From positions 28,947 to 92,946 of the forward strand of contig CAZBFM010000002.1 in NCBI GenBank assembly GCA_964491455.1: a DNA stretch of 64,000 bases, written 5' to 3'. Position numbers and translations under genes: made by a program. This document shows positions 1 to 64,000 of the stretch, in pieces. This DNA is from an uncultured Candidatus Saccharibacteria bacterium. Its GTDB lineage: Bacteria > Patescibacteriota > Minisyncoccia > 2-02-FULL-40-12 > GWA2-44-9. Numbering within the stretch: position 1 is the first letter of the stretch; each line of letters begins with the position of its first letter. Below the pieces are notes generated by a model. The model saw only the letters and a program-made list of their open reading frames with translations, was not told the origin of the DNA and ran no database searches.

Positions 1-44
1 TCCAGAAAATATTGTACAGCACATATTTCATGATGTCAACGCAC

Positions 45-85
45 AAAAAAGCCCGGCCATCCACGGTGTATGTGAATGCCGGGCC
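45..85 (-). terminator. Rho-independent terminator downstream of the vWA gene: stem gcccggc/gccgggc with a large loop, then a T-run on the minus strand.
   Basis: Inverted repeat at about 51-57 and 78-84, followed on the minus strand by TTTTTT (the plus-strand A-run 45-50). Confidence 0.5.
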
Positions 86-107
86 ACGACCTAGCTACTC
101 CGCCCTA

Positions 108-1151
108 TCAGCGACGCGCGCGACCATGTGCGCCCGTACTGGACGTCGTGATCTCGCCAGACGCCTGCGCGACCAGCGCAGCACCGACAGCCGGAACGAG
201 CGCCGCCGTTGCCTTGGAGGCAGCGTGCACACCTTTTGCTCCCTTGGCACGCAGCACGTCGACAAGATCGTCATGCTCCACACCAGAGAATCGGCCGATC
301 GCCATCGCCATCGTGCTCACGAGGGCGTCGGTCTCGGCCACCTCGAGCACATGCTCCGGATTCTCACCCGCATCCTGCAACAACTTCTGCCACATCTTGG
401 TGATGCGGACATCGGTGCCGTGATGCGTGTGCTTCGGCCGGAGCACGAAGACGTTGAACTTCTTACACGTCTCACGGACCGATTCCAACATCGTGACTTC
501 CGCTTCGATGCGATCACCGAACACAGAGTGCGCGATAGCAGGTGAGGTGCCGTGCTTGCTGGGATCGCCAGCATCGTAGTAGGGCTGCTCGTCGCAGATG
601 ACGAAGGCAAACCCCTTGGTGCCATCACGCTCAAACGATTCGAGCTTCGTATGACGTGCCAGCGCATAGAAGGTGAGGTGATACGCCTCTCCGTCGTTGC
701 CGCCACCCCTCATCGGGATGACCATCTCATTGAGTGCCTCCACCAACTTCGGAGCGCCGATCTCGAACTGGGACATCTGGAACGCCGCGTTAGGAACGAC
801 CGTCTCGTCGTCATGTCCAATGAACATGACGTTGGGGTGATCAGTGATCCCCTGTTCGACGAGGAGCCCGATAAGCGCGGGAAGCGCCTTCTGAATCTTC
901 TCCGGGACATCCTCCATACTTGCCGTACAATCGATCGACACCACAATCGGGGTGACCTGATCGAAGCCGGGTGCGAAACACGACTCTCGTACGCCGTTTT
1001 TTAGACCCTTGGGATCAAGAATCTTTGCGATGGAACCGGCAAAGTCACCGGTTGCCGCCGCTCGTGTGGAACGCGCGAACGCCTTGCCTGAATCGTCCAA
1101 CGCCTTAACGGCGCTGGCGTGATCCACGGGATCATGAGATCCACTGCCCAT
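108..1151 (-). CDS. von Willebrand factor A (vWA) domain protein, TerY-like.
   Basis: MIDAS-like DxTxS motif (VVSIDCTASM) in a roughly 200-aa vWA-fold region. It lies 50 bp downstream of the kinase homolog and is co-oriented with it. Confidence 0.6.
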   Translation of the reverse strand: MGSGSHDPVDHASAVKALDDSGKAFARSTRAAATGDFAGSIAKILDPKGLKNGVRESCFAPGFDQVTPIVVSIDCTASMEDVPEKIQKALPALIGLLVEQGITDHPNVMFIGHDDETVVPNAAFQMSQFEIGAPKLVEALNEMVIPMRGGGNDGEAYHLTFYALARHTKLESFERDGTKGFAFVICDEQPYYDAGDPSKHGTSPAIAHSVFGDRIEAEVTMLESVRETCKKFNVFVLRPKHTHHGTDVRITKMWQKLLQDAGENPEHVLEVAETDALVSTMAMAIGRFSGVEHDDLVDVLRAKGAKGVHAASKATAALVPAVGAALVAQASGEITTSSTGAHGRARR

Positions 1152-1204
1152 AGTGTTAGCCTTTCGTGGTACGACAGTTATACGACGTTATTGAACGAAC
1201 GACA

Positions 1205-2407
1205 CTAGTGCACCGAAGACGGCATGTCTAGTGGTGCAAATTGACGAACCGGGAAGACGCGCTTTGCGACCTCGGTAAATTCTCCCCATGCGGTGCTGCC
1301 ATCACGAGGACGCCGCGACGCAGTGGGTTGCAAACACCGATTGATGAACTCACGAAATGGAGCCTCGACCGTATCGGGGAGATGCTGCGTAGCAGGATCG
1401 CCTCCCAGAAGATACACCATACACCACGCCGACATGAAAATATCAGACGCCGGTGTTGGTGGGGCAGCGGTGCATGCCACCTCCAGAGGATAGTACGCTT
1501 GGTAGCGACTCTCCATATACGGGACAACATCAGCTTGACCCAACCGACACGACGCAGTCCAATCAATGATGTTTGCTTGGTGATCTCTCGCATGCACCAG
1601 CACGTGATTGGGCGTGAGGCCACCATGGATCACTTTCGCGCTGTGCGCCAGCGTGAGACCTTCGAGGATTCGATTCCAAATAAAGGTCATGATGCGCGTC
1701 GACACGCCGTTGGGATACGCAGATCGAATCGCTTCGAGCGTATACCAGCCGTCGGTTCGTACCGGATCCTGCAGTAGCACGTTCACCACGCGGCGATGTG
1801 TACTGCCAGGCTCTGCGAGTCTGATCGACTCGAGAAAATGCGGAAGACGACCTGCGAGACTGACAGCAACACGCTTACGATCAGGTACGTTCGAAAGCTC
1901 TTTGACCTTACTAGCGATCAAGCCATAGGAGCGAGCTTCTCGCTCCATAAGATCATTGTCAGCGCTCGAGTGAGGAATGCGCATCACCACGCTCGTGGCA
2001 ACGCCTTGCTTATCAATCGCAACACCGGTAAAGATGCCGCAGGTGCCGCCCTCGGAGATTCGAGTTAAGACCTGATACGAGTATCGCGCTGTGCGAAAAA
2101 CGAGTGGCCCACGCGTCGGCGCTTTCTTCGGCGTTGCGGACGTGCCATACGAGCCAGCTTTCAGTGCAGCCTGCGCTCGTCCCCAGAGCTCAGTGAGCCC
2201 CTGGAACGCCTTGCGCGCCTGCGCTTTTTCGCCGACGTCGAGGTACTTGTCCTCATGAACAACGCGCGCGAGGCGCCAGTAGATTTTCCGTGCTGCATCC
2301 AGTTGTGCATCGGGGGCGCCCGACAGGACACCAAAGATGTGCTCCGGAGTCAATGCTCGTGCAATCTGCTCAGCAACGATGGATAGCTCGTTACTAGACA
2401 CTTCCAA
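1205..2407 (-). CDS. Ser/Thr protein kinase-like protein, predicted pseudokinase or atypical kinase.
   Basis: Kinase-fold signatures are present: a Gly-rich loop (EGGTCGIFTGV) and a C-lobe. The catalytic loop reads HGGLTPNH where HRDLKPxN is expected, so the HRD Asp and the Lys are missing. DFG is replaced by DWT, and the beta3 position reads VVMRI rather than VAIK. Confidence 0.55.
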   Translation of the reverse strand: MEVSSNELSIVAEQIARALTPEHIFGVLSGAPDAQLDAARKIYWRLARVVHEDKYLDVGEKAQARKAFQGLTELWGRAQAALKAGSYGTSATPKKAPTRGPLVFRTARYSYQVLTRISEGGTCGIFTGVAIDKQGVATSVVMRIPHSSADNDLMEREARSYGLIASKVKELSNVPDRKRVAVSLAGRLPHFLESIRLAEPGSTHRRVVNVLLQDPVRTDGWYTLEAIRSAYPNGVSTRIMTFIWNRILEGLTLAHSAKVIHGGLTPNHVLVHARDHQANIIDWTASCRLGQADVVPYMESRYQAYYPLEVACTAAPPTPASDIFMSAWCMVYLLGGDPATQHLPDTVEAPFREFINRCLQPTASRRPRDGSTAWGEFTEVAKRVFPVRQFAPLDMPSSVH

Positions 2408-2551
2408 CCTCCTTTCTTATCAATGTTCGAAGGCACTATAGTAATACAAAGGTGGTGCAATGTCAACTACGCGATGCTTGACTTTTGAGCATTTTAGCTG
2501 TAGAGTACTGCGTCGTTCTCTGACAATCTAGTTACAACCAAGGAGGGCTCT

Positions 2552-5101
2552 ATGCCCGAGAAACTACCCTGTCTTCTTCCTGACGATGTGAAGTTCATTC
2601 ACTACGATCTGGAGCTGGAGCCCGATTTCGAAAAGTTCGAATTTCGTGGCGCCGTCCGCATCACCTGCCAGGTTATTCGTCCGACCAAGAGTATCACCCT
2701 GCACGCTGCCGGGCTGACATTCTCGGCAGGCGCTCGCGTTGGCTACGAAAACCACTGCGGCAATGATGTTATTTCGTTTGCATCGCAGATCCAATTCGAC
2801 GACGCACAGGAACGCGTGACGATTCAGTTCGAAAAAGAGCTCCCCACCAAACTCGTGTACCTGACGATTGCCTACTCGGGTGAACTCAATGATTCGATGA
2901 AGGGCTTCTATCGCAGCTCGTATGTCGCCGCCGATGGGACTACCAAGTACCTGGCCGTGACGCAGTGCGAATCGACCGACGCCCGTCGCGTCTTGCCCTG
3001 CGGCGACGAGCCGGCGCTGAAGGCGACGTTTGCCGTGACTCTCATCCGACCCGTTGGCATGCACGCGCTATCGAACATGCCCATCCATTGGGATGTTCCT
3101 CATGGCGATAACAAGCGTAAGGTTCAATTCGGGGTTACCCCGAAGATGTCCACCTATCTGCTTGCCATCGTGATCGGCGACCTTGATTTCATCGAGACTG
3201 AGATGAAATCAGGCACCCGTGTGCGTGTCTACACGACACCCGGGAAATCTGAGCAGGGACGCTTCGCACTCGAGACAGCTTGCCGTGCTCTCGAGTTCTA
3301 CAACGCGTACTTCTGGATCAAATACCCGCTGCCGAAGCTGGACATGGTGGCCATTCCCGACTTCGCTGCCGGCGCCATGGAAAACTGGGGACTGGTGACG
3401 TATCGCGAAAACGCGCTCCTCATCGATCCCGTGCATTCGTCCGCAGCTGCCTACAAGCGCGTCGCTGAAGTGGTCTGCCACGAGCTCGCACACATGTGGT
3501 TCGGAAACCTGGTCACCATGACCTGGTGGACGCACCTCTGGCTCAACGAAGGCTTTGCAACCTGGGTTGCCAGCCATGCGATGCACCATCTGTTCCCTGA
3601 CTGGAACGTGTGGAATCACTTCGTTGCCGATGAGTACGAAGCTGGCCTCCAGCTGGATGCTCTGCGTTCTACCCATCCCATCGAGGTTGCCGTGTCGCAT
3701 CCCGATGAGATTTCGCAGATCTTCGATGACATCGCCTACGCAAAAGGTGCGAGCGTCATTCGCATGATCCACGAAGAACTCGGCGCGGAAGCATTTCGCG
3801 AGGGCCTGCATCGCTACCTGCATCGCTTTGCCTACGGCAACGCGTCGACGGATGATCTGTGGGCGTCACTGAGCCAAGCATCCGGACAGGATGTGGCGGC
3901 ACTTATGAGTAGCTGGACGAAGCAGCCTGGATTCCCGATCGTGCGATTCTTCGATGACATCGACGATGACCATACGACTACGCACATCGAGCAAGAACGG
4001 TTTGTTGCCGATGGGTCTGCACTCCTTCCATCAGAACGGGAGCAGCGATGGAAACTTCCTCGCCAAATCTATCAGCAGGAAGGAAATTCGTGGAAGATCA
4101 ACGTCGGCCAGTCATCGTTTGTTCGAGTACATTACACGAGCGAACACTTGCGTGGCCTCGGATATTCCATTGAACACGGGACTCTGCCGCCGCTGGACCG
4201 CTACGGCATCATCAGCGACACTCACGCGCTGACCCGTGCAGGCAAAGTCGACGTCGTCGACCTCCTGACGCTCATCGCCATGTATCGCCGAGAGACGGAC
4301 TACACTGTCTGGACTGCGGTCACTGCAGCGCTCGCCGATCTTCGCTCGCTCGTTGAAGATGACGCGGTGCTCGTGCGACGATTCAAAGAATTCGAATGTC
4401 GCATACTGACTCGCATTCATGGCGTCCTCGGCGTCGTTGAAGGCACTAATGATTCTCATGACACGAAGCTCCTTCGAGGGCTCATCATGGGAGCCATCGG
4501 ATCGGCGGGCAATCGCCCGACGATTCACCAGGCGAGAGCACTCTTCATGGACCATTTCAGTGGCACGGAGATTCTCAACCCCAATCTTCGTGCGCCAACG
4601 TACAAGCTCATTGCACGCGAAGCGAATTGGGACTACTACACCAAGCTCATCGCACTGCTCGAGCAAGCCACACTGCAAGAGGAGCGCGTGCGAATCCTGC
4701 ACGCCATGGGGCTCGTTGAAGAGCCGGCGATCATCCAGGATCTGCTAGCGCTCATCTTTGAACGGAAGCTCATTCGTACGAGTGACATCGTCTATGTCAT
4801 GCCAGCGATGGGATCGCATCCCGGCGGGCGACTCGCTCTGTGGGATTACGTCCGCACCAACTGGGGCGTCATCAACGAGTCCTACGGTAAAGGCACGAGG
4901 ATGATATCGCGCATCCTGGAAGGCATGATCTCCGGTCACGCAACGACGAATGCTGCTGACATGTTTGAAGTGTTCTTCCATCTCAATCCCGTACCAAGTG
5001 CGACGTCAAAAATCGCTCAGTCCATTGAAACGGTCAGGACGCGCGCCGCATGGCGTCAGCGCGACTCAGCAAAAATCGCTGAGTTCCTTTCCGGATTCTG
5101 A
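2552..5101 (+). CDS. pepN: Aminopeptidase N (M1 family zinc metallopeptidase).
   Basis: GAMENWG exopeptidase motif, HELAHMWFGN...LWLNEGFATW (HExxH-x18-E), length about 850 aa, and an AAGGAGGG RBS 6 nt upstream. Confidence 0.9.
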   Translation: MPEKLPCLLPDDVKFIHYDLELEPDFEKFEFRGAVRITCQVIRPTKSITLHAAGLTFSAGARVGYENHCGNDVISFASQIQFDDAQERVTIQFEKELPTKLVYLTIAYSGELNDSMKGFYRSSYVAADGTTKYLAVTQCESTDARRVLPCGDEPALKATFAVTLIRPVGMHALSNMPIHWDVPHGDNKRKVQFGVTPKMSTYLLAIVIGDLDFIETEMKSGTRVRVYTTPGKSEQGRFALETACRALEFYNAYFWIKYPLPKLDMVAIPDFAAGAMENWGLVTYRENALLIDPVHSSAAAYKRVAEVVCHELAHMWFGNLVTMTWWTHLWLNEGFATWVASHAMHHLFPDWNVWNHFVADEYEAGLQLDALRSTHPIEVAVSHPDEISQIFDDIAYAKGASVIRMIHEELGAEAFREGLHRYLHRFAYGNASTDDLWASLSQASGQDVAALMSSWTKQPGFPIVRFFDDIDDDHTTTHIEQERFVADGSALLPSEREQRWKLPRQIYQQEGNSWKINVGQSSFVRVHYTSEHLRGLGYSIEHGTLPPLDRYGIISDTHALTRAGKVDVVDLLTLIAMYRRETDYTVWTAVTAALADLRSLVEDDAVLVRRFKEFECRILTRIHGVLGVVEGTNDSHDTKLLRGLIMGAIGSAGNRPTIHQARALFMDHFSGTEILNPNLRAPTYKLIAREANWDYYTKLIALLEQATLQEERVRILHAMGLVEEPAIIQDLLALIFERKLIRTSDIVYVMPAMGSHPGGRLALWDYVRTNWGVINESYGKGTRMISRILEGMISGHATTNAADMFEVFFHLNPVPSATSKIAQSIETVRTRAAWRQRDSAKIAEFLSGF

Positions 5102-5109
5102 TACGTACT

Positions 5110-5137
5110 CCCCGCCAGCAATGGCGGGGATTTTTTG
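5110..5137 (+). terminator. Rho-independent terminator after pepN.
   Basis: ccccgccagcaatggcgggg hairpin followed by TTTTTTG. Confidence 0.7.
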
Positions 5138-5140
5138 TGA

Positions 5141-5170
5141 TTGCAGACCTACCAACATTCTTCTATACTC
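5141..5170 (+). promoter_or_regulatory. Sigma70-like promoter for pth (TTGCAG-N18-TATACT). The ATG lies 5 nt past the -10 box, which suggests a leaderless transcript.
   Basis: The -35 TTGCAG sits at 5141-5146 and the -10 TATACT at 5165-5170, with the pth ATG at 5176. There is no Shine-Dalgarno sequence between them. Confidence 0.4.
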
Positions 5171-5175
5171 ATCCC

Positions 5176-5745
5176 ATGAAACTTATCGTTGGTATCGGCA
5201 ACCCAGATGCGGAATATCTCCTCACTCGCCACAACGTTGGCTGGCAGTTTTTAGACTGGCTTCAAAAGAAGTATAAGGGCGGTGCATTTGAAGAAAACAA
5301 GAAAGTGCTCGGCATGGCAGCTACTATAGATATAGAAGGCGAGAAAGGATGGCTCCTCAAACCAACCACCTACGTCAATAAGTCCGGTGATAGTGTTCGA
5401 AAGGCAAAACCGTGGGCGAAGGCAAAAAACACCGACATTATTGTCGTGCACGACGATCTCGACATTCCGTTTGGCATGTGCAAATTTTCGTTTGAGAAAA
5501 ATTCTGGCGGTCATCGCGGCGTGCAAAGCGTTATCGACTCGCTGAAGACAACGAAATTCTATCGCATCCGCATCGGTACAGGTGTACGAGCGCTCGATAA
5601 AGCGCGTGATGAGTCGGATAAAAAACGTGATGAATTTGTGAAAGATTTCGTACTTAAGAAATTCACCCCTGCACAGCATGAGGAGCTCAAGGCAATCTTC
5701 AAAGAATGCGAAGTTCGCCTCTTCCAAGCGCTCAAGCACGGCTAA
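5176..5745 (+). CDS. pth: Peptidyl-tRNA hydrolase.
   Basis: N-terminus MKLIVGIGNPDAEYLLTRHNVGW (Pth signature), with the conserved His and an HDDLD region. The annotated GTG start at 5137 falls inside the terminator T-tract, so the ATG at 5176 is preferred. Confidence 0.85.
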   Translation: MKLIVGIGNPDAEYLLTRHNVGWQFLDWLQKKYKGGAFEENKKVLGMAATIDIEGEKGWLLKPTTYVNKSGDSVRKAKPWAKAKNTDIIVVHDDLDIPFGMCKFSFEKNSGGHRGVQSVIDSLKTTKFYRIRIGTGVRALDKARDESDKKRDEFVKDFVLKKFTPAQHEELKAIFKECEVRLFQALKHG

Positions 5746-5752
5746 CGCACGC

Positions 5753-7084
5753 ATGGCAACCGACTACCCCATCGCAGGCATGCACTGTCACTCCTGCGAG
5801 ATACTCGTCGAACAACACATCCAAAAAGTCCCCGGCGTGCAATCAGTGGACGTACATCACCACACAGGAATTGCTCGCGTGACACCGCAATCGGGACAGA
5901 CGCCAAATGAAGACGCCATCAAGCAAGCGATTCGTGACGCAGGATACACCCCCTCACAAGAACAACCACGACCGTGGATTGTCCGCGACAGCAACCAATG
6001 GATTGAAGCGATGGTCGCGGCGTGCTTGGTATTTGTGCTGTACATTGCCGCACGCCTTCTGGGAATCACATCGCTGTCAGCATCGATCGGCTCATCGGTG
6101 GGCATCGGGGTTGCACTTGTTGTCGGCCTTACTGCGGGCGTTTCCACCTGTGCCGCACTCGTCGGTGGCCTTGTGCTAGGATTTTCCGCACGCCACGCGG
6201 ATACACATCCACACGACACACTCTTGCAACGCCTTCGTCCTCACGCGTTTTTTCACCTTGGTCGCATCGTGGGATTTGCGCTCTTAGGTGGTGTGATTGG
6301 TTTTGCTGGATCAGCACTGCAGCCATCTGCGCTTCTCTTGGGAGTCCTTACGATGATTGTGGGTGTGGTGATGATTTCCTTAGGTATCAAACTCACCGAG
6401 CTAGTACCACGTGTTGATACACTTCTTACACTTCCACCGAGCATCGCGCGAACATTGGGCATCACCGCCGAGCATGCCTACAGTCACTGGCGAGCAATGC
6501 TCACCGGCGCGCTCACCTTTTTTGTGCCGTGCGGATTTACACAAGCGATTCAATTAGCTGCAGTCTCATCTGCGAGTGCTGCGCAAGGAGCGCTCATGAT
6601 GGGCGCATTTGCAGTGGGAACTACTCCGGGGCTTCTTGGTATCGCTGCCCTGTCATCACTGGTTCGAGGACCCTTTGCACGTTTTCTCTTTAAAGTGATT
6701 GGCGTTCTGGTTATCGGGCTAGGCGTCTGGAATATGAGTAATGGACTAACCTTGAGTGGCATTGCACTCCCTTCGCTGTCCGAAAAAGTCCAGGGCCCCC
6801 TGGCGGAGCTTCGCGGAGGCACGCAATACATAACCATGAAGCAAGGAGAGATTGGATACTCACCGAATACATTCACTATTCGAAAAGGCGTTCCCTTCGT
6901 ATGGACAATCACCTCCACGAGCTCATACACCTGCGCATCAACGTTGAGTGTGCCATCGCTGGGCATTCAAAAAAATCTTTCACTCGGAGATAATGTGATC
7001 ACCTTTACGCCATCGCGCAGTGGCACGATTCGATTTAGTTGCTCCATGGGTATGTTTGGGGGCGAAATAACCGTCATCGATTAG
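5753..7084 (+). CDS. Heavy-metal-associated (HMA) domain fused to a multi-pass permease and a C-terminal small beta-rich (cupredoxin-like?) domain.
   Basis: N-terminal GMHCHSCE (MxCxxC HMA motif), then at least 6 predicted TM helices including a conserved FFVPCGF segment, then a roughly 100-aa soluble C-terminal domain. It is immediately upstream of, and adjacent to, copA. The start at 5753 (ATG) was chosen because the longer ORF overlaps pth. Confidence 0.6.
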
Positions 7085-7085
7085 C

Positions 7086-9356
7086 ATGGCTAAAAAAACA
7101 ATCTCCATCCGCGGTATGCACTGCGCGTCATGCGTCCTGCTCATCGAACAAACACTCAAGAGCGTACCCGGCATCACGGAAGCAAATGCGAATCTTGCAA
7201 CGAACACCGCAACAATCACCTTCGACCCCCAGAACGTCACCGATCACGATATAGCGGAAGCCGTCAATAAAACGGGCTATGAAGTAGCCACCGAACAGCA
7301 CGAGGGCATGTCCGCTAGCGAACATTCTGCTCACCTCAAGCGCGAGAGCGCGCAAGAACTCATATCACTTCGACGAAAGGTCATTATATCGCTTGTATTC
7401 GGCGTACTCATCATATGGGGAAGCGTTCCTTGGCTTACCGCAACGGCTCCCTCGCTCCTTACGCAACCGTGGCTACAACTCCTCCTGGCGACTCCCGTCC
7501 AGCTTTGGATTGGCTTGGTCTTCTATCGACCCGCATTACGCGCTGCTCGTCATGGCACCTCAAACATGGACACGCTCGTTGCCATTGGAACAAGTGTCGC
7601 GTTTGCATACTCCACAGTCATCACAGTCGCCCCAACACTTGTGACGCGCATGGGCATCATTGCGATGCCATACTTTGATGTCAGCGTGATCGTCATTGGC
7701 CTCGTACTTCTGGGTCGCTATCTGGAAGCACGCGCAAAATCAGGAACCTCAGAAGCCATCGAAAAACTCATGGGACTGCAGGCAAAAACGGCGCGGGTCA
7801 TTCGCGACGGACAAGAGATTGATATTGCCATCGAACAGGTGATTGTTGGCGACACGATTCGCGTGCGACCGGGAGAGAAGATTCCCGTGGATGGTGTGAT
7901 TACCGAGGGCAGCTCTGCGCTCGATGAATCAATGGTGACGGGTGAAAGCATTCCCGCGAATAAGAGCGTCGGCGATACCGTTATCGGTGCAACGCTGAAC
8001 GTGCAGGGGTCCTTCCTCTTTACCGCTACAAAGATAGGCTCCGAAACGATGCTTGCGAGTATTATCAAACTCGTCCAAGACGCACAGGGGAGCAAAGCGC
8101 CCATTCAACGCTTGGCTGATCGCGTCTCATCGTACTTCGTTCCCGTGGTATTGGTACTCGCCGTTCTGACATTTGTAGTCTGGTATTTCGTCGGCCCATC
8201 CCCCACGCTCCCCTACGCGCTCCTAAACATGGTTGCCGTGCTCGTCATCGCCTGCCCCTGTGCTATGGGACTGGCAACACCCACAGCTATCATGGTCGGA
8301 ACCGGTGCTGGTGCGCAACGTGGAATCTTGATAAAAAATGCAGCAGCACTCGAAGTCGCTCACTCAATCACCGCAGTGCTGTTTGATAAAACAGGAACAC
8401 TCACCGAAGGCAAGCCGCGGGTCACTGGTGTTATCACCGTAGATGGATACACCGAATCAGACATCCTTCGTTTGGACGGAGCACTCGAGCAATCCTCAAG
8501 CCACCCGGTCGCGAAGGCCATCACCGATGAGGCGCGTCACCGAGGAGTCTCCCTCCAGGGATCACCGCAACAGTTTGAGGCCGTCGCCGGATTTGGCATT
8601 CAGGGACTCGTTGAGGGTCAGCAGCTCGTGTCGGGCACTGAACGTTTCATGCAGATGAAAAAGATTGATGTAACTCTTCTGCGCGCACAGATTGATACGC
8701 TCATGGACGGTGGCAACACGCTCACCATCGTTGCTGCCGATGGCATTGTCATCGGAGCCATTGCGATTGCCGATACCATCAAGCCAACTGCGCGACAGAC
8801 GATAGACACGCTCAAAAAAATGGGAGTATCAGTTGCCATGATAACGGGTGATCACGAACGCGTAGCATCATCGGTCGCACACGCACTCGGCATTGATCGC
8901 TACTTTGCGTCTGTGCTCCCCAGCGACAAAGCAAGCTACGTCACTAAACTCCAACGCGAAGGCAACAAGGTTGCCATGGTTGGCGATGGCATCAACGATG
9001 CGCCAGCGCTTGCTGCCTCAGACGTGGGCATCGCCATCGCAACGGGCACTGATGTCGCCATCGAAGCGGCGGGTATCACCCTCGTCAACAAAAACCTCAT
9101 CGCAATTGCAACGACGCTCGCTCTTTCGCGAGCCACCATGCGCACCATCAAACAGAACCTCTTTTGGGCATTTGGGTACAACATCATCCTTATTCCGATT
9201 GCCATGGGAGCTCTCTATCCGTTCACCGGCACGCTCATGAATCCAATGCTTGCATCAGCGGCGATGGCGCTTAGTTCAATTTCCGTGGTGCTCAATTCTC
9301 TAATCCTAAAGAGAAAGGATATACAGCCAAGCGGCACGCCGCGGCTCCGTATGTAA
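7086..9356 (+). CDS. copA: Copper-translocating P1B-type ATPase.
   Basis: N-terminal HMA GMHCASC; the CPC transmembrane metal site ([12 protein letters not shown]); DKTGTLT phosphorylation motif; GDGINDAP hinge; 756 aa. Confidence 0.92.
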
Positions 9357-9506
9357 TCCCACGTCGCCAAGCGGCACGCCGCGGCTCCGTATGTAATCCC
9401 ACGTCGCCAAGCGGCACGCCGCGGCTCCGTATGTAATCCCACGTCGCCAAGCGGCACGCCGCGGCTCCGTATGTAATCCCACGTCGCCAAGCGGCACGCC
9501 GCGGCT
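9326..9506. repeat. Perfect 40-bp tandem repeat of about 4.5 copies (unit ccaagcggcacgccgcggctccgtatgtaatcccacgtcg). The first copy encodes the last residues and TAA stop of copA.
   Basis: Direct reading: four identical units at 9326-9485 and a 21-bp partial fifth. The unit contains the palindrome gccgcggc. There are no spacers, so it is not a CRISPR. Confidence 0.95.
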
Positions 9507-9600
9507 CCTCTGGATATTTCCATGTTGCCTTATGCAACATGGAAATAAAAACGACCCCTCACAGAGAGGGGTCGTGGCTACCACGATGGTAGCGGCTAAC
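9507..9600. terminator. Cluster of three stem-loops between the convergent copA and MYG1-like genes, likely bidirectional terminators.
   Basis: tttccatgttgc-cttat-gcaacatggaaa (12-bp stem) followed by A-run; gacccctc-acag-agaggggtc; gctaccacgatggtagc. Confidence 0.6.
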
Positions 9601-10870
9601 GCTGCGCGCGGTGATGTCCGCGAGGACGCGTGGTCTGTGCAAGACCCTCGCGGATGCAACGCTCGATCTGCTCGATCGAAAGACTCGTTCGCTTCACCGT
9701 TCTGGTTTTGACCGTTGAGTTGAAGATGGCAATTATCTTGCCATATTTCTCGAACAGAAACCATTCCGGCACCTCAGGCAACGTACCCGGCTCGTACAGA
9801 CGCCAGGGCGGCAGACGACGCCCACCGAGATTCGCGCTCTCAGCATCACGCAAACGAGCGCCGATCGGGCGCAGGTCTCGACGATGATCGCTGAAGATCT
9901 GCACGTGCCCGCTGGAGCGCACCTGCACGATCAGCGCGAGCTGCGGATCCGACGCACGTGCAGCCCGGTTCATCTGCTCATTGTCGGAGCGGATGACTGC
10001 CACCTTCACGGGGCAGTCGGCCAGCATGTGCGACTTGGATGCGAAGTCGTCGATGGCAGCCATGAACTGCTGCTGGACGAAGACCTTTGCGTTGAGAACG
10101 ACGCGAGCATTTTCGACGATCGCCTCCATCATGAAGCCAGCCATTTGCATGGCGTAGACGACGCCAGCAAACGAGAACGGATCCTCCGCGTCCATCTGCA
10201 CATCCAAGTACTTCTGGATGTGTGCGAGCTCTCCCGTCATCTCTTCGGTCAGCTGCGCCTTCACTGTCGGCGCGTCCATGAAGTCCTGGAACGAGAAAGA
10301 CGGATCGGTGTCGATCGCCTCCATGCTGAATCGCTCAAGGAACCAGCATATCGCGATCTGCTTGACCGACATCAGCTCACTGGTCTTCTCGTAGCGATTC
10401 ATGAAGACGTCGTAGAGCGAATTGAGCCACCGATCGACGATGCGCCTGACCTGCTCCAAAGGGACGCCCGCGGAGTGCATGTCCTTGATCAGCCGCGCCA
10501 TCGCGAAGGGACCATCGGTGGCCTTGTCGTCTGCCTTTACGGCGTACGCCAAAATAGGCTTCAGGCCGGCGTTGTCCGTGAGACCAAGGAACTCGGCAGT
10601 CAACGATGCGGCAGACTTGCCGTCTCCCTTGCCGTGCTCGTCGAATCGGCCACCCAGAGCGCCGATAACGACGAAGCCCTTCTTGAGCCAATCATCACCG
10701 GTCTCGCCAGGCTTGAGCGAGAGACCAGCATCGATGGTCTGAATCGGCGACCGAGAGAGACCTGGATAGACCTGCTTGCCGAAGCGGCTCAATAGCCACA
10801 ACGCAAACAACTCGTCCAGGTCCGGCCTGTGATGCGTCACAGCACGATACGACGTAACCTTCTTTTCCAT
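9596..10870 (-). CDS. MYG1/UPF0160-like metal-dependent hydrolase (tentative).
   Basis: N-terminal THHRPDLDELFALWLL resembles the MYG1 THxGxFHxDEAL motif. GALGGRFDEHG resembles the GGxYDxxxxRxDHH motif. A C-terminal LPPWR segment resembles MYG1 LPEPWRG. Confidence 0.35.
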   Translation of the reverse strand: MEKKVTSYRAVTHHRPDLDELFALWLLSRFGKQVYPGLSRSPIQTIDAGLSLKPGETGDDWLKKGFVVIGALGGRFDEHGKGDGKSAASLTAEFLGLTDNAGLKPILAYAVKADDKATDGPFAMARLIKDMHSAGVPLEQVRRIVDRWLNSLYDVFMNRYEKTSELMSVKQIAICWFLERFSMEAIDTDPSFSFQDFMDAPTVKAQLTEEMTGELAHIQKYLDVQMDAEDPFSFAGVVYAMQMAGFMMEAIVENARVVLNAKVFVQQQFMAAIDDFASKSHMLADCPVKVAVIRSDNEQMNRAARASDPQLALIVQVRSSGHVQIFSDHRRDLRPIGARLRDAESANLGGRRLPPWRLYEPGTLPEVPEWFLFEKYGKIIAIFNSTVKTRTVKRTSLSIEQIERCIREGLAQTTRPRGHHRAQR

Positions 10871-10977
10871 ACTGTCTCCTTGCTCCTCGCATGTGGGGAG
10901 CGTTGTGAAAGAACGTGGATCCTATACCCACGCTGAGTATCTATTATAGCAGAAAATAGCTATAAAGTCAATAGACC

Positions 10978-11688
10978 TTACTTCGTCGCGAACTTGATGA
11001 TGAACGCCGTCGCCACAAATAATCCGGCCGCAAACATCGCGAGCGCGACATATTGCCAAATGATCGGTCGATCGCGTTGCACGAGGAGAAATTCACGCTG
11101 CACATCCGCGAATGCCTTTTCGACATCGGACTCTGATTTGGTGGGGTACTGCGCATATGCGTGATCGCTGGCGTTCATTTTGTTGGCGACCGCACGCTTG
11201 AGATAGGCTTGATTGAAAAACCGTATGACATCCGCATGCGAAATGATTCCCACGAGCTTTTTTTGCTCATCGACCACGCAGATGGTGCTAGTGCGTGGAT
11301 AATCGGCAAAGACGTTGCTTGCCTCTTCGAGCGATGCGGTGTGCGGCAAGCTGATAGGATTGAGATCCATGATGCTCGTTGCTTTGATGTTCCGTAATTT
11401 TCCAAAGTGCGCATCGAGAGCGCGCTGGTCACCCTTCCCTTTGGTAATTTGTTCGATGAGACGAAGCATTGTTGGCAGGTGCACCTCTGACGACTGCAGT
11501 ACCATGTCATGCTTAGTGATGATGCCCTTGAGTGCGTGCTGACTATCAATGACGGGCATGCCCTCGTAGTCGTACTTCTCAAAGAGTCCAGCGATCACAT
11601 CGAGCGTATCATTGACGTCAATAGCGATGACGTCGCGCGTCATCACATCACGAAGGGTCATTACGGGGGCAGAACGCTCTTCATTCAT
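10978..11688 (-). CDS. Tandem CBS-domain protein with a C-terminal transmembrane anchor.
   Basis: Two CBS repeats (MTRDVIAIDVNDTL...GMPVID and TSIMDLNPISL...ICVVDEQKKLVGIIS) and a hydrophobic C-terminal helix. Confidence 0.7.
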   Translation of the reverse strand: MNEERSAPVMTLRDVMTRDVIAIDVNDTLDVIAGLFEKYDYEGMPVIDSQHALKGIITKHDMVLQSSEVHLPTMLRLIEQITKGKGDQRALDAHFGKLRNIKATSIMDLNPISLPHTASLEEASNVFADYPRTSTICVVDEQKKLVGIISHADVIRFFNQAYLKRAVANKMNASDHAYAQYPTKSESDVEKAFADVQREFLLVQRDRPIIWQYVALAMFAAGLFVATAFIIKFATK

Positions 11689-11756
11689 ACGCCCAGTATA
11701 GCACAGGACCCCTCATGAAGAGGGGTCCTGTGTGGACGCATACAGTGTAGTATCGT

Positions 11757-13787
11757 CTAGAGAAATGGGGCGATCAAGAGCGCTACGATGTTGGCGACTT
11801 TGATCATCGGATTGATCGCGGGACCAGCGGTATCCTTGTACGGATCGCCCACCGTATCACCGGTGACTGCCGCCTTGTGCGCGTCACTCCCCTTGCCTCC
11901 ATGCGCACCTTCTTCGATGTATTTCTTTGCATTGTCCCACGCGCCACCACCGGACGTCATAGAGATTGCAACAAACAGTCCTGACACGATCGTTCCCATG
12001 AGAAGCCCTCCGAGTGCCTCTGGCCCAAGTGCGAATCCAACGATAATCGGAACAAACACTGGGATCAATGCAGGGACCACCATCTCACCGAGCGCAACAC
12101 GCGTCACAATATCAACTGCTGCTCCGTAGTCGGGCTTCGCGGTATGCTCCATGATTCCTTTGATTTCACGGAACTGTCGACGAACCTCATCAACAACGGC
12201 AGATCCCGCGTGACTGACCGCCTGCAACGCCATCGAACCAAACAGGTATGGCATCATGCCACCAATAAGCAACCCTACAATGACGCGAACATCGGATAGA
12301 TCAAATCGCGCATGATTGCCAGCAGCGAGAAGCTCTTGCGTGTATGCGGCAAATAAGACGAGTGCCGCCAAGCCAGCCGATGCGATCGCATATCCTTTGG
12401 TAACCGCCTTGGTGGTGTTACCCACCGCATCGAGCGCATCGGTGATCGTGCGCACATCCTCAGGGAGATGCGCCATCTGTGCGATACCTCCTGCGTTATC
12501 GGTGATCGGACCGAATGCATCAATAGCCAAAACGATACCTGCCAATGAAAGCATACTCAATGTCGCAAGCGCGATTCCGTAAAGTCCTGCGATCGTGTAC
12601 GCACCGAGCATCGCCGCTCCAATAACCACCAACGGGAGCGCAGTCGCCTGCATGCCCATAGCGATCCCCATGATGACATTCGTACCGTGACCGGTTGTGG
12701 ATGCCTGTGCGATTAAACGAACCGGGGAAAAACTCTTCGACGTGTAATACTCCGTGATCACCACCATCAATATGGTGACGGCAAGACCAATCATCAGTGT
12801 CCACACGAGACTCATCGAGCTGACACCCATCCACATCAAATCGCCCAATGACGTCGCCGACCACATGTAGGTCACCGCGCCGTACATGCCCGCCCCAGCA
12901 AGAACCGTGGTGACGCCAAGTCCCTGGTAGAGTGATCCCATGATACTACCTCGCAGTCGTACGATGAGTGAACCGATCATTGACGCCCACACACCGACTG
13001 AACCGATGACCAACGCGAGCTCAGCAGCTCCAACATTGCCCTCAAAAAGAAGTCCCGCAAGAAGCATCACCGAGACCACTGCGACGATATACGTTTCAAA
13101 TACATCAGCCGCGGTACCCGCCTGATCGCTGACGTTATCACCTACCAAGTCTGCTATGACTGCAGGATTGCGAGGATCATCCTCCGGAATGCCGGCTTCT
13201 ACCTTACCAACAAGATCAGCACCGACATCGGCACCCTTGGTGAAGATTCCACCACCGAGACGAGCGAATACAGAGATAAGTGAGCCACCAAAACTCAAGC
13301 CAATGAGCGACTTAATGTCTCCGGTGAGCACATACAAGAGCGTCAGCGAGAGCAGAGCGAGTCCTAGAACGAGAAAACCCGTCACTGCGCCACCCTTGTA
13401 TCCCATACTGAATGCTTCCGCCATTCCTACTCGAGCACTCTCGGCTACGCGCACATTTGCACGAACAGCTACCATCATACCGGCGTAGCCAGCGACAGCA
13501 GAACCGATGGCACCAATGACAAATCCGAGGGCAGCGTGCCAACCGACGATGACGTACAGAATAACTCCAACCACCACACCAACGACGAACACTGTGCGAT
13601 TCTGTCGACGCAAAAATGCCGATGCTCCCTCCAGAATTGCGGCGGCAATTTCTTGCATCTCCGCATTTCCCGACGAGCTCCGCAGAACTTGCCAGGCAAG
13701 GAAACCACTAAACGCCAACGCCACGACAGCTGACACGAGTGAAAATAGAACAATCTCCATAGCAGTGCGATAAATTAATACCTGCAA
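11757..13787 (-). CDS. hppA: Membrane-bound proton-translocating pyrophosphatase, K+-independent type.
   Basis: [29 protein letters not shown]-like and [14 protein letters not shown] motifs. The GNTTKA segment (Lys rather than Ala) is the signature of K+-independent H+-PPases. 676 aa and multi-TM. Confidence 0.9.
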
Positions 13788-13892
13788 AATGTACCAGCAT
13801 ACTATAAGGTATTTTCACGACAAGACAAGCTGTGCACCCGCAGATTGACACTACAATATTTTCATAGTATTGTTTTCGCGGAGGAGATCCCT

Positions 13893-14276
13893 ATGAGCAC
13901 AGTGCTGTGGGCCGGCATCAGCGTCGACCCGATGAGAAGCGGAACAGTGGAAGCACACCTCATGAATCATCGTATCGATTGCGCGCTCACGCGAGTGGCA
14001 AGCCGAACACTCTCGTCAGTACTGGGAGATGATGGCTCGGAAATCTATCGATACATGATTGATGATGTCATCATCACCGACTTTCACGATCGTCGCGGCG
14101 AACGCGTCGGCATCGGCATTGAAGCTGGTGATATCGAGGATGCCTACAGCCTCCTCGACGACGCCTACGAGCTGCTCGCAGATGTCCTCGGCATCATCGA
14201 CAAGTTCGATGAAGTTGAAGTATGGATGTGGGATCGCTGCGCAGTTCCCCGCGTGCCACCAAGCATCTGCCCCTAG
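13893..14276 (+). CDS. Hypothetical acidic protein.
   Basis: ORF with a GGAGGAG RBS 7 nt upstream of the ATG at 13893, followed by a clean terminator. No recognisable domain. Confidence 0.4.
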   Translation: MSTVLWAGISVDPMRSGTVEAHLMNHRIDCALTRVASRTLSSVLGDDGSEIYRYMIDDVIITDFHDRRGERVGIGIEAGDIEDAYSLLDDAYELLADVLGIIDKFDEVEVWMWDRCAVPRVPPSICP

Positions 14277-14282
14277 ACCTCA

Positions 14283-14345
14283 ACCGAGAGCTTCAACTCT
14301 CGGTTTTTTTATACAAAAAAACCCGCCACGTGATGTGGCGGGTGG
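14283..14345. terminator. Back-to-back rho-independent terminators serving convergent genes.
   Basis: ccgagag-cttcaa-ctctcgg + TTTTTTT (plus strand). cccgccac-gtga-tgtggcggg, preceded by AAAAAAA, acts on the minus strand. Confidence 0.75.
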
Positions 14346-14349
14346 GCGG

Positions 14350-15018
14350 CTAGCGGCGGAAGAGATACCACTGACGATGAATATCATGCTGATGAACAAA
14401 CTCAGCACCGGTAAGAATTCTCTTTCCTGCAGCACCGATGGTTGCCCAGTGAAAGCATCCCGCAATCGCAAGTGTCTCTGTCGCAATGAGCGTGTCCGTC
14501 AAGCCAAAACCCCGATCTACGAAACCACTCGTACGCTTGATGATAGACTCTTCGACGATCAGCAGATCATGAGGATTCGTCAAACGCAGATCATTGTCGC
14601 GCGCCCAGGGCTCTGCTTCCGCTAGTGGCGTCGTAAGTTTATGATGCGCGACAATGCCTGGCGACCGCTGCACAAAAACGTATATTTGAGGCCTCGGAAG
14701 CTGGAGCGGGATGCACGCCTCCAAAGCACGCGTTGCGCCACGATCGACCCAGAGTCCATCATCGAACGCAGAAAGCTCATCCAGCGAAAAGAGTCGCCGA
14801 GGCGTCACGCTAATTTCCACAATTCGCTCAGCCCACGACGGCTGACTCAATCGCGGCAGCACATTGATCTCGGCGCCCGTCTGAATCGCACGCAGAGCTG
14901 TTTCGAGCTTGTCGCGACCACGCAGGATCTGCTGGCGGGTCAGGCCCATTGCAAGCGCCGTACGCAGCAAACCCAAGAACTGTTGCTCAGTCACTTGATC
15001 GACTTTCTTACTTGGCAC
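14350..15018 (-). CDS. Hypothetical protein.
   Basis: 222-aa ORF with coding-like composition, bounded by a terminator and the rmuC stop. No confident motif. Confidence 0.4.
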   Translation of the reverse strand: MPSKKVDQVTEQQFLGLLRTALAMGLTRQQILRGRDKLETALRAIQTGAEINVLPRLSQPSWAERIVEISVTPRRLFSLDELSAFDDGLWVDRGATRALEACIPLQLPRPQIYVFVQRSPGIVAHHKLTTPLAEAEPWARDNDLRLTNPHDLLIVEESIIKRTSGFVDRGFGLTDTLIATETLAIAGCFHWATIGAAGKRILTGAEFVHQHDIHRQWYLFRR

Positions 15019-15048
15019 AACTGCCTCCTAAAAAGAGAAGAACGAAAA

Positions 15049-16050
15049 TTACTCTAACATCGAATCAGCTTCTTGTCCAGACTCTGCGGCAGTGCTGATC
15101 ACTTTCTGCGTTCGTGAGACAAGATGGCCAAGTTTCTTTTCACTTCGTTCGAATGCGGATTGTGCATCGCCGAGATGATCACCTAATTTGCGAAAATCAG
15201 TCGCAAGAGTATTAGCATCTTTCATGACCACTTCAAGGCGCTTCATGATAGCTCCCGTTTGCTTCTGCAGCTGCACATCCTTGAACCAGTGAATCACCGC
15301 GGTGAGCGTGATGTAGAGTGTATTGGGAGACGTGAGATACACCTTGCGCTTACGGGCGTATTCAGACACATCATCGTCTTTGAGATTTTGGATGACTTCG
15401 TAGTAGATACTTTCTGCTGGCATATACATCAATGCCATATCGACAGTCCCCTCCGATGGGAGCACATATTTTGTTGCAATCTCATCGATGCGCTTTTTGA
15501 TATCGCTCAAAAATTGCTTACGGTACGCAACGCGAGCAGGCTCATCTTGCGCCTCTGACATTTTTTGAAAATTCTCCCAGCTAAACTTTGAATCAATGGG
15601 GAGAAGTAGCTCATTGGGAAGTTTAAGGACTGCATCGACGATTTCACCCGATGCAAATGGATGTTGCTCATCGAATCCACCGTGCGGGAAATACTCGTGC
15701 AATATTGCTCCCAGCGTGAGCTCGCCCCACGTACCACGATGCTTGGGCGAACGAAACATCTCCTGAAACGATGAGACCCCTTTCACCGATTCTTGCACCT
15801 GATGCACCGTCTCGCGAAGTTCCGTCATCCCCCGCGTAAATGACTGCACCTGCGACGCCACCGATGTTGCAGATCGTTCACTTGCTTGTCGACTATGCTC
15901 GAGCTGCTGTGCCATCTGTGATGCCAATGCATCGATTCTCGCGCTCACCAACGCCAAGGGATCCGCCCCTTGAGGAGACGAGCTTCGCCTCGCAATCACG
16001 AGTGCTGCAATCACAATGGACACGGCGAGAATAATGAGGGCGCTATTCAT
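15049..16050 (-). CDS. rmuC: DNA recombination protein RmuC.
   Basis: N-terminal TM helix, long coiled-coil, and the conserved HRGTWGE...PNTLY region typical of the RmuC family. Confidence 0.8.
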   Translation of the reverse strand: MNSALIILAVSIVIAALVIARRSSSPQGADPLALVSARIDALASQMAQQLEHSRQASERSATSVASQVQSFTRGMTELRETVHQVQESVKGVSSFQEMFRSPKHRGTWGELTLGAILHEYFPHGGFDEQHPFASGEIVDAVLKLPNELLLPIDSKFSWENFQKMSEAQDEPARVAYRKQFLSDIKKRIDEIATKYVLPSEGTVDMALMYMPAESIYYEVIQNLKDDDVSEYARKRKVYLTSPNTLYITLTAVIHWFKDVQLQKQTGAIMKRLEVVMKDANTLATDFRKLGDHLGDAQSAFERSEKKLGHLVSRTQKVISTAAESGQEADSMLE

Positions 16051-16137
16051 GTCCTCTAGTGTACTATACGGCGGTCGAGATACAATCGTTCATGCAATAT
16101 TGTACAAACGAAAAGAAATAGCTACTATCGCCTTGCT

Positions 16138-17718
16138 ATGGCAACACCAACAATCCTCAAACTCACGGGACAGACACTCACCACACACGACGTACAGGCG
16201 GTCGTTACCCACCCTCGCCTGCAGGTGCGCGTTGCACCCGCCGCTCTCATTGGAATGCGCAAATCCAAAAAACTTCTCGATGCCACTCTCACCGAGCGCA
16301 TTATCTATGGCGTCAATACAGGTTTTGGTCCAATGGCCTCTCATATTATTGGTCGCGATGACCTCCTACAACTCCAGCTCAATCTTGTGCGCAGCCACTC
16401 CAGTGGCATCGGAGCTCCGATTGATTCCAACCTCGTACTTGCGGCAATGGTCATTCGCCTCAACACACTCTCAAAGGGATTTTCGGGCGCGTCCGATGCC
16501 GTCGCCCATCAACTCGAAAAGTTTATCAACGCCCGCATCACTCCTATCATCCCAGAGCACGGCGCTGTTGGAACAAGTGGCGACCTCGTGCAACTCGCAC
16601 ACATTGCACTTGCCCTCATTGGAGAAGGTGAGGTGCACTACCGCGGCGAACGCATGCCGACCGCAACTGCGCTCGCAAAAGAGAAAATTGCACCACTTAC
16701 GCTCGGACCAAAAGAGGGGCTAGCACTGATCAATGGCACCGCTGGAATGACGGCTGTTGCTGCAATCCTCTGTGAAGCGGCGGCACGCATTGTTGCGCTC
16801 AGCCTCCGCACCGGTGCGTGGTCGCTTGATATCGTGGGTGGATTCGACGACAGTATTAGCGAGCGCATTCATGCGGTACGCCCACACGCCGGCCAACGAG
16901 TCGCCGCTGCTGCCCTTCGAGGTCTCGTCGCCAAAAGTGGCCGCATGAAAAATCGCGAAGCATTCAACAAGAAGCACGCTATTTCCGATGAGGTCCACAA
17001 AATCGCCGAAGATGTTCAGGAGATGTACTCCCTTCGATGCATACCGCAGATTGTTGGGCCCGTGCTTGATGCGTTCTGGAGAGTCCGTAGCGACGTCACC
17101 ACGGAAATGAATTCTGCCACTGACAATCCGATTGTGGACTGGGAGCGTGGCGTCTTTCTCCATGGAGGCAACTTTCATGGTGAATACATCGCCGCTGCAG
17201 TCGACTACCTCAAGACTGGCATGATCAAGCTCACTATGCTCAGCGAGCGGCGCATCAATTACTTCATGAATCCTGCAATCAATCATCGATTGCCTCCATT
17301 TGTGAATCTGCACACTCCTGGACTTACCCTCGCGCTCCAAGGCATGCAATTTGTCGCCACCTCCACAGCAGCACATAGTCAATCGTTGGCATTCCCCCAT
17401 CATATTCACTCCATTCCAACAAATGGGGATAACCAAGATGTTGTGAGCATGGGATTTGATGCAGCCCTCATCGCCACCAAGGCAATTGAAAATGCATATG
17501 CCGTCCTTGCTATTGAGATGGTGACACTCGCTCAAGCCACCGATGCTCTGAAGTGCTCTCGCGAACTATCGCCCGAAAATCAGCAACTCTATCGGGCAAT
17601 TCGCAAGCTCACTCCCCCCGTGATCGAAGATCGCCCACTTGCACCTGATCTTGAGCGCATCGTCGCGTTTCTCAAGTCATCACCAACACTGCCCATCGAC
17701 TCACTCAGGAAGCAATGA
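16138..17718 (+). CDS. Aromatic amino-acid ammonia-lyase/aminomutase family (HAL/PAL/TAL, MIO-dependent) homolog.
   Basis: Family-typical GTSGDLVQLAHIAL with Thr-Ser-Gly at the MIO-forming triad (canonical Ala-Ser-Gly), plus NTGFG and the conserved C-terminal fold. 526 aa. Confidence 0.8.
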   Translation: MATPTILKLTGQTLTTHDVQAVVTHPRLQVRVAPAALIGMRKSKKLLDATLTERIIYGVNTGFGPMASHIIGRDDLLQLQLNLVRSHSSGIGAPIDSNLVLAAMVIRLNTLSKGFSGASDAVAHQLEKFINARITPIIPEHGAVGTSGDLVQLAHIALALIGEGEVHYRGERMPTATALAKEKIAPLTLGPKEGLALINGTAGMTAVAAILCEAAARIVALSLRTGAWSLDIVGGFDDSISERIHAVRPHAGQRVAAAALRGLVAKSGRMKNREAFNKKHAISDEVHKIAEDVQEMYSLRCIPQIVGPVLDAFWRVRSDVTTEMNSATDNPIVDWERGVFLHGGNFHGEYIAAAVDYLKTGMIKLTMLSERRINYFMNPAINHRLPPFVNLHTPGLTLALQGMQFVATSTAAHSQSLAFPHHIHSIPTNGDNQDVVSMGFDAALIATKAIENAYAVLAIEMVTLAQATDALKCSRELSPENQQLYRAIRKLTPPVIEDRPLAPDLERIVAFLKSSPTLPIDSLRKQ

Positions 17719-19199
17719 CACCGCGCGACTTGCAAACGTTTTTTGATGCTCACGCACAACGCAATTGGGTGAAGCATTACTTCTCGTTTGACGTTGCGAC
17801 ATTCGAGCGCCTCCTCCACCACCGCGACGAAACCTTTTGGAATACTCTTGGCGCTCGTAGGGCTCTCAAGTTATTTCACGACGCAGCTGTGCGCGTACCC
17901 GCATATAAGGACTTCCTTCGCACCAATCGCATTCGCCATGCAACAGTAAAAACAATCGCAGACTTTGCGCGCGTGCCCCGCACCACCAAGGAGAATTACA
18001 TCAACCGCTATGCACTCAGCGATCGTTGCTGGGATGGCATACTCTCCGCTACCAGCATCATCGCGATGAGCTCCGGGACGAGTGGCGAGCCAAAATTCTG
18101 GCCCCGAGGTGGCTTCTCTGAATTCGAAGCGGCGATCATTCACGAGCTCACGTATCGTTCACTTTTTTCAATTCACAAAAAGAGAACGCTTCTCGTTATT
18201 GGGTTCCCCATGGGTGTGTATGTATCGGGCATCGCCACACTTCTGCCGAGCTGGATGGTAGCGCAGCGAGACTACGACTTGACGATTGTGGCCGCCGGCA
18301 ACAATAAAGTCGACATGCAACGCATCACGCAACACCTCCGAACTGCATTCGATCAAGTCGTTCTTATTGGCCACCCATTCTTCATTAAAGATGTACTCGA
18401 AACGGGCGCAGCGGAAGGTGTTGATTGGAGCACAATCACCACGTCACTTCTGTTCTGTAGTGAAGGATTTAATGAACAGTGGAGGGATCACGTTGCATCT
18501 GTCGCTGGTAGTACGCCCGACTCGGTTCGCATATTCAACACGTATGGCTCGTCGGAGACACTACTCATTGGTCACGAAACACCAGTAAGTATTGCCCTCC
18601 GTAAAACCATGAACGACACATTAACGCCGAACATATTCCAGTACAATCCATTCTTGCGATACCTCGATGTCACCGATGGCATTCTCAACTTTACTCTCAA
18701 CAGCGGAGTGCCCCTCATTAAGTACGACCTCGCCGATGGCGGGACCATCCTTCCTTTTTCAGAGGCAACACAACATCTTTCACCATCGCTTCGTCGGTCT
18801 GCGTGGAAGCTTCCGTTTGTTACGCTCGATGGTCGGCGTGACAATACAATTATCTTCTATGCGGCCAATATCTATCCAGAACACATTCATGCCGCACTCA
18901 ATGACAAGAAATTTTTGCGCTCCATAACGGGCAAATTTGCGATGCGAAAAGAGTACCTGAAAAATAAGGATGAATTCCTAGAAATACACGTAGAGCTTCG
19001 CCCTCGCCAAAAAGTCACCGCAGCACTCGCCACTGCAATTGCCAAGCACGCCACCTCGCGACTATTAGATATCAATATGGAGTACAAATTTCTTTGGTCG
19101 AACCTCGACAAAGACATCCGCCCGCGCGTCATTTTGCACCCCTACCAATGCGAGCCCTATTTCCGCGCCGGACTAAAACCTCGCTATATCATCAAATGA
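17715..19199 (+). CDS. PaaK-like adenylate-forming enzyme (phenylacetate-CoA ligase / F390 synthetase family).
   Basis: SSGTSGEPKFWPR P-loop-like AMP-binding motif, about 490 aa. Its ATGA start overlaps the lyase stop, indicating translational coupling. Confidence 0.65.
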   Translation: MTPRDLQTFFDAHAQRNWVKHYFSFDVATFERLLHHRDETFWNTLGARRALKLFHDAAVRVPAYKDFLRTNRIRHATVKTIADFARVPRTTKENYINRYALSDRCWDGILSATSIIAMSSGTSGEPKFWPRGGFSEFEAAIIHELTYRSLFSIHKKRTLLVIGFPMGVYVSGIATLLPSWMVAQRDYDLTIVAAGNNKVDMQRITQHLRTAFDQVVLIGHPFFIKDVLETGAAEGVDWSTITTSLLFCSEGFNEQWRDHVASVAGSTPDSVRIFNTYGSSETLLIGHETPVSIALRKTMNDTLTPNIFQYNPFLRYLDVTDGILNFTLNSGVPLIKYDLADGGTILPFSEATQHLSPSLRRSAWKLPFVTLDGRRDNTIIFYAANIYPEHIHAALNDKKFLRSITGKFAMRKEYLKNKDEFLEIHVELRPRQKVTAALATAIAKHATSRLLDINMEYKFLWSNLDKDIRPRVILHPYQCEPYFRAGLKPRYIIK

Positions 19200-20341
19200 C
19201 CCCCGTCGACCACCCAACGCTCTTTACGCCACGCATGCCAGCGCATCAATCTGCACTGAGGAAACTGCGCTCCGATGTATCGGTGCGCGTCATTGATACC
19301 TACGAGCACCAACTCGCTGAACTGTACGTGATCCAAAACCCTGCTGTCATTGGGCTGCCACCAGCAGAGCTTGCAACTCGTATAGCGACATACGTAGCTC
19401 GTACTGCGCGACGAGCCACGCTTGAGCAGCAAGGAACCTGGGCCTGGCTTCCCTGGCAGCGAACACTCGTGCATATTCTTCCTGAACGAGAATTCTTTCT
19501 CGTTCGAACCAATCGCAATGGAAATCTCATCACACCACAAGAACAACAACGGTTCTATCGGTGCGTCGTCGGCGTAGCGGGACTATCCGTTGGCGGTAGC
19601 ATTGCCCTCACCCTCGCACTCCAGGGTGGCGCTCGAACTATTCGAATTGCGGACTTCGATTCACTTGAGCTCTCCAACACCAACCGCATACTAGCGGGAG
19701 TACATGAACTCGCCACGCCAAAAACAACCATTGTAGCTCGTCGCATTTGGGAGATGAATCCGTATGCACGCATCACCATCTTTCAAGATGGCCTCACTGA
19801 AAAGAACATACCGTCATTCATGCGAGGCCTTGATGTTATCGTCGACGAGATGGACCAAATGGCAATCAAACAGCTCATTCGCGAACAAGCACGTGCCAAT
19901 AAAGTCGCGCTCGTATCGACTGCCGATAATGGAGATACGAGCGTCGTGGACGTGGAACGCCACGACCTCAAGCAGACTCCGTACTTCCTGGGTCGACTTG
20001 GAGCGACGTCCGTTAAGCAATTCCACTCGATGAATAAACTTCAAATCATCCGCGAAATCACACGTCTCATGGGCCCTGAAAATGTTCCTCCTCGCATGCA
20101 ATCGTCTCTTTCAGAAATCGGCAACACCCTCGTGTCAGTCCCTCAGCTCGGTGGCACCGCACTCATGGGCGCAGCGGCAACCGCATACTGCGTACATCGC
20201 ATCGCCGCTGGCCTTCCGCTCCCATCTGGTCGCTCCATTATTTCTCTCGATGAGAAGCTCGAGCCCGGGCACCAAGCAAGCGCTGCAAAAAATCGTCGCG
20301 CAAAAAATACTCGCATCTTTGCAAAGAACCTCGGCCTGTAG
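19196..20341 (+). CDS. E1-like (ThiF/MoeB family) adenylyltransferase with an N-terminal extension of about 120 aa.
   Basis: Rossmann motif VVGVAGLSVGGSIALTLALQGG...IRIADFDSLELSNTNRI, which is the E1 signature. ATGA overlap with the upstream ligase. Confidence 0.7.
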   Translation: MTPVDHPTLFTPRMPAHQSALRKLRSDVSVRVIDTYEHQLAELYVIQNPAVIGLPPAELATRIATYVARTARRATLEQQGTWAWLPWQRTLVHILPEREFFLVRTNRNGNLITPQEQQRFYRCVVGVAGLSVGGSIALTLALQGGARTIRIADFDSLELSNTNRILAGVHELATPKTTIVARRIWEMNPYARITIFQDGLTEKNIPSFMRGLDVIVDEMDQMAIKQLIREQARANKVALVSTADNGDTSVVDVERHDLKQTPYFLGRLGATSVKQFHSMNKLQIIREITRLMGPENVPPRMQSSLSEIGNTLVSVPQLGGTALMGAAATAYCVHRIAAGLPLPSGRSIISLDEKLEPGHQASAAKNRRAKNTRIFAKNLGL

Positions 20342-20409
20342 CACGTATCCGCAGATGCCATACTACCGTTTTTTTTGGCACGATTTCGCGGTATACTAAA
20401 AATCATCAC

Positions 20410-21444
20410 ATGCGTACCGCCATCGAACACATTCTCGCAGCGGCCGTACTCGCTCCCTCCGGAGACAATTGCCAACCGTGGCGTTTTGAAGTTGCACGCG
20501 ACACCATTGATGTGCACCTCGTGAGTGAGCGAGACACATCGCTCTATGGCGTCGGTCACTTTGCATCCTACATCGCACACGGAGCGCTCTTAGAGAATAT
20601 CGCCATAGCGGCGCGCGCGCAGGGAGTTCAGGCAACTATTTCGGAATTCCCTACGCCACACAATCAGCTCCACACCGCACGAATAACACTCTCGTCGATA
20701 CCCACGCGCCATGATCCTCTAGCCAGTGCGATTGCCGAGCGTTGCTCGAATCGAAAACCATACCTCTCCACACCCTTAACACCGCACCAACGAGATGTGC
20801 TTCGTGAAGCGGGAGGAAACGACACGATCTTCATCGAAGACGAATTAACTCGAAAACTTCTTGCATCCTCGCTGGCGGCAAATGAGAAGGTGCTCTTCGA
20901 AAATAGAGCGATGCATACGTTCTTCTTCGATCACATGCTCTGGACTGCACATGCGGCAGCAGCGAATCCCATTGGATTTCATCCAGCGTCACTCGAGCTC
21001 CCCGCACCAATTTATGGCATATGGCCAGCGTTTCGACATTGGCCAATCATGGCCACCTTAACGTCTCTTGGATTTGCGAATGCAATCGCTTTCGGGAACG
21101 CCCCGATCTATGCTTCAGGAGCAGCTCTCGCCTGTATTACAATCGTCGAGCGATCTGCGCGCGACTATCTTCACAGTGGCCGCACACTCCAACGCCTCTG
21201 GCTAACCGCCACTAACCTTGGGTTGAGTGCACAAATCCTCACAGGCATCCCGCTCCTTATGAATGCAGTTCATGCACGCACACCATGCCTTTCACCAAAG
21301 CATGCGCGCTTCATCGAACGGCACTACGCTCATCTACAACACCTTGTTGGAGCTCCACATGCAGAGATCGCTTTTTTTCTTCGAGTTGGTGTCAGCCCTA
21401 AGCCAAGCGCTCGCACGCCCCGTGCAGCACCCACCATCACATGA
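20410..21444 (+). CDS. Extended nitroreductase-family (FMN-dependent) protein.
   Basis: N-terminal PSGDNCQPWRF nitroreductase motif. Its 344-aa length suggests two nitroreductase-like lobes. The stop overlaps the histidine kinase start (ATGA). Confidence 0.6.
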   Translation: MRTAIEHILAAAVLAPSGDNCQPWRFEVARDTIDVHLVSERDTSLYGVGHFASYIAHGALLENIAIAARAQGVQATISEFPTPHNQLHTARITLSSIPTRHDPLASAIAERCSNRKPYLSTPLTPHQRDVLREAGGNDTIFIEDELTRKLLASSLAANEKVLFENRAMHTFFFDHMLWTAHAAAANPIGFHPASLELPAPIYGIWPAFRHWPIMATLTSLGFANAIAFGNAPIYASGAALACITIVERSARDYLHSGRTLQRLWLTATNLGLSAQILTGIPLLMNAVHARTPCLSPKHARFIERHYAHLQHLVGAPHAEIAFFLRVGVSPKPSARTPRAAPTIT

Positions 21445-23099
21445 CCACACCGATGTCACTCGGACTTATTGGAAGCTCGCTTACTAGTGGATTAGGCAAT
21501 CTCGATCTTGTCGCGATTCTCATCGCCGTCGCGGCGCTCCTCACGCTTGGATTTATCGTGTACTTCAATAATCCGAAGAGTGCAACGAATCGAGCATTCC
21601 TCATGTTCTCGCTCATGACCGTTGCATATGGTTCCGCCAATTTTGCAAGCTACCAAATAACGGACCCCTGGCAGGTACTATGGCTGTTGCGGATCACGAT
21701 GTTTTCGGCCGTCTGGCATGCTGCATCTTTTTTCTATTTATTTTTTGTATTTCCTCGTCAACAAGCCGCACTGCCACGCTGGATCACACTCGGTGCGTTT
21801 CCCGTTGCGATGGTGACGAGCGCACTCACACTTACGCCATATGTGTTTCGCTCTATCCAAGTCGTCTCCCAGGTGGGCTCGGTAACCAATCCAGTGCGCG
21901 GTCCTGCTATCCCGTTTTTCGGAGCCGTAGCGGGCGCATTTGTGCTCGCTGGTCTCGCAGAACTTCTCAAAAAAACGTTCGCGGGTGAAGAGATTCAACG
22001 AAAGCAGGCGCGCGTCATTCTCGCGGGTGCTTCTATGACATTTTTACTCATTCTTGTCTGTAATGTGCTCCTGCCGCTGGCATTCAACATACTGAGATTC
22101 ATACCGCTTGTTCCTATCTTCTTTCTTCCCTTCGTCCTCTTGACCGCACATGCGATTCGCAAATATCGATTCCTGGAAACAAAGGTACTTGCAACCGAAA
22201 TGATCGCGCTCGTCTTGGTCATTCTCAATATGATCGAACTAGTCATCGCAAAGGATCTTGGAACTCTTATATTGCGCGTGGGCGTGTTCTCGGCTGTGCT
22301 GGCATTTAGCATCATGCTCATCAAGTCCATTGTCCGCGAGGTCAACCAGCGCGAACGACTTCGAGCGCTGTCTGACGACCTCCAGAAAGCGAATGCGAAG
22401 CTTACGCAACTGGACACGCTTAAATCTCAATTCTTGTCATTTGCCTCGCATCAACTTCGGACGCCACTAACAGCAATCAAGTGGCAGGCTCAGCTCTTAC
22501 GTGACGGCACCGTGGGGCAACTCCCAGAGAAAGCACTGGAAATTGCGCATGGGATTGAAGAATCGTCACAGCGCATGCTCGAGCTCGTTTCGGAATTCCT
22601 CAACCTCCGAAAACTCGAAGAGGGAAAAATGGAATACTCATTTGAGCCCACCGATATCGCCGAGCTCACATCGCGCATCGTAGAAGACATTCGACCGCTC
22701 GCCTCCCATAAGGGCCTCGAGCTCACATTCGTGAATCATGCTTCGCAATCACTCTGCTCAGTTGACCGACAAAAATTCTCGCAAGTCGTTCAAAATCTCG
22801 TCGATAATGCCATCAAATACACCGACCATGGCAGCGTTCAGATCTTCATAAACAACACCGCGGAAAAAAGGATTCGCATCGTGGTGACAGATACTGGCCA
22901 TGGGATAGACCCAACCGTTATTAGCTCGCTCTTTGAGCAGTTTGTTCGCGATAAGAAAGAAGCAAAAACAATTGAAGGCACAGGGCTTGGCCTTTACATC
23001 GCCAAGCAGATGATGGACGCCCACCAGGGAAGCATCCTTGCCTCGTCTCCGGGAAAAGGAAAGGGCAGCACATTCACGATTGAACTGCCAACGCTCTAG
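21441..23099 (+). CDS. Sensor histidine kinase with a multi-pass membrane sensor domain.
   Basis: At least 6 TM helices, then an H-box SHQLRTPLTAI, an N-box, DTGHGIDP (G1) and GTGLGLYIAKQ (G2). Confidence 0.85.
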   Translation: MTTPMSLGLIGSSLTSGLGNLDLVAILIAVAALLTLGFIVYFNNPKSATNRAFLMFSLMTVAYGSANFASYQITDPWQVLWLLRITMFSAVWHAASFFYLFFVFPRQQAALPRWITLGAFPVAMVTSALTLTPYVFRSIQVVSQVGSVTNPVRGPAIPFFGAVAGAFVLAGLAELLKKTFAGEEIQRKQARVILAGASMTFLLILVCNVLLPLAFNILRFIPLVPIFFLPFVLLTAHAIRKYRFLETKVLATEMIALVLVILNMIELVIAKDLGTLILRVGVFSAVLAFSIMLIKSIVREVNQRERLRALSDDLQKANAKLTQLDTLKSQFLSFASHQLRTPLTAIKWQAQLLRDGTVGQLPEKALEIAHGIEESSQRMLELVSEFLNLRKLEEGKMEYSFEPTDIAELTSRIVEDIRPLASHKGLELTFVNHASQSLCSVDRQKFSQVVQNLVDNAIKYTDHGSVQIFINNTAEKRIRIVVTDTGHGIDPTVISSLFEQFVRDKKEAKTIEGTGLGLYIAKQMMDAHQGSILASSPGKGKGSTFTIELPTL

Positions 23100-23137
23100 C
23101 TGGAATTCGTCATTATTACTGTGGTATACTTGGGGGT

Positions 23138-23533
23138 ATGGACAACGCAAAACCCCTCATTCTCGTTACCGATGATGACGCGAGCATTCGGAATATTCTC
23201 CACATAAAACTGGAAGCCGCTGGCTTTCGAGTATCCGAAGCAACGAATGGACAGGAAGCGATCGATTTTTGCAAAAAGGAAAAGCCGGCACTTATCGTTA
23301 TGGACGTGGGGATGCCGGTCATGTCAGGCACAGAGACAGTAACTGCAATAAAGAAAGACGATGCGATAAAGGATATTCAAATTATATTCTTAAGCAATTT
23401 CGGAGAGGAAAACGAGCTCAATGCGTGGCTTGATCAGAAGTTCGCAAAAGAACTCGGCGCTGTAGATTACATGAAAAAGTCGGAGGATATATCCAGGATC
23501 ATCGAGAAGATAACGTCTCTCGTTCATGTCTAG
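23138..23533 (+). CDS. Stand-alone response-regulator receiver (CheY-like).
   Basis: ILVTDDDASIRN...LIVMDVGMPVMSG...KK carries the receiver Asp/Lys signature. 131 aa. Confidence 0.8.
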   Translation: MDNAKPLILVTDDDASIRNILHIKLEAAGFRVSEATNGQEAIDFCKKEKPALIVMDVGMPVMSGTETVTAIKKDDAIKDIQIIFLSNFGEENELNAWLDQKFAKELGAVDYMKKSEDISRIIEKITSLVHV

Positions 23534-25256
23534 CGATGGCGCAAAAACTGTTCTTATCATCGAAGATAACTTCTTTATGGCGCAACTATTGCGCGAGAAG
23601 CTGGAACACCAAGGCTTTGCGGCAATCCATGCTCAAAATGGGAACATCGGCGTCGATGAAGCGCTCAAGAAAACCCCAGCGCTAATACTCGTCGATATCC
23701 CCCTCTCCGGCGACATGGACGGCTTTGCAACACTTACTGCACTCCGAGGCATCCAGTCCCTCGAACACGTACCCGTCCTCACGCTATTCACCACAAAGGA
23801 TCAAGGCGATATCGAAAAGCTGGAAAAAATAGGCTTTGCGGAGTACCTCGTAAAAGCAGATGCAAACGCCGATGCCATCGTTCTGAAAGTCGTCGAGCTC
23901 ATCACCGGAGTTTTACAAAAATCGACCAAGATCATCGCGCCGGGCGAAAAAGAACTGAAGACGGTGCCACCGAAGGTACGCGCAGTGATAGCAGAATCAG
24001 GCAACGAAGGATCACAGTATGTCGCGCGCGCCGCAACTATCAAGGCGGAAGTAGCAACCATGTTGAAACTTCCCGAAGCGGAAATATCCATCATCACACT
24101 TGTCGATGACATGATGATATTTGCATTTCTAGCCAGAGCGTCAGACGTTCACCTTGAGCCGTTTGAAGAGACTCTCGTTGCTCGTATGCGTATCGATGGG
24201 ATCCTGAGCGACGAATTCACATTCCCTAAGGCGCTCCACGCCGGCATCATTTCGCGCATCAAAGTATTAGGCGGCATGCGCACCGATGAACACCAAGCCG
24301 CTCAAGATGGACGCTTCCAGATGACAATCCCAGATATTCAAAAGCAATTCGATGTTCGCGTCAGTATTATCCCGACATATTACGGTGAAAATGGAGTCTT
24401 GCGTTTACTCGCAGAACAAACATCTATCAGCTCACTTGATAATTTAGCCTTTACTGATTTCGATCGTGCTCGCATCCGCAAGGCCGTCAAAACACCCTAC
24501 GGCATGATCCTCGCTACAGGACCTACGGGATCCGGAAAAACCACCACGCTCTACACCATTCTACGAGAGCTCAACACGCGAGCAGTCTCCGTCATCACCA
24601 TCGAAGATCCGATTGAGTACTCACTCGAGGGCGTCGATCAAATACAGGTCAACACCCGTACGGGCCTCACCTTTGCCACCGGTCTTCGATCTATCCTTCG
24701 ACAAGACCCCAACATCATTATGGTTGGAGAGATTCGCGATGAAGAAACCGCATCGATCGCAATCAATGCCGCGCTCACGGGACACAAGCTCTTAAGCACC
24801 ATCCACACGAACGACGCGGCAACAACACTTCCCCGCTTGCTTGATATGGGCATCGAGCCATTTCTTGTGGCGTCAACGGTCAATGTTGCCGTCGGACAGC
24901 GTTTAGTTCGCATGATATGCAATGAGTGCAAGGTACCCCGACGGATCACAGAGGGCGAGTTTAATGCTCTCAAAGAAAACATTCCGGAATCGATTCTCGG
25001 AGATCATCACGATTACTTTCAGGGCAAGGGCTGCGATGCGTGTGGGCAAACGGGCTATCGCGGACGTATGGGTATCTATGAGATACTAGAGATGAGCGAC
25101 TTCATTCGTGAGGCGCTGATGAGGCGCGCGGACGCTGGAGAAATTAAAAAGATTGCAGTCAAAAATGGCATGACCACGCTCCTAGAAGATGGATTCAAAA
25201 AAGCAGTGGAAGGTCGCACCACCATCGAAGAACTACTTCGCGTTATTCATGAATAA
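23526..25256 (+). CDS. pilB: Type IV pilus/T2SS assembly ATPase (PilB/GspE family) with an N-terminal receiver domain.
   Basis: An N-terminal REC fold (KTVLIIEDNFF...LILVDIPLSGDMDG) precedes a GspE core. The core carries Walker A GPTGSGKTTT, the Asp box and His box (GEIRDEETA...TIHTNDA), and a tetracysteine motif CNEC...CDACG. Confidence 0.85.
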   Translation: MSSDGAKTVLIIEDNFFMAQLLREKLEHQGFAAIHAQNGNIGVDEALKKTPALILVDIPLSGDMDGFATLTALRGIQSLEHVPVLTLFTTKDQGDIEKLEKIGFAEYLVKADANADAIVLKVVELITGVLQKSTKIIAPGEKELKTVPPKVRAVIAESGNEGSQYVARAATIKAEVATMLKLPEAEISIITLVDDMMIFAFLARASDVHLEPFEETLVARMRIDGILSDEFTFPKALHAGIISRIKVLGGMRTDEHQAAQDGRFQMTIPDIQKQFDVRVSIIPTYYGENGVLRLLAEQTSISSLDNLAFTDFDRARIRKAVKTPYGMILATGPTGSGKTTTLYTILRELNTRAVSVITIEDPIEYSLEGVDQIQVNTRTGLTFATGLRSILRQDPNIIMVGEIRDEETASIAINAALTGHKLLSTIHTNDAATTLPRLLDMGIEPFLVASTVNVAVGQRLVRMICNECKVPRRITEGEFNALKENIPESILGDHHDYFQGKGCDACGQTGYRGRMGIYEILEMSDFIREALMRRADAGEIKKIAVKNGMTTLLEDGFKKAVEGRTTIEELLRVIHE

Positions 25257-25279
25257 ACCATAACTACAAGCGGAGGGAT

Positions 25280-26356
25280 ATGAAATGGTTTGACTCACTC
25301 AGCTCATTGGGATTTCGCTTGTCACTCAAAGACAAGATGCTGTTTGCGCGTCACATGGAAATGATGACCCGCTCGGGCATGCAAATACTCGACGCCCTCG
25401 AGATTCTCAAGAAGCAAACCAAATCCAAACCATTTATCTCAATGGTCGACCATCTCATCGAAGATGTTCGCAATGGCCAGAACTTATCTGTTGGGATGCA
25501 GCGCTATAAGAATGTGTTCGGTGAATTCTTCATCAATCTTATTCGCGTTGGAGAATCATCAGGAACACTTTCGGAAAATTTTGCCTACCTCGCCACCGAG
25601 CTGGGCAAGAAATCTGAGCTTCAGAAAAAAATTCGTGGGGCAATGGCGTATCCTCTCGTCATTCTCTTTGCCACGTTTGGCATATCGGGAATTCTTTCGT
25701 TCGTCATATTCCCAAAAATTCTTCCCGTTCTTCGAAGCCTCAACACAACACTCCCTCTCTCTACTCGTATTTTCATTTCCATATCGGAATTTATGATTTC
25801 CAATGGACTCCTTCTCTTCGGAGTTGTTATTGGCGGCATCGTGCTTGGGACCCTCCTGTTACGCATCGGTGCGATCCGGCTCTTCTGGCATCGTATTATC
25901 CTCGCAACACCTTTTGTGAATCGCATGTCAATCGACATTAATATTATCAGCATATCTCGCACACTCAATCTCCTCCTCCGCGGAGGCGTCAAAATAGTCC
26001 AGGCACTAGAAATCACCTCCGACACACTAACGAATCTCGTATATCAGACTGAACTACGGATCATTGCGCAAGCAGTGCAACGAGGAGAACCCATGAGTAA
26101 ATCGATGATCCTCAATGAGCGACTCTTCCCTCCTACGTTTAGTCAGATGGCCGCAGTTGGTGAAAACACGGGAAAGCTCGATGAGACGCTCGTGTTCTTA
26201 GCGGACTTCTATGAAAGCGAAATGGATAATTCGACAAAGAGCATGAGCAACGTATTAGAGCCGGCGATGTTGCTGGCAATGGGAGGCATTGTCATGTTCG
26301 TCGCCATCTCGATCATCACACCCATTTATTCGGTCACGCAAACACTTGGTCGCTAA
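25280..26356 (+). CDS. pilC: Type IV pilus inner-membrane platform protein (PilC/GspF family).
   Basis: Two GspF-type repeats, 3 TM segments, and a position immediately after pilB. Confidence 0.8.
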   Translation: MKWFDSLSSLGFRLSLKDKMLFARHMEMMTRSGMQILDALEILKKQTKSKPFISMVDHLIEDVRNGQNLSVGMQRYKNVFGEFFINLIRVGESSGTLSENFAYLATELGKKSELQKKIRGAMAYPLVILFATFGISGILSFVIFPKILPVLRSLNTTLPLSTRIFISISEFMISNGLLLFGVVIGGIVLGTLLLRIGAIRLFWHRIILATPFVNRMSIDINIISISRTLNLLLRGGVKIVQALEITSDTLTNLVYQTELRIIAQAVQRGEPMSKSMILNERLFPPTFSQMAAVGENTGKLDETLVFLADFYESEMDNSTKSMSNVLEPAMLLAMGGIVMFVAISIITPIYSVTQTLGR

Positions 26357-26357
26357 T

Positions 26358-28115
26358 ATGAAACAACGAACGGGACAACGGGGGTTCACCGTCCTTGAGA
26401 CGTTAATCGGAATCGCGATTCTTTCTATCGTGAGCACCGCTGTGTATTTTTCGTATTCCAATATCCTCGATATCGTTCAGGCGGCGCAGTACAACAACGC
26501 GGCGCTAAGCATCATGGAATCAAACGTCGAATCAGTTCGAAATATGCGCTACGAAGATATCGGCGTCATTGGCGGAGCTCCCGCGGGTCTCATCCCCCAG
26601 GTAACATCCGTGACGCTCGGTACAACGACCTACACGCTCCACACGTATGTTCGCAATATTGACGATTCCTTCGACGGAACTCTGGGTGGAACGCCCAACG
26701 ATACCGCCCCAGCTGATTATAAGCTCGTTGAATTCCAAGTTACCTGCGATAGTTGCACTCGCTATCGCGAGCTCACCATGGCAACCTATGTAGCCCCAAA
26801 GAATCTCGAGAGTGCCAGCAAAAATGGCAACCTCTTTGTTCGCGTGCTCGATGCGTCGGGTATTCCCCTGAGTGGCGTGACTGTCCGGGTTACGAATAAC
26901 AAGGTGACACCCGCTATCGATCTCACGGATACGACGAATACGAATGGCATCCTGCAACTCGTCGGGATAGCTACGAGCTCTTCAGGGTATCACCTAGTTG
27001 CGTCAAAAACCGGCTACAGCACCGATCAGACTTATCCCATAGGCGCACCTGCGAATCCGGTAAAGCCGGACGCCACGGTCGCGAATCAACAGCTTACCAT
27101 CTCAACTCTTGCCATCGATGCACTTGGGTCACTACGCATTCAAGCCCGCACAGCATATTGTCAAAACGTGCCCTCTTTTGATTTTCTTATTACCGGAGCA
27201 CAGCTCATTGGCACGAAACCGGACGTGCCTAAATATTCCGTACCGCTCACCACAGACACCAATGGGTCGTACGTGAACCAAAGCCTCGAATGGGATTTCT
27301 ATTCGATTCGCGCAACCGATGCTTCCTATGATCTCGCTGCCACCGTCTCATCGCTCTCGTTCTCACTAGCACCGAGTGAGTCAAAAACTCTCTCGTGGAT
27401 GCTCGCTGATAAATCAAGCAATAGCACAACGCTATCAGTCGTCGATCAATCAGGGACTCCAATCTCGGGTGCAACGGTGCGAGTCACAGGCACCTCCTAT
27501 GATCAATCACGCACCACGAGCTACTATCCGTTCACACAAACAACCTGGGCAAGCAATGAGTTCACCAGCAAAAGCACACTCATGAGCACGGCAACGCCCG
27601 GATTGCTCACGCTGGGTATGATTGCTGGATCGTACGCGAGCGCTAGCAATGAGTGGCTCATTTCGAACACGATAGATCTTGGCACCTCCAGCACATCACT
27701 CGGGGTTCTACGCTGGTCTCCCATAGTTCAACCTCCGACCGTAGGCACAGGTGCGTTGCAGATACAAATCGCAGGCAACTCTGATAACGCGACATGGAAT
27801 TGGGTCGGCCCTGATGGAACACCTGGAACATTTTTCTCGACACCTGGGCAACTCATTCCTGAAAGTCTTCGTGGGTCCCGCTACCTCCGCTACCGCGTCG
27901 TCATGGACACTGCTGACGTCAATCAATCACCTCAACTCGATGATATATCGCTGGAATTTTCTTCTGACTGCGTTCCCCTTGGGCAAGTCTACTTTAATGG
28001 CCTCGCCCTTGGCAGCTACACCGTGACCATTTCTCATCCGAATTATCAGGCGTTTACCGGGACCCTCGTCATCTCAAGCGACTGGAGCCGGTCTACATTC
28101 ACACTCTTACCATGA
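26358..28115 (+). CDS. Large prepilin-like protein (about 585 aa; pseudopilin or putative tip adhesin).
   Basis: Class III signal peptide KQRTGQRGFTVLETLIGIAIL (G/FTxxE cleavage-methylation motif), followed by Ig-like/carboxypeptidase-regulatory-like beta domains. The start was moved to the ATG at 26358, just after the pilC stop. Confidence 0.7.
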   Translation: MKQRTGQRGFTVLETLIGIAILSIVSTAVYFSYSNILDIVQAAQYNNAALSIMESNVESVRNMRYEDIGVIGGAPAGLIPQVTSVTLGTTTYTLHTYVRNIDDSFDGTLGGTPNDTAPADYKLVEFQVTCDSCTRYRELTMATYVAPKNLESASKNGNLFVRVLDASGIPLSGVTVRVTNNKVTPAIDLTDTTNTNGILQLVGIATSSSGYHLVASKTGYSTDQTYPIGAPANPVKPDATVANQQLTISTLAIDALGSLRIQARTAYCQNVPSFDFLITGAQLIGTKPDVPKYSVPLTTDTNGSYVNQSLEWDFYSIRATDASYDLAATVSSLSFSLAPSESKTLSWMLADKSSNSTTLSVVDQSGTPISGATVRVTGTSYDQSRTTSYYPFTQTTWASNEFTSKSTLMSTATPGLLTLGMIAGSYASASNEWLISNTIDLGTSSTSLGVLRWSPIVQPPTVGTGALQIQIAGNSDNATWNWVGPDGTPGTFFSTPGQLIPESLRGSRYLRYRVVMDTADVNQSPQLDDISLEFSSDCVPLGQVYFNGLALGSYTVTISHPNYQAFTGTLVISSDWSRSTFTLLP

Positions 28116-28708
28116 GGCTTTACGGATTCACCCTTATAGAAATACTCGTGGCAATGACGATCACGTCTATGACCCTTGTTTTTGTAACGTATTTCTCACT
28201 CAATATTTCGAGCTTTGGAACTGACCTAAATTCTCGACTAGAATCAGAATACGAGCTTCAGCTGGCCCTTCGCACCATGTCATCGGAAATTAGATCTATG
28301 GGACCGGGTAGTAATGGCGCTTACCCCATAGCCACAGCAACGGCAACGACGTTTATGTTTTATAGCGACATCGATGGAGATGGTTCATTCGAGCAAGTGC
28401 GCTACTTCCTCGAGGGAACGGTTCTTAAAAAAGGAGTGACTCGAGCAACAGCAACGGAGCCGATCCTGTATCCGTCAGCAAACGAAACAGTCATTGAAAT
28501 CGCGCACTACCTTACCTCGACATCTCTCTTTTCCTTCTTCGCTGAAGGCCATCCTGACATTATTGCCCCGCTCGCAACGCCCGTGACACTCTCTCAAATT
28601 CGCCTCGTGCGTATTACCGGCACTGTTGATCGCGACACCATGCAGCCGCCACTCCCAAGCACGCTCTCAACGTCTATCACCATTCGAAATTTAAGAGGCG
28701 AAATATGA
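28112..28708 (+). CDS. Minor pilin (prepilin-type N-terminal domain).
   Basis: MRLYGFTLIEILVAMTITS prepilin motif. Confidence 0.7.
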   Translation: MRLYGFTLIEILVAMTITSMTLVFVTYFSLNISSFGTDLNSRLESEYELQLALRTMSSEIRSMGPGSNGAYPIATATATTFMFYSDIDGDGSFEQVRYFLEGTVLKKGVTRATATEPILYPSANETVIEIAHYLTSTSLFSFFAEGHPDIIAPLATPVTLSQIRLVRITGTVDRDTMQPPLPSTLSTSITIRNLRGEI

Positions 28709-30147
28709 CAACAAGCACGCTCGCACCTCAAAAGGGTCAGATGACGCTCTATGTCCTGATATTTAGCGCAGTCGCTCTTGTCGTGCTCTCAGGTTTCGTA
28801 CTATGGGCAGATAGTAATATACGAATTGTATTTCGTGACGTCGATAAATCGCAAGCCTTCATGGCGTCCGAGGCGGGCATTGAATATTATCGCTGGCATC
28901 TTGCGCATGCGCCAAGCGATTATAAAGACGGAACCCAGTCCAGTGGTCCCTACACACACGACCTGAAGGACAAGGATGGAAACGTGATTGCCGCATTCTC
29001 GCTTGGCATAACCGCACCACCAACCGGATCAACTGTCGTCACCCTGAATTCAACGGGAACGGTAGCCGCGAATTCCACGGTGAGCAAAATCATTGAGGCC
29101 AAGATGGCAATCCCATCATTTGCGAAGTATGCCGCTGTCATCGGTTCAGAAGTACGATTCGGTGAAGGAACCGATCTCTATGGCCCCATTCACAGCAATG
29201 GAGGCGTACGCATGGATGGTATCGCCCATAACATGGTTACCAGCGCGGTGGCAACGTACGACGACCCCGACCATAACGGTGGCAATGAATTTGGCGTTCA
29301 CACGCATATATCACCAGTCGATCCGCTGCCACCAGCAGCCACACCGAAACGAAGTGACATTTTTATGACAGGACGATCGTTTCCAGTCGCACCCGTTGAT
29401 TTTCTTGGCATAGCACAAGACCTCTCTTCAATGAAAACCATTGCGAATGCTAACCAATCATACTGGAAGCCATCGGGTGCGAAAGGATATGAAATTATAC
29501 TGAAAACAAATGACACCTATGACCTCTATAAGGTCACTTCGCTCGTCGCGGCGCCATCAGGATGTACAAACTCCCAAAATCAAACCGGTTGGGGCACCTG
29601 GAGCATCTCGGCCAAAACACTCATCGGCAATAAGCCGATTCCATCCAGCGGTGTTATCTTTGTCGAAGACGACGTATGGGTAAGCGGTCAAATCTCTACA
29701 GCACGCGTTACGATCGCTTCCGCCAGATTCCCCGACAATGCTAGTACTCGCTCGAGTATCACCATTAACAACGACCTGAAGTACTCGTCGTATTCCGGCT
29801 CAGATGTCATCGCGTTGATCGCTCAAGACAACATAAATATTGGCATGGTATCAGCAACAACGCTCCGCATTGATGCCGCCCTCATGGCAGAAAACGGGAG
29901 AGTGGGACGTTACTATTACAATCCCCCCACCAACAAGAACAATTGTGGACCTTATCATTCACGCAGTTCCATCACAAGCTTTGGCATGCTCGCTTCAAAT
30001 CAACGCTATGGCTTTGCGTATACGGACGGAACCGGCTACATCACTCGCACCATCATTTACGATGCTAATCTCTTATATGGACCACCTCCGAGCTTCCCAC
30101 TCACGGCTGACTTCTACACGCCGATTTTCTGGAACGAAAAAAAGTAG
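28705..30147 (+). CDS. PilX-like or pilus-associated protein with an N-terminal hydrophobic anchor.
   Basis: QKGQMTLYVLIFSAVALVVL pilin-like N-terminus lacking Glu5, followed by a roughly 440-aa extracellular region. Confidence 0.5.
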   Translation: MTTSTLAPQKGQMTLYVLIFSAVALVVLSGFVLWADSNIRIVFRDVDKSQAFMASEAGIEYYRWHLAHAPSDYKDGTQSSGPYTHDLKDKDGNVIAAFSLGITAPPTGSTVVTLNSTGTVAANSTVSKIIEAKMAIPSFAKYAAVIGSEVRFGEGTDLYGPIHSNGGVRMDGIAHNMVTSAVATYDDPDHNGGNEFGVHTHISPVDPLPPAATPKRSDIFMTGRSFPVAPVDFLGIAQDLSSMKTIANANQSYWKPSGAKGYEIILKTNDTYDLYKVTSLVAAPSGCTNSQNQTGWGTWSISAKTLIGNKPIPSSGVIFVEDDVWVSGQISTARVTIASARFPDNASTRSSITINNDLKYSSYSGSDVIALIAQDNINIGMVSATTLRIDAALMAENGRVGRYYYNPPTNKNNCGPYHSRSSITSFGMLASNQRYGFAYTDGTGYITRTIIYDANLLYGPPPSFPLTADFYTPIFWNEKK

Positions 30148-30268
30148 AATATGTGGACATCTCGAAGAGCGTTTGCTGATATACTGTACGCATAAGGTCG
30201 ATAGCTGGGACGCTCCATGCATGGCGCCTCAGTGATATGTATTCAAGTGTAATAAATTATTTTTATCT

Positions 30269-30718
30269 ATGTTCGCAAAGAAACAACAAAAAGGTTTCAC
30301 GCTTATCGAAATCTTGGTAGTCATCGGTATCATCGCAATCTTGGCAGCAGTTGTTATTGTCGCCTTGAACCCGGCTCGTCAGTTCGCACAGGCTCGCAAC
30401 ACGCAGCGCTGGAGCAACGTCAACACGATCCTCAATGCAGTTGGCCAGCGCATGGCTGACAATCGTGGCATCTGGAAGACAACCTGCGGATCCGCAACAG
30501 TTACACTTCCCGCAACCGCAACGCATATCGGAAGCGGAGCATCTTTGACTGATTTGGAGTCCTGCATCGTAGACACCTACGTCTCAACGATGGTTATGGA
30601 TCCGTCAGACGGTACAAATGCTGATACCGGCTACACAATCGTTAAGTCAACGAACGGCCGTATCACCGTCGCAGCTCCTGCAGCAGAGCTCGAGGAAGTC
30701 ATTTCCGTCACTCGCTAA
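30269..30718 (+). CDS. Type IV major pilin candidate.
   Basis: KGFTLIEILVVIGIIAILAAVV canonical prepilin leader with Glu5, 149 aa, and a strong terminator immediately downstream. Confidence 0.8.
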   Translation: MFAKKQQKGFTLIEILVVIGIIAILAAVVIVALNPARQFAQARNTQRWSNVNTILNAVGQRMADNRGIWKTTCGSATVTLPATATHIGSGASLTDLESCIVDTYVSTMVMDPSDGTNADTGYTIVKSTNGRITVAAPAAELEEVISVTR

Positions 30719-30744
30719 CACTCGTTCGAGTAGGAGGAATACAT

Positions 30745-30775
30745 CACAACGCCCGAAAGGGCGTTGTGTGTTTGT
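30745..30775 (+). terminator. Rho-independent terminator after the major pilin gene.
   Basis: acaacgccc-gaaa-gggcgttgt stem-loop followed by GTGTTTGTG. Confidence 0.65.
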
Positions 30776-30789
30776 GATATACTTGGCAT

Positions 30790-32418
30790 ATGCAAATCAT
30801 GCGAGCATTCTTCGTAACGCTATGCATACTGGTGATCGCTCCAACGGCATTCGCACAAGAATATTTTAGTTTTAATCCTGATTATTCTCGAAGCATTCTT
30901 GTTGCAACGTCTGACGCTCTTTCTGAAGTATTTCTTCCGCTCAATGATTATCTCGGCGGATATGATTTTTGGCTAAGCAATCAGTCAACTCCTGGCGATG
31001 CCACGTTCACCATAGGAACGCTCAGTGGCGAGACCATTGATTCGCAACTCATCTCACTCCCCGCGATCGCAGACAATGAGACGGGATCACGCATACACAT
31101 ATCGCTCCCCGCACAAATCCGCGTCAGTCCTCAGACTCCCTACCGGATCACCATTCAAAGCGCCGCTCCGACACTTCGCATATACTTCTCCGATGCGACG
31201 CAACTCCTAGCCCACAACGGTTCGCCAACTGCGATGTACGCGGGTGGACGTGCCCGCATAGGTGATGAAGATATGGGATTTAGTTTTAAATTTTCTCTGC
31301 ATGAATCAACCGAACGCACCCCACCCATTCTATCAGGTGTATCCGTAGAGCAGCTCTCCCCATCAGAAGCACGACTATCCTGGTATGCCAACGAACCCGT
31401 TGATCACAACCTCATATATAATGACAAAGCGCTCACGTGGTCGTCTGAATATTCGTCGTGCGTAAGCCCCGGTCAACCATGTTCTGTATATTTTGACATT
31501 CAAACCGCCACTACCTATTCCTACACTCTGACCATACGCGACGTCTGGGGTAACACAAGCTCATTCTCGGGAGTATTCATTTCGGCAGGAGAAGCGTCAT
31601 CATCAATTGCACCATCCCCGTCGCCAACAGCGACTAGCACACCAGTAGCCACCTCGACACCAGCTCCAGATGTACAACCACCAATCATCTCCAAGGCACG
31701 ACTTGTCACCGCAACAGCCAGCTCCGCTACATTCGCATGGACAACGAACGAGGCGGCGACAAGCTCTGTGGTAACGCACATTCTTCCTTTTATAATTACC
31801 GCCGGCTGGAATACTGACACAACACTAGAGCTTGAACACTTCGTTACCGTTTCAGGTCTACCCGCTGACACTTTTTTCCGCGCAACGATATCATCGCGCG
31901 ATGCAGCAAATAACGACACGACTCACTACCTACAGTTCACAACACCTTCTGGCGTATCCGTCGCATCGTCGACTCCTACACCAAACGCGACACACACGCC
32001 CTCACCTCTGATCGTCGAACCGGTAATCACAGGCGCTCCGAATGCCCCCCAACTTCGCTGGGCGCCTCCGCTCAATGGAGAGCCTTCCGATGGCTATCGA
32101 ATTGATATATTTGACGCAAACAACAATCTCGTGCGAACGATATCGGTTGCTTCCGGGAGTCATACCGCTGCCCTTGGAATTTCCCCGAGTAGCACTCAGC
32201 GCATCGTTGTATATGAAAATAACAATGGCGTCTATCAAAAGACAGGAGCACCGACCATACTCAAGGGAGCTGCAACTTCAAAGCGCACCTCCTTGTCGTA
32301 CGTTGGGCCAGCGCTCATACTCTTAGGGATCTTCGTGGGCGCGTGGTTGCGAGTGCGCAGGAGAGCAGCTCATGCGCCAACACCCCTTCCACCCACTACA
32401 AAGGTCGAATCACGATAA
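30790..32418 (+). CDS. Secreted, C-terminally membrane-anchored surface protein with FN3-like repeats and Ser/Thr/Pro linkers.
   Basis: Signal peptide MQIMRAFFVTLCILVIAPTAFAQ, a PSPSPTATSTPVATSTPAPD linker, and a C-terminal TM helix plus basic tail (LILLGIFVGAWLRVRRR). Confidence 0.6.
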   Translation: MQIMRAFFVTLCILVIAPTAFAQEYFSFNPDYSRSILVATSDALSEVFLPLNDYLGGYDFWLSNQSTPGDATFTIGTLSGETIDSQLISLPAIADNETGSRIHISLPAQIRVSPQTPYRITIQSAAPTLRIYFSDATQLLAHNGSPTAMYAGGRARIGDEDMGFSFKFSLHESTERTPPILSGVSVEQLSPSEARLSWYANEPVDHNLIYNDKALTWSSEYSSCVSPGQPCSVYFDIQTATTYSYTLTIRDVWGNTSSFSGVFISAGEASSSIAPSPSPTATSTPVATSTPAPDVQPPIISKARLVTATASSATFAWTTNEAATSSVVTHILPFIITAGWNTDTTLELEHFVTVSGLPADTFFRATISSRDAANNDTTHYLQFTTPSGVSVASSTPTPNATHTPSPLIVEPVITGAPNAPQLRWAPPLNGEPSDGYRIDIFDANNNLVRTISVASGSHTAALGISPSSTQRIVVYENNNGVYQKTGAPTILKGAATSKRTSLSYVGPALILLGIFVGAWLRVRRRAAHAPTPLPPTTKVESR

Positions 32419-32935
32419 ATCGCCGCTTAAAGGCCGGAAGGAACGAGGCAAGGGAGCATGAGCGAATGCCACGCTCTTCGGTCTCCTCTTCGGGATCGTT
32501 GTAGTAGACATACCCATCTTCATATCCAGTGATCACAACGATATGCCCACCGCCTCGTTCTGGATCAAATCCTGAAAAAACGCTCGCCAGAACCGGTCCA
32601 CTGAGAAGATTTTCAAGAAGCTTCTCCCATGCAAGCTCCGCGCTTAGCGGTGTTTTCCCCTGCAACGCGAAGTCCTCATTGAAACCCGTGTACCCAAATT
32701 GCTCGGCAAGCCGAGCCAGTCCGGAATGTATCCATCCGATGCCCTCGCGATAGGCTCCGATGGCTAACCCATCTTCGAGTAATACGCGCAAAGTCGGCAG
32801 TGTATTTTTCACGTCCACAGAATTCCAATACGCCAGCACCATCAAAAGAGCCGTTACGCCGCAACCACGCGAGCGCCACTCGTGACGCTCGATGTCCGCA
32901 TGCTGTGAATAGAATGGAACAAGAAAGCGCGGCAT
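32396..32935 (-). CDS. Peptidase C39-like (papain-fold Cys/His) domain protein.
   Basis: RGCGVTALLMVLAYW (catalytic Cys context) and GGGHIVVITGY (His). About 180 aa, matching the stand-alone C39_2-type architecture. Confidence 0.55.
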   Translation of the reverse strand: MPRFLVPFYSQHADIERHEWRSRGCGVTALLMVLAYWNSVDVKNTLPTLRVLLEDGLAIGAYREGIGWIHSGLARLAEQFGYTGFNEDFALQGKTPLSAELAWEKLLENLLSGPVLASVFSGFDPERGGGHIVVITGYEDGYVYYNDPEEETEERGIRSCSLASFLPAFKRRFIVIRPL

Positions 32936-32957
32936 GGCGTGTACAAACTATCTGCTG

Positions 32958-33030
32958 TGGACCCTAGCAGGTTCGAACTGCTGACCTCCTCATTGCAAAT
33001 GAGGCGCTCTACCAGCTGAGCTAAGGGCCC
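32958..33030 (-). tRNA. tRNA-Ala (anticodon UGC).
   Basis: Reverse complement GGGCCCTTAGCTCAGCTGGTAGAGCGCCTCATTTGCAATGAGGAGGTCAGCAGTTCGAACCTGCTAGGGTCCA. It has the G3:U70 Ala identity pair, anticodon loop TT-TGC-AA, a T-loop GTTCGAA, and no encoded CCA. Confidence 0.9.
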
Positions 33031-33041
33031 GTATACCGCGG

Positions 33042-33113
33042 TGGGCGATCTAGGAATCGGACCTAGGACCTCTGTCTTATCAGGACAGCGTTCTACCACT
33101 GAACTAATCGCCC
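33042..33113 (-). tRNA. tRNA-Ile (anticodon GAU).
   Basis: Reverse complement GGGCGATTAGTTCAGTGGTAGAACGCTGTCCTGATAAGACAGAGGTCCTAGGTTCGATTCCTAGATCGCCCA, with anticodon loop CT-GAT-AA. Confidence 0.9.
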
Positions 33114-33230
33114 AATACACCCCACAAGGAACGGCTCATAGTACCAGCTTTTGAGCCTACTGACAATACACTCAAAACCCGCACAGAACATTGCCAAAAT
33201 TGATGCTCTATGCTATTATACATCAACTCT

Positions 33231-33785
33231 ATGACCGACACGAAGACACTCACTTCGGTCAACAATGCCCTCAAGGAGAAATTCAAGGGTAAAAAGCTTG
33301 TTTTTGGACAGGGCGTTGTTGGCGCGAAAGTCGTCGTTGTCAGTGAAATGCTCGGTGCTCACGGCGAAAAAGATGGCTCACCCGTTGGCGGCCCTCATCT
33401 CAAGCTCATCAATAAGCTCCTTCGCGATGCTGGCATTGATCGGAAGAAGGTGTACTTTACGAACGTCGTTAAGTATCGACCTGATGCCGACAAGGCACCG
33501 TCGCCCAAAGAGATAAAGAGTCACGCTACGTTCTTGAAGGAAGAAATCCGCACGGTTAATCCTGAGATCGTGGTTACTCTTGGCAATCTTGCACTCAACG
33601 GCGTTGGCCTTCGAATTCCCGTAGAAAATGTCCACGGTAAAACATTTCCCCTTGGTGGCTACCGACTCTTGCCTACCTTCCATCCTGAGCGCGCGCTACG
33701 AGACCCCGGAGCAAAGACGCTCCTGGAAGCGGACTTCGCAAAACTCAAAGAGCTCTTCAAACTCCCGAAGCTCGAAGCCAACTAA
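33231..33785 (+). CDS. Uracil-DNA glycosylase superfamily protein (family 4/5-like, atypical motifs).
   Basis: The PVGGPHLKLINKLLRDAGIDRKKVYFTNVVKYRP region matches the UDG family-4 core (F/PVG...L...GL.R..VY.TN.VK.RP). Motif A reads GQGVVG rather than GEGPG. The KCRP cysteine is Tyr, and no Fe-S cysteine set is present. Confidence 0.6.
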   Translation: MTDTKTLTSVNNALKEKFKGKKLVFGQGVVGAKVVVVSEMLGAHGEKDGSPVGGPHLKLINKLLRDAGIDRKKVYFTNVVKYRPDADKAPSPKEIKSHATFLKEEIRTVNPEIVVTLGNLALNGVGLRIPVENVHGKTFPLGGYRLLPTFHPERALRDPGAKTLLEADFAKLKELFKLPKLEAN

Positions 33786-33813
33786 AAAATCACCTCCCGA
33801 GAGGTGATTTTTT
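33784..33813. terminator. Bidirectional rho-independent terminator.
   Basis: aaaaaatcacctc-ccga-gaggtgatttttt, a perfect hairpin flanked by A- and T-runs. Confidence 0.8.
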
Positions 33814-33815
33814 AG

Positions 33816-34808
33816 TTATGATTTTCGAGCAACGACCCTTCGTGCGGCTTGAACGATAGCGTGAGCATCCAACCCAAATGCTGCCATGAGCTCAGACGGC
33901 GTACCCGACTCTCCGAAACGATCGCGTATCCCGACATACTCCATCGCGATAGGGTAATGCTGCGCAAGAAGCTCAGCGACTGCCGACCCCATACCCCCGG
34001 CAACCTGATGCTCCTCTGCTGTAACCATTGCGTTGCACTTCTTTGCAGCGTGGAGAATGACCTCATCATCAAGCGGTTTTATAGTGTGATTATTGATAAC
34101 CATTGCTTGGATGCCATGCTTCTCCAGCATCTCCGCAGCGACAAGCGCTTCATACACCATGGTTCCACATGCCACAATCGCCACATCGTCACCATCTCGA
34201 AGGATAAGTGCTTGGCCGATCGCAAATGGCGTTTCAGGGAGCGTGATTATCGGTGTCTTCTCGCGAGCGAGACGCAAGTAGCTGGGCGCGCTCGTCGCAG
34301 CAATTGCGCGGGTTGCCTTGCCAGCCTCAATCGAATCACACGGCACAATCACCTGCATACGCGGCAACATCCTCATCAAACCAATATCTTCGAGCGCCTG
34401 GTGCGTGGCGCCATCGGGACCAACACTCACACCCGCATGCGCTCCGACAATCTTTACGGGCATATTATTTAAGCAAATGTTCGTTCGAATTTGTTCGTTG
34501 TTGCGTCCCGGACTAAAAGCTGCGTAACTTGCAATAAAGGGGATCTTACCCGCAGCGGCCATACCCGATGCAATCACCGCAAGATTCTGCTCAGCAATGC
34601 CCACTTGAAAGAATCGATGAGGGTATCGCTCGGCGAACCAATGATTGCGAGTGCTCTCGGTAAGATCGGCGCTAAGGACTACAACTCGCTCGTCGTATTC
34701 AGCAGCCTGCACAACGCCATGCCCATAGCCATCGCGAATCGGCTCAGATTGCATCGTCTCGCGTTGAAGCGAGTCGACAATCGGGACCAGCTCTGACAAT
34801 CGTTTCAT
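33816..34808 (-). CDS. tktB: Transketolase C-terminal subunit (pyrimidine-binding and C-terminal domains).
   Basis: Conserved transketolase Pyr/C-terminal fold motifs (GPDGATHQALEDIGLMR, FIASYAAF). It pairs with the N-terminal TPP-binding subunit gene 0.8 kb upstream. Confidence 0.85.
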   Translation of the reverse strand: MKRLSELVPIVDSLQRETMQSEPIRDGYGHGVVQAAEYDERVVVLSADLTESTRNHWFAERYPHRFFQVGIAEQNLAVIASGMAAAGKIPFIASYAAFSPGRNNEQIRTNICLNNMPVKIVGAHAGVSVGPDGATHQALEDIGLMRMLPRMQVIVPCDSIEAGKATRAIAATSAPSYLRLAREKTPIITLPETPFAIGQALILRDGDDVAIVACGTMVYEALVAAEMLEKHGIQAMVINNHTIKPLDDEVILHAAKKCNAMVTAEEHQVAGGMGSAVAELLAQHYPIAMEYVGIRDRFGESGTPSELMAAFGLDAHAIVQAARRVVARKS

Positions 34809-34810
34809 AT

Positions 34811-35212
34811 CTATTTTGGATTACAAACGCCACAAATGCCCTCTCGAACCTGCGTGGATACACGCTCCGAGATAAGCGCTGCGCACATCGTACGCTGGCC
34901 CTCATTTGAACAGTGATCGCTTACTGCGGTGCTAGCAAACGAACCACTTACATCAATGCGAAATAGCCCTGGAGCAGCAGGCAGGCCATCAGCTATAGTG
35001 GCATACAACGAGATCTTATCCGGCCGCGCTATAGTGCTGCGCTCTATAGTCGAAAGTATAAAGGCCATACGCTTTTGAGAGGCTGACTGCAGCGCACTTG
35101 CCTGCATATACTCCAAGCCCGCTACAACGAAAGAAATACCTGCTAGCACAAACATCACGGTTGGAAATAACTGTCGTCGATCAATGGTCATTTGGTGAAA
35201 CAAGTTATGCAA
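34811..35212 (-). CDS. Small membrane-anchored Cys-containing hypothetical protein.
   Basis: N-terminal TM helix (VMFVLAGISFVVAGLEY, TadE/pseudopilin-like) and about 100 aa of soluble region with 3 Cys. Inserted between the two transketolase subunit genes. Confidence 0.4.
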   Translation of the reverse strand: MHNLFHQMTIDRRQLFPTVMFVLAGISFVVAGLEYMQASALQSASQKRMAFILSTIERSTIARPDKISLYATIADGLPAAPGLFRIDVSGSFASTAVSDHCSNEGQRTMCAALISERVSTQVREGICGVCNPK

Positions 35213-35634
35213 TTACGTTGAGAGATTTCATGGATGAGCGTTGCTGCGGACTGACAGATGACCGAATCAGGATCACTGCGGGCGCACCGAGTGTTTACCG
35301 TCGAGAGCGCTTGCGCACGTGCGACACAGACCTCGCGCACGACGCGTGAGCAGGTAGCGCTCGCATTTGGATCCTGAGCATTCGATTGTGAAAAGTCCAC
35401 AACAGGCGTGGGGGCTCCCAATGACATCAGCGCTGCATTCACGATAGACGCTTTCGCCGCAGCGCTTACCGCAATGTCGGAGATTTGCCCAAGGACGCGA
35501 TAGGTTTGCTCATAGGCGAAATTGCGCGCGTTGCCCGCCTCTGCATTCTTATACACACCAAACGTAATCGAGACAATCGACACTAGAACAGAAAAGATAA
35601 GGGCAAGATCGCGTGTCATATTATTGATGCTCAC
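35188..35634 (-). CDS. Small membrane-anchored Cys-containing hypothetical protein, a possible paralog-in-function of the neighbouring small gene.
   Basis: N-terminal TM helix (LALIFSVLVSIVSITFGVY) and a soluble region with 6 Cys. It overlaps both flanking genes by a few codons. Confidence 0.4.
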   Translation of the reverse strand: MSINNMTRDLALIFSVLVSIVSITFGVYKNAEAGNARNFAYEQTYRVLGQISDIAVSAAAKASIVNAALMSLGAPTPVVDFSQSNAQDPNASATCSRVVREVCVARAQALSTVNTRCARSDPDSVICQSAATLIHEISQRNCITCFTK

Positions 35635-36484
35635 TTTCTATTTTACCATGAAGCGTTCGCAACTCCGAAAGAAAAACCTTCGCTTCAGCAGGCTTCGGGG
35701 GGATGCCGTGCCATTTGTAGTCAAATTCAATTTCATGAATTCCCTTACCCGGAATGGTATGCGCGATGATAACGGTCGGCTTCTCGTATATTGCTTTGGC
35801 CTCCTGCACGGCATCCACAAACGCTTCGATGTTGTGCCCATCAACCTCAATGACATGCCAATTGAATGCTTGCCACTTGGCGCGAAGAGATTCCAGTGGC
35901 ATCACATCTTCAGTCATGCCATCGATCTGAATGTTATTGCGATCAACGATTGCCGTCAGATTCGAAAGTCTATATTTCCCTGCTAGCATCGCGGATTCCC
36001 ACACAATGCCTTCATCGAGCTCGCCGTCGCCCATCGAACAATAGGTGTGCCATTTGGCTCCGTCCATACGCGCCGCCAACGCCATGCCGATTGCTTGTCC
36101 CAACCCGGAACCGAGTGGTCCTGACGTGGTCTCGAGTCCCGGGAGTCGCTCTCGTTCTGGATGTCCCTGCAGGCGAGATCCAATCTTGCGCAACGTGAGG
36201 AGCTCGGAGATGGGGAAGTAGCCCGCATGTGCCATGGTTGCGTAGCGTACGGGCGCTATGTGACCATTGGAGAGTATGAATCTATCACGGTCGGGCATGT
36301 CGGGGTTCTTGGGGTCATGTTTGAGCACATGGTAATACATCGCCGTAAAAATATCCGCCATGCCCAGTGGTCCGGCCGTATGTCCAGAACCAGCGGCAAC
36401 AAGCATCTCGATAATGCTCTGACGAATCTCATTCGCCTTCAACTCTAGCTCCTTCACCTTGGTTTCAGAAATATACTCGGACAT
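35621..36484 (-). CDS. tktA: Transketolase N-terminal subunit (TPP-binding).
   Basis: GHTAGPLGMADI, a GDGELDEG-type TPP-binding motif (SMGDGELDEGIVWE) and the HIAPVRYA region. 287 aa. Confidence 0.85.
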   Translation of the reverse strand: MSEYISETKVKELELKANEIRQSIIEMLVAAGSGHTAGPLGMADIFTAMYYHVLKHDPKNPDMPDRDRFILSNGHIAPVRYATMAHAGYFPISELLTLRKIGSRLQGHPERERLPGLETTSGPLGSGLGQAIGMALAARMDGAKWHTYCSMGDGELDEGIVWESAMLAGKYRLSNLTAIVDRNNIQIDGMTEDVMPLESLRAKWQAFNWHVIEVDGHNIEAFVDAVQEAKAIYEKPTVIIAHTIPGKGIHEIEFDYKWHGIPPKPAEAKVFLSELRTLHGKIESEHQ

Positions 36485-37512
36485 TAGAGCGACTTCGCCG
36501 CTGTCAAAACATGCATGACGAGCGAGTTCGTATACCCAAACTCATTGTCGTACCACGCATACACACAACAGAGATCACCATCCACGACTTTCGTTAAAGA
36601 GAGGTCGGCAATCGAAGCATGAGCGTCCCCGATAATATCCGATGAAACGAGTTGCTCTCGCGTCACAGCAAAGATGCCAGCCCAGCGAGGCTCGCCAGCT
36701 GCCTTCTCGAGCATCTCATTGATTTCTTCGGCAGTCGTTTTCTTCTTGGCCAAAAAGACAATCGCTGAAATTGAACCCGTCACGACCGGTACACGCAATG
36801 CAGAGCCATCAAACTTCCCTTCCATGCCATCAACAACACGACCGACAGCAATGGCGGCACCCGTGGAAGAGGGGGTAATATTCACGGCAGCAGAACGACC
36901 ACGACGATAGTCATTGCCCTTGGTTGGTCCATCGATAAGGCTCTGGGTCGCGGTGTAGCCATGCACGGTGTTCAGAAATGCCTTCTTAATTCCGAGCTCT
37001 TCCTGCAAGATTTGAATCACCGGAGAAACAGAATTGGTTGTGCAGGAACCATTCGACGACAACACGCACGTCGCCAGAGCATCCGCATTCACACCCATCA
37101 GCGCCGTCACTGCGTCGCCAGCATCTTCGTCTTTTGCAGGAGCGGTCAGGACAACGCGCTTCGCGCCTGCATCGACATGAATGCGTGCCTTCTCAAAACT
37201 CTCAAACACTCCCGTTGCCTCAACGACAATATCAATACCAAGATCACCCCATGGCAATTTGCTAGCATCTTTTTCCTGGAGAAACTGGATGCGCCGCTCA
37301 CCAACAACAAGATACCCACGATCATCTGACGACTCGATACGTACCTCGTGGTGATAGCGACCATAGGCCGAATCAAACTTCAAAAGATACGCCAGATTCT
37401 CTGGGTCTCCAAGGTCATTGATCGCTACGACGTTGAGCTCGTCATGGGTCAACGCTAACTTTAAGAAAGCCCTACCGATTCTTCCGAATCCGTTGATTGC
37501 AATAGTTGCCAT
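36484..37512 (-). CDS. gap: Glyceraldehyde-3-phosphate dehydrogenase (type I).
   Basis: NAD-binding IAINGFGRIGR and the catalytic Cys region SNGSCTTNSVSPV. The start was set to the ATG at 37512 (MATIAING), because the longer ORF adds 35 non-conserved residues. Confidence 0.85.
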   Translation of the reverse strand: MATIAINGFGRIGRAFLKLALTHDELNVVAINDLGDPENLAYLLKFDSAYGRYHHEVRIESSDDRGYLVVGERRIQFLQEKDASKLPWGDLGIDIVVEATGVFESFEKARIHVDAGAKRVVLTAPAKDEDAGDAVTALMGVNADALATCVLSSNGSCTTNSVSPVIQILQEELGIKKAFLNTVHGYTATQSLIDGPTKGNDYRRGRSAAVNITPSSTGAAIAVGRVVDGMEGKFDGSALRVPVVTGSISAIVFLAKKKTTAEEINEMLEKAAGEPRWAGIFAVTREQLVSSDIIGDAHASIADLSLTKVVDGDLCCVYAWYDNEFGYTNSLVMHVLTAAKSL

Positions 37513-37556
37513 ATATACTCCATGGTACCATGCCACCATCAAAAAAGACCCCCGCC

Positions 37557-38249
37557 TTATGAACAGGTAGGGGGTGCAGACGTGGTATGCGTCAGGGAAT
37601 GGGGCGGGAAAAAGCAAAGCTCAATGACCGCGGGCGTGAAGACTAGCAGATCGAGCATGAAATGTGCGAAGCTCGCATAGATGAGCGGATCGCTGGTAGC
37701 GCTTGTGAGATATAAATAGCTAAACCAAAATCCCATTGCCGTCTGGAGGATACCGCCGCGCACATTCCACGACATGATTGCATGAAAGAACCCGAACAAG
37801 AGTGAGCTCACCATAATATCTCGCCATGAGCGCACTGGATGTGGCCCAAGCCCTCCATGACGAAATATGAACTCCTCGAGCATCGCGAGAATCGGCAAAT
37901 TGTAGAGAAGAAGCGCCGCGAATGGATACTTCAGCCACGGATGCAAAAGAGGTCGAAAATTGAGATTGCTCGACACGAGTCGCACGGGTCGAAACTTTCC
38001 ATCAACTTGTTCGATGAGCTTTCCGAGAATTGCCATTACCACGAGCATTCCCGCTGAATACCAGAACAGACGCACGATCGGGATGTCGATGATTGCCGCC
38101 TCTGCCGGATGCAGCACCGCATACCAGAACTCATTTGTAAGAACATGCGCTGAAACGGCAAGGTACACGAGCACCGCCGCAAATGCGCATCCGTACAACG
38201 AAGGGAACCACCGTCGAACACACTCTGTAAGCGTAGGCATATGCGCCAC
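37557..38249 (-). CDS. CPBP (CAAX) family intramembrane metalloprotease.
   Basis: Motif 1 LEEFIFRHGG (EExxxR), motif 2 FGFFHAIMSW (FxxxH), and multiple TM helices. Confidence 0.7.
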   Translation of the reverse strand: MAHMPTLTECVRRWFPSLYGCAFAAVLVYLAVSAHVLTNEFWYAVLHPAEAAIIDIPIVRLFWYSAGMLVVMAILGKLIEQVDGKFRPVRLVSSNLNFRPLLHPWLKYPFAALLLYNLPILAMLEEFIFRHGGLGPHPVRSWRDIMVSSLLFGFFHAIMSWNVRGGILQTAMGFWFSYLYLTSATSDPLIYASFAHFMLDLLVFTPAVIELCFFPPHSLTHTTSAPPTCS

Positions 38250-38295
38250 ACCTCCAACGCAGTTAAAGACCGTTGAGCAGGAGCGTATGCCTCTT

Positions 38296-38937
38296 TTATC
38301 TCGGAGTCAATCGGAATGATGTGCGATGTAACGGCGATGGTCCGTGGAGTGCGAGACGCTCATAGTGCAGCTTCGTCCCATAGCCTTTGTGTTTCTCAAA
38401 ACCATACTCGGGATATTTTTTGGCTGCACGAGTCATGAATGCATCACGATGCACCTTCGCAAGAATCGAAGCGCACGCAATCGTAAAGACAATCCGGTCT
38501 CCACCAACGATGGTGCGCTGCTCCAATGCAATATCAGAAATACGACGATTGCCATCCACGAGTACCAGTGGGCGACGTACCGTTGATGCTGCCACGCATG
38601 CATGCACGGCCTTCGCCATTCCATCATGCGTGGCACGCAGAATATTTCGTGCATCGATACTACGCGAGGAGACCACAGAAAGGCGATACGTGAGAAGGCG
38701 CTCCGCTGAAAGCGCGCGAGCAAGCGCCTCACGAGTAGATGCTGTCAAAAGCTTCGAATCCCGGACAGCGCTCAACGCGGGATGTCGAGTACGGAAAAAC
38801 TCGGGGGAGAAGTATGCCGCGCATACAACCACGGGTCCCGCGAGACATCCGACACCCACCTCATCAACGCCAATACAATATCCAAAGCCAGCCCGCAGCG
38901 AGTTGCGCTCGTACCTTGTATGCGGTAGCTTGCTCAT
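38296..38937 (-). CDS. rnhB: Ribonuclease HII.
   Basis: GVDEVGVGCLAGPVVVCAAY (DExGRG active site) and DSKLLT. The start is probably the internal ATG at 38937; the maximal ORF extends to 38994. Confidence 0.8.
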   Translation of the reverse strand: MSKLPHTRYERNSLRAGFGYCIGVDEVGVGCLAGPVVVCAAYFSPEFFRTRHPALSAVRDSKLLTASTREALARALSAERLLTYRLSVVSSRSIDARNILRATHDGMAKAVHACVAASTVRRPLVLVDGNRRISDIALEQRTIVGGDRIVFTIACASILAKVHRDAFMTRAAKKYPEYGFEKHKGYGTKLHYERLALHGPSPLHRTSFRLTPR

Positions 38938-38955
38938 GCTCCCTGACAATACATC

Positions 38956-39300
38956 ATGTCGCACAATCATGAAAGGTCCCCGCGTATGGCTCATCCAATG
39001 CGTCGACTACACCTCTCACTACCACAGTACGAATATCCAGTCGTAAGCTGCGACACGTGCCTCTCAACACGTGACATCAAAGTCAAAATGATACTGGTTG
39101 CTGACGGCGAAGGGTCCTTGCTTCGCGTCATCCCACCCATGCTGTATATCTGCAGCACCTGTAACCGGCAAGGCACCCGCAGCGCATCCAACGTTGCAAT
39201 CGATGGCACGAAGGTGTACCTCCATTGGAGCAAAACTCCTGAGCATGTCGTTCGTGGTTTCGTATTCGCACCGCTGATGTTTCGCGATTCGCTCATGTAA
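38956..39300 (+). CDS. Possible small zinc-ribbon protein, antisense to the local gene flow.
   Basis: CDTC...x28...CSTC (two CxxC pairs) in a 114-aa ORF filling a 340-bp gap. A minus-strand ORF of similar size overlaps it, so the call is uncertain. Confidence 0.2.
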   Translation: MSHNHERSPRMAHPMRRLHLSLPQYEYPVVSCDTCLSTRDIKVKMILVADGEGSLLRVIPPMLYICSTCNRQGTRSASNVAIDGTKVYLHWSKTPEHVVRGFVFAPLMFRDSLM

Positions 39301-39335
39301 ACTCGTTTTCGCTCCATGCGATCACGAGTTTTTTC

Positions 39336-39818
39336 TTACTTCCAACGACGTGTAAATTCGTACAACGCGACCCCTAACGCAACGGACACGTTGAGTGATT
39401 CCTTATGTCCTCGCATCGGAATTTTCACCATATGGTCTACATTATGCGACATACTTACACGAACCCCCTTCACTTCATTACCAACCACCACGGCCATCGG
39501 CCATACAGGCACATGCGCTCGATAGTCGCCCGACGCATCCCCCGTCTCAAGCGCAATAACCGAAACTCCTCGCTTTCGTAAAGCGCGCACCACATCCACT
39601 GCCCGCTTCACTCGTCGCCATGAGACAAACGACTGTGCCCCAAGCGCCGTCTTATTGATGCGCTCCGGATGCGTATCAGGGCCTGGGGTAAACCCAGCAA
39701 GTAGTATCTCCCCCACCCCAACGGCGTCCGCAGTACGGAATGCGGAGCCAACATTGTGGACACTCCTGACATCGTCAAGAATAAGCGTAAGTTTTGGCGT
39801 GGTCGTTTGCGGTGGCAT
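39336..39818 (-). CDS. SpoU/TrmH-family (SPOUT) RNA 2'-O-methyltransferase.
   Basis: LILDDVRSVHNVGSAFRTADAVGV (motif 1), VVVGNEVKGV (motif 2), and a C-terminal knot region. 160 aa. Confidence 0.7.
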   Translation of the reverse strand: MPPQTTTPKLTLILDDVRSVHNVGSAFRTADAVGVGEILLAGFTPGPDTHPERINKTALGAQSFVSWRRVKRAVDVVRALRKRGVSVIALETGDASGDYRAHVPVWPMAVVVGNEVKGVRVSMSHNVDHMVKIPMRGHKESLNVSVALGVALYEFTRRWK

Positions 39819-39858
39819 AGTATATGATAGAGAGACGTACCAATTAAGGTCCTATACT

Positions 39859-40608
39859 ATGCTAGAAAAATTTCAGAAGCAACTGCAGGTTGGCGGATGG
39901 GTGCTCGTCGTTGTCATTGCACTTACGGGAGTTTTGCTATGGCAGAATATCGATCGCGTTGGTCGCTCCGGCAATGTAAGCGACACATTCTACGTCAACG
40001 GCACGGGAACGGTCAGCGCAGCACCGGATATCGCAGTAGCGGATATCGCCATCAGCGTTGATGGCCACTCTTCCAAGCTCGCGCAAGATGAAGCCAATAA
40101 GAAGTCCAAAACCGTGGTGGAGTATCTCAAGAATACTGGCATCGCATCGTCAGACATCAAGACCAGTGCGTACAACATCTACCCGATCTACGACTACTCC
40201 AATGGAGCAAATCGTATTCGTGCCTATCAGGTGACACAATCACTCACCATTAAGATTCGAGATCTCGACAAGACAAATACGATCATCGATGGTGTCGTCG
40301 ATGCTGGCGCGAACAACGTCAACGGCGTTCGTTTCGAAATCGATGAGCCAGAAAAACTACAAGCGGAGGCACGCGCAAAAGCTATTGCAAACGCAAAAGA
40401 AAAAGCGGAACAACTCGCCAAACAGCTTGGCGTTCGACTCGGCGATATCGTCAGCTTTAATGAATCAGGCAACACATATCCACCTATGATGTATGGCATG
40501 GGTGGAAGCTCGGTCATGATGAAAGACTCTGCAATGACTGCACCCGAGCTACCCGCCGGCCAGAATGAAATTAAGGTTGATGTGACTATCACCTATCAGA
40601 TTCATTAG
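39859..40608 (+). CDS. SIMPL domain (DUF541) secreted/periplasmic protein.
   Basis: N-terminal TM/signal, then FYVNGTGTVSAAPD...YQVTQSLTIKIRD...GVRFEIDEPEKLQAEARAKAIANAKEKAEQLAK, which is typical of the SIMPL family. The start was set to the ATG at 39859. Confidence 0.7.
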   Translation: MLEKFQKQLQVGGWVLVVVIALTGVLLWQNIDRVGRSGNVSDTFYVNGTGTVSAAPDIAVADIAISVDGHSSKLAQDEANKKSKTVVEYLKNTGIASSDIKTSAYNIYPIYDYSNGANRIRAYQVTQSLTIKIRDLDKTNTIIDGVVDAGANNVNGVRFEIDEPEKLQAEARAKAIANAKEKAEQLAKQLGVRLGDIVSFNESGNTYPPMMYGMGGSSVMMKDSAMTAPELPAGQNEIKVDVTITYQIH

Positions 40609-40671
40609 AGGGTGGCGAGAGTACCAGCGTATGAAAAAGAGCACCCACGGGGGTGCTCTTGCAGTCTCTGC

Positions 40672-41067
40672 CTACAGCTTCAGAGCTTCAAGCTCCTTGC
40701 TCATGACTGCATCAAGCATACTCGCTCGCCTCCGGATTCGATCGACTGCGATCGCCAATGTCTTCATCTGGCCCTGATTTACGTTTGTTAGTTTCAGATT
40801 GCGACGCGCCTGCTCAACAAAGGCGAATGGGACCGTTCCCGATTCCACCAGATGATACCGTGTCTTTTGGTCAGGTGGTGGAAAGACCTTGCACATCGTC
40901 ACTTGTGGGGCCTTTCCGAGTGGCACCCACTGAATCACAATCTGTGCATCGGGGATCCAAAGCGCTCGACGCTCCAACCTCCCCTTCTTGCTCATTACAC
41001 TGTGGACGTACTTTTCTGCCCACATACTCGACTCCTTTCGTTGGACACAACAGTGCCCTCCTTTCAA
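40672..41067 (-). CDS. Hypothetical protein.
   Basis: A 131-aa ORF; the true start is probably internal (MWAEKY or MSKKGR). It contains RLERR...ESGT, which is faintly PilZ-like (RxxxR...D/NxSxxG), but the match is weak. Confidence 0.35.
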   Translation of the reverse strand: MKGGHCCVQRKESSMWAEKYVHSVMSKKGRLERRALWIPDAQIVIQWVPLGKAPQVTMCKVFPPPDQKTRYHLVESGTVPFAFVEQARRNLKLTNVNQGQMKTLAIAVDRIRRRASMLDAVMSKELEALKL

Positions 41068-41109
41068 ATACTATAATACCACACTGCGAGATTCTAGGCA
41101 AGTGCCCGC

Positions 41110-41622
41110 CTATGATCGAGCCACGACGCCCGCATACTTACTAATCACGTCGCGAAGCGCTTCGGGATTGGCAATTTGATCAATAACAAATTTCTTATCG
41201 GTACCCGCCGATTGCACAATCACACTCCCAAATCGCAGGACTGTACCGATGACGCCCTGAATATGCGTAGCTACATCCTGCACTCGCTCGAGTCGAATAA
41301 TGGAAATATTGCGGTCAAAGAGACGCTGGTAATCAATATCGATGATGCGCTTGTTGGTGACGATCCAGATATCCATGTAGTAGGTAGTCCAGAACTGCCA
41401 GAACACCGCCCACAAGACGAGCCCCCACAGCGCCCACACCACTACTAGCGACGACAGCGAAGCAGCTATCGGAGCGATGATACCCATCCACACCAAGACG
41501 CCGCTCACTGCCAAGGGAAGAAACGACATCGCTACTAGCGCCACAATACGGACAGCAATGAAGAGCCAGTGCCGATGCACCTTCAGTATAATCTCCTCCC
41601 CCTCTTCCATGGGTATATACAT
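41110..41622 (-). CDS. Membrane-flanked bacterial PH domain protein (YdbT/bPH_2-like).
   Basis: EEIILKVHRHWLF, two TM helices, then a roughly 80-aa PH-like domain (IVTNKRIIDIDYQRLFDRNISIIRLERVQDV). Confidence 0.55.
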   Translation of the reverse strand: MYIPMEEGEEIILKVHRHWLFIAVRIVALVAMSFLPLAVSGVLVWMGIIAPIAASLSSLVVVWALWGLVLWAVFWQFWTTYYMDIWIVTNKRIIDIDYQRLFDRNISIIRLERVQDVATHIQGVIGTVLRFGSVIVQSAGTDKKFVIDQIANPEALRDVISKYAGVVARS

Positions 41623-41628
41623 TGTGCG

Positions 41629-41910
41629 TTATGAAAGTAAGATACCAAGACTGACAATCGCACCGAGCGCAATCACGCCACCGATGTAGACTCGCTCGGC
41701 CGTTTTGAATGTATCATGCTCAAACGGAAACCGTCGCCAGTGATACAGCAAGATAACAGTGACAGCGGCAATAAACACGCCCGCAAGTGACGCCAAGCTG
41801 ACGAGCACAAGGGGCGAGAGCTCGACGGTCACCGGCAATGACGTCCATACCGATTGCAGATCGGGAAGGGGTACGCCGGTAATTCGCGGGAGCTGAGGTG
41901 ATACCAACAT
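41629..41910 (-). CDS. Small two-TM membrane protein.
   Basis: A 93-aa hydrophobic ORF upstream of, and co-oriented with, the PH-domain protein. Confidence 0.4.
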   Translation of the reverse strand: MLVSPQLPRITGVPLPDLQSVWTSLPVTVELSPLVLVSLASLAGVFIAAVTVILLYHWRRFPFEHDTFKTAERVYIGGVIALGAIVSLGILLS

Positions 41911-41932
41911 CGTGCACTAAGTATACCACACC

Positions 41933-41961
41933 ACAAAAAAGCTCGGAGATATTTTCCGAGC
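41933..41961 (-). terminator. Rho-independent terminator on the minus strand.
   Basis: gctcgga-aaatatc-tccgagc hairpin followed by TTTTTT on the minus strand. Confidence 0.65.
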
Positions 41962-41987
41962 AGTGAGACCTGCAACATCTCATACCG

Positions 41988-42122
41988 TTAAACGAGATCA
42001 CATTGTGGACAGGCCGAGCAACTACTATGCCGCGCCCAATCAATGAGTCCCCTCCCGCACCTCCAACAAACGCCATTGTACGCGCACACAATCCGGTGAA
42101 GCATCGCTCTTAGAAAGGACAT
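41988..42122 (-). CDS. Small cysteine-rich zinc-ribbon protein (44 aa), not in the ORF track.
   Basis: Manual translation of the minus strand gives MSFLRAMLHRIVCAYNGVCWRCGRGLIDWARHSSCSACPQCDLV. A GGAGGA RBS sits 4 nt before the ATG. It has six Cys, with spacing CxRCGR-x10-CxxC (as in the zinc-binding core of type-Z ribosomal protein S14). It lies between two terminators. Confidence 0.4.
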   Translation of the reverse strand: MSFLRAMLHRIVCAYNGVCWRCGRGLIDWARHSSCSACPQCDLV

Positions 42123-42153
42123 ACTTCCTCCAATCGGCACTAGCATAGCACAC

Positions 42154-42182
42154 AAAACCCCATCTGAAGATGGGTTTTTGGT
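42154..42182. terminator. Bidirectional terminator ending the 16S rRNA transcript.
   Basis: aaaacccc-atctgaag-atgggtttttgg. Confidence 0.7.
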
Positions 42183-42375
42183 TTCTAATCTTACACAGTC
42201 AATTAGTTTCAGAGTGCGCTTTTGTTCCTAGCACCATGAACGGAACTCCGATTTCGCTGTCGGACCCAGCATAGTACGTACGCCGTGAGGCCCTTGCGGG
42301 TCGCGCGACGTACACCCTATATCGACTTCTTTTACCTTTCCCAAACTTCTCTCTACACGAAGTAGAAAGAATAGA

Positions 42376-43874
<1,499 letters not shown>

Positions 43875-44104
43875 CTTAAAAAGGAAACTTTCATTTCCCG
43901 GCTGAGAACTAATTGACTGTGTAAAATTGGAAATGTCCTGTTGGGCTGGACGAAGGTAGATATGCCTTCTTCAACAACACAACCCCGTATGCCTCCGTTG
44001 CAGAAGCATGCGGGGTTGGACTGTCTTTGTGCATTGTTTGGTGCCTTTCCCTCCTGGGTGTCGCTTTGGACTCCCTATCTACGGGGCAAGGGTCATTATA
44101 CACG

Positions 44105-44132
44105 AGCACGAAAGCCCGTCAATACCTACAAA
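44105..44132 (-). promoter_or_regulatory. Near-consensus sigma70 promoter for the 16S rRNA (TTGACG-N16-TATAAT on the minus strand), about 230 nt upstream of the mature 5' end.
   Basis: Minus-strand reading: ttgacgggctttcgtgctcgtgtataatgaccc. Confidence 0.6.
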
Positions 44133-44265
44133 ACCACAGAGAATACGCGACTCGCTCTAGTTCATCTTGAGCACCTTTCGAGATCGACGGATCGAGAACG
44201 GAGATGATTTCTTAGCAAAGAAATCATCGTGGCAAAAAATGACCGAGGACCCGATAAAAGTATCT

Positions 44266-44922
44266 CTATTGCTTTCGATTCCTTGCCCGCCAATCTGCGA
44301 TTTTCGCATGGTCGCCTGAGAGAAGCACGGGTGGGACTTTGAGTTTCTTTTTGCCCAGCGAAAATACCTCCGGACGGGTGTATTGCGGGTACTCTAAGAC
44401 GCCCTCAACGGTGTGGCTTTCATCTTCGACGCTAGCGGCTTTCTGCACGACGCCAGGGATCAGACGCGAGACCGCCTCCATGATAATCATGGAGGGCACC
44501 TCACCCCCAAAGAGCACATAAGGGCCCACTGAAAACTCCTCATCAGCAATGGTGTCGGCGACACGCTCATCGACGCCTTCATAGCGCCCGCAGATGAATA
44601 TGAGCTGGTCGTACTTGGTGAGACGCCGAGCATCTCTCTGGGTAAATTGCTTACCTGATGCAGACAGCAAGATCACGCGAGATTTCTTCGGCTTTCGAAT
44701 CTTCTTGATGGCTTTCGAAATGGGCTCAATCATCATCACCATACCCGCGCCACCACCATATGGACGGCCATCAACGGTCTTGTGATTGTCGGTAGTCCAG
44801 TCGCGAAGCTGATGTGCCTTGATGGATATAAACTTCTTTTTGATAGCACGCGCAATCAAAGACTGCCCGGCAAAATCGCCGAACAGCTCTGGAAAAATCG
44901 TGATGATATCGAATCGTTTCAT
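44266..44922 (-). CDS. trmD: tRNA (guanine37-N1)-methyltransferase.
   Basis: MKRFDIITIFPELF N-terminus, RDWT, GRPYGGGAGMVMMIEP SAM-binding/knot motifs. The start was set to the ATG at 44922. Confidence 0.9.
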   Translation of the reverse strand: MKRFDIITIFPELFGDFAGQSLIARAIKKKFISIKAHQLRDWTTDNHKTVDGRPYGGGAGMVMMIEPISKAIKKIRKPKKSRVILLSASGKQFTQRDARRLTKYDQLIFICGRYEGVDERVADTIADEEFSVGPYVLFGGEVPSMIIMEAVSRLIPGVVQKAASVEDESHTVEGVLEYPQYTRPEVFSLGKKKLKVPPVLLSGDHAKIADWRARNRKQ

Positions 44923-45220
44923 GATGATAAAAAATGTGCCCGTGTCCGTTGCGCTGGACACGGGCTGACCTCACACGAAGTGAAGCCTGTACGGCCCCTC
45001 CGCAGGCAGCTCAGCGTGAGCCTGCTTCCATCCCACAGCTTGGAGCGCGTGCACAAGGGTGTGCAGGCAGTTGATGCTCACGTTGGCCGGGATTTCCAGC
45101 GGCTGCCGCTGGCGGGTGAATGTCCCCGACAAGTACTGACGAATCTTTTTGAAGAACACTCGGTGACCCTCCTTAAGGTCTAATTAATTATACGCTAAAA
45201 ATATGCAAAAGTCAACCATC

Positions 45221-45247
45221 AAAAAAAGCCCCTTGCGGGGCTTTTCT
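45221..45247. terminator. Bidirectional rho-independent terminator downstream of the KH-domain gene.
   Basis: aaaaaaagcccc-ttgc-ggggcttttct. Confidence 0.75.
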
Positions 45248-45265
45248 GATTACTTTTCTAACTGC

Positions 45266-45598
45266 TTACTGGAGGTCTCCGAGGATGTCTTCGACATCGC
45301 GAGATGCACCTTCCTTTGAGCCCAAGAGGCCCGATGCCATGCGACCACCTTCTGGTTCTTCGATGCGAAGGTTGACGCGAGCATTATTGCGCATACCCAC
45401 GATGCGGGCCAAGATACGAATTGCCTTTGCGGTCGTGCCTGAACGACCAATCAAGAGCCCCATATCCTTGGGATCTACCTTGACTGTGATGAGCACGCCG
45501 AGCTCATCGACGCTGCGGGTAACCACCACCGCTTCTGGGTTATTGACGATACTTTTTATAACGTACTCTACAAACGCTCTGTCGTGGTCTTCGTTCAT
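45266..45598 (-). CDS. KH-domain RNA-binding protein (KhpA/YlqC-like, UPF0109).
   Basis: GLLIGRSGTTAKAIR (GxxG KH loop) in a small protein located in the rpsP-trmD neighbourhood. Confidence 0.65.
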   Translation of the reverse strand: MNEDHDRAFVEYVIKSIVNNPEAVVVTRSVDELGVLITVKVDPKDMGLLIGRSGTTAKAIRILARIVGMRNNARVNLRIEEPEGGRMASGLLGSKEGASRDVEDILGDLQ

Positions 45599-45641
45599 GC
45601 GGGAATAGTATAAATCGCTACCCCCCTACTCTAGCATGGCA

Positions 45642-48074
45642 TTACGATACGACAAGATTGAGCAGCCGCCCGGGAATATAGATAATCTTTCGAATCGTGA
45701 CACCTTCGCAGTGCTTTGCAATCATCGGATCAGCCATCGCACGACGCTGTGCCTCATCCTGCCCAGCCTTGGCAGGAATGGTGATGACGCCGCGGAGCTT
45801 TCCGTTGACCTGTACCGGCATCTGAATCTCATCGAGCACGAGGAGCGCAGGCGTATATGATGGCCACGGCTGAAGATGCACTGACGTTCTCTTTTTGAGC
45901 ACTCCTTGCCAGAGCTCATCGGTAAGATGTGGGACGAGAGGAGCAAGTATGCACAAGAAACGTTCGCGCTGTGGTTTGGTGAGCGTGGTGTTGGCCTCCT
46001 CAATCACATTGATGAGTTTCATGAGCTCGCTCACACAGGTATTCAACGACATCGCATTCAGATCGTCGCCGATCTTTTTGGTCGCCGCGTGCAGTGCACG
46101 CTCGACAATGGTGACAGGATTCTTATCTGCCGGTTTCTGGTAGAGGTTGAAGACGCGATTCAAGAATCGATAGACACCGTTGATGCCCTTCGGGTCCCAC
46201 GGACCGCCCTGCTCGTAGGGCGACATGAACGCCAAGTACATGCGAATCGTATCTGCGCCGAACTGGGCGACTTCCTTGTCAGGGTCGACAACGTTCCCTC
46301 TCGATTTTGACATCTTCTGTCCATCGGGCCCGAGAATGATGCCGTGGTTGCGTCGCGAGGTGAATGGCTCGATGAATTTCACGTAGCCCATATCGTGGAG
46401 CGCATGCGCGAAGAATCGCGAGTACAACAAGTGCATCGTGTTATGTTCGGCGCCACCGATATACATCGAAACAGGCGTCCACGCGACAAGCTTCTTGGGG
46501 TCGGCAAATTTCTTCTTGTTGGTGGGATCAGTATAGCGAAGATAGTACCAGCTCGAGTCGACAAAGGTATCCATCGTGTCCGTCTCTCGCTCGGCAGCAC
46601 CGCCACACTTCGGACACTTCACCTTGAGCCACTTGGTTGCCTTGGCGAGCGGACTGCGACCATCATCGGCGGGCTTGAAATCTTTGAGCGGTGGAAGCTT
46701 CACGGGCAAATCTTTCTCGGGCACAGGAACATGGCCACAGGCGGTACAGTTGATAACAGGAATGGGGACGCCCCAGTACCGCTGACGAGACAACACCCAA
46801 TCGCGAAGCTTGTAGGTGCGCTTTGGGCCACCCACACCGAGGTCGTGGAGCTTCTTGCCAATCATCGCCGACGCCTCGCTGCTGGTGCGCCCATTGTACG
46901 GACCTGAATTCACGAGAATACCCGCATCACTAAACACTGACGAGAGATCGTGATGCCCACCACCCACAGGCACAATCACCTGCTTCATTGCGAGATGGAA
47001 TGTCGACGCAAACTCAAAATCACGACTGTCGTGCGCAGGGACTGCCATAATCGCGCCGGTGCCGTAGGAGCCAAGCACATAATCGCCGACCCACACGGGC
47101 AAAAGCTCCGAGGTGAGCGGATGAATAGCATGCGCGCCAGTAGCAACGCCCGTCTTTTCTTTGCCGGCCTCCATACGATCAAGCTCGCGACGACCCAGCG
47201 CGCGAGAGACATAGTTCTTCACCTCTGCGGATGGTGACCATCCCACATCCATCCACTTCTTTGCCAGCTCCGGCGAGATAACCAAAAACGTCACGCCAAA
47301 GAGCGTATCTGGGCGCGTCGTAAACGTTTCCACGGTGTGTGCGTCATCGGTCTGTCCGGGAATACGCAAACGCCAGCGAATTGTGGCGCCGTCAGAACGA
47401 CCAATCCAATTCTGCTGCGCGACACGCGTAGCGTGTGGCCAGTCTAAATCCGTAAGCTGGTCGATGAGCTGATCGGCGTAGGCGGTCGTGCGCATCATCC
47501 ACTGCTCCAGCAGCTTCTGTTGCACCACTGCACCACAGCGCTCGCAGGAACCATCAACAACCTGCTCGTTGGCAAGCACCGTTTTGTCCTTGGGGCACCA
47601 GTTAACCATAGTCTTGGCGCGATACGCCAAGTCGCGTGCATGGAGCTTCAAAAACATCCACTGCGTCCACGCGTAGTACGCAGGATCGATAGTGGAAACG
47701 ACGCGCGAAAAATCAAACATCGTACCCATGCTCACCAACTGTTTGGTCATGTAGGCAATGTTCTGTTTGGTCCATGTTTCAGGATGGATATTACGCTGGA
47801 TGGCGGCGTTTTCCGCAGGAAGCCCGAACGCGTCAAACCCGATTGGATACATGACATTGTAGCCACGCATACGCCAGTAGCGAGCATACATATCCGGAAG
47901 CGCGAATGAATACCAGTGGCCCATGTGAAGATTCCCCGATGGATACGGGAACTCAACAAGAATCATCTTATTCTCCTTGCCTTTTACGCGATCGCGCGTC
48001 ACCGAGAGCTTTTTGGTAGCCCATACCTTTTGCCACTTTTTCTCGATTTTGGAGGGTTGATAGGTAGCCATCAC
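45642..48074 (-). CDS. leuS: Leucyl-tRNA synthetase.
   Basis: PYPSGNLHMGH (HIGH motif), QKMSKSRGN (KMSKS), CP1 editing-domain insertion, 810 aa. Confidence 0.95.
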   Translation of the reverse strand: MMATYQPSKIEKKWQKVWATKKLSVTRDRVKGKENKMILVEFPYPSGNLHMGHWYSFALPDMYARYWRMRGYNVMYPIGFDAFGLPAENAAIQRNIHPETWTKQNIAYMTKQLVSMGTMFDFSRVVSTIDPAYYAWTQWMFLKLHARDLAYRAKTMVNWCPKDKTVLANEQVVDGSCERCGAVVQQKLLEQWMMRTTAYADQLIDQLTDLDWPHATRVAQQNWIGRSDGATIRWRLRIPGQTDDAHTVETFTTRPDTLFGVTFLVISPELAKKWMDVGWSPSAEVKNYVSRALGRRELDRMEAGKEKTGVATGAHAIHPLTSELLPVWVGDYVLGSYGTGAIMAVPAHDSRDFEFASTFHLAMKQVIVPVGGGHHDLSSVFSDAGILVNSGPYNGRTSSEASAMIGKKLHDLGVGGPKRTYKLRDWVLSRQRYWGVPIPVINCTACGHVPVPEKDLPVKLPPLKDFKPADDGRSPLAKATKWLKVKCPKCGGAAERETDTMDTFVDSSWYYLRYTDPTNKKKFADPKKLVAWTPVSMYIGGAEHNTMHLLYSRFFAHALHDMGYVKFIEPFTSRRNHGIILGPDGQKMSKSRGNVVDPDKEVAQFGADTIRMYLAFMSPYEQGGPWDPKGINGVYRFLNRVFNLYQKPADKNPVTIVERALHAATKKIGDDLNAMSLNTCVSELMKLINVIEEANTTLTKPQRERFLCILAPLVPHLTDELWQGVLKKRTSVHLQPWPSYTPALLVLDEIQMPVQVNGKLRGVITIPAKAGQDEAQRRAMADPMIAKHCEGVTIRKIIYIPGRLLNLVVS

Positions 48075-48337
48075 TGGTACAGAGCGTAGCGCGAATTGCG
48101 CGATGTTTCAACTGGTGCCACGGACTTGCTTTAGATGCTCCAAGCGAGGATATCCTCGTGAAGAATATTTCGAGCTCGACGGAGCGAGAACGAAGAAATT
48201 CTACGAGCACGTAGAATTTCGTGTCTGAACAGGGATATCCGCGCTTAGGACTGAAACGAATGTAAAGAGAATCACAGCGCGAAAAGAGCCGGCTTTGAGG
48301 CGGCTCTTTTCGTTCACCAGACCCTTCTATGCTAGCA

Positions 48338-49063
48338 CTACTTCCCGACTATGACCAGAATGTTTGCGGTGGTTTTCGCCTCTCCCGTTGGAAGTGTCGA
48401 GACTGCTTTCACGCCAAAGATCTTCTCGAGTGCGGCAATTGCACCTGGATTCTTACCGCCTGACATATCAACAATAACAGTAGCAGTATAGATGCCCTTG
48501 GAGTCATTTGCGGTCGCACTCGTCACCCACGCATTCTTTTTAAGGTCGCTTGCTGTCTTACCTGCAAATCCCACCGTGGTGGTGCCGTTGCGAACTTCAA
48601 TGGTTACTTTTTCGGGAGCAACCGGTGTTGCGCTCGGTGTCGGTGTCAGTTGTGCGCTGCCTGACGCAATAGCATCTGGCGTCGGCGATGGTGTTGCAGT
48701 GTTTTGTGTAACCAGACCTACACCCACGAGCTTGTTGGTGATAGCGTCATAGATAATCATGCGCGTTGGATACACGATAAGAATATTGCCGTCGACGGCA
48801 TCCTGAAAGATGGCCTGCTGCTGTGCAAGTGCCGCGGCATCCTTGAGCACCACCACTGAAGGCCGCTCGTCATTGGGGACGACCATGAATTTGCTGATGC
48901 GCGCCACAACTGCATCCACCTGCGCCTCGGTAAGCTTGGTGCCAGGATTGGATGCGAGCTTTACAAGCTCATCTCCTGAACCAGAGCTAAACGTGTACCA
49001 CCCTCCAACTGCTACGACGACGACCACGACGACTCCAAGAATAATTTTGTAGGTTGTTTGCAT
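48338..49063 (-). CDS. Membrane-anchored protein with a conserved juxtamembrane domain (shared with 56037-56435 and 59982-60422) and a C-terminal LytR_C-like domain.
   Basis: N-terminal TM helix. The VVPNDERPSVVVLKDAAAL...ILIVYPTRMIIYDAITNKLVGV domain is homologous to the two paralogs. The C-terminal EVRNGTTTVGFAGKTASDLKKNAW...VIVDMSGG resembles the LytR cell-envelope-related C-terminal domain. Confidence 0.5.
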   Translation of the reverse strand: MQTTYKIILGVVVVVVVAVGGWYTFSSGSGDELVKLASNPGTKLTEAQVDAVVARISKFMVVPNDERPSVVVLKDAAALAQQQAIFQDAVDGNILIVYPTRMIIYDAITNKLVGVGLVTQNTATPSPTPDAIASGSAQLTPTPSATPVAPEKVTIEVRNGTTTVGFAGKTASDLKKNAWVTSATANDSKGIYTATVIVDMSGGKNPGAIAALEKIFGVKAVSTLPTGEAKTTANILVIVGK

Positions 49064-49153
49064 GAGATGAGCGACCTCCCTCCAGAGAGCGCATCGTTAT
49101 GAACGGGGCAATCATAGCACGCTGTTTTCGTACGGCCAGAGCACTTCTCCACA

Positions 49154-51229
49154 TTAGCGTCCTAACTTATAAAGCTGAGTGACTTCCGACGACGGCAGTG
49201 CACGGTTGTAGATGCGAACATCGTCAATCAAGCCAGGAAAGTAACGGACCCCTGTCTGCGAACCAATATGTAATTCAGAGGGAGTGGCGGGAGTAACCGC
49301 AGACGTATTTGCGGTCCGAACACCATCAACATACATGTATGTCGTGCCAGCATCACGAATCATGACAACATGATACCAGCGATTTGCGCTCGGAAAAGTA
49401 TACCCTGAATCAAAACGGGCCAGGCCAGAAAATAAGCCCTCTAGCTTTGAACCGCCACCACCAGATGCATTACCGATGCCAAACGAATATCCGTCCCCCG
49501 TTATCCCGTTATCTCTACCATTGGAAACAGCAATTACCTCGCCTGACGTAGGGAGCACAGAAGGATTTATCCACGCCGACATAGTCCAATTGTTAGTTGC
49601 GGTAGCCGATGTTGTCGAAAACGATATAGTATCATCTACCCCATCAAACTTCAGCGCCTGACCGAGCTGACCCATAATCGGACGGGGCAAGCCATTGGCG
49701 CCAGTAAGTGTGCCGTGGTTGAGGTTGGTTGTGGAGTCTTTTGCTTTCGTTGAGGTTAGATACTTGCCATCAAACGTCCAGTGACCAACGAGACCGGAAG
49801 CGAGACTCGTCCCTGTCTGAAGTTTTGCAGTCGAGGTATTTATTTTTACGACACCGGCATTATAGATGGCCGCTACTTCACCTGCCGACAATGCCCGGTT
49901 ATAAATACGTACCTCATCAATTGAGCCCGAGAAAACCTCTTGTAAAGCGCTCGAGCCAAGCGGCGTACTTGCGCCAATATAGAGAGGATCATCCGTATTT
50001 GCATTACCATTCGCAGTTCCGGTTATTGTCTGAGCACTGGCACCGTTCACGTAATACGTAACATTGAAACCAGACATAACCGCCACTACATGCGTCCAAG
50101 TATTCGTTGATAGCGTAATGGTGGTTGAGGTGTAATCTTTTACCGAAAACGTCGTAAACAACAGACCGGCACCGCTTGTTCCAAACGTAAATCCATTTGA
50201 TGTCACAGTTCGTGATGCGCCCACTATTCTGTGGATGCCTGAAAGATTCGTGCTATTTATCCATGCACTTACCGTTACGTTGGTTGTAAGAGATCCGATT
50301 GCAGTCGAAGTTCCTGCACTTACATAATCATTATTCCCATCAAAATTCAGCGCGCAAGAGCCACGCTTGCCGGCGACCCAGTTGGATGTGACGCCGGTGA
50401 GGGCGAAGTTGGTGAGCGTGCCTGTGTTGCCGCGACCAGAGTTGTCGGTGGCTTTGGTGAGTTTACAGTCTTCCATGCTCCAGTAGCCGACGAGGCCACG
50501 CGTGGTGGGCGCCACCGTTCGCGATGCTCCCCCGCTATAGAGTCGTGCAATCTCATTGCCTGTCAGCGCGCGATTGTACACGCGAACGTCATCAATGGAA
50601 CCAACAAAGAACCTTGACCCCGCTCCCGCCAAATAATTTGCCCTCCCTAGTTCTAGCGCACTACCGGAATCAACGCCTGGGCTACTTCCACGATTCCAAA
50701 CTCGTACTCCGTTTACAAACAACATGATGTCGGTACTTGTATACGTTGCTACAACATGCTGCCATACGTTCACAACCGCAGGCACACTCGTGTTTACGAG
50801 AACATTCCCGGCATGCACCTGAAATGTACCGGCGGTTATCTCAACACCCTTATCCCACTGACCATTATCCGTACACCAAAAACAGTGCGCCACGTCGATA
50901 GAGGTTGGCTTGATCCACAGAGCAACCGATACGGGCTCCGCGTCAAGGTTGAGGCCGGTATTAAGATAATCGTTTATCCCATCAAAATTGAGAGCGCATG
51001 CCCCCAGCTTGCCAGCGACCCAGTTGGATGTTGCACCGGTGAGGGCGAAGTTGGTGAGAGTACCGGTGTTGCCGCGACCAGAGTTGTCGGTGGCTTTGGT
51101 GAGTTTGCAGTCTTCCATACTCCAGTAGCCGACGAGGCCACGGGTGGTGGGAGGCTGCGTAATCCCAGCATGCGCAGAGGATGCGGAGAGGAGAAAGAAG
51201 AGCGATGTGATGAGGAAAAATCGTTTCAT
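49154..51229 (-). CDS. Secreted LamG/concanavalin A-like lectin (Laminin_G_3-type) repeat protein, copy 1.
   Basis: Signal peptide MKRFFLITSLFFLLSASSAHA. Three repeats of the LVGYWS.ED...D.SG.GN.GTL...GK.G.A..FDG..DY core typical of Laminin_G_3 domains. 691 aa. Confidence 0.75.
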   Translation of the reverse strand: MKRFFLITSLFFLLSASSAHAGITQPPTTRGLVGYWSMEDCKLTKATDNSGRGNTGTLTNFALTGATSNWVAGKLGACALNFDGINDYLNTGLNLDAEPVSVALWIKPTSIDVAHCFWCTDNGQWDKGVEITAGTFQVHAGNVLVNTSVPAVVNVWQHVVATYTSTDIMLFVNGVRVWNRGSSPGVDSGSALELGRANYLAGAGSRFFVGSIDDVRVYNRALTGNEIARLYSGGASRTVAPTTRGLVGYWSMEDCKLTKATDNSGRGNTGTLTNFALTGVTSNWVAGKRGSCALNFDGNNDYVSAGTSTAIGSLTTNVTVSAWINSTNLSGIHRIVGASRTVTSNGFTFGTSGAGLLFTTFSVKDYTSTTITLSTNTWTHVVAVMSGFNVTYYVNGASAQTITGTANGNANTDDPLYIGASTPLGSSALQEVFSGSIDEVRIYNRALSAGEVAAIYNAGVVKINTSTAKLQTGTSLASGLVGHWTFDGKYLTSTKAKDSTTNLNHGTLTGANGLPRPIMGQLGQALKFDGVDDTISFSTTSATATNNWTMSAWINPSVLPTSGEVIAVSNGRDNGITGDGYSFGIGNASGGGGSKLEGLFSGLARFDSGYTFPSANRWYHVVMIRDAGTTYMYVDGVRTANTSAVTPATPSELHIGSQTGVRYFPGLIDDVRIYNRALPSSEVTQLYKLGR

Positions 51230-51304
51230 GCGTTAACGCCCGAGATTATAGAGTTGGGTGATTTCTGCCGCGGAGAGTGCGCGGTTGTACACGCGGACGT
51301 CGTC
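51001..51304. repeat. Perfect direct repeat of about 304 bp (copy A). It spans the 5' 228 nt of LamG copy 1, the 3-bp junction and the 3' 72 nt of LamG copy 2.
   Basis: Identical base-for-base to 53080-53383 (offset 2079 bp, which equals the gene period). Confidence 0.9.
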
Positions 51305-53308
51305 AATCGTAGCGGCCATGTAGCCACCAGAGATTGATACCAGATTTGAAGTGCCTTCAATGAGTATGTTGGGCACCGTATACCCCGTATATGTCGCTCC
51401 AGCAACCACACTGCCGACTTCTACTCCATCTACATACGTCTTCGCAGTGGAGCCATTCGCCACGCCCATCACGTGTACCCATGTATTGAGCGGTATAGGT
51501 GATGCAGGTGCACTCGTAGTCTTCTGCGCACCATCGTACACATAGAAATATAGTCGCCCATCCGTATTTATGTAGAGATCCTTATCGTAGGTAGCAGCAC
51601 CAATACCATTCACAAATCCCGCGACCAACCCCTTTGCGGCGGGATAACTCGTCAGCTTCACCCACGCGGAGACCGTTACGGGTGAGGTGTTGACCACGTT
51701 CGATGAAATCACATAATCGTCGACGCCATCAAAACTAAGTGCCTGACCGAGCTGACCCATAATCGGACGGGGCAAGCCATTGGCGCCAGTAAGTGTGCCG
51801 TGGTTGAGGTTGGCGGTAGAGTCTTTTGCTTTCGTTGAGGTTAGATTGGCGCCGTCGAATGTCCAATGACCAACAAGACCCGACGCGAGGCTCGTGCCAG
51901 CCTGCAACGCCGCCGTCGACGCGTTGTATCGCGTTGCTGATGAATTATAGAGGTCGGAAATTTCATTGCCCGTCAGTGCGCGGTTATATACACGGATGTC
52001 ATCCAGGGAGCCAGCAAAATAGTAAGCACTTCGCCCGCCCATACTTAGTTGATTCACCGAGACGAAATTCGTGCTATCAGCAACGGTAGCTCCTTGCTGT
52101 ACGCCATCAAATAACATTCTATTTGATGACCCACTCCTCATCACCACCACATGATGCCACTTATTATCAAGGATTGCAGTGGCGGGTCTGCTATACACAT
52201 TGGTCGTTCCAAAGTGAGATTGTAAATATAGATCCGACAAATACATAACTATCCCCCAGTTTCCTGCTCCTGACCCGAACTGCGCAATAATTTCAGCGCC
52301 GACCGAGTCAAGACTTTTCATCCAAAATGCAATCGTGAAATCACCAGTGCCAAAAGTAAAATCTGTGGTTGAAGAAGTAAGAATCTGATCGTTTATCCCA
52401 TCAAAATTCAGCGCACACGCCCCCAGCTTGCCGGCGACCCAGTTGGAAGTGGCTCCGGTGAGGGCGAAGTTGGTGAGGGTGCCTGTGTTGCCGCGGCCAG
52501 AATCATCGGACGCCTTATTGAGCTTGCAGTCCTCAAAACTCCAATGACCCACCAGTCCACGGGTCGTTGCGGGCTTTGCACGTGACGACCCACCACCATA
52601 TAATCTCGCAATCTCATTGCCTGTCAGCGCGCGATTGTAGACCCGTACGTCATCCATGGAGCCCTGAAAAAAACGGAACGACTCTGCTGCGTTATACCAA
52701 TATCCCAGCTTAAGTGAATTAGCACTAAGAGCAACAGTTCCGGATCCCTGACCGACTATGACACCGTCAACATAGAAGGCGTAGGAGGAGCCACTTACTG
52801 TCACCGCCACGTGTTGCCACCTATTCAAGGTTATCACATTCGAGTTGGAGAGATAGCTTGTAGTTCCGGATCTCAACAAAAGACCCGAATTATTTGCATA
52901 AACGGCTAAAGCCATACCACCATCGCCGACGCCGGTTCCCTGATAAATAATGCCATTTGCCTGATTAGAGGCCCCGTATCGAGCAGGGTTAATCCAAGCG
53001 CTCATGGTAAATACACCGGAAGTGAGCACTTGAGAGCTCGACACGTAATCAGTGGTCCCATCAAAATTCAGCGCACACGCCCCCAGCTTGCCAGCGACCC
53101 AGTTGGATGTTGCACCGGTGAGGGCGAAGTTGGTGAGAGTACCGGTGTTGCCGCGACCAGAGTTGTCGGTGGCTTTGGTGAGTTTGCAGTCTTCCATACT
53201 CCAGTAGCCGACGAGGCCACGGGTGGTGGGAGGCTGCGTAATCCCAGCATGCGCAGAGGATGCGGAGAGGAGAAAGAAGAGCGATGTGATGAGGAAAAAT
53301 CGTTTCAT
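51233..53308 (-). CDS. Secreted LamG/concanavalin A-like lectin repeat protein, copy 2.
   Basis: The same architecture as copy 1. The first 76 codons are nucleotide-identical to copy 1. 691 aa. Confidence 0.75.
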   Translation of the reverse strand: MKRFFLITSLFFLLSASSAHAGITQPPTTRGLVGYWSMEDCKLTKATDNSGRGNTGTLTNFALTGATSNWVAGKLGACALNFDGTTDYVSSSQVLTSGVFTMSAWINPARYGASNQANGIIYQGTGVGDGGMALAVYANNSGLLLRSGTTSYLSNSNVITLNRWQHVAVTVSGSSYAFYVDGVIVGQGSGTVALSANSLKLGYWYNAAESFRFFQGSMDDVRVYNRALTGNEIARLYGGGSSRAKPATTRGLVGHWSFEDCKLNKASDDSGRGNTGTLTNFALTGATSNWVAGKLGACALNFDGINDQILTSSTTDFTFGTGDFTIAFWMKSLDSVGAEIIAQFGSGAGNWGIVMYLSDLYLQSHFGTTNVYSRPATAILDNKWHHVVVMRSGSSNRMLFDGVQQGATVADSTNFVSVNQLSMGGRSAYYFAGSLDDIRVYNRALTGNEISDLYNSSATRYNASTAALQAGTSLASGLVGHWTFDGANLTSTKAKDSTANLNHGTLTGANGLPRPIMGQLGQALSFDGVDDYVISSNVVNTSPVTVSAWVKLTSYPAAKGLVAGFVNGIGAATYDKDLYINTDGRLYFYVYDGAQKTTSAPASPIPLNTWVHVMGVANGSTAKTYVDGVEVGSVVAGATYTGYTVPNILIEGTSNLVSISGGYMAATIDDVRVYNRALSAAEITQLYNLGR

Positions 53309-53383
53309 GCGTTAACGCCCGAGATTATAGAGTTGGGTGATTTCTGCCGCGGAGAGTGCGCGGTTGTACACGCGGACGTCGTC
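53080..53383. repeat. Perfect direct repeat of about 304 bp (copy B), at the LamG copy 2/copy 3 junction.
   Basis: Identical to 51001-51304. Confidence 0.9.
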
Positions 53384-55489
53384 GAGAGAGCCGTTAAAAA
53401 TGTAGCGCTGATTTGCATTCGCAACATCGGCATCGCTGCCGATTCGAATAGGCCCCGAAGGCGCGTACGACGATAAGCCCGATCCCGTATTATTCAGCAC
53501 ACCGTTTATGTATAAACTCAGCGTTGTACCATCATTTACTCCAACAACGTGCGTCCATGTATCTGCAACGGGTGTGTCCGTTTGCGTCACCGTCGAGTTA
53601 CCAGCTGCATTTGAAGATCGAACCGTAAAACTAATTTTGCCACTCGAACCACCACCATCACACACGCCAAATTTAAGTATATAGGCAGACCAGGAGGTGT
53701 TTCTATTACCGTTATTGACGATAACTTGACTGCCAGTAACTACGCGCGGATTAACCCAGGCCGAAACGGTTTCAATCGTTGGTTTTAATAACGCATTATC
53801 TGCAATAGTTACAAGGTCATCCACTGCATCAAACTGTATTCCCTGACCAAGTCGCCCTGCCACAGGTTTTGGGAGGCCGTTGGTGCCAGTAAGTGTGCCA
53901 GTATTGGCATTACCACTTGAATCAAGTGCGGTAGTCGCAGTGAGAGTTGGCCCATCAAACGTCCAGTGACCGACAAGGCCGGATACAAGATTAGTGTTGT
54001 TATCGAGCGTCGCAGTGGAGACGCCAAGCTTCGTGGCCCCTGCGGTGTAGAGCGCGGCCACCTCTGGGGCAGAGAGTGCGCGATTGTACACGCGAACGTC
54101 GTCGAGAGATCCGAACATACGATACGCCGTTGATCCATTGCCATGCGTGCCGATAAAAGTATTCGACCCAAGACCGGTCCATCCAATCGATGTCGCATTA
54201 CTACCTGACTGAGCCAACACACCGTCGATGTATAGCCGCTGGGCATTTGCTACGTCATCATAGGTATACACATAATGATGCCAATCAGCAGTAGAAACTG
54301 CTCCCGAAGTAATTATCGCCCATGTAACCCCAGTGTAAAAAGCACCAATCGCGTTTGCGTTTTGAAGACGCAACGTCACATGATCACCCAAAGAAATAAT
54401 CTCGTCCTCTGAAGCATCCGCAGTTTTTCGTGCCCAACCAGCTACGGTAACATCAGTTGGGGTACCAAGAAGTCCAGTGATCTGAACATAATCATCCGTG
54501 CCATCAAACTTTAATGCGCATGAGCCTCGCTTTGCGGAGCCCCCGCTCACCCAATTGGAGGTGTTGCCCGTCAGAGTAAAATTGGTGAGCGTGCCAGTAT
54601 TGCCACGCCCAGAGGAGTCGGTGGCTATTGAACCCCTGCAATCCTCCATACTCCAGTAGCCAACCAGACCTCGCGTGGTCGAGCCAGTGACTCTCGAGGC
54701 GCCGGAGTTGTAGAGACTAGCAACTTCAGCTGTTGTGAGCGCACGGTTATAGATTCGAACGTCATCAAGTGCACCATTTAGAGGAGCAGAAGTGCCATCG
54801 GCGTCTAAGCCAATCCTTAAATTCACATCGTTTAAAATAGTATTCCCCGCGAGAGCATCAGCGGTGGTTGTTGTGGAAATCGCAGATCCATCCATGTAAA
54901 GCGTCATTCCGCTCGCAGCGCCAGAGCCTGTATACACCCCCATAACATGCACCCACGCATTCGCACGCCAAGCAGCAGTTGCCCTTTTCCTTATGTGAAT
55001 TGCAGATTGCGCATTATTCGAGATGCTCATCTGAAGCAGCCCGGACGAACCAATGAGAGAAAACCCCCTTGCAGCGGTATCTGTAGTAGTCTTATTCACA
55101 ATTGTCATCGAGGACGCCGCATTAGCAGGTTTCACCCATGCAGAAATTGTAAATGGTTGCGTAGAATCAAAATCAAAATTTGTTTCGATGGCAGTAGAAA
55201 TATAATCATCCGTACCACCGAAATTCAACGCACACGAGCCTCGCTTTGCGGAACCTCCAGACACCCAATTAGACGTTGCGCCCGTCAAGGCAAAATTTGT
55301 AATAGTGCCCGTGTTGCCCCGCCCAGAGGAGTCGGTTGCTTTACTACCTCGACAATCTTCCATGCTCCAGTAAGCAACAAGACCGCGATTATCCATTGGT
55401 CTCGTGATGCCTGCGAGAGCAGTGGGAACTTTAGCCACGAAAAAACCAACCAGCAGTGCAATAAAGAAAAAACGCCTTAAAATTTCCAT
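53312..55489 (-). CDS. Secreted LamG/concanavalin A-like lectin repeat protein, copy 3.
   Basis: Signal peptide and three LamG-like repeats. The C-terminal 23 codons are identical to those of copy 2. 725 aa. Confidence 0.75.
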   Translation of the reverse strand: MEILRRFFFIALLVGFFVAKVPTALAGITRPMDNRGLVAYWSMEDCRGSKATDSSGRGNTGTITNFALTGATSNWVSGGSAKRGSCALNFGGTDDYISTAIETNFDFDSTQPFTISAWVKPANAASSMTIVNKTTTDTAARGFSLIGSSGLLQMSISNNAQSAIHIRKRATAAWRANAWVHVMGVYTGSGAASGMTLYMDGSAISTTTTADALAGNTILNDVNLRIGLDADGTSAPLNGALDDVRIYNRALTTAEVASLYNSGASRVTGSTTRGLVGYWSMEDCRGSIATDSSGRGNTGTLTNFTLTGNTSNWVSGGSAKRGSCALKFDGTDDYVQITGLLGTPTDVTVAGWARKTADASEDEIISLGDHVTLRLQNANAIGAFYTGVTWAIITSGAVSTADWHHYVYTYDDVANAQRLYIDGVLAQSGSNATSIGWTGLGSNTFIGTHGNGSTAYRMFGSLDDVRVYNRALSAPEVAALYTAGATKLGVSTATLDNNTNLVSGLVGHWTFDGPTLTATTALDSSGNANTGTLTGTNGLPKPVAGRLGQGIQFDAVDDLVTIADNALLKPTIETVSAWVNPRVVTGSQVIVNNGNRNTSWSAYILKFGVCDGGGSSGKISFTVRSSNAAGNSTVTQTDTPVADTWTHVVGVNDGTTLSLYINGVLNNTGSGLSSYAPSGPIRIGSDADVANANQRYIFNGSLDDVRVYNRALSAAEITQLYNLGR

Positions 55490-56040
55490 GAACCTACGAC
55501 GGCGCTCATCTCTAGCTCAGCGTCGGGTGAGCCAGTGATTTGATACAAATACCCTTCATGCGTAAACCAAACCTCACGAGTACTACTCCCCGATGCATCT
55601 TTGCTCTTAAATACCAGTGCCTTAGCCCCTTGTACGACAACGGATTTTGCCCCCTCCACAATCACGTCCGGTGCGTCTTGCTGAATGCGAGCCTTGGTGA
55701 CCTCGAACTGCTCATCTTGAGGCGTGATGTAGATCTGAAAATTCTTGAGCAAGATTGTCTCACTCACATCATCCCGAATATCACCGGGTGTGCATCCCGC
55801 ACAATCAAACGAAAAAGAAGGCTTTTCGTGGACGTATCGCTTTCCACGGATTTCCCCTTTTCCGAGCGCCACCAGAGGCTCTGCTGGATTCTCCAAATCT
55901 CCATCTTCGCTAGGAGAAATTGCCACCAACGGATTGTCGGGAAGCTTAAAACCATCATTTTTCTTGGCAATCGCCCAATACCCCACCCCTGCCAGAACTA
56001 CGAGCGTGCTTATAATATAGAAGGCCTTGTTGATTTTCAT
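55477..56040 (-). CDS. Membrane-anchored hypothetical protein, first gene of the LamG operon.
   Basis: N-terminal TM (FYIISTLVVLAGVGYWAI) and a roughly 150-aa extracytoplasmic domain with a CAGC pair. It overlaps the LamG copy 3 start. Confidence 0.45.
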   Translation of the reverse strand: MKINKAFYIISTLVVLAGVGYWAIAKKNDGFKLPDNPLVAISPSEDGDLENPAEPLVALGKGEIRGKRYVHEKPSFSFDCAGCTPGDIRDDVSETILLKNFQIYITPQDEQFEVTKARIQQDAPDVIVEGAKSVVVQGAKALVFKSKDASGSSTREVWFTHEGYLYQITGSPDAELEMSAVVGSWKF

Positions 56041-56435
56041 GGTTTATTTGGCGTGGGAGATGGCGTTCCGATGGTAAGCGGAGCAATATCAATGATGCGT
56101 TTCAATGTGGGGCTATACAAAATCGCCTTCCGGGCGGTGTTATAGATAATCACCTTATCCCCTAGATGCGCATTGGCAAACAATGGCTGCCCACTCAATG
56201 CCTTCAAATCCGTCACGGTTGCAATAACCGGCTCCTCTCCCGTGGGGAGCACCACAAGCTTACTCACCTCTGCGAGGAGATCAGCGGTAGTATAGGTAGA
56301 CTTGGTATCGCGACCTAACAGAACGCGAAGCTGCGCGCGATACAACCACGCCCCGCCGATAAGCGCCACAAGAAGAAGCAACACTACCCAAGGATATATT
56401 CGGGGTTTTCCTGAAATGATTTGTTGGCCGTTCAT
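56037..56435 (-). CDS. Small membrane-anchored protein, a paralog of 59982-60422 and of the N-terminal domain of 48338-49063.
   Basis: TM helix plus LPTGEEPVIATVTDLKALSGQPLFANAHLGDKVIIYNTARKAILYSPTLKRIIDIAPL. The same block appears in the other two copies. Confidence 0.55.
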   Translation of the reverse strand: MNGQQIISGKPRIYPWVVLLLLVALIGGAWLYRAQLRVLLGRDTKSTYTTADLLAEVSKLVVLPTGEEPVIATVTDLKALSGQPLFANAHLGDKVIIYNTARKAILYSPTLKRIIDIAPLTIGTPSPTPNKP

Positions 56436-56614
56436 ATCATGACATGGTTGGAATACTCAATAATTATAAGCTTTCGATTAGCGTTGGCAACGCTTCATCG
56501 GTTGCCAATCGTAGTATGTAGAAATCGCAGCGCAAAAAAAATACGTGCAGCGCATTTCTTATTTTGAAATATATATTCTTCTCTTTATTTTCATGTTTAT
56601 GTGAGGATATTTCC

Positions 56615-58198
56615 TCAGATAAGAGCGCTACCCGTCATCTCCTTGGGTATTTTGATGTTCAGGAGCTTGAGAATCGTCGGGGCTACATCGATGAGGGATC
56701 CTGTTGATTCCCTCCGTGCCAATGATTCAATACTTTCGCCTTCTTGACCCTGCTGCACCTCGGGAAGCACAAATACGATTGGCACAGAGCGCGTCGAATG
56801 CTGCGTGTCTTCCCCGCCCGTGAATGGATCAAGTAATTCTTCAGCATTTCCATGGTCTGCCGTGATAATAAGCGCTGTATCACCTCGCTCCAACGCCGCA
56901 TTGGCTATTTGCCCGATGCAATCATCGACAACACGCACCGCTCGCTCGGTTGCTGCTAGATTTCCTGTATGCCCTATCATGTCGAGATTGGCGAGGTTAA
57001 CCGCGTACAAAACCGCATCATCATTGAGTCGCTCGATCAGCGTGCTTGTTATCTCTCGCGCCGACATCTCAGGATGTACCACGTATTGGTCCCCCCTCAT
57101 GAATCGAGAAGCGACGATGCAACGCCGCTCTCCATCGCTGGGCGTCATCCGTCCCCCGTTCAAAAAGCTAGTCACATGAGCTTCTTTCTCTTTTTCCGCA
57201 ATTCTCCACTGTCGTATGCCCGCATTACTTATCACCTCTCCCAATGTATTGGGTGGTGGAGCAGATTCATAGGCAACGGGGCATGAAAAATCACTTCCAT
57301 ATCGCGTCATGGTAACAATCATAAGGTTCGCTGGTCGAATTCTGAGCGGAAATGCTTGAAATGTGGCCGATTCAATGAATGGCGTGGCGAGTTGTTGGGC
57401 TCGATCGCTGCGAAAATCGTAGAAAATTACTGCATCATTATCTTGAACGGGCCCAATTGGCTTACCTTGAGAAACCACCGTTGCCGGGTCAATTGCATAG
57501 TCCCCCACGCCCTTCTCGTAGTTTGATTGCACATATTCCTGAGGATTTTCGATAGGCGGAGCATTTCCGTCGACAATCGCACGCCACACTTGCTCGGTAA
57601 GCTTCCAATTGAGCACTCTATCCATCGCAAAAGACCGCCCTTGCACGGATGCGATGCTGGCTCCGGACCGCCTCAGGTGAGGCTCTAGCATAGTGAGGAC
57701 CTGTATTGCATCCTGCGCTGGCATGTCTTGCCCGTCCGCTATGACATGAACAAAGACCTTCTTGAGGTTATGTCGTTTTGCTAATTCCAGAAGCGCAATT
57801 AGGTGATCCGTGTGCGAGTGAATCCCCCCTGGACTGGTACAACCGATAAGATGGAGTGCGGAATTGTGTTTTTTGGCGTGTGTAATTGCTTTTAAGAGCG
57901 CCTCATTGGTATAAAAATCGCCAGAACGTATCTGCGTGTGAATATGCGCCAAATCTTGCACCACCACCCTCCCACAACCAAGCGCAGTATGACCGACTTC
58001 GCTGTTTCCCGGCTCGCCCCAAGGAAGCCCCACAACAAGCCCTGATGCCGTAAGGGGCATAGAGACGTGCTTGGTCAGTAAGTCTTCAAGGTGAGGCATT
58101 CCAGCCCGCAGGATGGCATTTCCGGGGCCATCTGGAGCGAGCCCGAACCCGTCGATGACAAGTAGGATTACTTTCTTGAAGTTCGTTGATGATTTCAT
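56615..58198 (-). CDS. gpmI: 2,3-bisphosphoglycerate-independent phosphoglycerate mutase.
   Basis: VILLVIDGFGLAP N-terminus, catalytic Ser region (LIGCTSPGGIHSH), metal-binding DHGNAE and ITADHGN motifs. 527 aa. Confidence 0.9.
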   Translation of the reverse strand: MKSSTNFKKVILLVIDGFGLAPDGPGNAILRAGMPHLEDLLTKHVSMPLTASGLVVGLPWGEPGNSEVGHTALGCGRVVVQDLAHIHTQIRSGDFYTNEALLKAITHAKKHNSALHLIGCTSPGGIHSHTDHLIALLELAKRHNLKKVFVHVIADGQDMPAQDAIQVLTMLEPHLRRSGASIASVQGRSFAMDRVLNWKLTEQVWRAIVDGNAPPIENPQEYVQSNYEKGVGDYAIDPATVVSQGKPIGPVQDNDAVIFYDFRSDRAQQLATPFIESATFQAFPLRIRPANLMIVTMTRYGSDFSCPVAYESAPPPNTLGEVISNAGIRQWRIAEKEKEAHVTSFLNGGRMTPSDGERRCIVASRFMRGDQYVVHPEMSAREITSTLIERLNDDAVLYAVNLANLDMIGHTGNLAATERAVRVVDDCIGQIANAALERGDTALIITADHGNAEELLDPFTGGEDTQHSTRSVPIVFVLPEVQQGQEGESIESLARRESTGSLIDVAPTILKLLNIKIPKEMTGSALI

Positions 58199-58200
58199 GG

Positions 58201-59136
58201 CTATAGTGCTACTTTTTCAGTAATCCACCCCTTCGATGATTGTATATTTACCGCCACCTGTCGCTGAGGAAGCACATCAGAAGGCGTAGATACGCGGATT
58301 TCGAATCTTCCCTTTTGGCACATGAGGATATACCTGCCCTGTTCATCGCTCACCGCATACCCCACACGAGTCCCCTGCGTAGTATGTAGCGTAATGAGAG
58401 CATAGGGCAGGCCGAGTCCCGTGTGAACATCCACAATGAGACCAAATGGCGCGCCTATGAATCCCCAAATACGCAAGCTGACTAGCCCAGCAAAAACAAA
58501 AACCAATCCAGCAGTAAAAAATCCAGGCATAATGACAAAGCTCAGTGGTATAGAGAGTAATCCAAGCAAAAGACTACCATCCGCAACGAGCGCAACCAGA
58601 GCACCCTTTTGAATAGCCGGTATTGCGCTGCGAGTACGCGCGATCTCGCTGCCCTTAGAATCGAGGGGTATATCGTAATTAATAGCCTCCCCACTGGCTA
58701 AAACGAATTGCTCGCCTCGATAAGGCGCACCGAAGATCGCACTCCGCATCACAGAATCATGAGCGGACGGAAAGACAAAGCCAGGAGCAGCAACAAATAA
58801 CTTCGCAAAACACGACAAATCAGGAGATGTTGCTACTCTACCCAAAAACTCATAGCGCCCAAAACGATCGGTAATTTGCGACTCAAGTGGTCTCTGACTT
58901 TCATCACGAAGCTCAACGCGAGCAAAAGGCAATGGCATCAACGTTCGCGAATCGTAGACAACGCCCCAGGCCGTCTTCCTTCCGGGCAAGAGCTGCACCA
59001 CACGGACAACCCTTTTGATCACAAATAAAGCAAAGTTGCGAATACGAAATAGCGTCACTTTCATGCGATAAGTATACCACCAAAAGCAAAACTGAATGCA
59101 CACGGTAGCACAGAACAACAGGGACAAAATTCCCAA
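58201..59136 (-). CDS. Membrane protein with carboxypeptidase-regulatory-like beta-sandwich domains.
   Basis: ARVELRDESQRPLESQITDRFGRYEF and GYAVSDEQGRYIL (CarbopepD_reg-like GxYxF pattern), plus at least 3 TM helices. Confidence 0.4.
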   Translation of the reverse strand: MGILSLLFCATVCIQFCFWWYTYRMKVTLFRIRNFALFVIKRVVRVVQLLPGRKTAWGVVYDSRTLMPLPFARVELRDESQRPLESQITDRFGRYEFLGRVATSPDLSCFAKLFVAAPGFVFPSAHDSVMRSAIFGAPYRGEQFVLASGEAINYDIPLDSKGSEIARTRSAIPAIQKGALVALVADGSLLLGLLSIPLSFVIMPGFFTAGLVFVFAGLVSLRIWGFIGAPFGLIVDVHTGLGLPYALITLHTTQGTRVGYAVSDEQGRYILMCQKGRFEIRVSTPSDVLPQRQVAVNIQSSKGWITEKVAL

Positions 59137-59278
59137 AATAGCTGTAATTTACCTATTTACACCTACATAGTTATCGTTACTACTTGTTACTATAGTTACC
59201 TATAGCAATCGCGCGATTTTGCATGATCGAATCTGCATATTCGCGCACGCGCAACGCTGGAGATGAGAGATCGCGGCG

Positions 59279-59896
59279 CTAGCCCAACTTGAAAAGCCGA
59301 CGGAGGTCCTCATCGTAATCGATGTCATATGTCGTGATGCTTCGTGCGTACTTTCGCATCAGAGGATCAGCGAGCAACTTAACGAGGTAACCGGGAAGCT
59401 TGTGCGGCCAGACCCACATACTTCTCTGGAACTCGATGAATCCTTGTCGCTTTAATACACCGCGAAGATAATCGCGGATCGGCCTCTTCGATTCGGGAAC
59501 GTCGAATAACACAATGCGCCACCTTCCATCCCAATGCGTCGCAGCAGTCGAAGATCCCTTTGGCTTTTTCTCTGCCACGGTGTGCTCCATTCGGATGTAT
59601 GCCTTCAAGGCAATGTACTCTCCGGCAGACGTGAGCTCATAGGCATGGTCCGCGTCGCGAACTACCGAGCGCCGGCGCTTCAGTCGGGCTAGTGCAGTAT
59701 AAAAACTATTCTCACTTCGTTGCGCACCCAATAGTCGTACGTGTGGGTGCGCCCGAATCTGATCAAATGTTGCCCTCCCCTTTTGCGAGAGAATAAGGAG
59801 GATTATTTGAGCAACGGAAATATCCGGTCGTAGGACAGAGCCACCCGTCCTGCCAGATGCACGTGACTCTGCGCCGCTCGTTGCCGTATTATCCAT
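59279..59896 (-). CDS. PaaX-family-like transcriptional regulator (wHTH plus Cas2-like C-terminal domain).
   Basis: An N-terminal winged-helix segment (ILLILSQKGRATFDQI), then WDGRWRIVLFDVPESKRPIRDYLRGVLKRQGFIEFQRSMWVWP, typical of the PaaX C-terminal domain. Confidence 0.55.
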   Translation of the reverse strand: MDNTATSGAESRASGRTGGSVLRPDISVAQIILLILSQKGRATFDQIRAHPHVRLLGAQRSENSFYTALARLKRRRSVVRDADHAYELTSAGEYIALKAYIRMEHTVAEKKPKGSSTAATHWDGRWRIVLFDVPESKRPIRDYLRGVLKRQGFIEFQRSMWVWPHKLPGYLVKLLADPLMRKYARSITTYDIDYDEDLRRLFKLG

Positions 59897-59981
59897 CTAT
59901 GGAGCATACACCAACGGCATTGTTAGGCCATCGAATACTGTTGATAAACTGTCAATTATTCACGTTCCGCTGATTACAAAA

Positions 59982-60422
59982 CTAGCGCTTCGTACTCGGT
60001 TCCGGGGTTGGTTGCTGAGGAGGATTGATATTGAGTGCAGTAACATCGATAATGCGCTGCTCACTGGGACGATAGAGGATCGCCTTTTTTGCGGTGTTAT
60101 AGATAAGCACCCTGTCCCCCTTCGTCGCGTAGACGAAAAACGGCTGATCCCTGAGCTTCTCTGGGTCAGTAATTGTTGCCATCACCGGCTCCTCTCCTTC
60201 CGGTAGACGGAAGATTTTGCTCACCGCAGCAACGACATCCTGTACCGTCTGCTCCTTCTTTGCCTGCTGATCCCCTGGTACGCCACGAGTTCCTTGAGTT
60301 AATAGGTAGGTCCCTCCCGCAACCACAATCAGAATCGCACTGACAATGGCCAGGTACTTCTGGGTCCTGGAGAAACCCCGCACACGATCGGCTTGCGCTG
60401 CAATGAATACGTTGAATTTCAT
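59982..60422 (-). CDS. Small membrane-anchored protein, paralog of 56037-56435.
   Basis: TM helix plus LPEGEEPVMATITDPEKLRDQPFFVYATKGDRVLIYNTAKKAILYRPSEQRIIDVTAL. Confidence 0.55.
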   Translation of the reverse strand: MKFNVFIAAQADRVRGFSRTQKYLAIVSAILIVVAGGTYLLTQGTRGVPGDQQAKKEQTVQDVVAAVSKIFRLPEGEEPVMATITDPEKLRDQPFFVYATKGDRVLIYNTAKKAILYRPSEQRIIDVTALNINPPQQPTPEPSTKR

Positions 60423-60459
60423 AGTGTTACTTTACTTAATAAATACAGTGGGAACAAGG

Positions 60460-63400
60460 CTATATCTCAGGGGTTGGCGTTGGTGTAGGCGTCACGTCTG
60501 GGGTTGCTTCAGGGGTTGGCGTTGGTGTAGGCGTCACGTCTGGGGTTGCTTCAGGGGTTGGCGCAATAATGATCCGAGCATTGGTGATCGCCAACGAAAT
60601 CCAGCTCAATGGGATATCGATAGTTGATGGTTTGTTGAGCACAATAGTGAAGCCTCGCGTGCTCTTCTTGGAAATCACGTACCGAATATCGTCAGTGAAC
60701 ACGGCCTGCTCAAGATCCGCCGAGTCGCTTGCTTCATCGAATGCAATCGCAGCGTTCACAACAGGCTGCTGTAGATATTCCTGCTCAAAGCTAATACTGA
60801 CACTCGTAGCACCCGCAGGGATAATAGCGAATCCGCCGGAATCTGCGTTGAAGTATGGTCGTCCAAAGAAATACGTACTTCCCATAAAGGTCGTGGCCTC
60901 TCCGACAGATGATATCGAATCTACTCGGAGTCCTCCAATAATCGTGATTGGCCCACTAAACTCAAGTGATTCAGACTGAGCAATCAGCGCAGCAATATCT
61001 ATCGTAGCGGCGCTCTGACTCGCCACGGACGCCTCAAGTGTTTCGAATCGATACGTGAGCAAATCAATCTCAGCGCTCTGACTGGCGAGCTGCTGAGCCA
61101 TGAGGCCGTCGAGATTTGTCACCATAGCGCGAAGATCACCAAATACCTGCTCAAACTGCGTCGACATCGATGCAATTTGCCCGCTGGCATTCTCAAGCCC
61201 GACAATACTTGATGCTTGAATCGATCGCGCGACGAGATCTCCGGCAAAGTAGGCATTTCCTTCGTTATCGATGCTCACCACAACCTCCGATGCTGAAACA
61301 GATGCTGCGGTACTAAACGACGTCGAGAGCGCGTTTGCACCGTTGCTCGTAATGATAAATCGTCCATCTTCTGCAAGCTTCACTTCAAGCTCCTTGTCTG
61401 TCGGCTCAAATGCGCGGGCGACAACGGTATCTGCCACGACGCGTGGAGTAATGACTTCCAAGCCGGCAACCACGCGATCCGTGAAGAGCTCAGAAAGCTC
61501 TGTTTCCTTGGTGATGCTCTCCTTATCCTGAATCATTTGCGCCAAAATCACACGTCCCATATCTGCATTCTCTGGGATTTCGGAAAGCACGACACCTTGA
61601 TGCGCCATAACGGACTTAAGGTTTGCTCCTGTTGAATACGTGGTATGAATGGAAACCAAGACCTCGCCGATGACTCCGGGTTCAGCATCGTAGTCCTCCA
61701 TGGCAGAGCCGATGATTGAACCTGCTTTATCCGTTCGCACCGCAACACCTGGGATGCTCGATGCCGTGAGACTATCGCCGGCCTTAATCGCGCCATTCGC
61801 CGTCGAAACGCGCACCGGAACACGTCCACTCAACGCTACTGGTCGTGGATTGATGGCGTTATCGGTGATGTCGTTACCAATGATGTACTCTGGATTTGTC
61901 GCAATAACACCAAATATCTTATCTCCGGCAACGGCTGGTTTGAGTTTTGCTGCTGTGTGCTCAACGCCACGCTTGTCGGTGTAGGTGAACATCTCATCGC
62001 TATACGCTACGATATCGGCAAAACTCGCCGATCCATCCGTCTCATACCACTCGGCATAGTCAGCGCCAGACTTCTTGCCACCAACGCCACCGGTGTATGC
62101 CCAGACGATGACTGCACCGTTTGCTCCAGCACCGAATACACCCGTTGGCTCCGATCCACCGCCGCCACCACCACCCGGAACCGTACCGGCGACACCATTC
62201 TTTGCCTGACCTGTAGCAGCACAGCCACTACTTCCAGCGCCACCAGCACCACCAAACGGACTGCTACCTCCTGCACCACCACCCGAACAATCCAGCGCAA
62301 AAGAGTGGCCACCGCTGCTGCCTGCGATATTGATTGTTCCGACAGATCCCGCTGTTCCACCAGCACCACCAGTGACCGTGACGTGTGCAGCTGCTCCATT
62401 TGCCTGAATCTTCAAATCGCCCTTAAAGTTACTATTCGTTCCTGCAGTTCCCGACGTTGCACCTCCCGTACCAACAGCAACATCGATAGTCGAAGCTGAA
62501 ACACCAACAATACTCGATGCATACGCTCCACCACCCCCACCAGCGCCAGACGTATTCGAGCCAGCAGTTATACCAGCAGCTCCAGCACCCCAGACCTCAA
62601 CGGATACCGACGCAACGTCATTGGGGCGCGTCCAACTGTTACTGCCAGGAGTTGTGAATACCTGCACCGAGCGAATACTAAATCCACGCGTACAGGAGAA
62701 CTTGCCACCGTTACTACCGGATGCCGTGTACTGCACCACCTGACTGGCATCGTCACAATCGGTAAGTCCTGCGCCAAAGAGCTTGGAGACGGATGCCGTA
62801 CCCGTGACTTCGAGGTTCGTTGAAAGCGATGCGCCCGTGGGAAGCAATGTCATCAAGATATTCGAAGCCTGGAAGCCACCCGCAGCGAACTTCAGGCCAA
62901 CGGTGCTAGATGAGCTCGCCGTGCCAAGGACCAAGTCGCCTGTCTGCGTGTACAAGTATCCATCATGCGCACCAGCCGCTCCGTATTGACCCCAGCGGAA
63001 TGCCGAATTATTAATACCCAAATCAAGATAGTTCGTGGAATCAGTGCCGTCATTTGCCGTAATCACCAAATCCATCGACGCACTCGCGCCGGCGCTCAAG
63101 TTCTGGAGGTTTACCTGCGCATACGAGTTCACATTCGCACCGATCGACATTGGATTATTCGGTAGACTAACGATGTCAACGCCCACATCCATGCGAGTAA
63201 TGGAGGCCATCGGCGCAATCAGCCCCGCGCTAAATGTGTTGACCGCAGACCATGTGTTCGCCATCGCACGAGAAGCGGGACCGTTGGTGTAGTCGAGATT
63301 GAGATCGAGGTAGCCATTAGAAATATCGAGATTGAATGCTGTTCCGTGGAACGAAACGGATGAAACCCGATTTCCATCTGGAGTATCAGTGCCGACATCG

Positions 63401-64000
63401 ATTTGCGTGCCACCACCGGAAAATCCTGTCGTCTGATCTATACCACACGAGAATTGCCCCGTTGCTGAATTCCAAAGCAGTTTCGATGTAGTGGTGTTCG
63501 AGCATGAGGTGAGACCGGAGCCGAAGATCGACGTGAATGTCCACGCACCAGTAATGGTCTGATCTGCGGCACGTGATGCGGGGCCATTTGCCCAATCAAG
63601 ACGGACAATCGCAGAGGATGCGGTGGTGGAGAGGTCGAACTGGTTTGCATCAAACGAGATCGATGAAATCTTAACCTGTGATCCCTCGATGGTGCCAAAA
63701 TCGAGACCTGAGAAGGAACTCGATCCACCTGCGCCGCACGAGAATTTGCCGGTGGTCGCGTCCCAGTTGAGCTTATCGTTGACACCGTCACAGTCCCCAA
63801 GAATTCCTCCTGCAACGGATGGTAAACGGAATGAAGAGATGGAAGCATATCCATCAACTTCGAGATTTGCCGAAATAGAAGCACTATTCCAGAAATACGT
63901 TTGGCCAGAGATGCTTGCTGTACCCGCGACCGACAACGTATTCGTTGGTGTAACCGTATTGATACCAACCGAGCGACTCGCTGTACCGCCGGCGCCATCG
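60460..64000 (-). CDS. Giant Gly/Ser/Thr-rich surface protein (more than 1180 aa; the N-terminus lies beyond the window edge) with a C-terminal Thr-Pro repeat tail.
   Basis: The reading frame stays open through position 64000. The annotated start at 63936 is a TTG. The protein has GxGGxGG-rich beta-helix-like segments. The C-terminus APTPEATPDVTPTPTPTPEATPDVTPTPTPTPEI is encoded by a 42-bp tandem repeat at 60469-60566. Confidence 0.7.
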   Translation of the reverse strand, partial: DGAGGTASRSVGINTVTPTNTLSVAGTASISGQTYFWNSASISANLEVDGYASISSFRLPSVAGGILGDCDGVNDKLNWDATTGKFSCGAGGSSSFSGLDFGTIEGSQVKISSISFDANQFDLSTTASSAIVRLDWANGPASRAADQTITGAWTFTSIFGSGLTSCSNTTTSKLLWNSATGQFSCGIDQTTGFSGGGTQIDVGTDTPDGNRVSSVSFHGTAFNLDISNGYLDLNLDYTNGPASRAMANTWSAVNTFSAGLIAPMASITRMDVGVDIVSLPNNPMSIGANVNSYAQVNLQNLSAGASASMDLVITANDGTDSTNYLDLGINNSAFRWGQYGAAGAHDGYLYTQTGDLVLGTASSSSTVGLKFAAGGFQASNILMTLLPTGASLSTNLEVTGTASVSKLFGAGLTDCDDASQVVQYTASGSNGGKFSCTRGFSIRSVQVFTTPGSNSWTRPNDVASVSVEVWGAGAAGITAGSNTSGAGGGGGAYASSIVGVSASTIDVAVGTGGATSGTAGTNSNFKGDLKIQANGAAAHVTVTGGAGGTAGSVGTINIAGSSGGHSFALDCSGGGAGGSSPFGGAGGAGSSGCAATGQAKNGVAGTVPGGGGGGGSEPTGVFGAGANGAVIVWAYTGGVGGKKSGADYAEWYETDGSASFADIVAYSDEMFTYTDKRGVEHTAAKLKPAVAGDKIFGVIATNPEYIIGNDITDNAINPRPVALSGRVPVRVSTANGAIKAGDSLTASSIPGVAVRTDKAGSIIGSAMEDYDAEPGVIGEVLVSIHTTYSTGANLKSVMAHQGVVLSEIPENADMGRVILAQMIQDKESITKETELSELFTDRVVAGLEVITPRVVADTVVARAFEPTDKELEVKLAEDGRFIITSNGANALSTSFSTAASVSASEVVVSIDNEGNAYFAGDLVARSIQASSIVGLENASGQIASMSTQFEQVFGDLRAMVTNLDGLMAQQLASQSAEIDLLTYRFETLEASVASQSAATIDIAALIAQSESLEFSGPITIIGGLRVDSISSVGEATTFMGSTYFFGRPYFNADSGGFAIIPAGATSVSISFEQEYLQQPVVNAAIAFDEASDSADLEQAVFTDDIRYVISKKSTRGFTIVLNKPSTIDIPLSWISLAITNARIIIAPTPEATPDVTPTPTPTPEATPDVTPTPTPTPEI
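60469..60566. repeat. 42-bp coding tandem repeat (2.3 copies) encoding the TP-rich C-terminal tail of the giant protein.
   Basis: aggggttggcgttggtgtaggcgtcacgtctggggttgcttc repeated twice, then a partial copy. Confidence 0.9.

Follow-up and report, generated by a model that had tools for sequence, protein, structure and literature searches.

The window analyzed here, a 64-kb stretch of DNA from an ultra-small (CPR/Patescibacteria) bacterium, carries between positions 16138 and 30718 a series of genes for biosynthetic enzymes, a two-component system, and type IV pilus components. Do these genes constitute one operon whose enzymes modify the pilus, as the original prediction held, or are they joined in some other way? 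It should be noted that a co-directional run is by itself unremarkable; its significance comes from the comparison with related genomes. We hold with moderate confidence that the region is a neighborhood of three modules that recurs in Paceibacteria-type CPR bacteria, not a single fused operon.

Gene order and transcription signals

Every open reading frame between 16138 and 30718 lies on the plus strand, in agreement with the original prediction, and a check of the frames and their translations found zero internal stops. The array comprises 12 genes (G1 to G12), or 13 with the co-directional G13, rather than the 15 predicted:

16138–17718, + strand: G1, MIO-type aromatic amino-acid ammonia-lyase, 526 aa (Pfam Lyase_aromatic, E 1e-155, full length)
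17715–19199, + strand: G2, PaaK-like adenylate-forming ligase, 494 aa (weak NCBIfam PaaK match, 37 bits)
19196–20341, + strand: G3, ThiF-like ATP-dependent cyclase, 381 aa (NF005901, the Rv1355c family; Pfam ThiF)
20410–21444, + strand: G4, nitroreductase-superfamily flavin-dependent oxidase, 344 aa (NF005901; Acg-family model)
21441–23099, + strand: G5, polytopic (7TM) sensor histidine kinase, 552 aa (Pfam HisKA_7TM, HisKA, HATPase_c)
23138–23533, + strand: G6, stand-alone receiver-domain response regulator, no output domain, 131 aa (Pfam Response_reg, E 5e-22)
23526–25256, + strand: G7, receiver fused to PilB/GspE-type pilus assembly ATPase, 576 aa (Pfam Response_reg, residues 9–111; T2SSE, 188–572)
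25280–26356, + strand: G8, PilC/GspF platform protein, 358 aa (two Pfam T2SSF domains, E 1e-53)
26358–28115, + strand: G9, large minor pilin, 585 aa (Pfam N_methyl, prepilin N-terminus RG/FTVLE; CarboxypepD_reg-like domain)
28112–28708, + strand: G10, minor pilin, 198 aa (Pfam N_methyl; N-terminus YG/FTLIE)
28705–30147, + strand: G11, conserved pilus-locus protein, 480 aa (one N-terminal membrane helix, residues 15–33)
30269–30718, + strand: G12, major type IV pilin, 149 aa (Pfam N_methyl, E 1e-9; N-terminus KG/FTLIEILVV)
30790–32418, + strand: G13, secreted protein with fn3-like repeats and a C-terminal membrane anchor, 542 aa (weak Pfam fn3; signal-like helix, residues 3–21; anchor, 502–520)

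The predicted 4-nt ATGA overlaps at 17715, 19196, and 21441 and the 8-nt overlap at 23526 are all present. Two more 4-nt overlaps occur at 28112 and 28705, and a gap of 1 nt at 26357. The gap before the major pilin gene (30148–30268) measures 121 nt, which exceeds the 70 bp given as the upper limit; the remaining gaps are 68, 38, and 23 nt long. Five signals accompany these junctions:

20342–20409, + strand: weak hairpin with a T8 run; a TATACT −10 box follows, 12 nt upstream of the G4 ATG
23122–23130, + strand: extended −10 element TGGTATACT of leaderless type, 7 nt before the G6 ATG
30177–30185, + strand: extended −10 element TGATATACT, inside the 121-nt gap, 83 nt before G12
30745–30768, + strand: intrinsic-terminator-like hairpin after the pilin gene G12 (10-bp stem, 7 G-C pairs)
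30775–30783, + strand: extended −10 element TGATATACT, 6 nt before the G13 ATG

The hairpin at 30745–30768 (folding energy −21.3 kcal/mol) is the best plus-strand terminator-like site between 15000 and 33500 and coincides with the strong terminator expected at about 30745. The extended −10 consensus TGnTATACT occurs 6 times in the window, as compared with 0.67 expected, and at five of the six occurrences an ATG that opens an ORF lies within 6–9 nt downstream. The elements before G4 and G6 are kept in relatives, although the rest of the intergenic sequence has diverged. Before G4, L021 has a hairpin and T-run ahead of GGTATACT, and L015 has TGATATACT behind a strong G+C hairpin of 10 bp; the element before G6 is conserved in L007, L021, and L015. 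Of 25 receiver-first pilus operons, 15 carry the −10 motif in frame, as compared with 0.5 expected.

The putative promoters before G4, G6, G12, and G13 make one obligate transcript, as originally envisaged, unlikely; moreover, the kinase gene is in many relatives separated from the receiver gene by genes on the opposite strand (a CBS pair, HicAB). Both observations also suit the view that the enzymes and the 7TM kinase are a unit of their own, such as one that produces and detects an envelope or stress lipid, while the pilus operon is separate and answers to another kinase, the adjacency being a product of genome compaction or shared ancestry. In our opinion such independence is unlikely, albeit worth keeping in view.

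The enzyme cassette

The first four genes probably direct the synthesis of an oxazolone-type small molecule, judging from the families to which their products belong. The top NCBIfam model for G1 is the FlxA tyrosine ammonia-lyase (573 bits; cutoff 700), and the hutH model scores 465 bits (cutoff 539). Across 42 orthologues, Y57 and H87 are invariant and the triad T146-S147-G148 is conserved. The N-terminal region is HAL-like, and the C-terminal motif NGDNQDVVSMG is identical in the tyrosine aminomutase SgTAM. The substrate is probably tyrosine or histidine; the choice is not settled, as HAL-like features are combined with TAL/TAM-like ones and the scores lie under both curated cutoffs.

The Pfam search of G2 returned no match, and the FlxY model gave a faint NCBIfam match, well below its curated cutoff. 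G2 keeps the adenylation P-loop (S119, S120, G121, T122, and G124) and the C-terminal lysine (K488), all invariant in 25 homologues, and its AlphaFold model (pLDDT 84.9) has the PaaK fold, the top Foldseek matches in the PDB being the acyl-CoA ligase BT_0428 and PaaK1/2 (E about 1e-19). Homologues number more than 368; among those with a taxon name, almost all are from Patescibacteria.

G3 and G4 match successive parts of the same 722-position model, NCBIfam NF005901: G3 covers profile positions 13–350 (E 3.2e-98) and G4 positions 376–712 (E 4.4e-46). They correspond to the N- and C-terminal halves, respectively, of a TrzS/Rv1355c-type oxazolone synthetase and form a split ThiF-cyclase/flavin-oxidase pair homologous to TrzS (Rv1355c). 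TrzS, TyzB/TyzC, and OxzB are oxazolone synthetases by experiment, catalyzing cyclization and desaturation (PMC12856293, PMC10404671). The top PDB sequence match of G3 is TcdA (t6A cyclodehydratase), followed by ThiF; the oxazolone reading draws on the fact that TcdA, the nearest solved relative, cyclodehydrates an N-acyl amino acid. G4 also matches the Acg-family model (E 2e-41), is closest in the PDB to Acg (2YMV), and conserves the motif PSGxNxQPW together with R111, N114, and R115. A point against the oxazolone reading is that homologues of this oxidase require O2, which is possibly scarce for many CPR bacteria.

Fifty-nine non-duplicate Patescibacteria loci were anchored on the ligase and compared with their fetched flanks. 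At least 38 of them have the whole string of ligase, ThiF protein, oxidase, and 7TM kinase, and most of the remainder are cut by contig ends; in four loci of the same CPR family (L057, L058, L061, and L063) the ThiF protein and the oxidase are fused. The first cassette gene is exchangeable, encoding a MIO lyase, a Glu/Leu/Phe/Val-type dehydrogenase, or a class IV aminotransferase. Since all three enzymes strip the alpha-amino group from an amino acid, the ligase would be fed an amino-acid-derived acid.

We infer the substrates and the product as follows. The lyase would remove ammonia from tyrosine (or histidine) to yield an arylacrylic acid, which G2 would adenylate and couple to the amino group of an amino acid; G2 could instead be a plain CoA ligase, its closest structural matches being CoA ligases. 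G3 would then cyclize the N-acyl amino acid in an ATP-driven reaction, and G4 would desaturate the ring.

ThiF/E1-like enzymes can also adenylate protein C-termini (MccB, ubiquitin-like systems), and in the window as well as in three relatives the genes lie side by side in one direction, both of which would suit the original idea of a post-translational modification, by these enzymes, of the pilin or a different pilus protein. Against this, G3 and G4 fall in a small-molecule oxazolone synthetase family, and the constant partner of the enzymes is the kinase, not the pilin: PilB/PilC occur in only 8 of the 59 loci and a pilin-like gene alone in 7 more, while most loci, also within the lyase-carrying clade, keep the kinase with no pilus gene in the fetched flanks. 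Furthermore, the pilin gene lies 9 kb from the enzyme genes with a putative promoter and terminator of its own, and G12 ends in ...VISVTR, without a Gly-Gly-type C-terminus. Pilin modification by the cassette enzymes is not supported, and we regard it as the least probable of the readings considered.

The sensor kinase and its linkage to the pilus operon

The kinase G5 conserves the H-box histidine H337, and its hydropathy profile reveals several membrane helices, a large external domain being absent. The oxidase and kinase genes share 4 nt, and in most related loci the oxidase gene is likewise followed by the kinase gene. G6 has an acidic pocket (D12–D14 and D56, seen in the translation), and the G7 receiver is intact, with E13, D14, D57, and K110 invariant in 19 homologues. 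The receiver-PilB fusion is present in 119 of the 120 best G7 homologues, and all taxon names given there are those of Patescibacteria lineages. The receiver at the N-terminus of PilB is consistent with the regulated pilus originally suggested. Domain searches found no DNA-binding regulator in the locus. The pilus module is not complete, as had been claimed, since the prepilin peptidase (PilD), the retraction ATPase (PilT), and PilM/N/O were not found anywhere in the 64-kb window. G11, which has no match in Pfam or NCBIfam and no known domain, is syntenic across nearly all related pilus loci, and a G13 counterpart is syntenic behind the pilin gene in many.

There is, in our opinion, a roughly even chance that the kinase senses an oxazolone-like molecule of the cell's own making and in turn controls pilus extension through phosphorylation of the PilB receiver. 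From ligand sensing through the phosphotransfer partners to the effect on PilB, we infer each functional step. G5 would most likely sense the lipophilic cassette product or an intermediate and phosphorylate both G6 and the G7 receiver, and phosphorylation would act as a direct switch on the pilus extension ATPase, no transcription factor being involved. G6–G12 form a type IV pilus operon that has a leaderless-type promoter to itself and opens with the receiver and receiver-PilB genes.

A small-molecule signal controlling the pilus is suggested because relatives repeat the cassette-kinase-pilus arrangement. The full order G1 to G11 recurs in L007 (96% identity), L021 (75%), and L015 (54%), and differently arranged versions exist in other Patescibacteria lineages (L057, L069, L066, L070, and L131), the cassette being located inside the pilus locus in L066 and L070. 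Of 19 pilus loci anchored on receiver-PilB, 13 have the cassette and 7TM kinase no more than 10 kb upstream, as do 0 of 12 loci with a receiver-less PilB (Fisher p = 1.4e-4), a contrast that is partly phylogenetic, because the receiver-PilB loci form one clade. The three kinds of genes are thus linked beyond accident, as originally predicted.

These counts bear on the independence of the cassette and pilus modules. Random placement in a 1-Mb genome would give approximately 2%, far less than the adjacency observed in 13 of 19 receiver-PilB loci, and the linkage is seen in at least three different gene orders. A kinase gene is almost always directly upstream of the receiver-first operon, with no other kinase in the locus. 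On the other hand, pilus genes are missing from the fetched flanks of most lyase-clade loci, for which reason the kinase need not act only on PilB, and L071 and L074 retain kinase, receiver, and PilB without the ThiF/oxidase cassette. These two and L075 are the closest PilB relatives lacking the cassette; their kinases are 56–59% identical to G5 only from residue ~220 onward, the membrane sensor part being unrelated. In the two loci with enough upstream DNA for comparison, the neighbors are a reductase and a methyltransferase (L074) and a SET-domain protein (L071). It follows that the sensor part is exchanged along with the enzyme set, while the kinase core remains with the pilus operon, which argues against independence.

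The nature of the product admits two further readings. Tyrosine ammonia-lyase and a ligase supply the chromophore of photoactive yellow protein, and arylidene-oxazolones are conjugated chromophores. The TAL-like lyase beside an acid-activating ligase, the conjugation, and the tight coupling of the oxidase and kinase genes could therefore indicate a chromophore or cofactor (e.g., a coumaroyl- or arylidene-oxazolone) held by the 7TM kinase as a light or redox sensor. This is highly unlikely: other lineages replace the lyase by a dehydrogenase or an aminotransferase, which would yield non-conjugated 2-oxo acids, and the conservation check found no conserved Cys or Lys for covalent attachment in the membrane part of the kinase. 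It is also distinctly unlikely that the product is an effector, an antimicrobial or manipulating lipid exported against the host or competitors, while the kinase reads a host-derived cue. The 4-nt oxidase/kinase overlap and the joint swap of sensor and enzymes are easier to understand if the product is the ligand, and the kinase cannot regulate production of the molecule, because it has no transcription-factor output. In favor of an effector, L057 and L069 carry an AI-2E-family transporter gene just before the cassette. Some N-acyl tyrosine derivatives, furthermore, can act as antimicrobials, and oxazolones have no settled role (PMC12856293).

Comparison with known systems

The known oxazolone systems are OxzAB of Pseudoalteromonas rubra, TyzACB, and TrzAS of Mycobacterium tuberculosis, in which Rv1355c is TrzS. 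The present cassette resembles them in that G3 and G4 each match one half of the Rv1355c family model and in that split and fused forms coexist in the CPR family. Unlike them, it lacks the acyl-CoA N-acyltransferase that defines the known clusters and has a deaminating enzyme and a PaaK-like adenylating ligase instead; therefore, the acyl group would be amino-acid-derived, not fatty acyl. Its genes, moreover, overlap a 7TM histidine kinase gene and often neighbor a pilus operon, and the host is a reduced-genome CPR bacterium rather than an actinobacterium or proteobacterium. Tyrosine ammonia-lyase paired with p-coumarate ligase, as in photoactive yellow protein and flexirubin (FlxA/FlxY) synthesis, likewise places a MIO lyase directly upstream of an acid-activating ligase. 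FlxA is the best NCBIfam match of G1 and FlxY a faint one of G2, but both scores are far under the curated cutoffs, and what follows here is a ThiF protein with a flavin oxidase, where those systems have a polyketide synthase or an apoprotein.

As in the autoinducer synthase/kinase pairs CqsA/CqsS, LuxM/LuxN, LqsA/LqsS, and AgrBD/AgrC, the proposed signal-making genes adjoin a membrane-embedded kinase without a large external domain, and enzyme set and sensor part covary as in diversifying signal-receptor pairs. The likeness would be one of signaling, no sequence relationship being claimed, and the output is a receiver-pilus ATPase fusion instead of a phosphorelay to a transcription factor. 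PilS/PilR, which controls pilin transcription, also links a polytopic membrane histidine kinase genetically to pilus genes; PilR, however, is a sigma-54 enhancer-binding transcription factor, and a DNA-binding regulator is absent here. The receivers PilG/PilH of the Pil-Chp system and DrdR of Xanthomonas, the latter acting on PilB/PilT (PMC13507683), resemble those of the present locus in having no DNA-binding outputs, and they act post-translationally on pilus motor ATPases. Two features set the present locus apart from them: a classical histidine kinase takes the place of a CheA-type chemosensory system as the upstream sensor, and the receiver is covalently fused to PilB.

Gene order and transcription units

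The region between 16138 and 30718 holds 12 intact plus-strand genes, or 13 if the next one is counted, rather than the 15 of the original prediction. An enzyme cassette (G1 to G4) is followed by a histidine kinase gene (G5), a pilus operon (G6 to G12) and G13.

Genes of the array (G1 to G12 are intact ORFs)
G1, 16138-17718, +, full-length MIO-type aromatic amino-acid lyase
G2, 17715-19199, +, PaaK-like adenylate-forming ligase
G3, 19196-20341, +, ThiF
G4, 20410-21444, +, nitroreductase superfamily
G5, 21441-23099, +, HisKA_7TM histidine kinase
G6, 23138-23533, +, bare receiver domain
G7, 23526-25256, +, receiver fused to PilB/GspE ATPase
G8, 25280-26356, +, PilC
G9, 26358-28115, +, prepilin N-terminus (G/FTLIE type, cleaved at the slash)
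G10, 28112-28708, +, prepilin N-terminus (G/FTLIE type)
G11, 28705-30147, +, conserved single-pass protein, no assigned family
G12, 30269-30718, +, prepilin N-terminus (G/FTLIE type)
G13, 30790-32418, +, thirteenth gene, next after G12

From G1 to G12 the spacings are, in order, -4, -4, +68, -4, +38, -8, +23, +1, -4, -4 and +121 nt, and G13 follows G12 at +71 nt. The ORF listing and junction checks bear out the overlaps that had been reported; the upper limit of 70 bp on the gaps was wrong, given the 121 nt between G11 and G12. The top plus-strand terminator-like site between 15000 and 33500 is a hairpin at 30745-30768 (-21.3 kcal/mol).

In the window the extended -10 motif TGNTATACT has six copies where 0.67 would be expected, and at five of the six sites the ATG opening a real ORF lies 6-9 nt further on.

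TGNTATACT sites with an ATG 6-9 nt on
11695-11703, minus strand
23122-23130, plus strand
30775-30783, plus strand
41920-41928, minus strand
59071-59079, minus strand

Half of the six sites lie in the array, 7 nt 5' of G6, 83 nt 5' of G12 and 6 nt 5' of G13, and a plain TATACT stands 12 nt 5' of G4. The elements at G4 and G6 are kept in three related loci (L007, L021 and L015) despite diverged intergenic surroundings. More generally, the pattern TGnTAnnnT-N5-10-ATG is found in frame with the receiver gene in 15 of 25 receiver-first pilus operons (0.5 expected). Related loci of the CPR (Patescibacteria) show the same promoter pattern in the variants TGnTATAAT or TGnTATTAT. A distance of 6-9 nt from a -10 motif to the ATG is typical of leaderless mRNAs; the placement of TGNTATACT thus points to a genome-wide promoter style and to widespread leaderless mRNAs in this organism.

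Between G3 and G4 the window has a weak hairpin with T8; in the same gap L021 has a hairpin with a T-run, and L015 a strong G+C hairpin. Many relatives have genes of the opposite strand between the kinase gene and the receiver gene. Transcription as a single 15-gene operon, as originally proposed, was rejected in view of the gene count, the 121-nt gap, the conserved internal promoter elements and the G3-G4 hairpin with its T-run. Judged from sequence, the array is best read as the sub-operons G1-G3, G4-G5, G6-G11, G12 and G13, between which read-through would be possible but is not required. An Rfam scan of the array found no riboswitch or leader RNA.

Elsewhere in the window, a complete 16S rRNA gene (42375-43881, minus strand) was detected, but no 23S or 5S gene in any part of the 64 kb, so the rRNA genes appear unlinked. 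Transketolase is split, its N- and C-terminal halves being encoded by separate minus-strand genes (33816-34808 and 35621-36484), and a 676-aa membrane H+-pyrophosphatase-like protein, identified by eye and not by domain search, is encoded at 11757-13787 (minus strand). Both features fit a CPR genome.

The enzyme cassette and its proposed chemistry

In the first three genomic contexts, the string lyase-ligase-ThiF-oxidase-7TM kinase was present in all three and pilus genes in none. A ligase-anchored scan that took a single genome from each species yielded 64 loci. According to the gene-order tables, the string ligase-ThiF-oxidase-7TM kinase, with an optional methyltransferase or alpha/beta hydrolase before the kinase, is complete in at least 38 of 59 non-duplicate loci; in most of the others a contig end truncates it. 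Like the other locus counts, this one comes from metagenome-assembled genomes (MAGs) with simple ORF calling and from loci that are not phylogenetically independent. What stays with the enzymes throughout is the kinase and not a pilin, for which reason pilin modification, suggested at the outset, was rejected as the main reading.

The first enzyme of the cassette is interchangeable. Loci of a distant ligase clade (32-35% identity) carry a Glu/Leu/Phe/Val-type amino-acid dehydrogenase instead of the lyase, and a further set carries a class IV aminotransferase; all three enzymes strip an amino acid of its alpha-amino group. A first enzyme of this kind fits an amino-acid-derived acid that, once activated by the ligase, would become the N-acyl group of an oxazolone precursor.

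G1 is covered over its full length by the Lyase_aromatic domain (Pfam E 1e-155). Its Y57 and H87 are invariant across 42 orthologues and the MIO triad T146-S147-G148 is conserved, with Thr instead of the usual Ala as first residue in 41 of the 42. The S86-H87 region aligns gap-free to S82-H83 of P. putida HAL. The C-terminal motif NGDNQDVVSMG, identical in the tyrosine aminomutase SgTAM, takes the place of what we take to be the HAL motif around E414, QEDHVSM. Among NCBIfam models, the FlxA tyrosine ammonia-lyase model gives the top score (573, cutoff 700), and hutH gives 465 (cutoff 539). On these sequence features G1 probably acts on tyrosine, or possibly on histidine; phenylalanine is unlikely, because the His is invariant. 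G1 as a HutH of histidine catabolism was rejected, since it scores far under the curated cutoff and its neighbour genes are not catabolic.

G2 matches no Pfam family and its similarity to PaaK is faint: the TIGR02155 model (phenylacetate-CoA ligase) gives it 37 bits, where the cutoff is 646. An assignment as PaaK of phenylacetate catabolism fails on this score and on the non-catabolic character of the neighbour genes. The AlphaFold model (pLDDT 84.9) retrieves PaaK1/2 and the acyl-CoA ligase BT_0428 in Foldseek (E 1e-18 to 1e-20, TM 0.5-0.6), and the adenylation P-loop SSGTSGEPK and C-terminal K488 are invariant among the homologues compared. The ANL fold, the phosphate-binding loop and the C-terminal catalytic lysine are therefore all present. 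The acceptor may be CoA or an amine, so that the enzyme would make only a CoA thioester or the amide directly. More than 368 homologues exist, and nearly all of those with a taxon name are Patescibacteria.

G3 and G4 correspond to the N-terminal and C-terminal halves of a single NCBIfam model, NF005901 (Rv1355c family). G3 matches profile positions 13-350 (E 3.2e-98, 330 bits), as expected of a ThiF-type ATP-dependent cyclase of the Rv1355c/TyzB/OxzB subgroup, and G4 matches positions 376-712 (E 4.4e-46) and also the Acg family model, as expected of a flavin-dependent oxidase of the FDO-A type; the summed 487 bits compare with a whole-protein cutoff of 476. G4 starts 68 nt 3' of G3, and the two are fused in four loci (L057, L058, L061 and L063). 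A place for the ThiF gene in a thiamine or molybdopterin pathway was rejected, as those models give 45-70 bits against the 330 of the Rv1355c model. The closest solved relative of G3 by sequence is TcdA, which catalyses the cyclodehydration of the N-carbamoyl-threonine of t6A; in the alignment with TcdA, the Gly-rich nucleotide loop, the DxD...SNTNR stretch and the aspartates of VDEMD are all retained in G3. That of G4, by PDB sequence match, is Acg (2YMV), the reference structure also used by the authors of the work on TrzS (Rv1355c).

TrzS turns N-acyl tryptophan into an N-acyl oxazolone in two steps, an ATP-dependent cyclisation and then an O2-dependent desaturation. Both steps are also carried out by the fused OxzB and by the split pair TyzB/TyzC, for which their order is free, and in all three systems (OxzAB, TyzACB and TrzAS) the substrate is supplied by an acyl-CoA N-acyltransferase (PMC12856293, PMC10404671). 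The discoverers of these oxazolones regard their physiological role as unsettled and have suggested signalling (PMC12856293). An acyl-CoA-dependent N-acyltransferase of the OxzA/TyzA/TrzA kind was found neither in the array nor in the conserved string of the 59 loci, and its place is occupied by the PaaK-like ligase with a lyase, dehydrogenase or aminotransferase.

Several further features of cassette loci should be noted. Variants lacking the ligase or lyase have conserved Pfam-less genes (about 350-440 aa) within or beside the ThiF/oxidase/kinase cassette, which may encode alternative acylating enzymes.

Pfam-less cassette genes
L072, 2188-3267
L087, 4115-5233
L098, 6013-7056
L073, 684-3282

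In two distant loci, L057 (7730-8740) and L069, an AI-2E-family transporter gene lies directly 5' of the dehydrogenase-ligase cassette; its protein is a candidate product exporter. Among the MAG records that bear the cassette (L009-L070), many have the title 'uncultured Candidatus Saccharibacteria', 'Gammaproteobacteria' or 'Bryobacteraceae'; on Patescibacteria-type loci such titles suggest taxonomic mislabelling or faulty binning.

The kinase, the receivers and the pilus operon

G5 combines HisKA and HATPase_c domains, with a conserved H337. G6 has the phospho-acceptor D56, and in the receiver of G7 residues E13, D14, D57 and K110 are invariant among the homologues aligned. The H-box, ATPase domain, acceptor Asp and conserved Lys of a two-component system are thus present across the three proteins, and we propose, from adjacency and the conserved neighbourhood, that G5 is cognate to G6 and G7. 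Type IVa-like pilus parts are represented by a PilB-type ATPase, a PilC platform and G/FTLIE pilins. None of the Pfam-scanned ORFs of the 64-kb window encodes PilD, PilT or PilM/N/O, for which reason the module is not the complete one first described; these components may be encoded elsewhere in the genome.

The linkage itself is conserved in related genomes. The full order G1 to G11 recurs in L007 (Candidatus Paceibacterota MAG Gw_Eff_bin_126; 96% identity), L021 (75%) and L015 (54%). The order kinase-receiver-PilB-PilC is seen in L057 and L069, in L066 and L070 cassette and kinase interrupt the pilus genes, with PilBC on one side and the pilins on the other, and pilin-like genes lie a few genes from the kinase in L054, L055, L058, L059, L061 and L063. 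Of the 120 top-scoring homologues of G7, 119 have the receiver-PilB fusion, and all taxon names given for these homologues are Patescibacteria lineages. In a second set of loci, anchored independently on receiver-PilB and with at least 5 kb of upstream DNA, 13 of 19 had ThiF and/or oxidase genes and a 7TM kinase within 10 kb upstream, compared with none of 12 loci of receiver-less PilB having cassette and kinase (Fisher p = 1.4e-4, a contrast that is partly phylogenetic).

Another line of evidence comes from the closest PilB relatives without a cassette (L071, L074 and L075). Their kinases match G5 (56-59% identity) only downstream of about residue 220, and the polytopic N-terminal part is unrelated. 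The upstream neighbours in the two loci with enough DNA differ too, being a reductase and a methyltransferase in L074 and a SET-domain protein in L071. Thus, a swap of the membrane sensor part goes with a swap of the enzyme set, and the kinase core and the pilus operon are left in place, as predicted for a product-receptor pair. This joint swap, the conserved string and the 4-nt overlap of the G4 and G5 genes suggest indirectly that G5 may respond to the product of the adjacent cassette.

In L072-L073, L087, L091 and L095, two genes of about 160 aa on the opposite strand lie between the 7TM kinase and the receiver-first operon; both have CBS-domain annotations in L072 and L073. G13 (30790-32418, plus strand), after the pilin gene, encodes a secreted, C-terminally anchored, fn3-like protein, on which a Peptidase_C39_2-like cysteine protease gene (32396-32935, minus strand) converges with a 23-nt overlap. 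Synteny with the pilus operon holds for both genes in L071 and for the fn3-like gene in many more loci; the two proteins may be pilus-associated. Three tandem minus-strand paralogues at 49154-51229, 51233-53308 and 53312-55489 (691, 691 and 725 aa), each with three Laminin_G_3/concanavalin-A-like lectin domains, are candidate surface adhesins.

A proposed circuit and its known counterparts

CPR bacteria have tiny genomes and almost no secondary metabolism, and they need type IV pili to find and hold hosts. A conserved cassette wired to a kinase and a receiver-bearing motor would show how they decide on pilus extension. In the circuit we propose, G1 would supply an acid and G2 activate it; the ThiF-type cyclase and flavin oxidase, by homology, would act on the resulting N-acyl amino acid. 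The lipophilic product would be sensed inside the membrane by G5, a kinase that lacks an external domain and is encoded by a gene overlapping G4 by 4 nt. G5 would then autophosphorylate at H337 and hand the phosphoryl group on to G6, to D57 in the receiver of G7, or to both, modulating PilB activity and hence pilus extension. The locus encodes no DNA-binding regulator, so control would be post-translational. Whatever goes further than sequence, predicted structures and gene neighbourhoods is inference.

We see in the locus a variation on known systems that stands a substantial chance of being a new signalling circuit. The specific version, a self-contained CPR circuit in which lineage-specific amino-acid-derived oxazolones act through a dedicated 7TM kinase and direct phosphorylation of the pilus extension ATPase, is in our opinion possible but rather unlikely. 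If true, it would provide control over host attachment, motility or DNA uptake. CPR episymbionts would then have their first described autoinducer-like system and bacterial oxazolones their first physiological role, and the type IV pilus motor would be regulated in a new way. The interchangeable first enzyme points to a family of related signals, and the oxazolone-signalling idea is directly testable because a dedicated kinase gene overlaps the synthetase genes.

Our search of the CPR literature found no paper on oxazolones, the cassette or receiver-PilB. The nearest chemistry is that of OxzAB, TyzACB and TrzAS, whose defining N-acyltransferase is absent from the cassette and substituted there. 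Synthase-receptor pairs of the CqsA/CqsS type resemble the proposed circuit in logic only, no sequence relationship being established. PilG/PilH and DrdR (PMC13507683) likewise exemplify receivers that control a pilus motor; the difference is that in G7 the receiver is fused to PilB itself.

Follow-up and report, generated by a model that had tools for sequence, protein, structure and literature searches.

Positions 23138–25256 of the 64-kb window, the whole stretch of DNA analysed here, hold two genes according to the open reading frame list: a stand-alone receiver (23138–23533) and a gene (23526–25256) in which a receiver domain is fused to the N-terminus of an ATPase of the type IV pilus extension type. 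These and all other features described below lie on the forward strand. The stand-alone receiver, termed REC131, is a 131-amino-acid protein with a Pfam Response_reg match of 78.6 bits, and the fusion protein, termed REC-PilB, has 576 residues in a single, unbroken reading frame. The two genes overlap by 8 nt (ATGTCTAG). Directly upstream lies a gene for a sensor histidine kinase of 552 amino acids (21441–23099), the start of which overlaps the stop of a nitroreductase-like gene. Pfam recognizes HisKA_7TM at residues 28–246, HisKA (62.2 bits), and HATPase_c (93.2 bits). The kinase carries an SHQLRTPL H-box with the phospho-acceptor His337, along with N (DNAIKY), G1 (DTGHGI), F (FEQF), and G2 (GTGLGL) boxes; the residue following the phospho-histidine is a glutamine rather than a glutamate or aspartate. 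The first-pass annotation had placed the PilB gene after a histidine kinase with a 6-TM sensor and a single-domain response regulator. Reading frames and Pfam domains bear out this arrangement and a multi-pass membrane sensor, and in a strict hydropathy scan residues 23–294 contain about six segments, of which some lie beyond the C-terminal end of the 7TM match; Pfam, however, models the region as 7TM.

The genes of the operon are packed tightly or overlap. Downstream of REC-PilB is a PilC platform protein (25280–26356; 358 amino acids) that has two T2SSF repeats in Pfam and is syntenic in related loci. A large, adhesin-like minor pilin of 585 amino acids follows (26358–28115), with an N_methyl motif (QRGFTVLE), CarboxypepD_reg/Ig-like domains, and syntenic homologues; its likely ATG start at 26358 lies within a listed open reading frame that begins with TTG at 26289. 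Next come a 198-amino-acid minor pilin (28112–28708; GFTLIEILV) and a conserved 480-amino-acid protein (28705–30147) that has an N-terminal hydrophobic helix, syntenic homologues, and no Pfam match, and is probably a PilX-like minor pilin or tip component. The candidate major pilin (30269–30718; 149 amino acids) carries the motif KGFTLIEILVV and a Pfam N_methyl match of 38.1 bits. Directly 3′ of the pilin gene is a terminator-like hairpin (30745–30768) with a 10-bp stem, seven G–C pairs, and a T-rich tail. In promoter and terminator scans, site counts did not exceed shuffled expectation, and this hairpin, the best in the region, was the sole standout. The syntenic block closes with a conserved fn3-like, Ser/Thr/Pro-rich protein of 542 amino acids (30790–32418), which has an N-terminal signal-like segment and a C-terminal hydrophobic segment. 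Neither a secretin nor a DNA-binding regulator is encoded in the operon, and no PilT, PilM/N/O, or prepilin peptidase (PilD) was found within the 64-kb window. Together these genes make up a type IV pilus operon from a CPR bacterium, complete with its own two-component system.

Within REC-PilB, residues 8–127 (23547–23906) constitute a receiver domain, as delimited by Pfam, HMMER alignments, column conservation, and AlphaFold2. The Pfam Response_reg match covers residues 9–111 at 52.9 bits (gathering score 30.2; E = 4.8e-14), PDB receivers match in HMMER at E values of about 1e-9, and AlphaFold2 models residues 8–127 as a canonical (βα)5 fold in the order β1-α1 to β5-α5 with a pLDDT of 85–92. 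A tether (residues 128–187; 23907–24086) follows, consisting of a variable linker (131–160) and then a conserved helix (161–179) leading into the N2D. The linker is predicted to be disordered in AlphaFold2 (pLDDT about 30), and the tether columns in the alignment are variable and rich in gaps. C-terminal to the linker, the model corresponds to the PilB N2D and CTD, which form the motor core at residues 188–576 (24087–25256). The Pfam T2SSE (PF00437) match, like that of the receiver above its gathering score, spans residues 188–572 (394.5 bits against 24.9), and the PDB PilB structure 5ZFR aligns to residues 183–573 (E = 1.7e-102). No match to MshEN (PF05157) or another N1 domain was found in the protein at E ≤ 0.01 in Pfam, leaving it without a c-di-GMP-binding module. 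A degenerate N1 domain is ruled out, since a receiver is indicated alike by Pfam, by PDB alignments, and by the predicted fold, with no accompanying MshEN/N1 match. The proposal that a CheY-like receiver replaces the N1/MshEN-type domain is therefore upheld, and replacement is a fair description because MshEN occupies the corresponding position in relatives from other CPR lineages.

The motor core retains the motifs of a PilB/GspE-type secretion ATPase. Walker A (GPTGSGKT) occupies residues 332–339, the Asp box 356–364, Walker B 397–405, and the His box 425–431, and the zinc site is formed by CNEC (465–468) and CDAC (503–506), comprising C465, C468, C503, and C506. All four cysteines are invariant across 75 homologues, as are the columns of Walker A, the Asp box, Walker B, and the His box. 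The first-pass reading of an intact tetracysteine motif and intact Walker boxes is thus correct and extends to the Asp and His boxes. The tetracysteine zinc motif is a feature of extension and secretion ATPases and is absent from PilT. Sigma54_activat gave no match to REC-PilB, and the other P-loop matches were weak, generic, and below Pfam cut-offs. NCBIfam matches to PilB and GspE span residues 169–574 only. The best of these is to GspE (TIGR02533; 492.6 bits), just above PilB (TIGR02538; 460.7 bits), and both fall below their equivalog cut-offs of 630.25 and 675.65, respectively. These scores, together with the PilT, PilM/N/O, and prepilin peptidase genes not found in the window, could be taken to indicate that the ATPase serves type II secretion or a competence pseudopilus, with the receiver gating secretion or DNA uptake. 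This reading is very unlikely: the operon encodes a 149-amino-acid major pilin and three minor pilins, including the adhesin-like one, with no secretin, and the closest solved relatives are PilB and PilF. CPR bacteria are also not known to have an outer membrane for a type II secretion system. A pilus of this kind could nonetheless take up DNA. Current database names for proteins of the REC-PilB family include 'Flp pilus assembly ATPase TadA', and the assignment made here corrects such names.

Proteins with this architecture form a conserved family. A survey of REC-PilB fusions across the phylum was suggested in the first-pass annotation; 140 PilBs with an N-terminal receiver were retrieved here, and all named ones belong to Patescibacteria (Paceibacterota, Yanofsky-, Jorgensen-, and Liptonbacteria). 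An assembly or frameshift artefact is ruled out by this recurrence; all 120 of the 120 best database matches (59–100% identity) have both PF00072 and PF00437. Read-through of overlapping genes into a REC-REC-PilB product is likewise ruled out, as the free receiver is always a gene of its own in homologues, with a spacing to REC-PilB that varies among an 8-nt overlap, a 2-nt gap, and a 5-nt gap. Several seemingly full-length matches in genome scans proved to be a separate receiver gene and an MshEN-PilB gene joined by tblastn, and an apparent REC+PilT fusion in Heliophilum (L078) was spurious, its match covering only 27 residues. A representative search of the full library was dominated by tandem double-ATPase proteins and contained only two full-length REC-PilB representatives, making it a poor survey outside the CPR, but it brought to light the architectures REC-MshEN-T2SSE and MshEN-T2SSE-REC. 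A literature search found no paper on a REC-PilB, REC-GspE, or REC-T2SSE fusion, and likewise none combining CPR, PilB, and a response regulator.

The phosphorylation pocket of the fused receiver is conserved, with one exception. It contains an acidic pair (E13 and D14), the phospho-acceptor D57 (codon 23694–23696), and K110, as well as Y107, and the β3–α3 loop (DIPLSGDMDG) has a one-residue insertion. The position of the conserved Thr/Ser is occupied by Phe88 (codon 23787–23789), which lies opposite the Thr/Ser of RR468, 3GT7, and PleD in HMMER alignments and likewise opposite that of CheY and Spo0F. Whether the receiver keeps its Asp and Thr/Lys had been raised with the original proposal; Asp and Lys are both present along with the acidic pair, and under the strongest constraint, but the Thr/Ser is not. 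D57 shows no variation in alignments of 118 and of 75 homologues. Across the 75, the only invariant columns within residues 1–188 are D57, G103, and K110, while conservation reaches at least 90% at E13, D14, and F88. As judged from this alignment, the pocket is the most constrained part of the receiver domain. Phe, Leu, or Met occupies the Thr/Ser position in 120 of the 140 family members, and the Thr/Ser is kept in basal members, with Thr retained in P0131, P0288, and L002. The phospho-acceptor Asp is missing from eight of the 140, and the pocket is degenerate in a further six, indicating that the fused receiver can be kept without phosphorylation. In CheY, substitutions at the conserved threonine (Thr87) uncouple phosphorylation from output (PMC13636085). 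With Phe at this switch position in the clade of the window, coupling of Asp57 to output cannot take the classical Thr–Tyr route.

The gene order kinase(7TM)-REC-REC-PilB-PilC-pilins is conserved in relatives at 82%, 70%, 60%, 53%, and about 51% identity. REC131 lies directly upstream of REC-PilB in nine of the ten related loci examined, and a kinase and receiver are co-located with REC-PilB in nine of 11 loci, the window included (the others being L002, L081, L082, L084, L086, L091, L092, and L093). A five-gene insertion separates the kinase in L082. The two exceptions are L090, which is without the kinase, and L001 (69% identity), which has neither a kinase nor a free receiver, REC131 included, within 6 kb upstream. 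The closest ATPase relatives are PilBs of 405–425 amino acids without an N domain (L003, L004, L005, L011, and P0138), from which the N-terminal module appears evolutionarily dispensable and exchangeable. One reading of such variation is that the receiver acts as a phosphorylation-independent scaffold, its fold replacing the N1D as a docking or oligomerization module at the PilC platform, with the adjacent two-component system directed elsewhere, for example at another REC131 target. Family members with an Asp-less or degenerate pocket, the N-domain-less relatives, and the kinase-free locus L001 are all consistent with this, but it is improbable given the invariant pocket in the clade of the window, the co-location of kinase and receiver at most loci (even with L001 lacking both and L090 the kinase), and an operon that contains no DNA-binding regulator.

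The ancestry of the fused receiver may be traced through more distant CPR loci. In L007, L016, L018, and L057, the gene order is kinase, free receiver(s), MshEN-PilB, and PilC, and the PilBs of these loci and of L055 have Pfam MshEN scores of 31–64 bits. The fused receiver has a mean identity of 31.8% to the free receivers of MshEN-PilB loci, compared with 25.3% to its neighbor REC131, and the fused receiver of L002 reaches 40–41% identity to the former. The motifs [ST]NL and YLVKA are common to fused receivers and the free receivers of MshEN-PilB loci, and the kinases of both locus types have the H-box SHQ[LIV][RK][ST]P. A free, orthologous-looking receiver positioned before MshEN-PilB in distant CPR suggests that REC-PilB arose by fusion of a free receiver gene with loss of MshEN. 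The shared H-box suggests that the fused receiver descends from the cognate regulator of the SHQ-type kinase.

REC131, in turn, has a canonical quintet (D12, D13, D56, S86, and K114). Relative to CheY, it contains a 6-residue insertion within a conserved Trp-containing segment of about 15 residues, NELNAWLDQKFAKEL, N-terminal to β5. Receivers of the REC131 type keep the canonical DD/D/[ST]/K residues in nine of nine loci aligned, including one whose fused receiver has lost its Asp. A relay via the stand-alone receiver is a serious rival to direct control of the motor. REC131 would be the true kinase substrate, and phospho-REC131 would bind the Thr-less PilB receiver, for example as a REC–REC heterodimer; the fused receiver would serve as a cis adaptor or pseudo-receiver, any phosphorylation of D57 being secondary (a sink or tuning). 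The fused receiver without Thr/Ser in the clade of the window, and without Asp in eight of 140 members, is in keeping with such a role. A precedent is DrdR of Xanthomonas campestris, a tandem pseudo-receiver and canonical receiver lacking any output domain, which binds PilB and PilT and raises their ATPase activity (PMC13507683). Nevertheless, the F-clade of approximately 120 members shows no variation at D57 and K110 and next to none at E13/D14, whereas the remainder of the domain is variable. Such a pattern would be difficult to account for if the pocket served no purpose, and it is the fused receiver rather than REC131 that is similar to the single free receiver found in MshEN-PilB loci. 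On this evidence, a relay is possible but rather unlikely.

Direct phosphorylation control of pilus extension, as originally proposed, is plausible from sequence. Features counted against direct phosphorylation are Phe88, the Asp-less family members, the canonical REC131, L001 without a kinase, and the glutamine following the kinase histidine. Phe88, the Asp-less members, and the canonical stand-alone receiver together imply that direct control, while plausible, must work non-canonically; phosphorylation control, if any, is probably of that kind. DrdR, and the PatA-type regulators that bind PilB1 and PilC (bioRxiv 10.1101/2021.06.11.447907), are precedents for receiver proteins acting directly on PilB. 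In the mechanism proposed here, the multi-pass membrane kinase would autophosphorylate on His337 upon a membrane or envelope signal and pass the phosphoryl group to Asp57 of the PilB receiver and to Asp56 of the co-transcribed stand-alone receiver. Phosphorylation may then alter the contacts of the tethered receiver with neighboring protomers, the N2D lobe, the stand-alone receiver, or PilC, which would switch the hexameric motor, in its assembly or its activity, and with it pilus extension. We regard the chances as evenly balanced that this PilB, having lost N1/MshEN, carries a tethered receiver that is phosphorylated by the operon kinase and so switches pilus extension.

A more elaborate version, which we offer as speculation with little expectation that it will hold, is a CPR-specific two-receiver switch in which REC131 and the Thr-less PilB receiver form a phosphorylation-dependent pair and so replace c-di-GMP/MshEN control of pilus extension. 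The kinase cue would be host contact or the product of a co-located aromatic-lyase/ThiF/nitroreductase-like gene set. If true, episymbiont pili would be put to use in response to a chemical cue, either self-made or derived from the host, and the Phe-for-Thr substitution would represent a new way of coupling a receiver to its output. For CPR/Patescibacteria, type IV pili play a central role in attaching to hosts and moving on them. The operon offers a compact, four-protein system in which to study the gating of a PilT-like hexameric motor by receiver phosphorylation, and the family supplies natural variants for comparison, with canonical, Thr-less, and Asp-less receivers.

In known cases, PilB is controlled either by c-di-GMP bound at MshEN or by adaptors that are separate proteins (PMC11656802). 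Canonical PilB/MshE-type ATPases (Geobacter PilB, 5TSG; Thermus PilF; Vibrio MshE) share with REC-PilB the N2D and CTD core, its motifs, and the zinc site, and their genes are likewise followed by pilC and pilins. They have an N1D/GSPII/MshEN domain where REC-PilB has a receiver on a tether of about 60 residues, and REC-PilB falls below the NCBIfam equivalog cut-offs for both PilB and GspE. The CPR MshEN-PilB loci (L007, L016, L018, and L057) have the same gene order and an SHQ-type H-box, and their free receivers are at most 41% identical to fused receivers. Those loci encode the receiver separately and keep MshEN, whereas the window has a fused receiver, a PilB that has lost MshEN, and REC131 as a second type of receiver. 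Other fusions, REC-MshEN-T2SSE (P0156/P0278) and MshEN-T2SSE-REC (P0154 and P0226), also join a receiver and a PilB-type ATPase on one polypeptide, and REC-MshEN proteins such as Bd2402 have been described (Wang et al. 2016; PMC5013675). These keep MshEN, with the receiver N-terminal to it or at the C-terminus, while in the family of the window the receiver replaces it; their gene neighborhoods, from which rather than from taxon names the judgment is made, resemble those of large non-CPR genomes.

Two-component receivers that control type IV pilus motors post-translationally are also found among the PatA-type (PATAN-REC) regulators PixE/PixG and the chemosensory regulators PilG/PilH, the latter treated in a review of PilB (PMC11656802). 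Those act in trans, by PATAN or another route and with CheA-type kinases, whereas the present system is a cis fusion with neither PATAN nor CheA. DrdR resembles it in combining a degenerate and a canonical receiver for the same motor; in the present operon, the fused receiver is the non-canonical member and the free one the canonical member. DrdR, however, is a proteobacterial orphan that acts in trans on a PilB that keeps its N-terminal domain, while here one receiver is covalently part of PilB and the kinase is in the operon. In NtrC, NtrC1, and DctD, a receiver is likewise tethered to a P-loop ATPase that forms rings, and phosphorylation and dimerization of the receiver control whether the ATPase assembles or is active. 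This arrangement is a works-like analogy only: NtrC-type proteins are AAA+ sigma54 activators, whereas REC-PilB is an unrelated PilT-like ASCE ATPase with no DNA-binding domain. The REC-PilB operon is thus an uncharacterized variant of known parts rather than a new kind of system, one that places the receiver on the ATPase itself, would wire the kinase directly to the motor, and is conserved across Paceibacteria.

The span 23138-25256, which the first-pass annotation gave for the fusion, consists by ORF calls of two plus-strand genes, so that its coordinates need a small correction. The first encodes a stand-alone receiver of 131 aa (REC131; 23138-23533) with a single Pfam Response_reg domain (78.6 bits). 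The second (23526-25256) encodes the 576-aa fusion REC-PilB, in which Pfam recognizes Response_reg and T2SSE, and the two ORFs share an 8-nt overlap (ATGTCTAG). Upstream of REC131 lies a 552-aa sensor kinase (21441-23099, +), whose ATG overlaps the stop codon of a nitroreductase-like gene. A membrane sensor kinase had been proposed here and is present, but its sensor, described as having six transmembrane helices, is modeled by Pfam as HisKA_7TM, together with HisKA and HATPase_c. Downstream of REC-PilB is PilC (358 aa, 25280-26356, +), with two Pfam T2SSF repeats, followed 3' by more tightly packed ORFs, the next of which carry Pfam prepilin N_methyl motifs. A non-pilus role of this motor, in secretion or competence, is considered less likely than control of a pilus.

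Within REC-PilB, Pfam places Response_reg at residues 9-111 (52.9 bits against a gathering score of 30.2, E=4.8e-14) and T2SSE at residues 188-572 (394.5 bits), and the same scan detects no MshEN/N1 domain, the usual N-terminal regulatory domain of PilB. The C-terminal 400 residues score 492.6 bits against the NCBIfam GspE model and 460.7 bits against PilB; the N-terminus is unmatched, which keeps both scores under the equivalog cut-offs. Residues 183-573 align with solved PilB structures (5ZFR, E=1.7e-102). AlphaFold2, run on a 75-homologue alignment, predicts a canonical β1-α1...β5-α5 receiver at residues 8-127 (pLDDT 85-92), then a linker at 131-160 that is disordered (pLDDT about 30), and a helix at 161-179 leading into the N2D and CTD lobes. 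The proposed receiver-ATPase fusion is borne out by these results, with Pfam and the predicted fold speaking against a degenerate N1 domain. Walker A, the Asp box, Walker B, the His box, and two CxxC pairs are all found, as predicted for the tetracysteine and Walker motifs, and their columns are invariant across the 75 homologues. By its sequence, the motor core is intact.

REC-PilB is a real, conserved, uncharacterized architectural variant of known components. All 120 best matches (59-100% identity) contain PF00437 and PF00072, and the named ones are Patescibacteria (Paceibacterota, Yanofskybacteria, and Minisyncoccia). Seeding a second search with P0131, a divergent member, brought in Liptonbacteria and other members, and a genome-contig scan found a Jorgensenbacteria member (locus L002). 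The 90% cluster of the window protein includes MBP6885868.1 of Candidatus Paceibacterota, whose annotation reads 'Flp pilus assembly complex ATPase component TadA'. The suggested survey of such fusions, combining the protein searches, yields 140 proteins of PilB size that carry a receiver at the N-terminus; their named members are all Patescibacteria, and among named sequences retrieved the family is confined to Paceibacteria-type CPR.

The conserved gene order is 7TM kinase, REC (127-138 aa), REC-PilB, PilC, and pilin genes. It is kept around the fusion in related loci at 82% (L086), 70% (L081, with a second kinase), 60% (L084/L085 and L082, the L082 kinase being set apart by a five-gene insertion), 53% (L002), and about 51-53% identity (L091, L092, and L093; L091 and L092 have a different downstream pilin set). 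Closer relatives share the window's downstream set: a large minor pilin, ~200-aa and ~480-aa proteins, a ~150-aa major pilin, and an fn3-like protein. One locus at 69% identity (L001) has neither a kinase nor a free receiver within 6 kb upstream of REC-PilB. A strong terminator-like hairpin (30745-30768, +; 10-bp stem, 7 G-C pairs) lies 27 nt past the major pilin gene, before the fn3-like gene. As in other pilin operons, such a hairpin might limit read-through, although the terminator count in the region overall is not above chance. A Peptidase_C39_2/C70-like cysteine protease gene (32396-32935, -) converges on the operon end, likewise in L081 and L086.

Across 118 homologues, each 540 aa or longer, E13, D14, D57, and K110 of the fused receiver are essentially invariant and most have Tyr at the position of Y107; D57, G103, and K110 are the only invariant columns of residues 1-188 in the 75-sequence alignment. 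The phospho-acceptor Asp and the Lys are therefore kept, as anticipated, but the Thr is not. In HMMER alignments Phe88, the last residue of β4, faces the conserved Thr of RR468 (3DGE), 3GT7, and PleD, and MAFFT gives the same placement when the receiver is aligned with CheY, Spo0F, and RR468. The numbering offset reflects a one-residue insertion in the β3-α3 loop (DIPLSGDMDG). The window's clade, with Asp and Lys kept and F/L/M at the Thr position, accounts for 120/140 proteins. Six are fully canonical with Thr or Ser (e.g. P0131, P0284, P0288, P0311, and P0354), six keep the Asp in a degenerate pocket or with a degenerate Lys (e.g. P0136 from Yanofskybacteria, P0362, and P0364), and eight lack the Asp (e.g. 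P0338 and P0339 from Liptonbacteria, P0351, P0357, and P0359). The Asp-less pseudo-receivers P0338, P0339, P0351, P0357, P0359, P0365, P0346, and P0360 show the signature pattern E-S-S-S-H-Y-E. Substitutions of CheY Thr87 uncouple phosphorylation from output (PMC13636085). Phosphorylation of the window's fused receiver is probable, but classical Thr-Tyr coupling is closed to it.

These features are read here as two-component control of the pilus motor through PilB's own receiver. The kinase would phosphorylate D57, and REC131 too; the tethered receiver would then switch partners, and hexamer assembly or activity at PilC would be switched as the outcome. Architecture, motif integrity, conservation of the pocket, synteny, and ancestry are established by the sequence analyses, whereas the phosphotransfer steps and their effect on the motor are inferred. 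A pure scaffold role of the PilB receiver is less likely. The chief alternative is a relay: REC131 would be the true acceptor and would go on to bind the non-canonical fused receiver. In favor of this, REC131 has canonical signature residues (D12, D13, D56, S86, and K114), a state kept in 9/9 aligned loci, including one with an Asp-less fused receiver. The existence of Asp-less fused receivers also favors the relay, as does the DrdR precedent (PMC13507683). In the Asp-less locus L090, a canonical free receiver is retained beside PilB, but the 6.6 kb upstream hold no kinase gene. Between α4 and β5, REC131-type receivers (window, L081-L093) have in common a conserved segment with a Trp, NELNAWLDQKFAKEL, which includes a 6-residue insertion absent from CheY, Spo0F, and RR468.

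The kinase H-box, SHQLRTPL (22449-22469, residues 337-343), has Gln instead of the usual Glu/Asp beside the phospho-accepting His. This Gln occurs in 11/13 pil-linked CPR kinases, from REC-PilB and MshEN-PilB loci alike (including L016, L018, L057, and L081-L093), and the motif pattern is unmatched in the other two (L084 and L007). Further upstream, 16138-21444 (+) encodes in order an aromatic amino-acid lyase (526 aa, Pfam 519 bits), an unknown 494-aa protein, a ThiF-like protein, and the nitroreductase-like protein. In L084/L085 and L091 the set also lies 5' of the 7TM kinase, part of it does so in L093, L082, L092, and L002, and L086 and L081 lack it. These genes may encode a small-molecule pathway with a functional link to the kinase.

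In four more distant CPR loci (L007, L016, L018, and L057; ATPase identity 45-54%), the kinase gene is followed by one or two genes for free receivers and then by PilB and PilC, and these PilBs carry a Pfam MshEN domain. Kinases of both locus types share the H-box SHQ[LIV][RK][ST]P. The mean identity of fused receivers is 31.8% with the free receivers of MshEN-PilB loci but only 25.3% with the REC131 type and 24.8% with reference receivers, and the [ST]NL and YLVKA motifs are common to fused receivers and MshEN-locus free receivers. The L002 fused receiver reaches 40-41% to MshEN-locus free receivers, equal to closeness among fused receivers. Among the closest ATPase relatives (55-60% identity) are PilBs of 405-425 aa from Yanofsky- and Liptonbacteria (L003, L004, L005, L011, and P0138) that lack an N-terminal domain and have PilC next in order, indicating that the N-terminal module of CPR PilBs (none, MshEN, or REC) is highly exchangeable. 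In the simplest history, PilB would have lost MshEN as a pil-linked free receiver became fused to it, and Thr would have changed to Phe later in one large clade. Receivers also joined PilB-type ATPases independently outside this family, as REC-MshEN-T2SSE (P0156/P0278) and MshEN-T2SSE-REC (P0154 and P0226), in neighborhoods that look non-CPR. Outside the window, ~1000-aa PilB-like proteins with two tandem T2SSE units are abundant (P0121-P0135, P0285-P0358) and rank above single-unit PilBs in match lists; named ones come from Moranbacteria/Moraniibacteriota, the Parcubacteria group, and Patescibacteria.

Elsewhere in the window, a complete 16S rRNA gene (42375-43881, -) is isolated. The tRNA-Ile(GAT) and tRNA-Ala(TGC) genes, normally in the 16S-23S spacer, lie ~9 kb away (32957-33113, -), and no 23S rRNA gene was found within the window; the rRNA arrangement is unlinked. 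Three consecutive ORFs of 691-725 aa (49154-55489, -) probably encode surface or adhesion proteins; each of the two scanned (those other than 51233-53308) has three Laminin_G_3 (concanavalin-like) repeats.

Exact-term and combined searches, which covered few subscription papers, found no description of the REC-PilB fusion, although domain censuses may mention it. Two-component terms are absent from the searched text of a Saccharibacteria T4P study. The family offers a compact test system and a lead on pilus regulation in episymbionts, and its Thr-less receiver is unusual. PatA-type regulators bind PilB1/PilC in trans. A 2024 review of how PilB is controlled treats c-di-GMP/MshEN, PilZ/FimX, Pil-Chp, and other cofactors, and a term search of its text turned up no receiver-fused PilB (PMC11656802). 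REC-MshEN combinations are noted by Wang et al. 2016 (PMC5013675). DrdR, a pseudo-receiver plus receiver protein, binds PilB/PilT and increases the ATPase activity of both (PMC13507683).

Follow-up and report, generated by a model that had tools for sequence, protein, structure and literature searches.

A substantial part of the diversity of bacteria belongs to Patescibacteria. Those in culture live attached to other cells, and the proteins of their attachment surface are mostly unannotated. Described systems to which the proteins analyzed here can be compared include the Mycobacterium tuberculosis proteins VirR (Rv0431) and Cei (Rv2700) and the cohesin-dockerin type of surface anchoring found in cellulosome-type anchoring scaffoldins. 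Both VirR and Cei serve to maintain the permeability of the wall, and the LytR_C domain of VirR mediates its binding to LCP ligases (PMC11832169). Saccharibacteria encode enzymes that combine LCP and LytR_C domains (PMC10633639, supplement), and dockerin-domain and other adhesin-like proteins are essential for the epibiotic growth of a Saccharibacterium (PMC10633639). We analyzed a window of 64,000 nucleotides from an uncultured Candidatus Saccharibacteria bacterium (GCA_964491455.1, CAZBFM010000002.1:28947-92946), in which a preliminary description had distinguished a three-member paralog family of small membrane-anchored proteins placed around surface-protein genes.

Three membrane-anchored proteins and their common block

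The three open reading frames are all present on the minus strand, each with one N-terminal transmembrane (TM) helix followed by a common block of ~75 aa. The 146-aa protein (59982..60422) is composed, from N to C terminus, of a cytoplasmic stub, the TM helix (aa 19-37, nt 60312-60368), a ~20-aa linker, the block (aa 59-132, nt 60027-60248) and a Pro-rich tail. In the 132-aa protein (56037..56435) the TM helix precedes a block at aa 50-122 (nt 56070-56288). The 241-aa protein (48338..49063) carries, after its TM helix, a divergent block (aa 48-117, nt 48713-48922), a disordered Pro/Thr linker (aa 121-146) and a LytR_C domain (aa 153-241, nt 48341-48607). Pairwise BLASTP and an HMM built independently of the window both establish the paralogy. 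The 132-aa and 241-aa proteins align with the 146-aa protein at 46% identity over 119 aa (E=4e-33) and 27% identity over 133 aa (E=1e-9), respectively. The block HMM was built from 60 metagenomic homologues, window sequences excluded, and gave E=1.8e-33 (146 aa), 1.8e-27 (132 aa) and 3.1e-9 (241 aa) for a nominal database of 1e6 sequences. When all window ORFs of at least 40 aa were scanned with it, these three proteins alone reached E<=1e-5; the neighbouring 187-aa protein gave no match. The consensus string first proposed for the block holds for the 132-aa and 146-aa copies. The 241-aa copy has a divergent version, which reads VPNDERPSVVVLKD...IFQDAVDGNILIVYPT--RMIIYD.

AlphaFold2 (AF2) folds the block confidently, with pLDDT ~95 over aa 60-130 of the 146-aa copy. 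The modelled ectodomain of ~75 aa is compact and alpha/beta, with a helix, a strand, a short helix and a three-stranded meander, and in the model of the 241-aa copy the secondary-structure elements follow one another in the same order. The block had not been recognized as a named domain, and the searches agree with this. Pfam-A 2025, run on the three window proteins and 63 members, returned LytR_C and TM-region noise and nothing on the block, and neither NCBIfam 20 nor PHROGs v4 matched it. A profile search of the PDB gave a best E of about 1, and Foldseek found no structural neighbour of the block model in the PDB (best E=0.22) or among the viral structures of BFVD (best E=7.8e-3, at an rmsd of 10 A). 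According to hhalign the block is unrelated to LytR_C.

Because a single hydrophobic 19-mer stands ahead of the block in 103 of 104 members, the K/R bias favours the N-terminal side in 54 members versus 21, and LytR_C is extracytoplasmic in the characterised relatives (PMC11832169), we infer a bitopic topology with the block outside the membrane. The TM helix is separated from the block by a spacer of ~20 residues in the family, and the cytoplasmic N-terminus is short, variable and not conserved. One alternative is a bitopic sensor or anti-sigma-like protein, which would report the status of envelope or fibre to the two-component system that frequently lies upstream of the module. Response-regulator and histidine-kinase genes recur two to three genes upstream of family genes (neighbour clusters 3 and 6), and a few members give weak matches in the TM region to bitopic proteins of the Sigma_reg_N, DivIC and SpoIIIAH types. 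These Pfam matches are however sub-threshold and limited to the TM and helix region, and the cytoplasmic stub contains no evident output domain; we regard a signalling role as very improbable.

The family comprises thousands of clusters at 50% identity. Wherever the taxonomic labels are reliable they point to Patescibacteria, in every case, and the family is Patescibacteria-wide as far as these labels show; between distant CPR classes the block is 40-60% identical. Two forms are encountered. Short forms of about 120-180 aa include the 146-aa and 132-aa copies, and long forms of about 225-250 aa, the 241-aa copy among them, add LytR_C through a flexible Pro/Thr linker. In a representative search the top-scoring matches have the complete TM, block and LytR_C arrangement, and the top 150 span both parts of the profile. 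These data delimit an ectodomain family that is confidently defined, very widespread and unnamed.

The LytR_C-fused copy and the LamG operon

The fusion of the 241-aa copy to a LytR_C-like domain, anticipated from the sequence, is confirmed by Pfam (PF13399, E=2.1e-8) and by structure, the best PDB matches of the LytR_C part of the AF2 model being 2m5y (C-terminal domain of Rv0431/VirR, E=5.5e-4) and 6q10 (orthologue of Rv2700/Cei, E=7.7e-3). The NCBIfam Cei model also matches this part weakly. Pfam detected no LytR_C in the 132-aa and 146-aa proteins, and no PF03816 (LytR_cpsA_psr, the LCP catalytic domain) in the 241-aa protein. The latter is thus like VirR and Cei in having an N-terminal membrane anchor and LytR_C without the LCP catalytic domain. 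It is unlike them in the block, which is absent from both and which, as an extra folded block of ~75 aa, makes it more than a "solo" LytR_C protein. The family also differs in that most of the members linked to giant genes (see below) have no LytR_C, and in its lineage, Patescibacteria and not Actinobacteria. The concept of the LytR_C "solo" envelope protein is extended beyond Actinobacteria by this comparison.

The same features can be read in favour of a general factor of cell-wall homeostasis, whose ectodomain would bind peptidoglycan, a wall polymer or LCP ligases, which would act in envelope maintenance as VirR and Cei do, and whose association with fibre genes would reflect nothing but co-expression of envelope genes. 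The rank of the LytR_C-fused form in the representative search, the matches of this domain to VirR and Cei structures and, weakly, to the NCBIfam Cei model, and the LCP and LytR_C enzymes encoded by Saccharibacteria (PMC10633639) all point this way. The level of block identity across distant classes is what would be expected if the ligand were universally conserved. The genomic neighbourhood is a further argument, as orthologues of the 241-aa protein (50-75% identity) lie upstream of the housekeeping genes LeuRS-KhpA-TrmD in 3/3 contigs.

In the window, one copy opens and another closes a LamG operon on the minus strand, as the preliminary description had it. The best promoter-like match of the region, TTGCCA-16-TATAAT (56490-56463; 11/12 matches, a consensus match only), is located inside the gap of 179 nt that precedes the 132-aa gene. 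The stop of this gene is overlapped over 4 nt (ATGA) by the start of the gene for the 187-aa protein (55477..56040), which has a single TM helix at its N-terminus and lacks any known domain. Next come three tandem genes for secreted LamG proteins of 725, 691 and 691 aa (49154..55489), each with three Laminin_G_3 domains and a Sec signal peptide. The 241-aa gene stands 90 nt beyond the last of them, and a terminator-like hairpin with an 11-bp stem (48220-48195, also a consensus match only) separates it from LeuRS. A second, independent assembly of this organism shows the LamG-flanking order unchanged.

This framing by two copies, with promoter-like and terminator-like sites and a reproduced gene order, would suit an accessory dedicated to LamG surface-protein operons. 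The other loci of the family argue against it. A jackhmmer search from the window LamG proteins found homologues in 0 of 83 other family loci, and the closest relatives of the 132-aa copy are within the canonical giant/dockerin module described below. No LamG gene is present upstream of the 241-aa orthologues within 10 kb (L170), about 1.2 kb (L169) and 0.7 kb (L171), and the conserved neighbour is LeuRS. Since these orthologues precede LeuRS-KhpA-TrmD without LamG, the closing position of the 241-aa copy is a chance arrangement of the genes at this locus. The neighbourhood of family and LamG genes is specific to this window; LamG framing as a general rule is largely refuted, and a dedicated LamG accessory is a quite improbable role for the family. 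Nor does the family mark surface-structure operons at large: the type IV pilus-like cluster of the window (about 23-32 kb) has no copy. A bitopic alignment protein of type IV pili or T2SS (PilN/PilO, GspL/M) was rejected as a candidate on account of this cluster and of Pfam, which gave no match to PilN, PilO or GspM at E<=1 among 63 members.

Giant fibre-like proteins and the cohesin-dockerin module

The start of the 146-aa gene lies 37 nt past the stop codon of a gene for a giant Gly-rich fibre-like protein (60460..64000, minus strand), as first noted. This gene is open at the window end and extends beyond it, with at least about 1158-1179 aa encoded inside the window. It belongs to neighbour cluster 2, which groups 39 giants from 37 loci sharing a conserved C-terminal region of ~530 aa (aa 620-1157 of the listed window ORF). 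This region contains an autoproteolytic domain of the intramolecular-chaperone (IMC) type, whose assignment in the window giant itself is sub-threshold in Pfam (17 bits vs 25), together with a coiled coil and, at the end, a lectin-like module. Among the C-terminal regions of the giants, Pfam identifies Peptidase_S74 (best 4e-20), Peptidase_G2 and H_lectin in subsets only, and the window giant matches a tail-fibre PHROG (863, 1e-19). Complete giants have a Sec signal peptide or an N-terminal anchor, and none of them has a C-terminal TM helix.

The linkage between giants and family genes was quantified in both directions. A same-strand gene of at least 1000 aa stands immediately upstream of 24 of 100 family genes, compared to 0 of 213 control small genes from the same loci (Fisher p=1.6e-13), in a locus set that is biased by its ranking on similarity to the giant-linked 146-aa copy. 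The gap between giant stop and family start is below 80 nt in most cases, and 1-3 short copies are found in tandem behind the giants. The reciprocal test, which offsets the bias in part, used 69 unique metagenome loci retrieved solely with the terminal 119-aa module of the giant: in 42 of them a same-strand family block follows the giant within 2.5 kb (61%; binomial p ~1e-61 for a chance rate that was assumed to be 1.25%, chosen as generous). Linkage was observed for 27/80 short forms vs 2/24 LytR_C-fused forms, and it is therefore the short forms that carry it. These results strongly support a giant linkage that is conserved, reciprocal and Patescibacteria-wide. The pairing is frequent and not obligatory: about 40% of the giant loci have no family gene in the 2.5 kb directly downstream, and in the first locus set about two thirds of the short forms are not directly behind a gene of at least 1000 aa. 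For some of these short forms a giant is located one gene further upstream. An accessory role dedicated to giant surface proteins, as suggested beforehand for giants and LamG proteins alike, is a reasonable inference from the reciprocal linkage for this giant family; the part concerning LamG is not conserved.

A giant secreted protein gene followed by small genes is also the layout of polymorphic toxin/immunity pairs. Immunity or self-protection against an activity in the giant C-terminus, of polymorphic-toxin or contact-dependent-inhibition type, would account for the position immediately 3' of the giant gene, often with 1-3 tandem copies. A giant of this kind would end in a variable toxin domain, and its immunity protein would vary to match. 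The C-terminal module of the giant is conserved and not polymorphic, showing, as far as its architecture goes, IMC, coiled-coil and lectin-like features and no toxin domain; the small protein, too, is strongly conserved from one phylum to another. It is moreover membrane-anchored with an external domain and fused to LytR_C in paralogues that occur in housekeeping contexts, also far from giants. We consider immunity scarcely plausible.

The IMC-type domains and the tail-fibre PHROG match of the giant recall phage tail-fibre and tailspike genes with a Peptidase_S74 or Peptidase_G2 chaperone, and a small gene directly 3' of a fibre gene is in the classic position of an assembly factor. Unlike phage tail-fibre assembly genes, the family encodes membrane-anchored proteins with an external domain, in a chromosomal module with cohesin and dockerin genes. 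A phage tail-fibre assembly protein was rejected as a candidate, with no PHROG match and no family relative found among IMG/VR viral contigs with two peptide patterns.

The usual gene order of this module is a giant, one to three family genes, a FN3/Ig/dockerin protein and two cohesin proteins with C-terminal TM anchors. At the dockerin-gene loci, a family gene is present in 34/34 and upstream of the dockerin gene in 34/34; cohesin and dockerin genes are both absent from the window. Across most lineages the gene of the family lies between the giant and the dockerin gene, with the TM-anchored cohesins behind, an arrangement which resembles cohesin-dockerin surface anchoring and implies that a modular assembly at the cell surface is tethered in the membrane. 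It differs from the known systems in that the block is neither cohesin nor dockerin and that no glycoside hydrolases take part. The genetic coupling of the family to giant fibre and cohesin-dockerin genes is reciprocal and conserved in order. A general wall factor leaves unexplained the invariant order of giant, family and dockerin genes (34/34), the 61% reciprocal adjacency, the linkage through short forms without LytR_C, and the tandem arrays of two to three short copies behind giants. With these observations set against its merits, we hold it to be rather unlikely.

A tentative role at the cell surface

Our preferred reading, to which we give a probability of roughly 45%, is that the family consists of extracytoplasmic membrane-tethered adaptors that anchor or assemble secreted fibres. 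Short forms would be core components of a conserved surface-structure module. The C-terminal module of a Sec-exported giant leaves the translocon last, and in IMC-containing fibres this part nucleates trimerisation. The ectodomain may bind this C-terminus, acting as a membrane-tethered platform for docking or assembly, and captured chains would then be kept at the membrane for assembly, or anchored there. In the long forms the same ectodomain would probably be tied through LytR_C to the wall-assembly (LCP) machinery, as has been described for VirR and Cei. Against this reading, the high conservation of the block across very divergent CPR and the LytR_C fusion in a housekeeping context are no less compatible with a conserved ligand of the envelope, be it peptidoglycan or another polymer of the wall, than with a fibre-specific partner. 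Besides the giant loci without a close family gene, two of the three window copies are located away from the giant gene.

A bolder version of the adaptor reading, which is possible and on balance doubtful, takes the block as the receptor or assembly platform, in the membrane, of a surface apparatus that would extend throughout Patescibacteria and has not been described as a unit. Its giant fibre would be Sec-exported and trimeric with an intramolecular chaperone end of phage type, would be tethered and assembled at the membrane by the small bitopic protein, and would be combined with a cohesin-dockerin pair. If true, the apparatus would rank as a strong candidate for the organelle by which these episymbionts attach to their hosts, and the LytR_C-fused paralogue would link the same platform to wall synthesis. 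Several "hypothetical proteins" are in any case turned into a testable module, with the question of whether the small protein holds or assembles the fibre. Genetic tests are feasible since adhesin-like proteins are known to be essential for the epibiotic growth of a Saccharibacterium (PMC10633639). A last observation concerns the 187-aa protein of the LamG operon, homologues of which adjoin family genes in two other loci (L012 and L044).

The three window copies and their shared block

The preliminary description had proposed a family of three paralogues, and the three proteins (146 aa, 59982-60422; 132 aa, 56037-56435; 241 aa, 48338-49063; all on the minus strand) each consist of one N-terminal hydrophobic helix followed by a common block of about 75 aa. 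Pairwise BLASTP relates the 132-aa copy (46% identity, E=4e-33) and the 241-aa copy (27% identity, E=1e-9) to the 146-aa copy. The LytR_C-like fusion was likewise recovered: in the 241-aa protein LytR_C makes up the C-terminal half (Pfam E=2.1e-8), modelled by AF2 at pLDDT ~90 across aa 153-239, and its closest PDB neighbours are the C-terminal domain of Rv0431/VirR and the domain of Rv2700/Cei-orthologue. The likeness to VirR and Cei is limited to this copy, which is not a 'solo' LytR_C protein of their kind since it has the extra block.

The block folds confidently. In the AF2 model of the 146-aa copy, built on a 63-sequence alignment, the TM helix (aa 19-37) leads through a disordered spacer to a compact domain (aa 60-130, pLDDT ~95) with the element order helix, strand, short helix, three strands; the divergent 241-aa copy shows the same order at pLDDT 70-78. 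E77, D86, Q93, D103, K112 and K113 lie on a conserved face of the ectodomain. That this is not a named domain, as first supposed, held in Pfam, NCBIfam, PHROGs and PDB sequences. Pfam searches of the window proteins and the 63 aligned members left the block unmatched, returning LytR_C in 15 members and scattered sub-threshold matches in the TM region; the NCBIfam and PHROGs searches and a profile search of PDB sequences gave no match to it, and Foldseek found nothing significant in PDB (best E=0.22) or BFVD (best E=7.8e-3 at rmsd 10 A). The weak SurA_N_3, DivIC and SpoIIIAH matches of the family, and the JGI label 'FliL' on one homologue, are TM-region artefacts. The literature searched contained no paper on the block domain, and nothing specific on cohesin-dockerin modules or giant fibre proteins of Patescibacteria (CPR).

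Several origins of the block were rejected. A degenerate or duplicated LytR_C is out: when 148 block segments were aligned by hhalign with the LytR_C segments of the same proteins, the probabilities were 0.1-1%, and the sole overlap was a 7-residue 'LPxGE' match, which BLAST between the 241- and 146-aa copies also reports as a weak second segment (E=0.06). The motif 'helix-LPxGE-strand' stands at the beginning of the block and again at the close of LytR_C (window 60190-60250 and 48341-48430; LytR_C-fused homologues P0062-P0209), and may reflect either common ancestry or a common binding element. Kinship with the C-terminus of the neighbouring giant protein, or with cohesin or dockerin proteins, was rejected on hhalign, and a phage origin for lack of any PHROG match or of any relative in IMG/VR viral contigs searched with two peptide patterns.

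The family is widespread and bitopic, with a confidently predicted new ectodomain and two architectures: a short form (TM helix and block) and a long form in which LytR_C follows. In a profile search of 1.84 billion 50%-identity clusters, 7233 representative proteins passed E<=1e-3 and 3159 passed E<=1e-30, counts obtained with a profile that contains LytR_C columns; the top 150 matches have the TM+block+LytR_C architecture and a length of about 225-340 aa. A single peptide pattern sufficed to find relatives in 224 GTDB species. The window belongs to a Patescibacteria (CPR) bacterium, and all homologues with a label are from CPR MAGs. Many family-bearing GTDB records with CPR-type giants (among others L020, L028, L034, L036 and L038) bear the title of an 'uncultured Gammaproteobacteria' or 'uncultured Pseudomonadales' bacterium (TPA_asm); these titles are probably wrong, and taxonomic counts from record names are therefore unreliable. 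A single hydrophobic segment precedes the block in 103 of the 104 members analysed, with a K/R bias on its N-terminal side; taken with the fusion to LytR_C, this suggests that the topology is N-in, C-out. We rate the family as membrane-anchored envelope or accessory proteins carrying a new domain.

Linkage with giant fibre genes

All genes of the window between 48 and 64 kb are on the minus strand. The giant Gly-rich gene (60460 to the window end; Gly_rich_2, a weak match to the Peptidase_G2 intramolecular chaperone (IMC), and tail-fibre PHROG 863) is cut by the window end, its reading frame being stop-free to the edge, and is followed by the 146-aa family gene. Next come a 205-aa PaaX_M-like protein (59279-59896), a 311-aa multi-TM CarboxypepD_reg protein (58201-59136), iPGM (2,3-bisphosphoglycerate-independent phosphoglycerate mutase, 56615-58198), the 132-aa copy, a 187-aa TM protein (55477-56040), three secreted LamG proteins (49154-55489), the 241-aa copy and LeuRS (45642-48074). 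A 7-kb contig of GCA_020049755.1 shows an identical gene order.

Genes were called in 83 non-redundant loci with a codon-usage-scored caller seeded with family matches, and the neighbours of 104 family genes were compared with those of controls, small genes of these loci at a distance of more than three genes. The co-occurrence with giant-protein genes expected from the window was found in both directions. A same-strand gene of at least 1000 aa lies immediately upstream of 24 of 100 family genes and of 0 of 213 controls (Fisher p=1.6e-13); only 4 of 477 distal genes reach this size. The gap between giant stop and family start is mostly below 80 nt, and tandem arrays of two or three family genes are common. 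Because loci of the first set had been ordered by how closely they resemble the 146-aa copy, itself giant-linked, that set was biased, so a reciprocal set of 80 metagenome loci was retrieved solely with the terminal 119-aa module of the giant (10-sequence alignment). Among the 69 unique loci whose sequence extends 1 kb or more downstream, 42 (61%) encode a same-strand family block no further than 2.5 kb downstream (binomial p ~1e-61 against an assumed chance rate of 1.25%, our generous choice) and 51 carry one anywhere within about 6 kb.

Three clusters of neighbours recur: giants including that of the window (37 loci, position -1/-2, median 1777 aa, common C-terminus), proteins of ~431 aa with FN3/Big_6/Dockerin_1 (34 loci, position +1; Dockerin_1 match in 22/32) and proteins of ~380 aa with a C-terminal TM (22 loci, +2 to +4; Cohesin match in 14/44). 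Response-regulator and histidine-kinase genes often lie upstream. The family gene is present in all 34 loci with a dockerin gene, always upstream of it; this fixed order and the reciprocal linkage make it a core, order-fixed member of the module. It is the short form that is linked, reciprocally and in conserved order, with cohesin-dockerin genes and with a single family of giant fibres, the giant linkage being borne by 27 of 80 short forms versus 2 of 24 LytR_C-fused forms.

Across loci L006-L085 and L089-L168 (e.g. L006:7574-13803, L032:5781-13507) a conserved CPR module recurs in the order response regulator and histidine kinase (not always present), giant IMC-type fibre, one to three family genes, FN3/Ig/dockerin protein and two cohesin proteins with C-terminal TM anchors; no description of such a module was found in the literature searched. 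The window contains no cohesin or dockerin gene: there, as in locus L001, a CarboxypepD_reg membrane protein follows the giant-family pair in their place. No small TM gene is annotated alongside SEML1_0315, the essential dockerin protein of S. epibionticum, and its Tn-seq result is therefore not transferable to the family.

An accessory role in the LamG operon, also put forward in the preliminary description, did not survive. None of the 83 other family loci encodes a LamG protein. The closest relatives of the 132-aa copy are short forms within canonical modules; the 241-aa copy is part of an orthologous group of its own (55 clusters, 49-98% identity), located directly upstream of LeuRS-KhpA-TrmD in 3/3 long contigs, with no LamG gene in the sequence available upstream of it (10 kb in L170, ~1.2 kb in L169, ~0.7 kb in L171). 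A LamG-specific accessory is thus ruled out as a general rule and, as a reading of the family, poorly supported. The two 691-aa LamG genes (49154-51229 and 51233-53308) are 3 nt apart and near-identical over their first ~90 residues (3 differences in 90); the pair is a recent tandem duplication within the operon.

A possible role at the fibre C-terminus

The giants have in common their C-terminal ~530 aa (aa 620-1157 of the window giant). Of 33 such regions searched with Pfam, 4 match Peptidase_S74 (best E=4e-20), 6 match Peptidase_G2 and 5 match H_lectin. At the N-terminus, complete giants have either a Sec signal peptide or an HTH and a TM segment; they end in a low-complexity tail without TM helix. 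In phage fibres bearing an IMC (Peptidase_S74 and Peptidase_G2 families), the C-terminal chaperone domain nucleates trimerisation. We infer that the short form may be a membrane-tethered docking or assembly platform for the conserved C-terminal module of the giant. A membrane-anchored receptor for the last-emerging segment of a Sec-exported fibre would keep the chains together, and could also retain the fibre, whose C-terminal end has no anchor of its own. In the long form a LytR_C domain of the VirR/Cei kind would be added, and coupling to wall-assembly enzymes is probable (cf. PMC11832169); Saccharibacteria encode LCP+LytR_C proteins (PMC10633639).

The main rival holds that the block binds a conserved wall component, the whole family being an envelope-homeostasis factor. 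It fits the long form and the high conservation of the block, but leaves the fixed gene order unexplained. Readings of the family as an immunity factor or as a signalling component are poorly supported. The family offers a solid and testable way into the surface biology of CPR bacteria, with no mechanistic surprise yet.

Other features of the loci

Some giants with the shared C-terminus (L027, L035, L038, L049 and L005:1-1505) start with a MerR/HTH_17-like DNA-binding HTH, followed by a TM at about aa 110-180, and have no signal peptide; they would be giant extracellular proteins whose DNA-binding head lies in the cytoplasm. The 205-aa protein, whose gene is flanked by the 146-aa family gene and that of the CarboxypepD_reg membrane protein, matches PaaX_M, the Cas2-like middle domain of PaaX (E=9e-18), and may regulate transcription of the module locally.

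No family gene was found in or near the type IV pilus-like cluster of the window (~21441-32418, plus strand). Among its products, all encoded on the plus strand, are a 7TM histidine kinase (21441-23099), a T2SSE ATPase that carries a fused response-regulator receiver domain (23526-25256) and an N_methyl (prepilin-type) protein of 608 aa that has a CarboxypepD_reg domain (26289-28115). A complete 16S rRNA gene stands alone at 42375-43881 (minus strand) in a window without 23S gene; tRNA-Ile(GAT) and tRNA-Ala(TGC), usually placed in the rRNA spacer, form a pair ~9 kb away (32957-33113, minus strand), and the rRNA arrangement looks unlinked. Copper and heavy-metal genes (5678-9356, plus strand; 11757-13787, minus strand) adjoin a membrane H+-pyrophosphatase; a DsbD_2/HMA/cupredoxin protein and a P-type ATPase with HMA are among their products, which is ordinary content.
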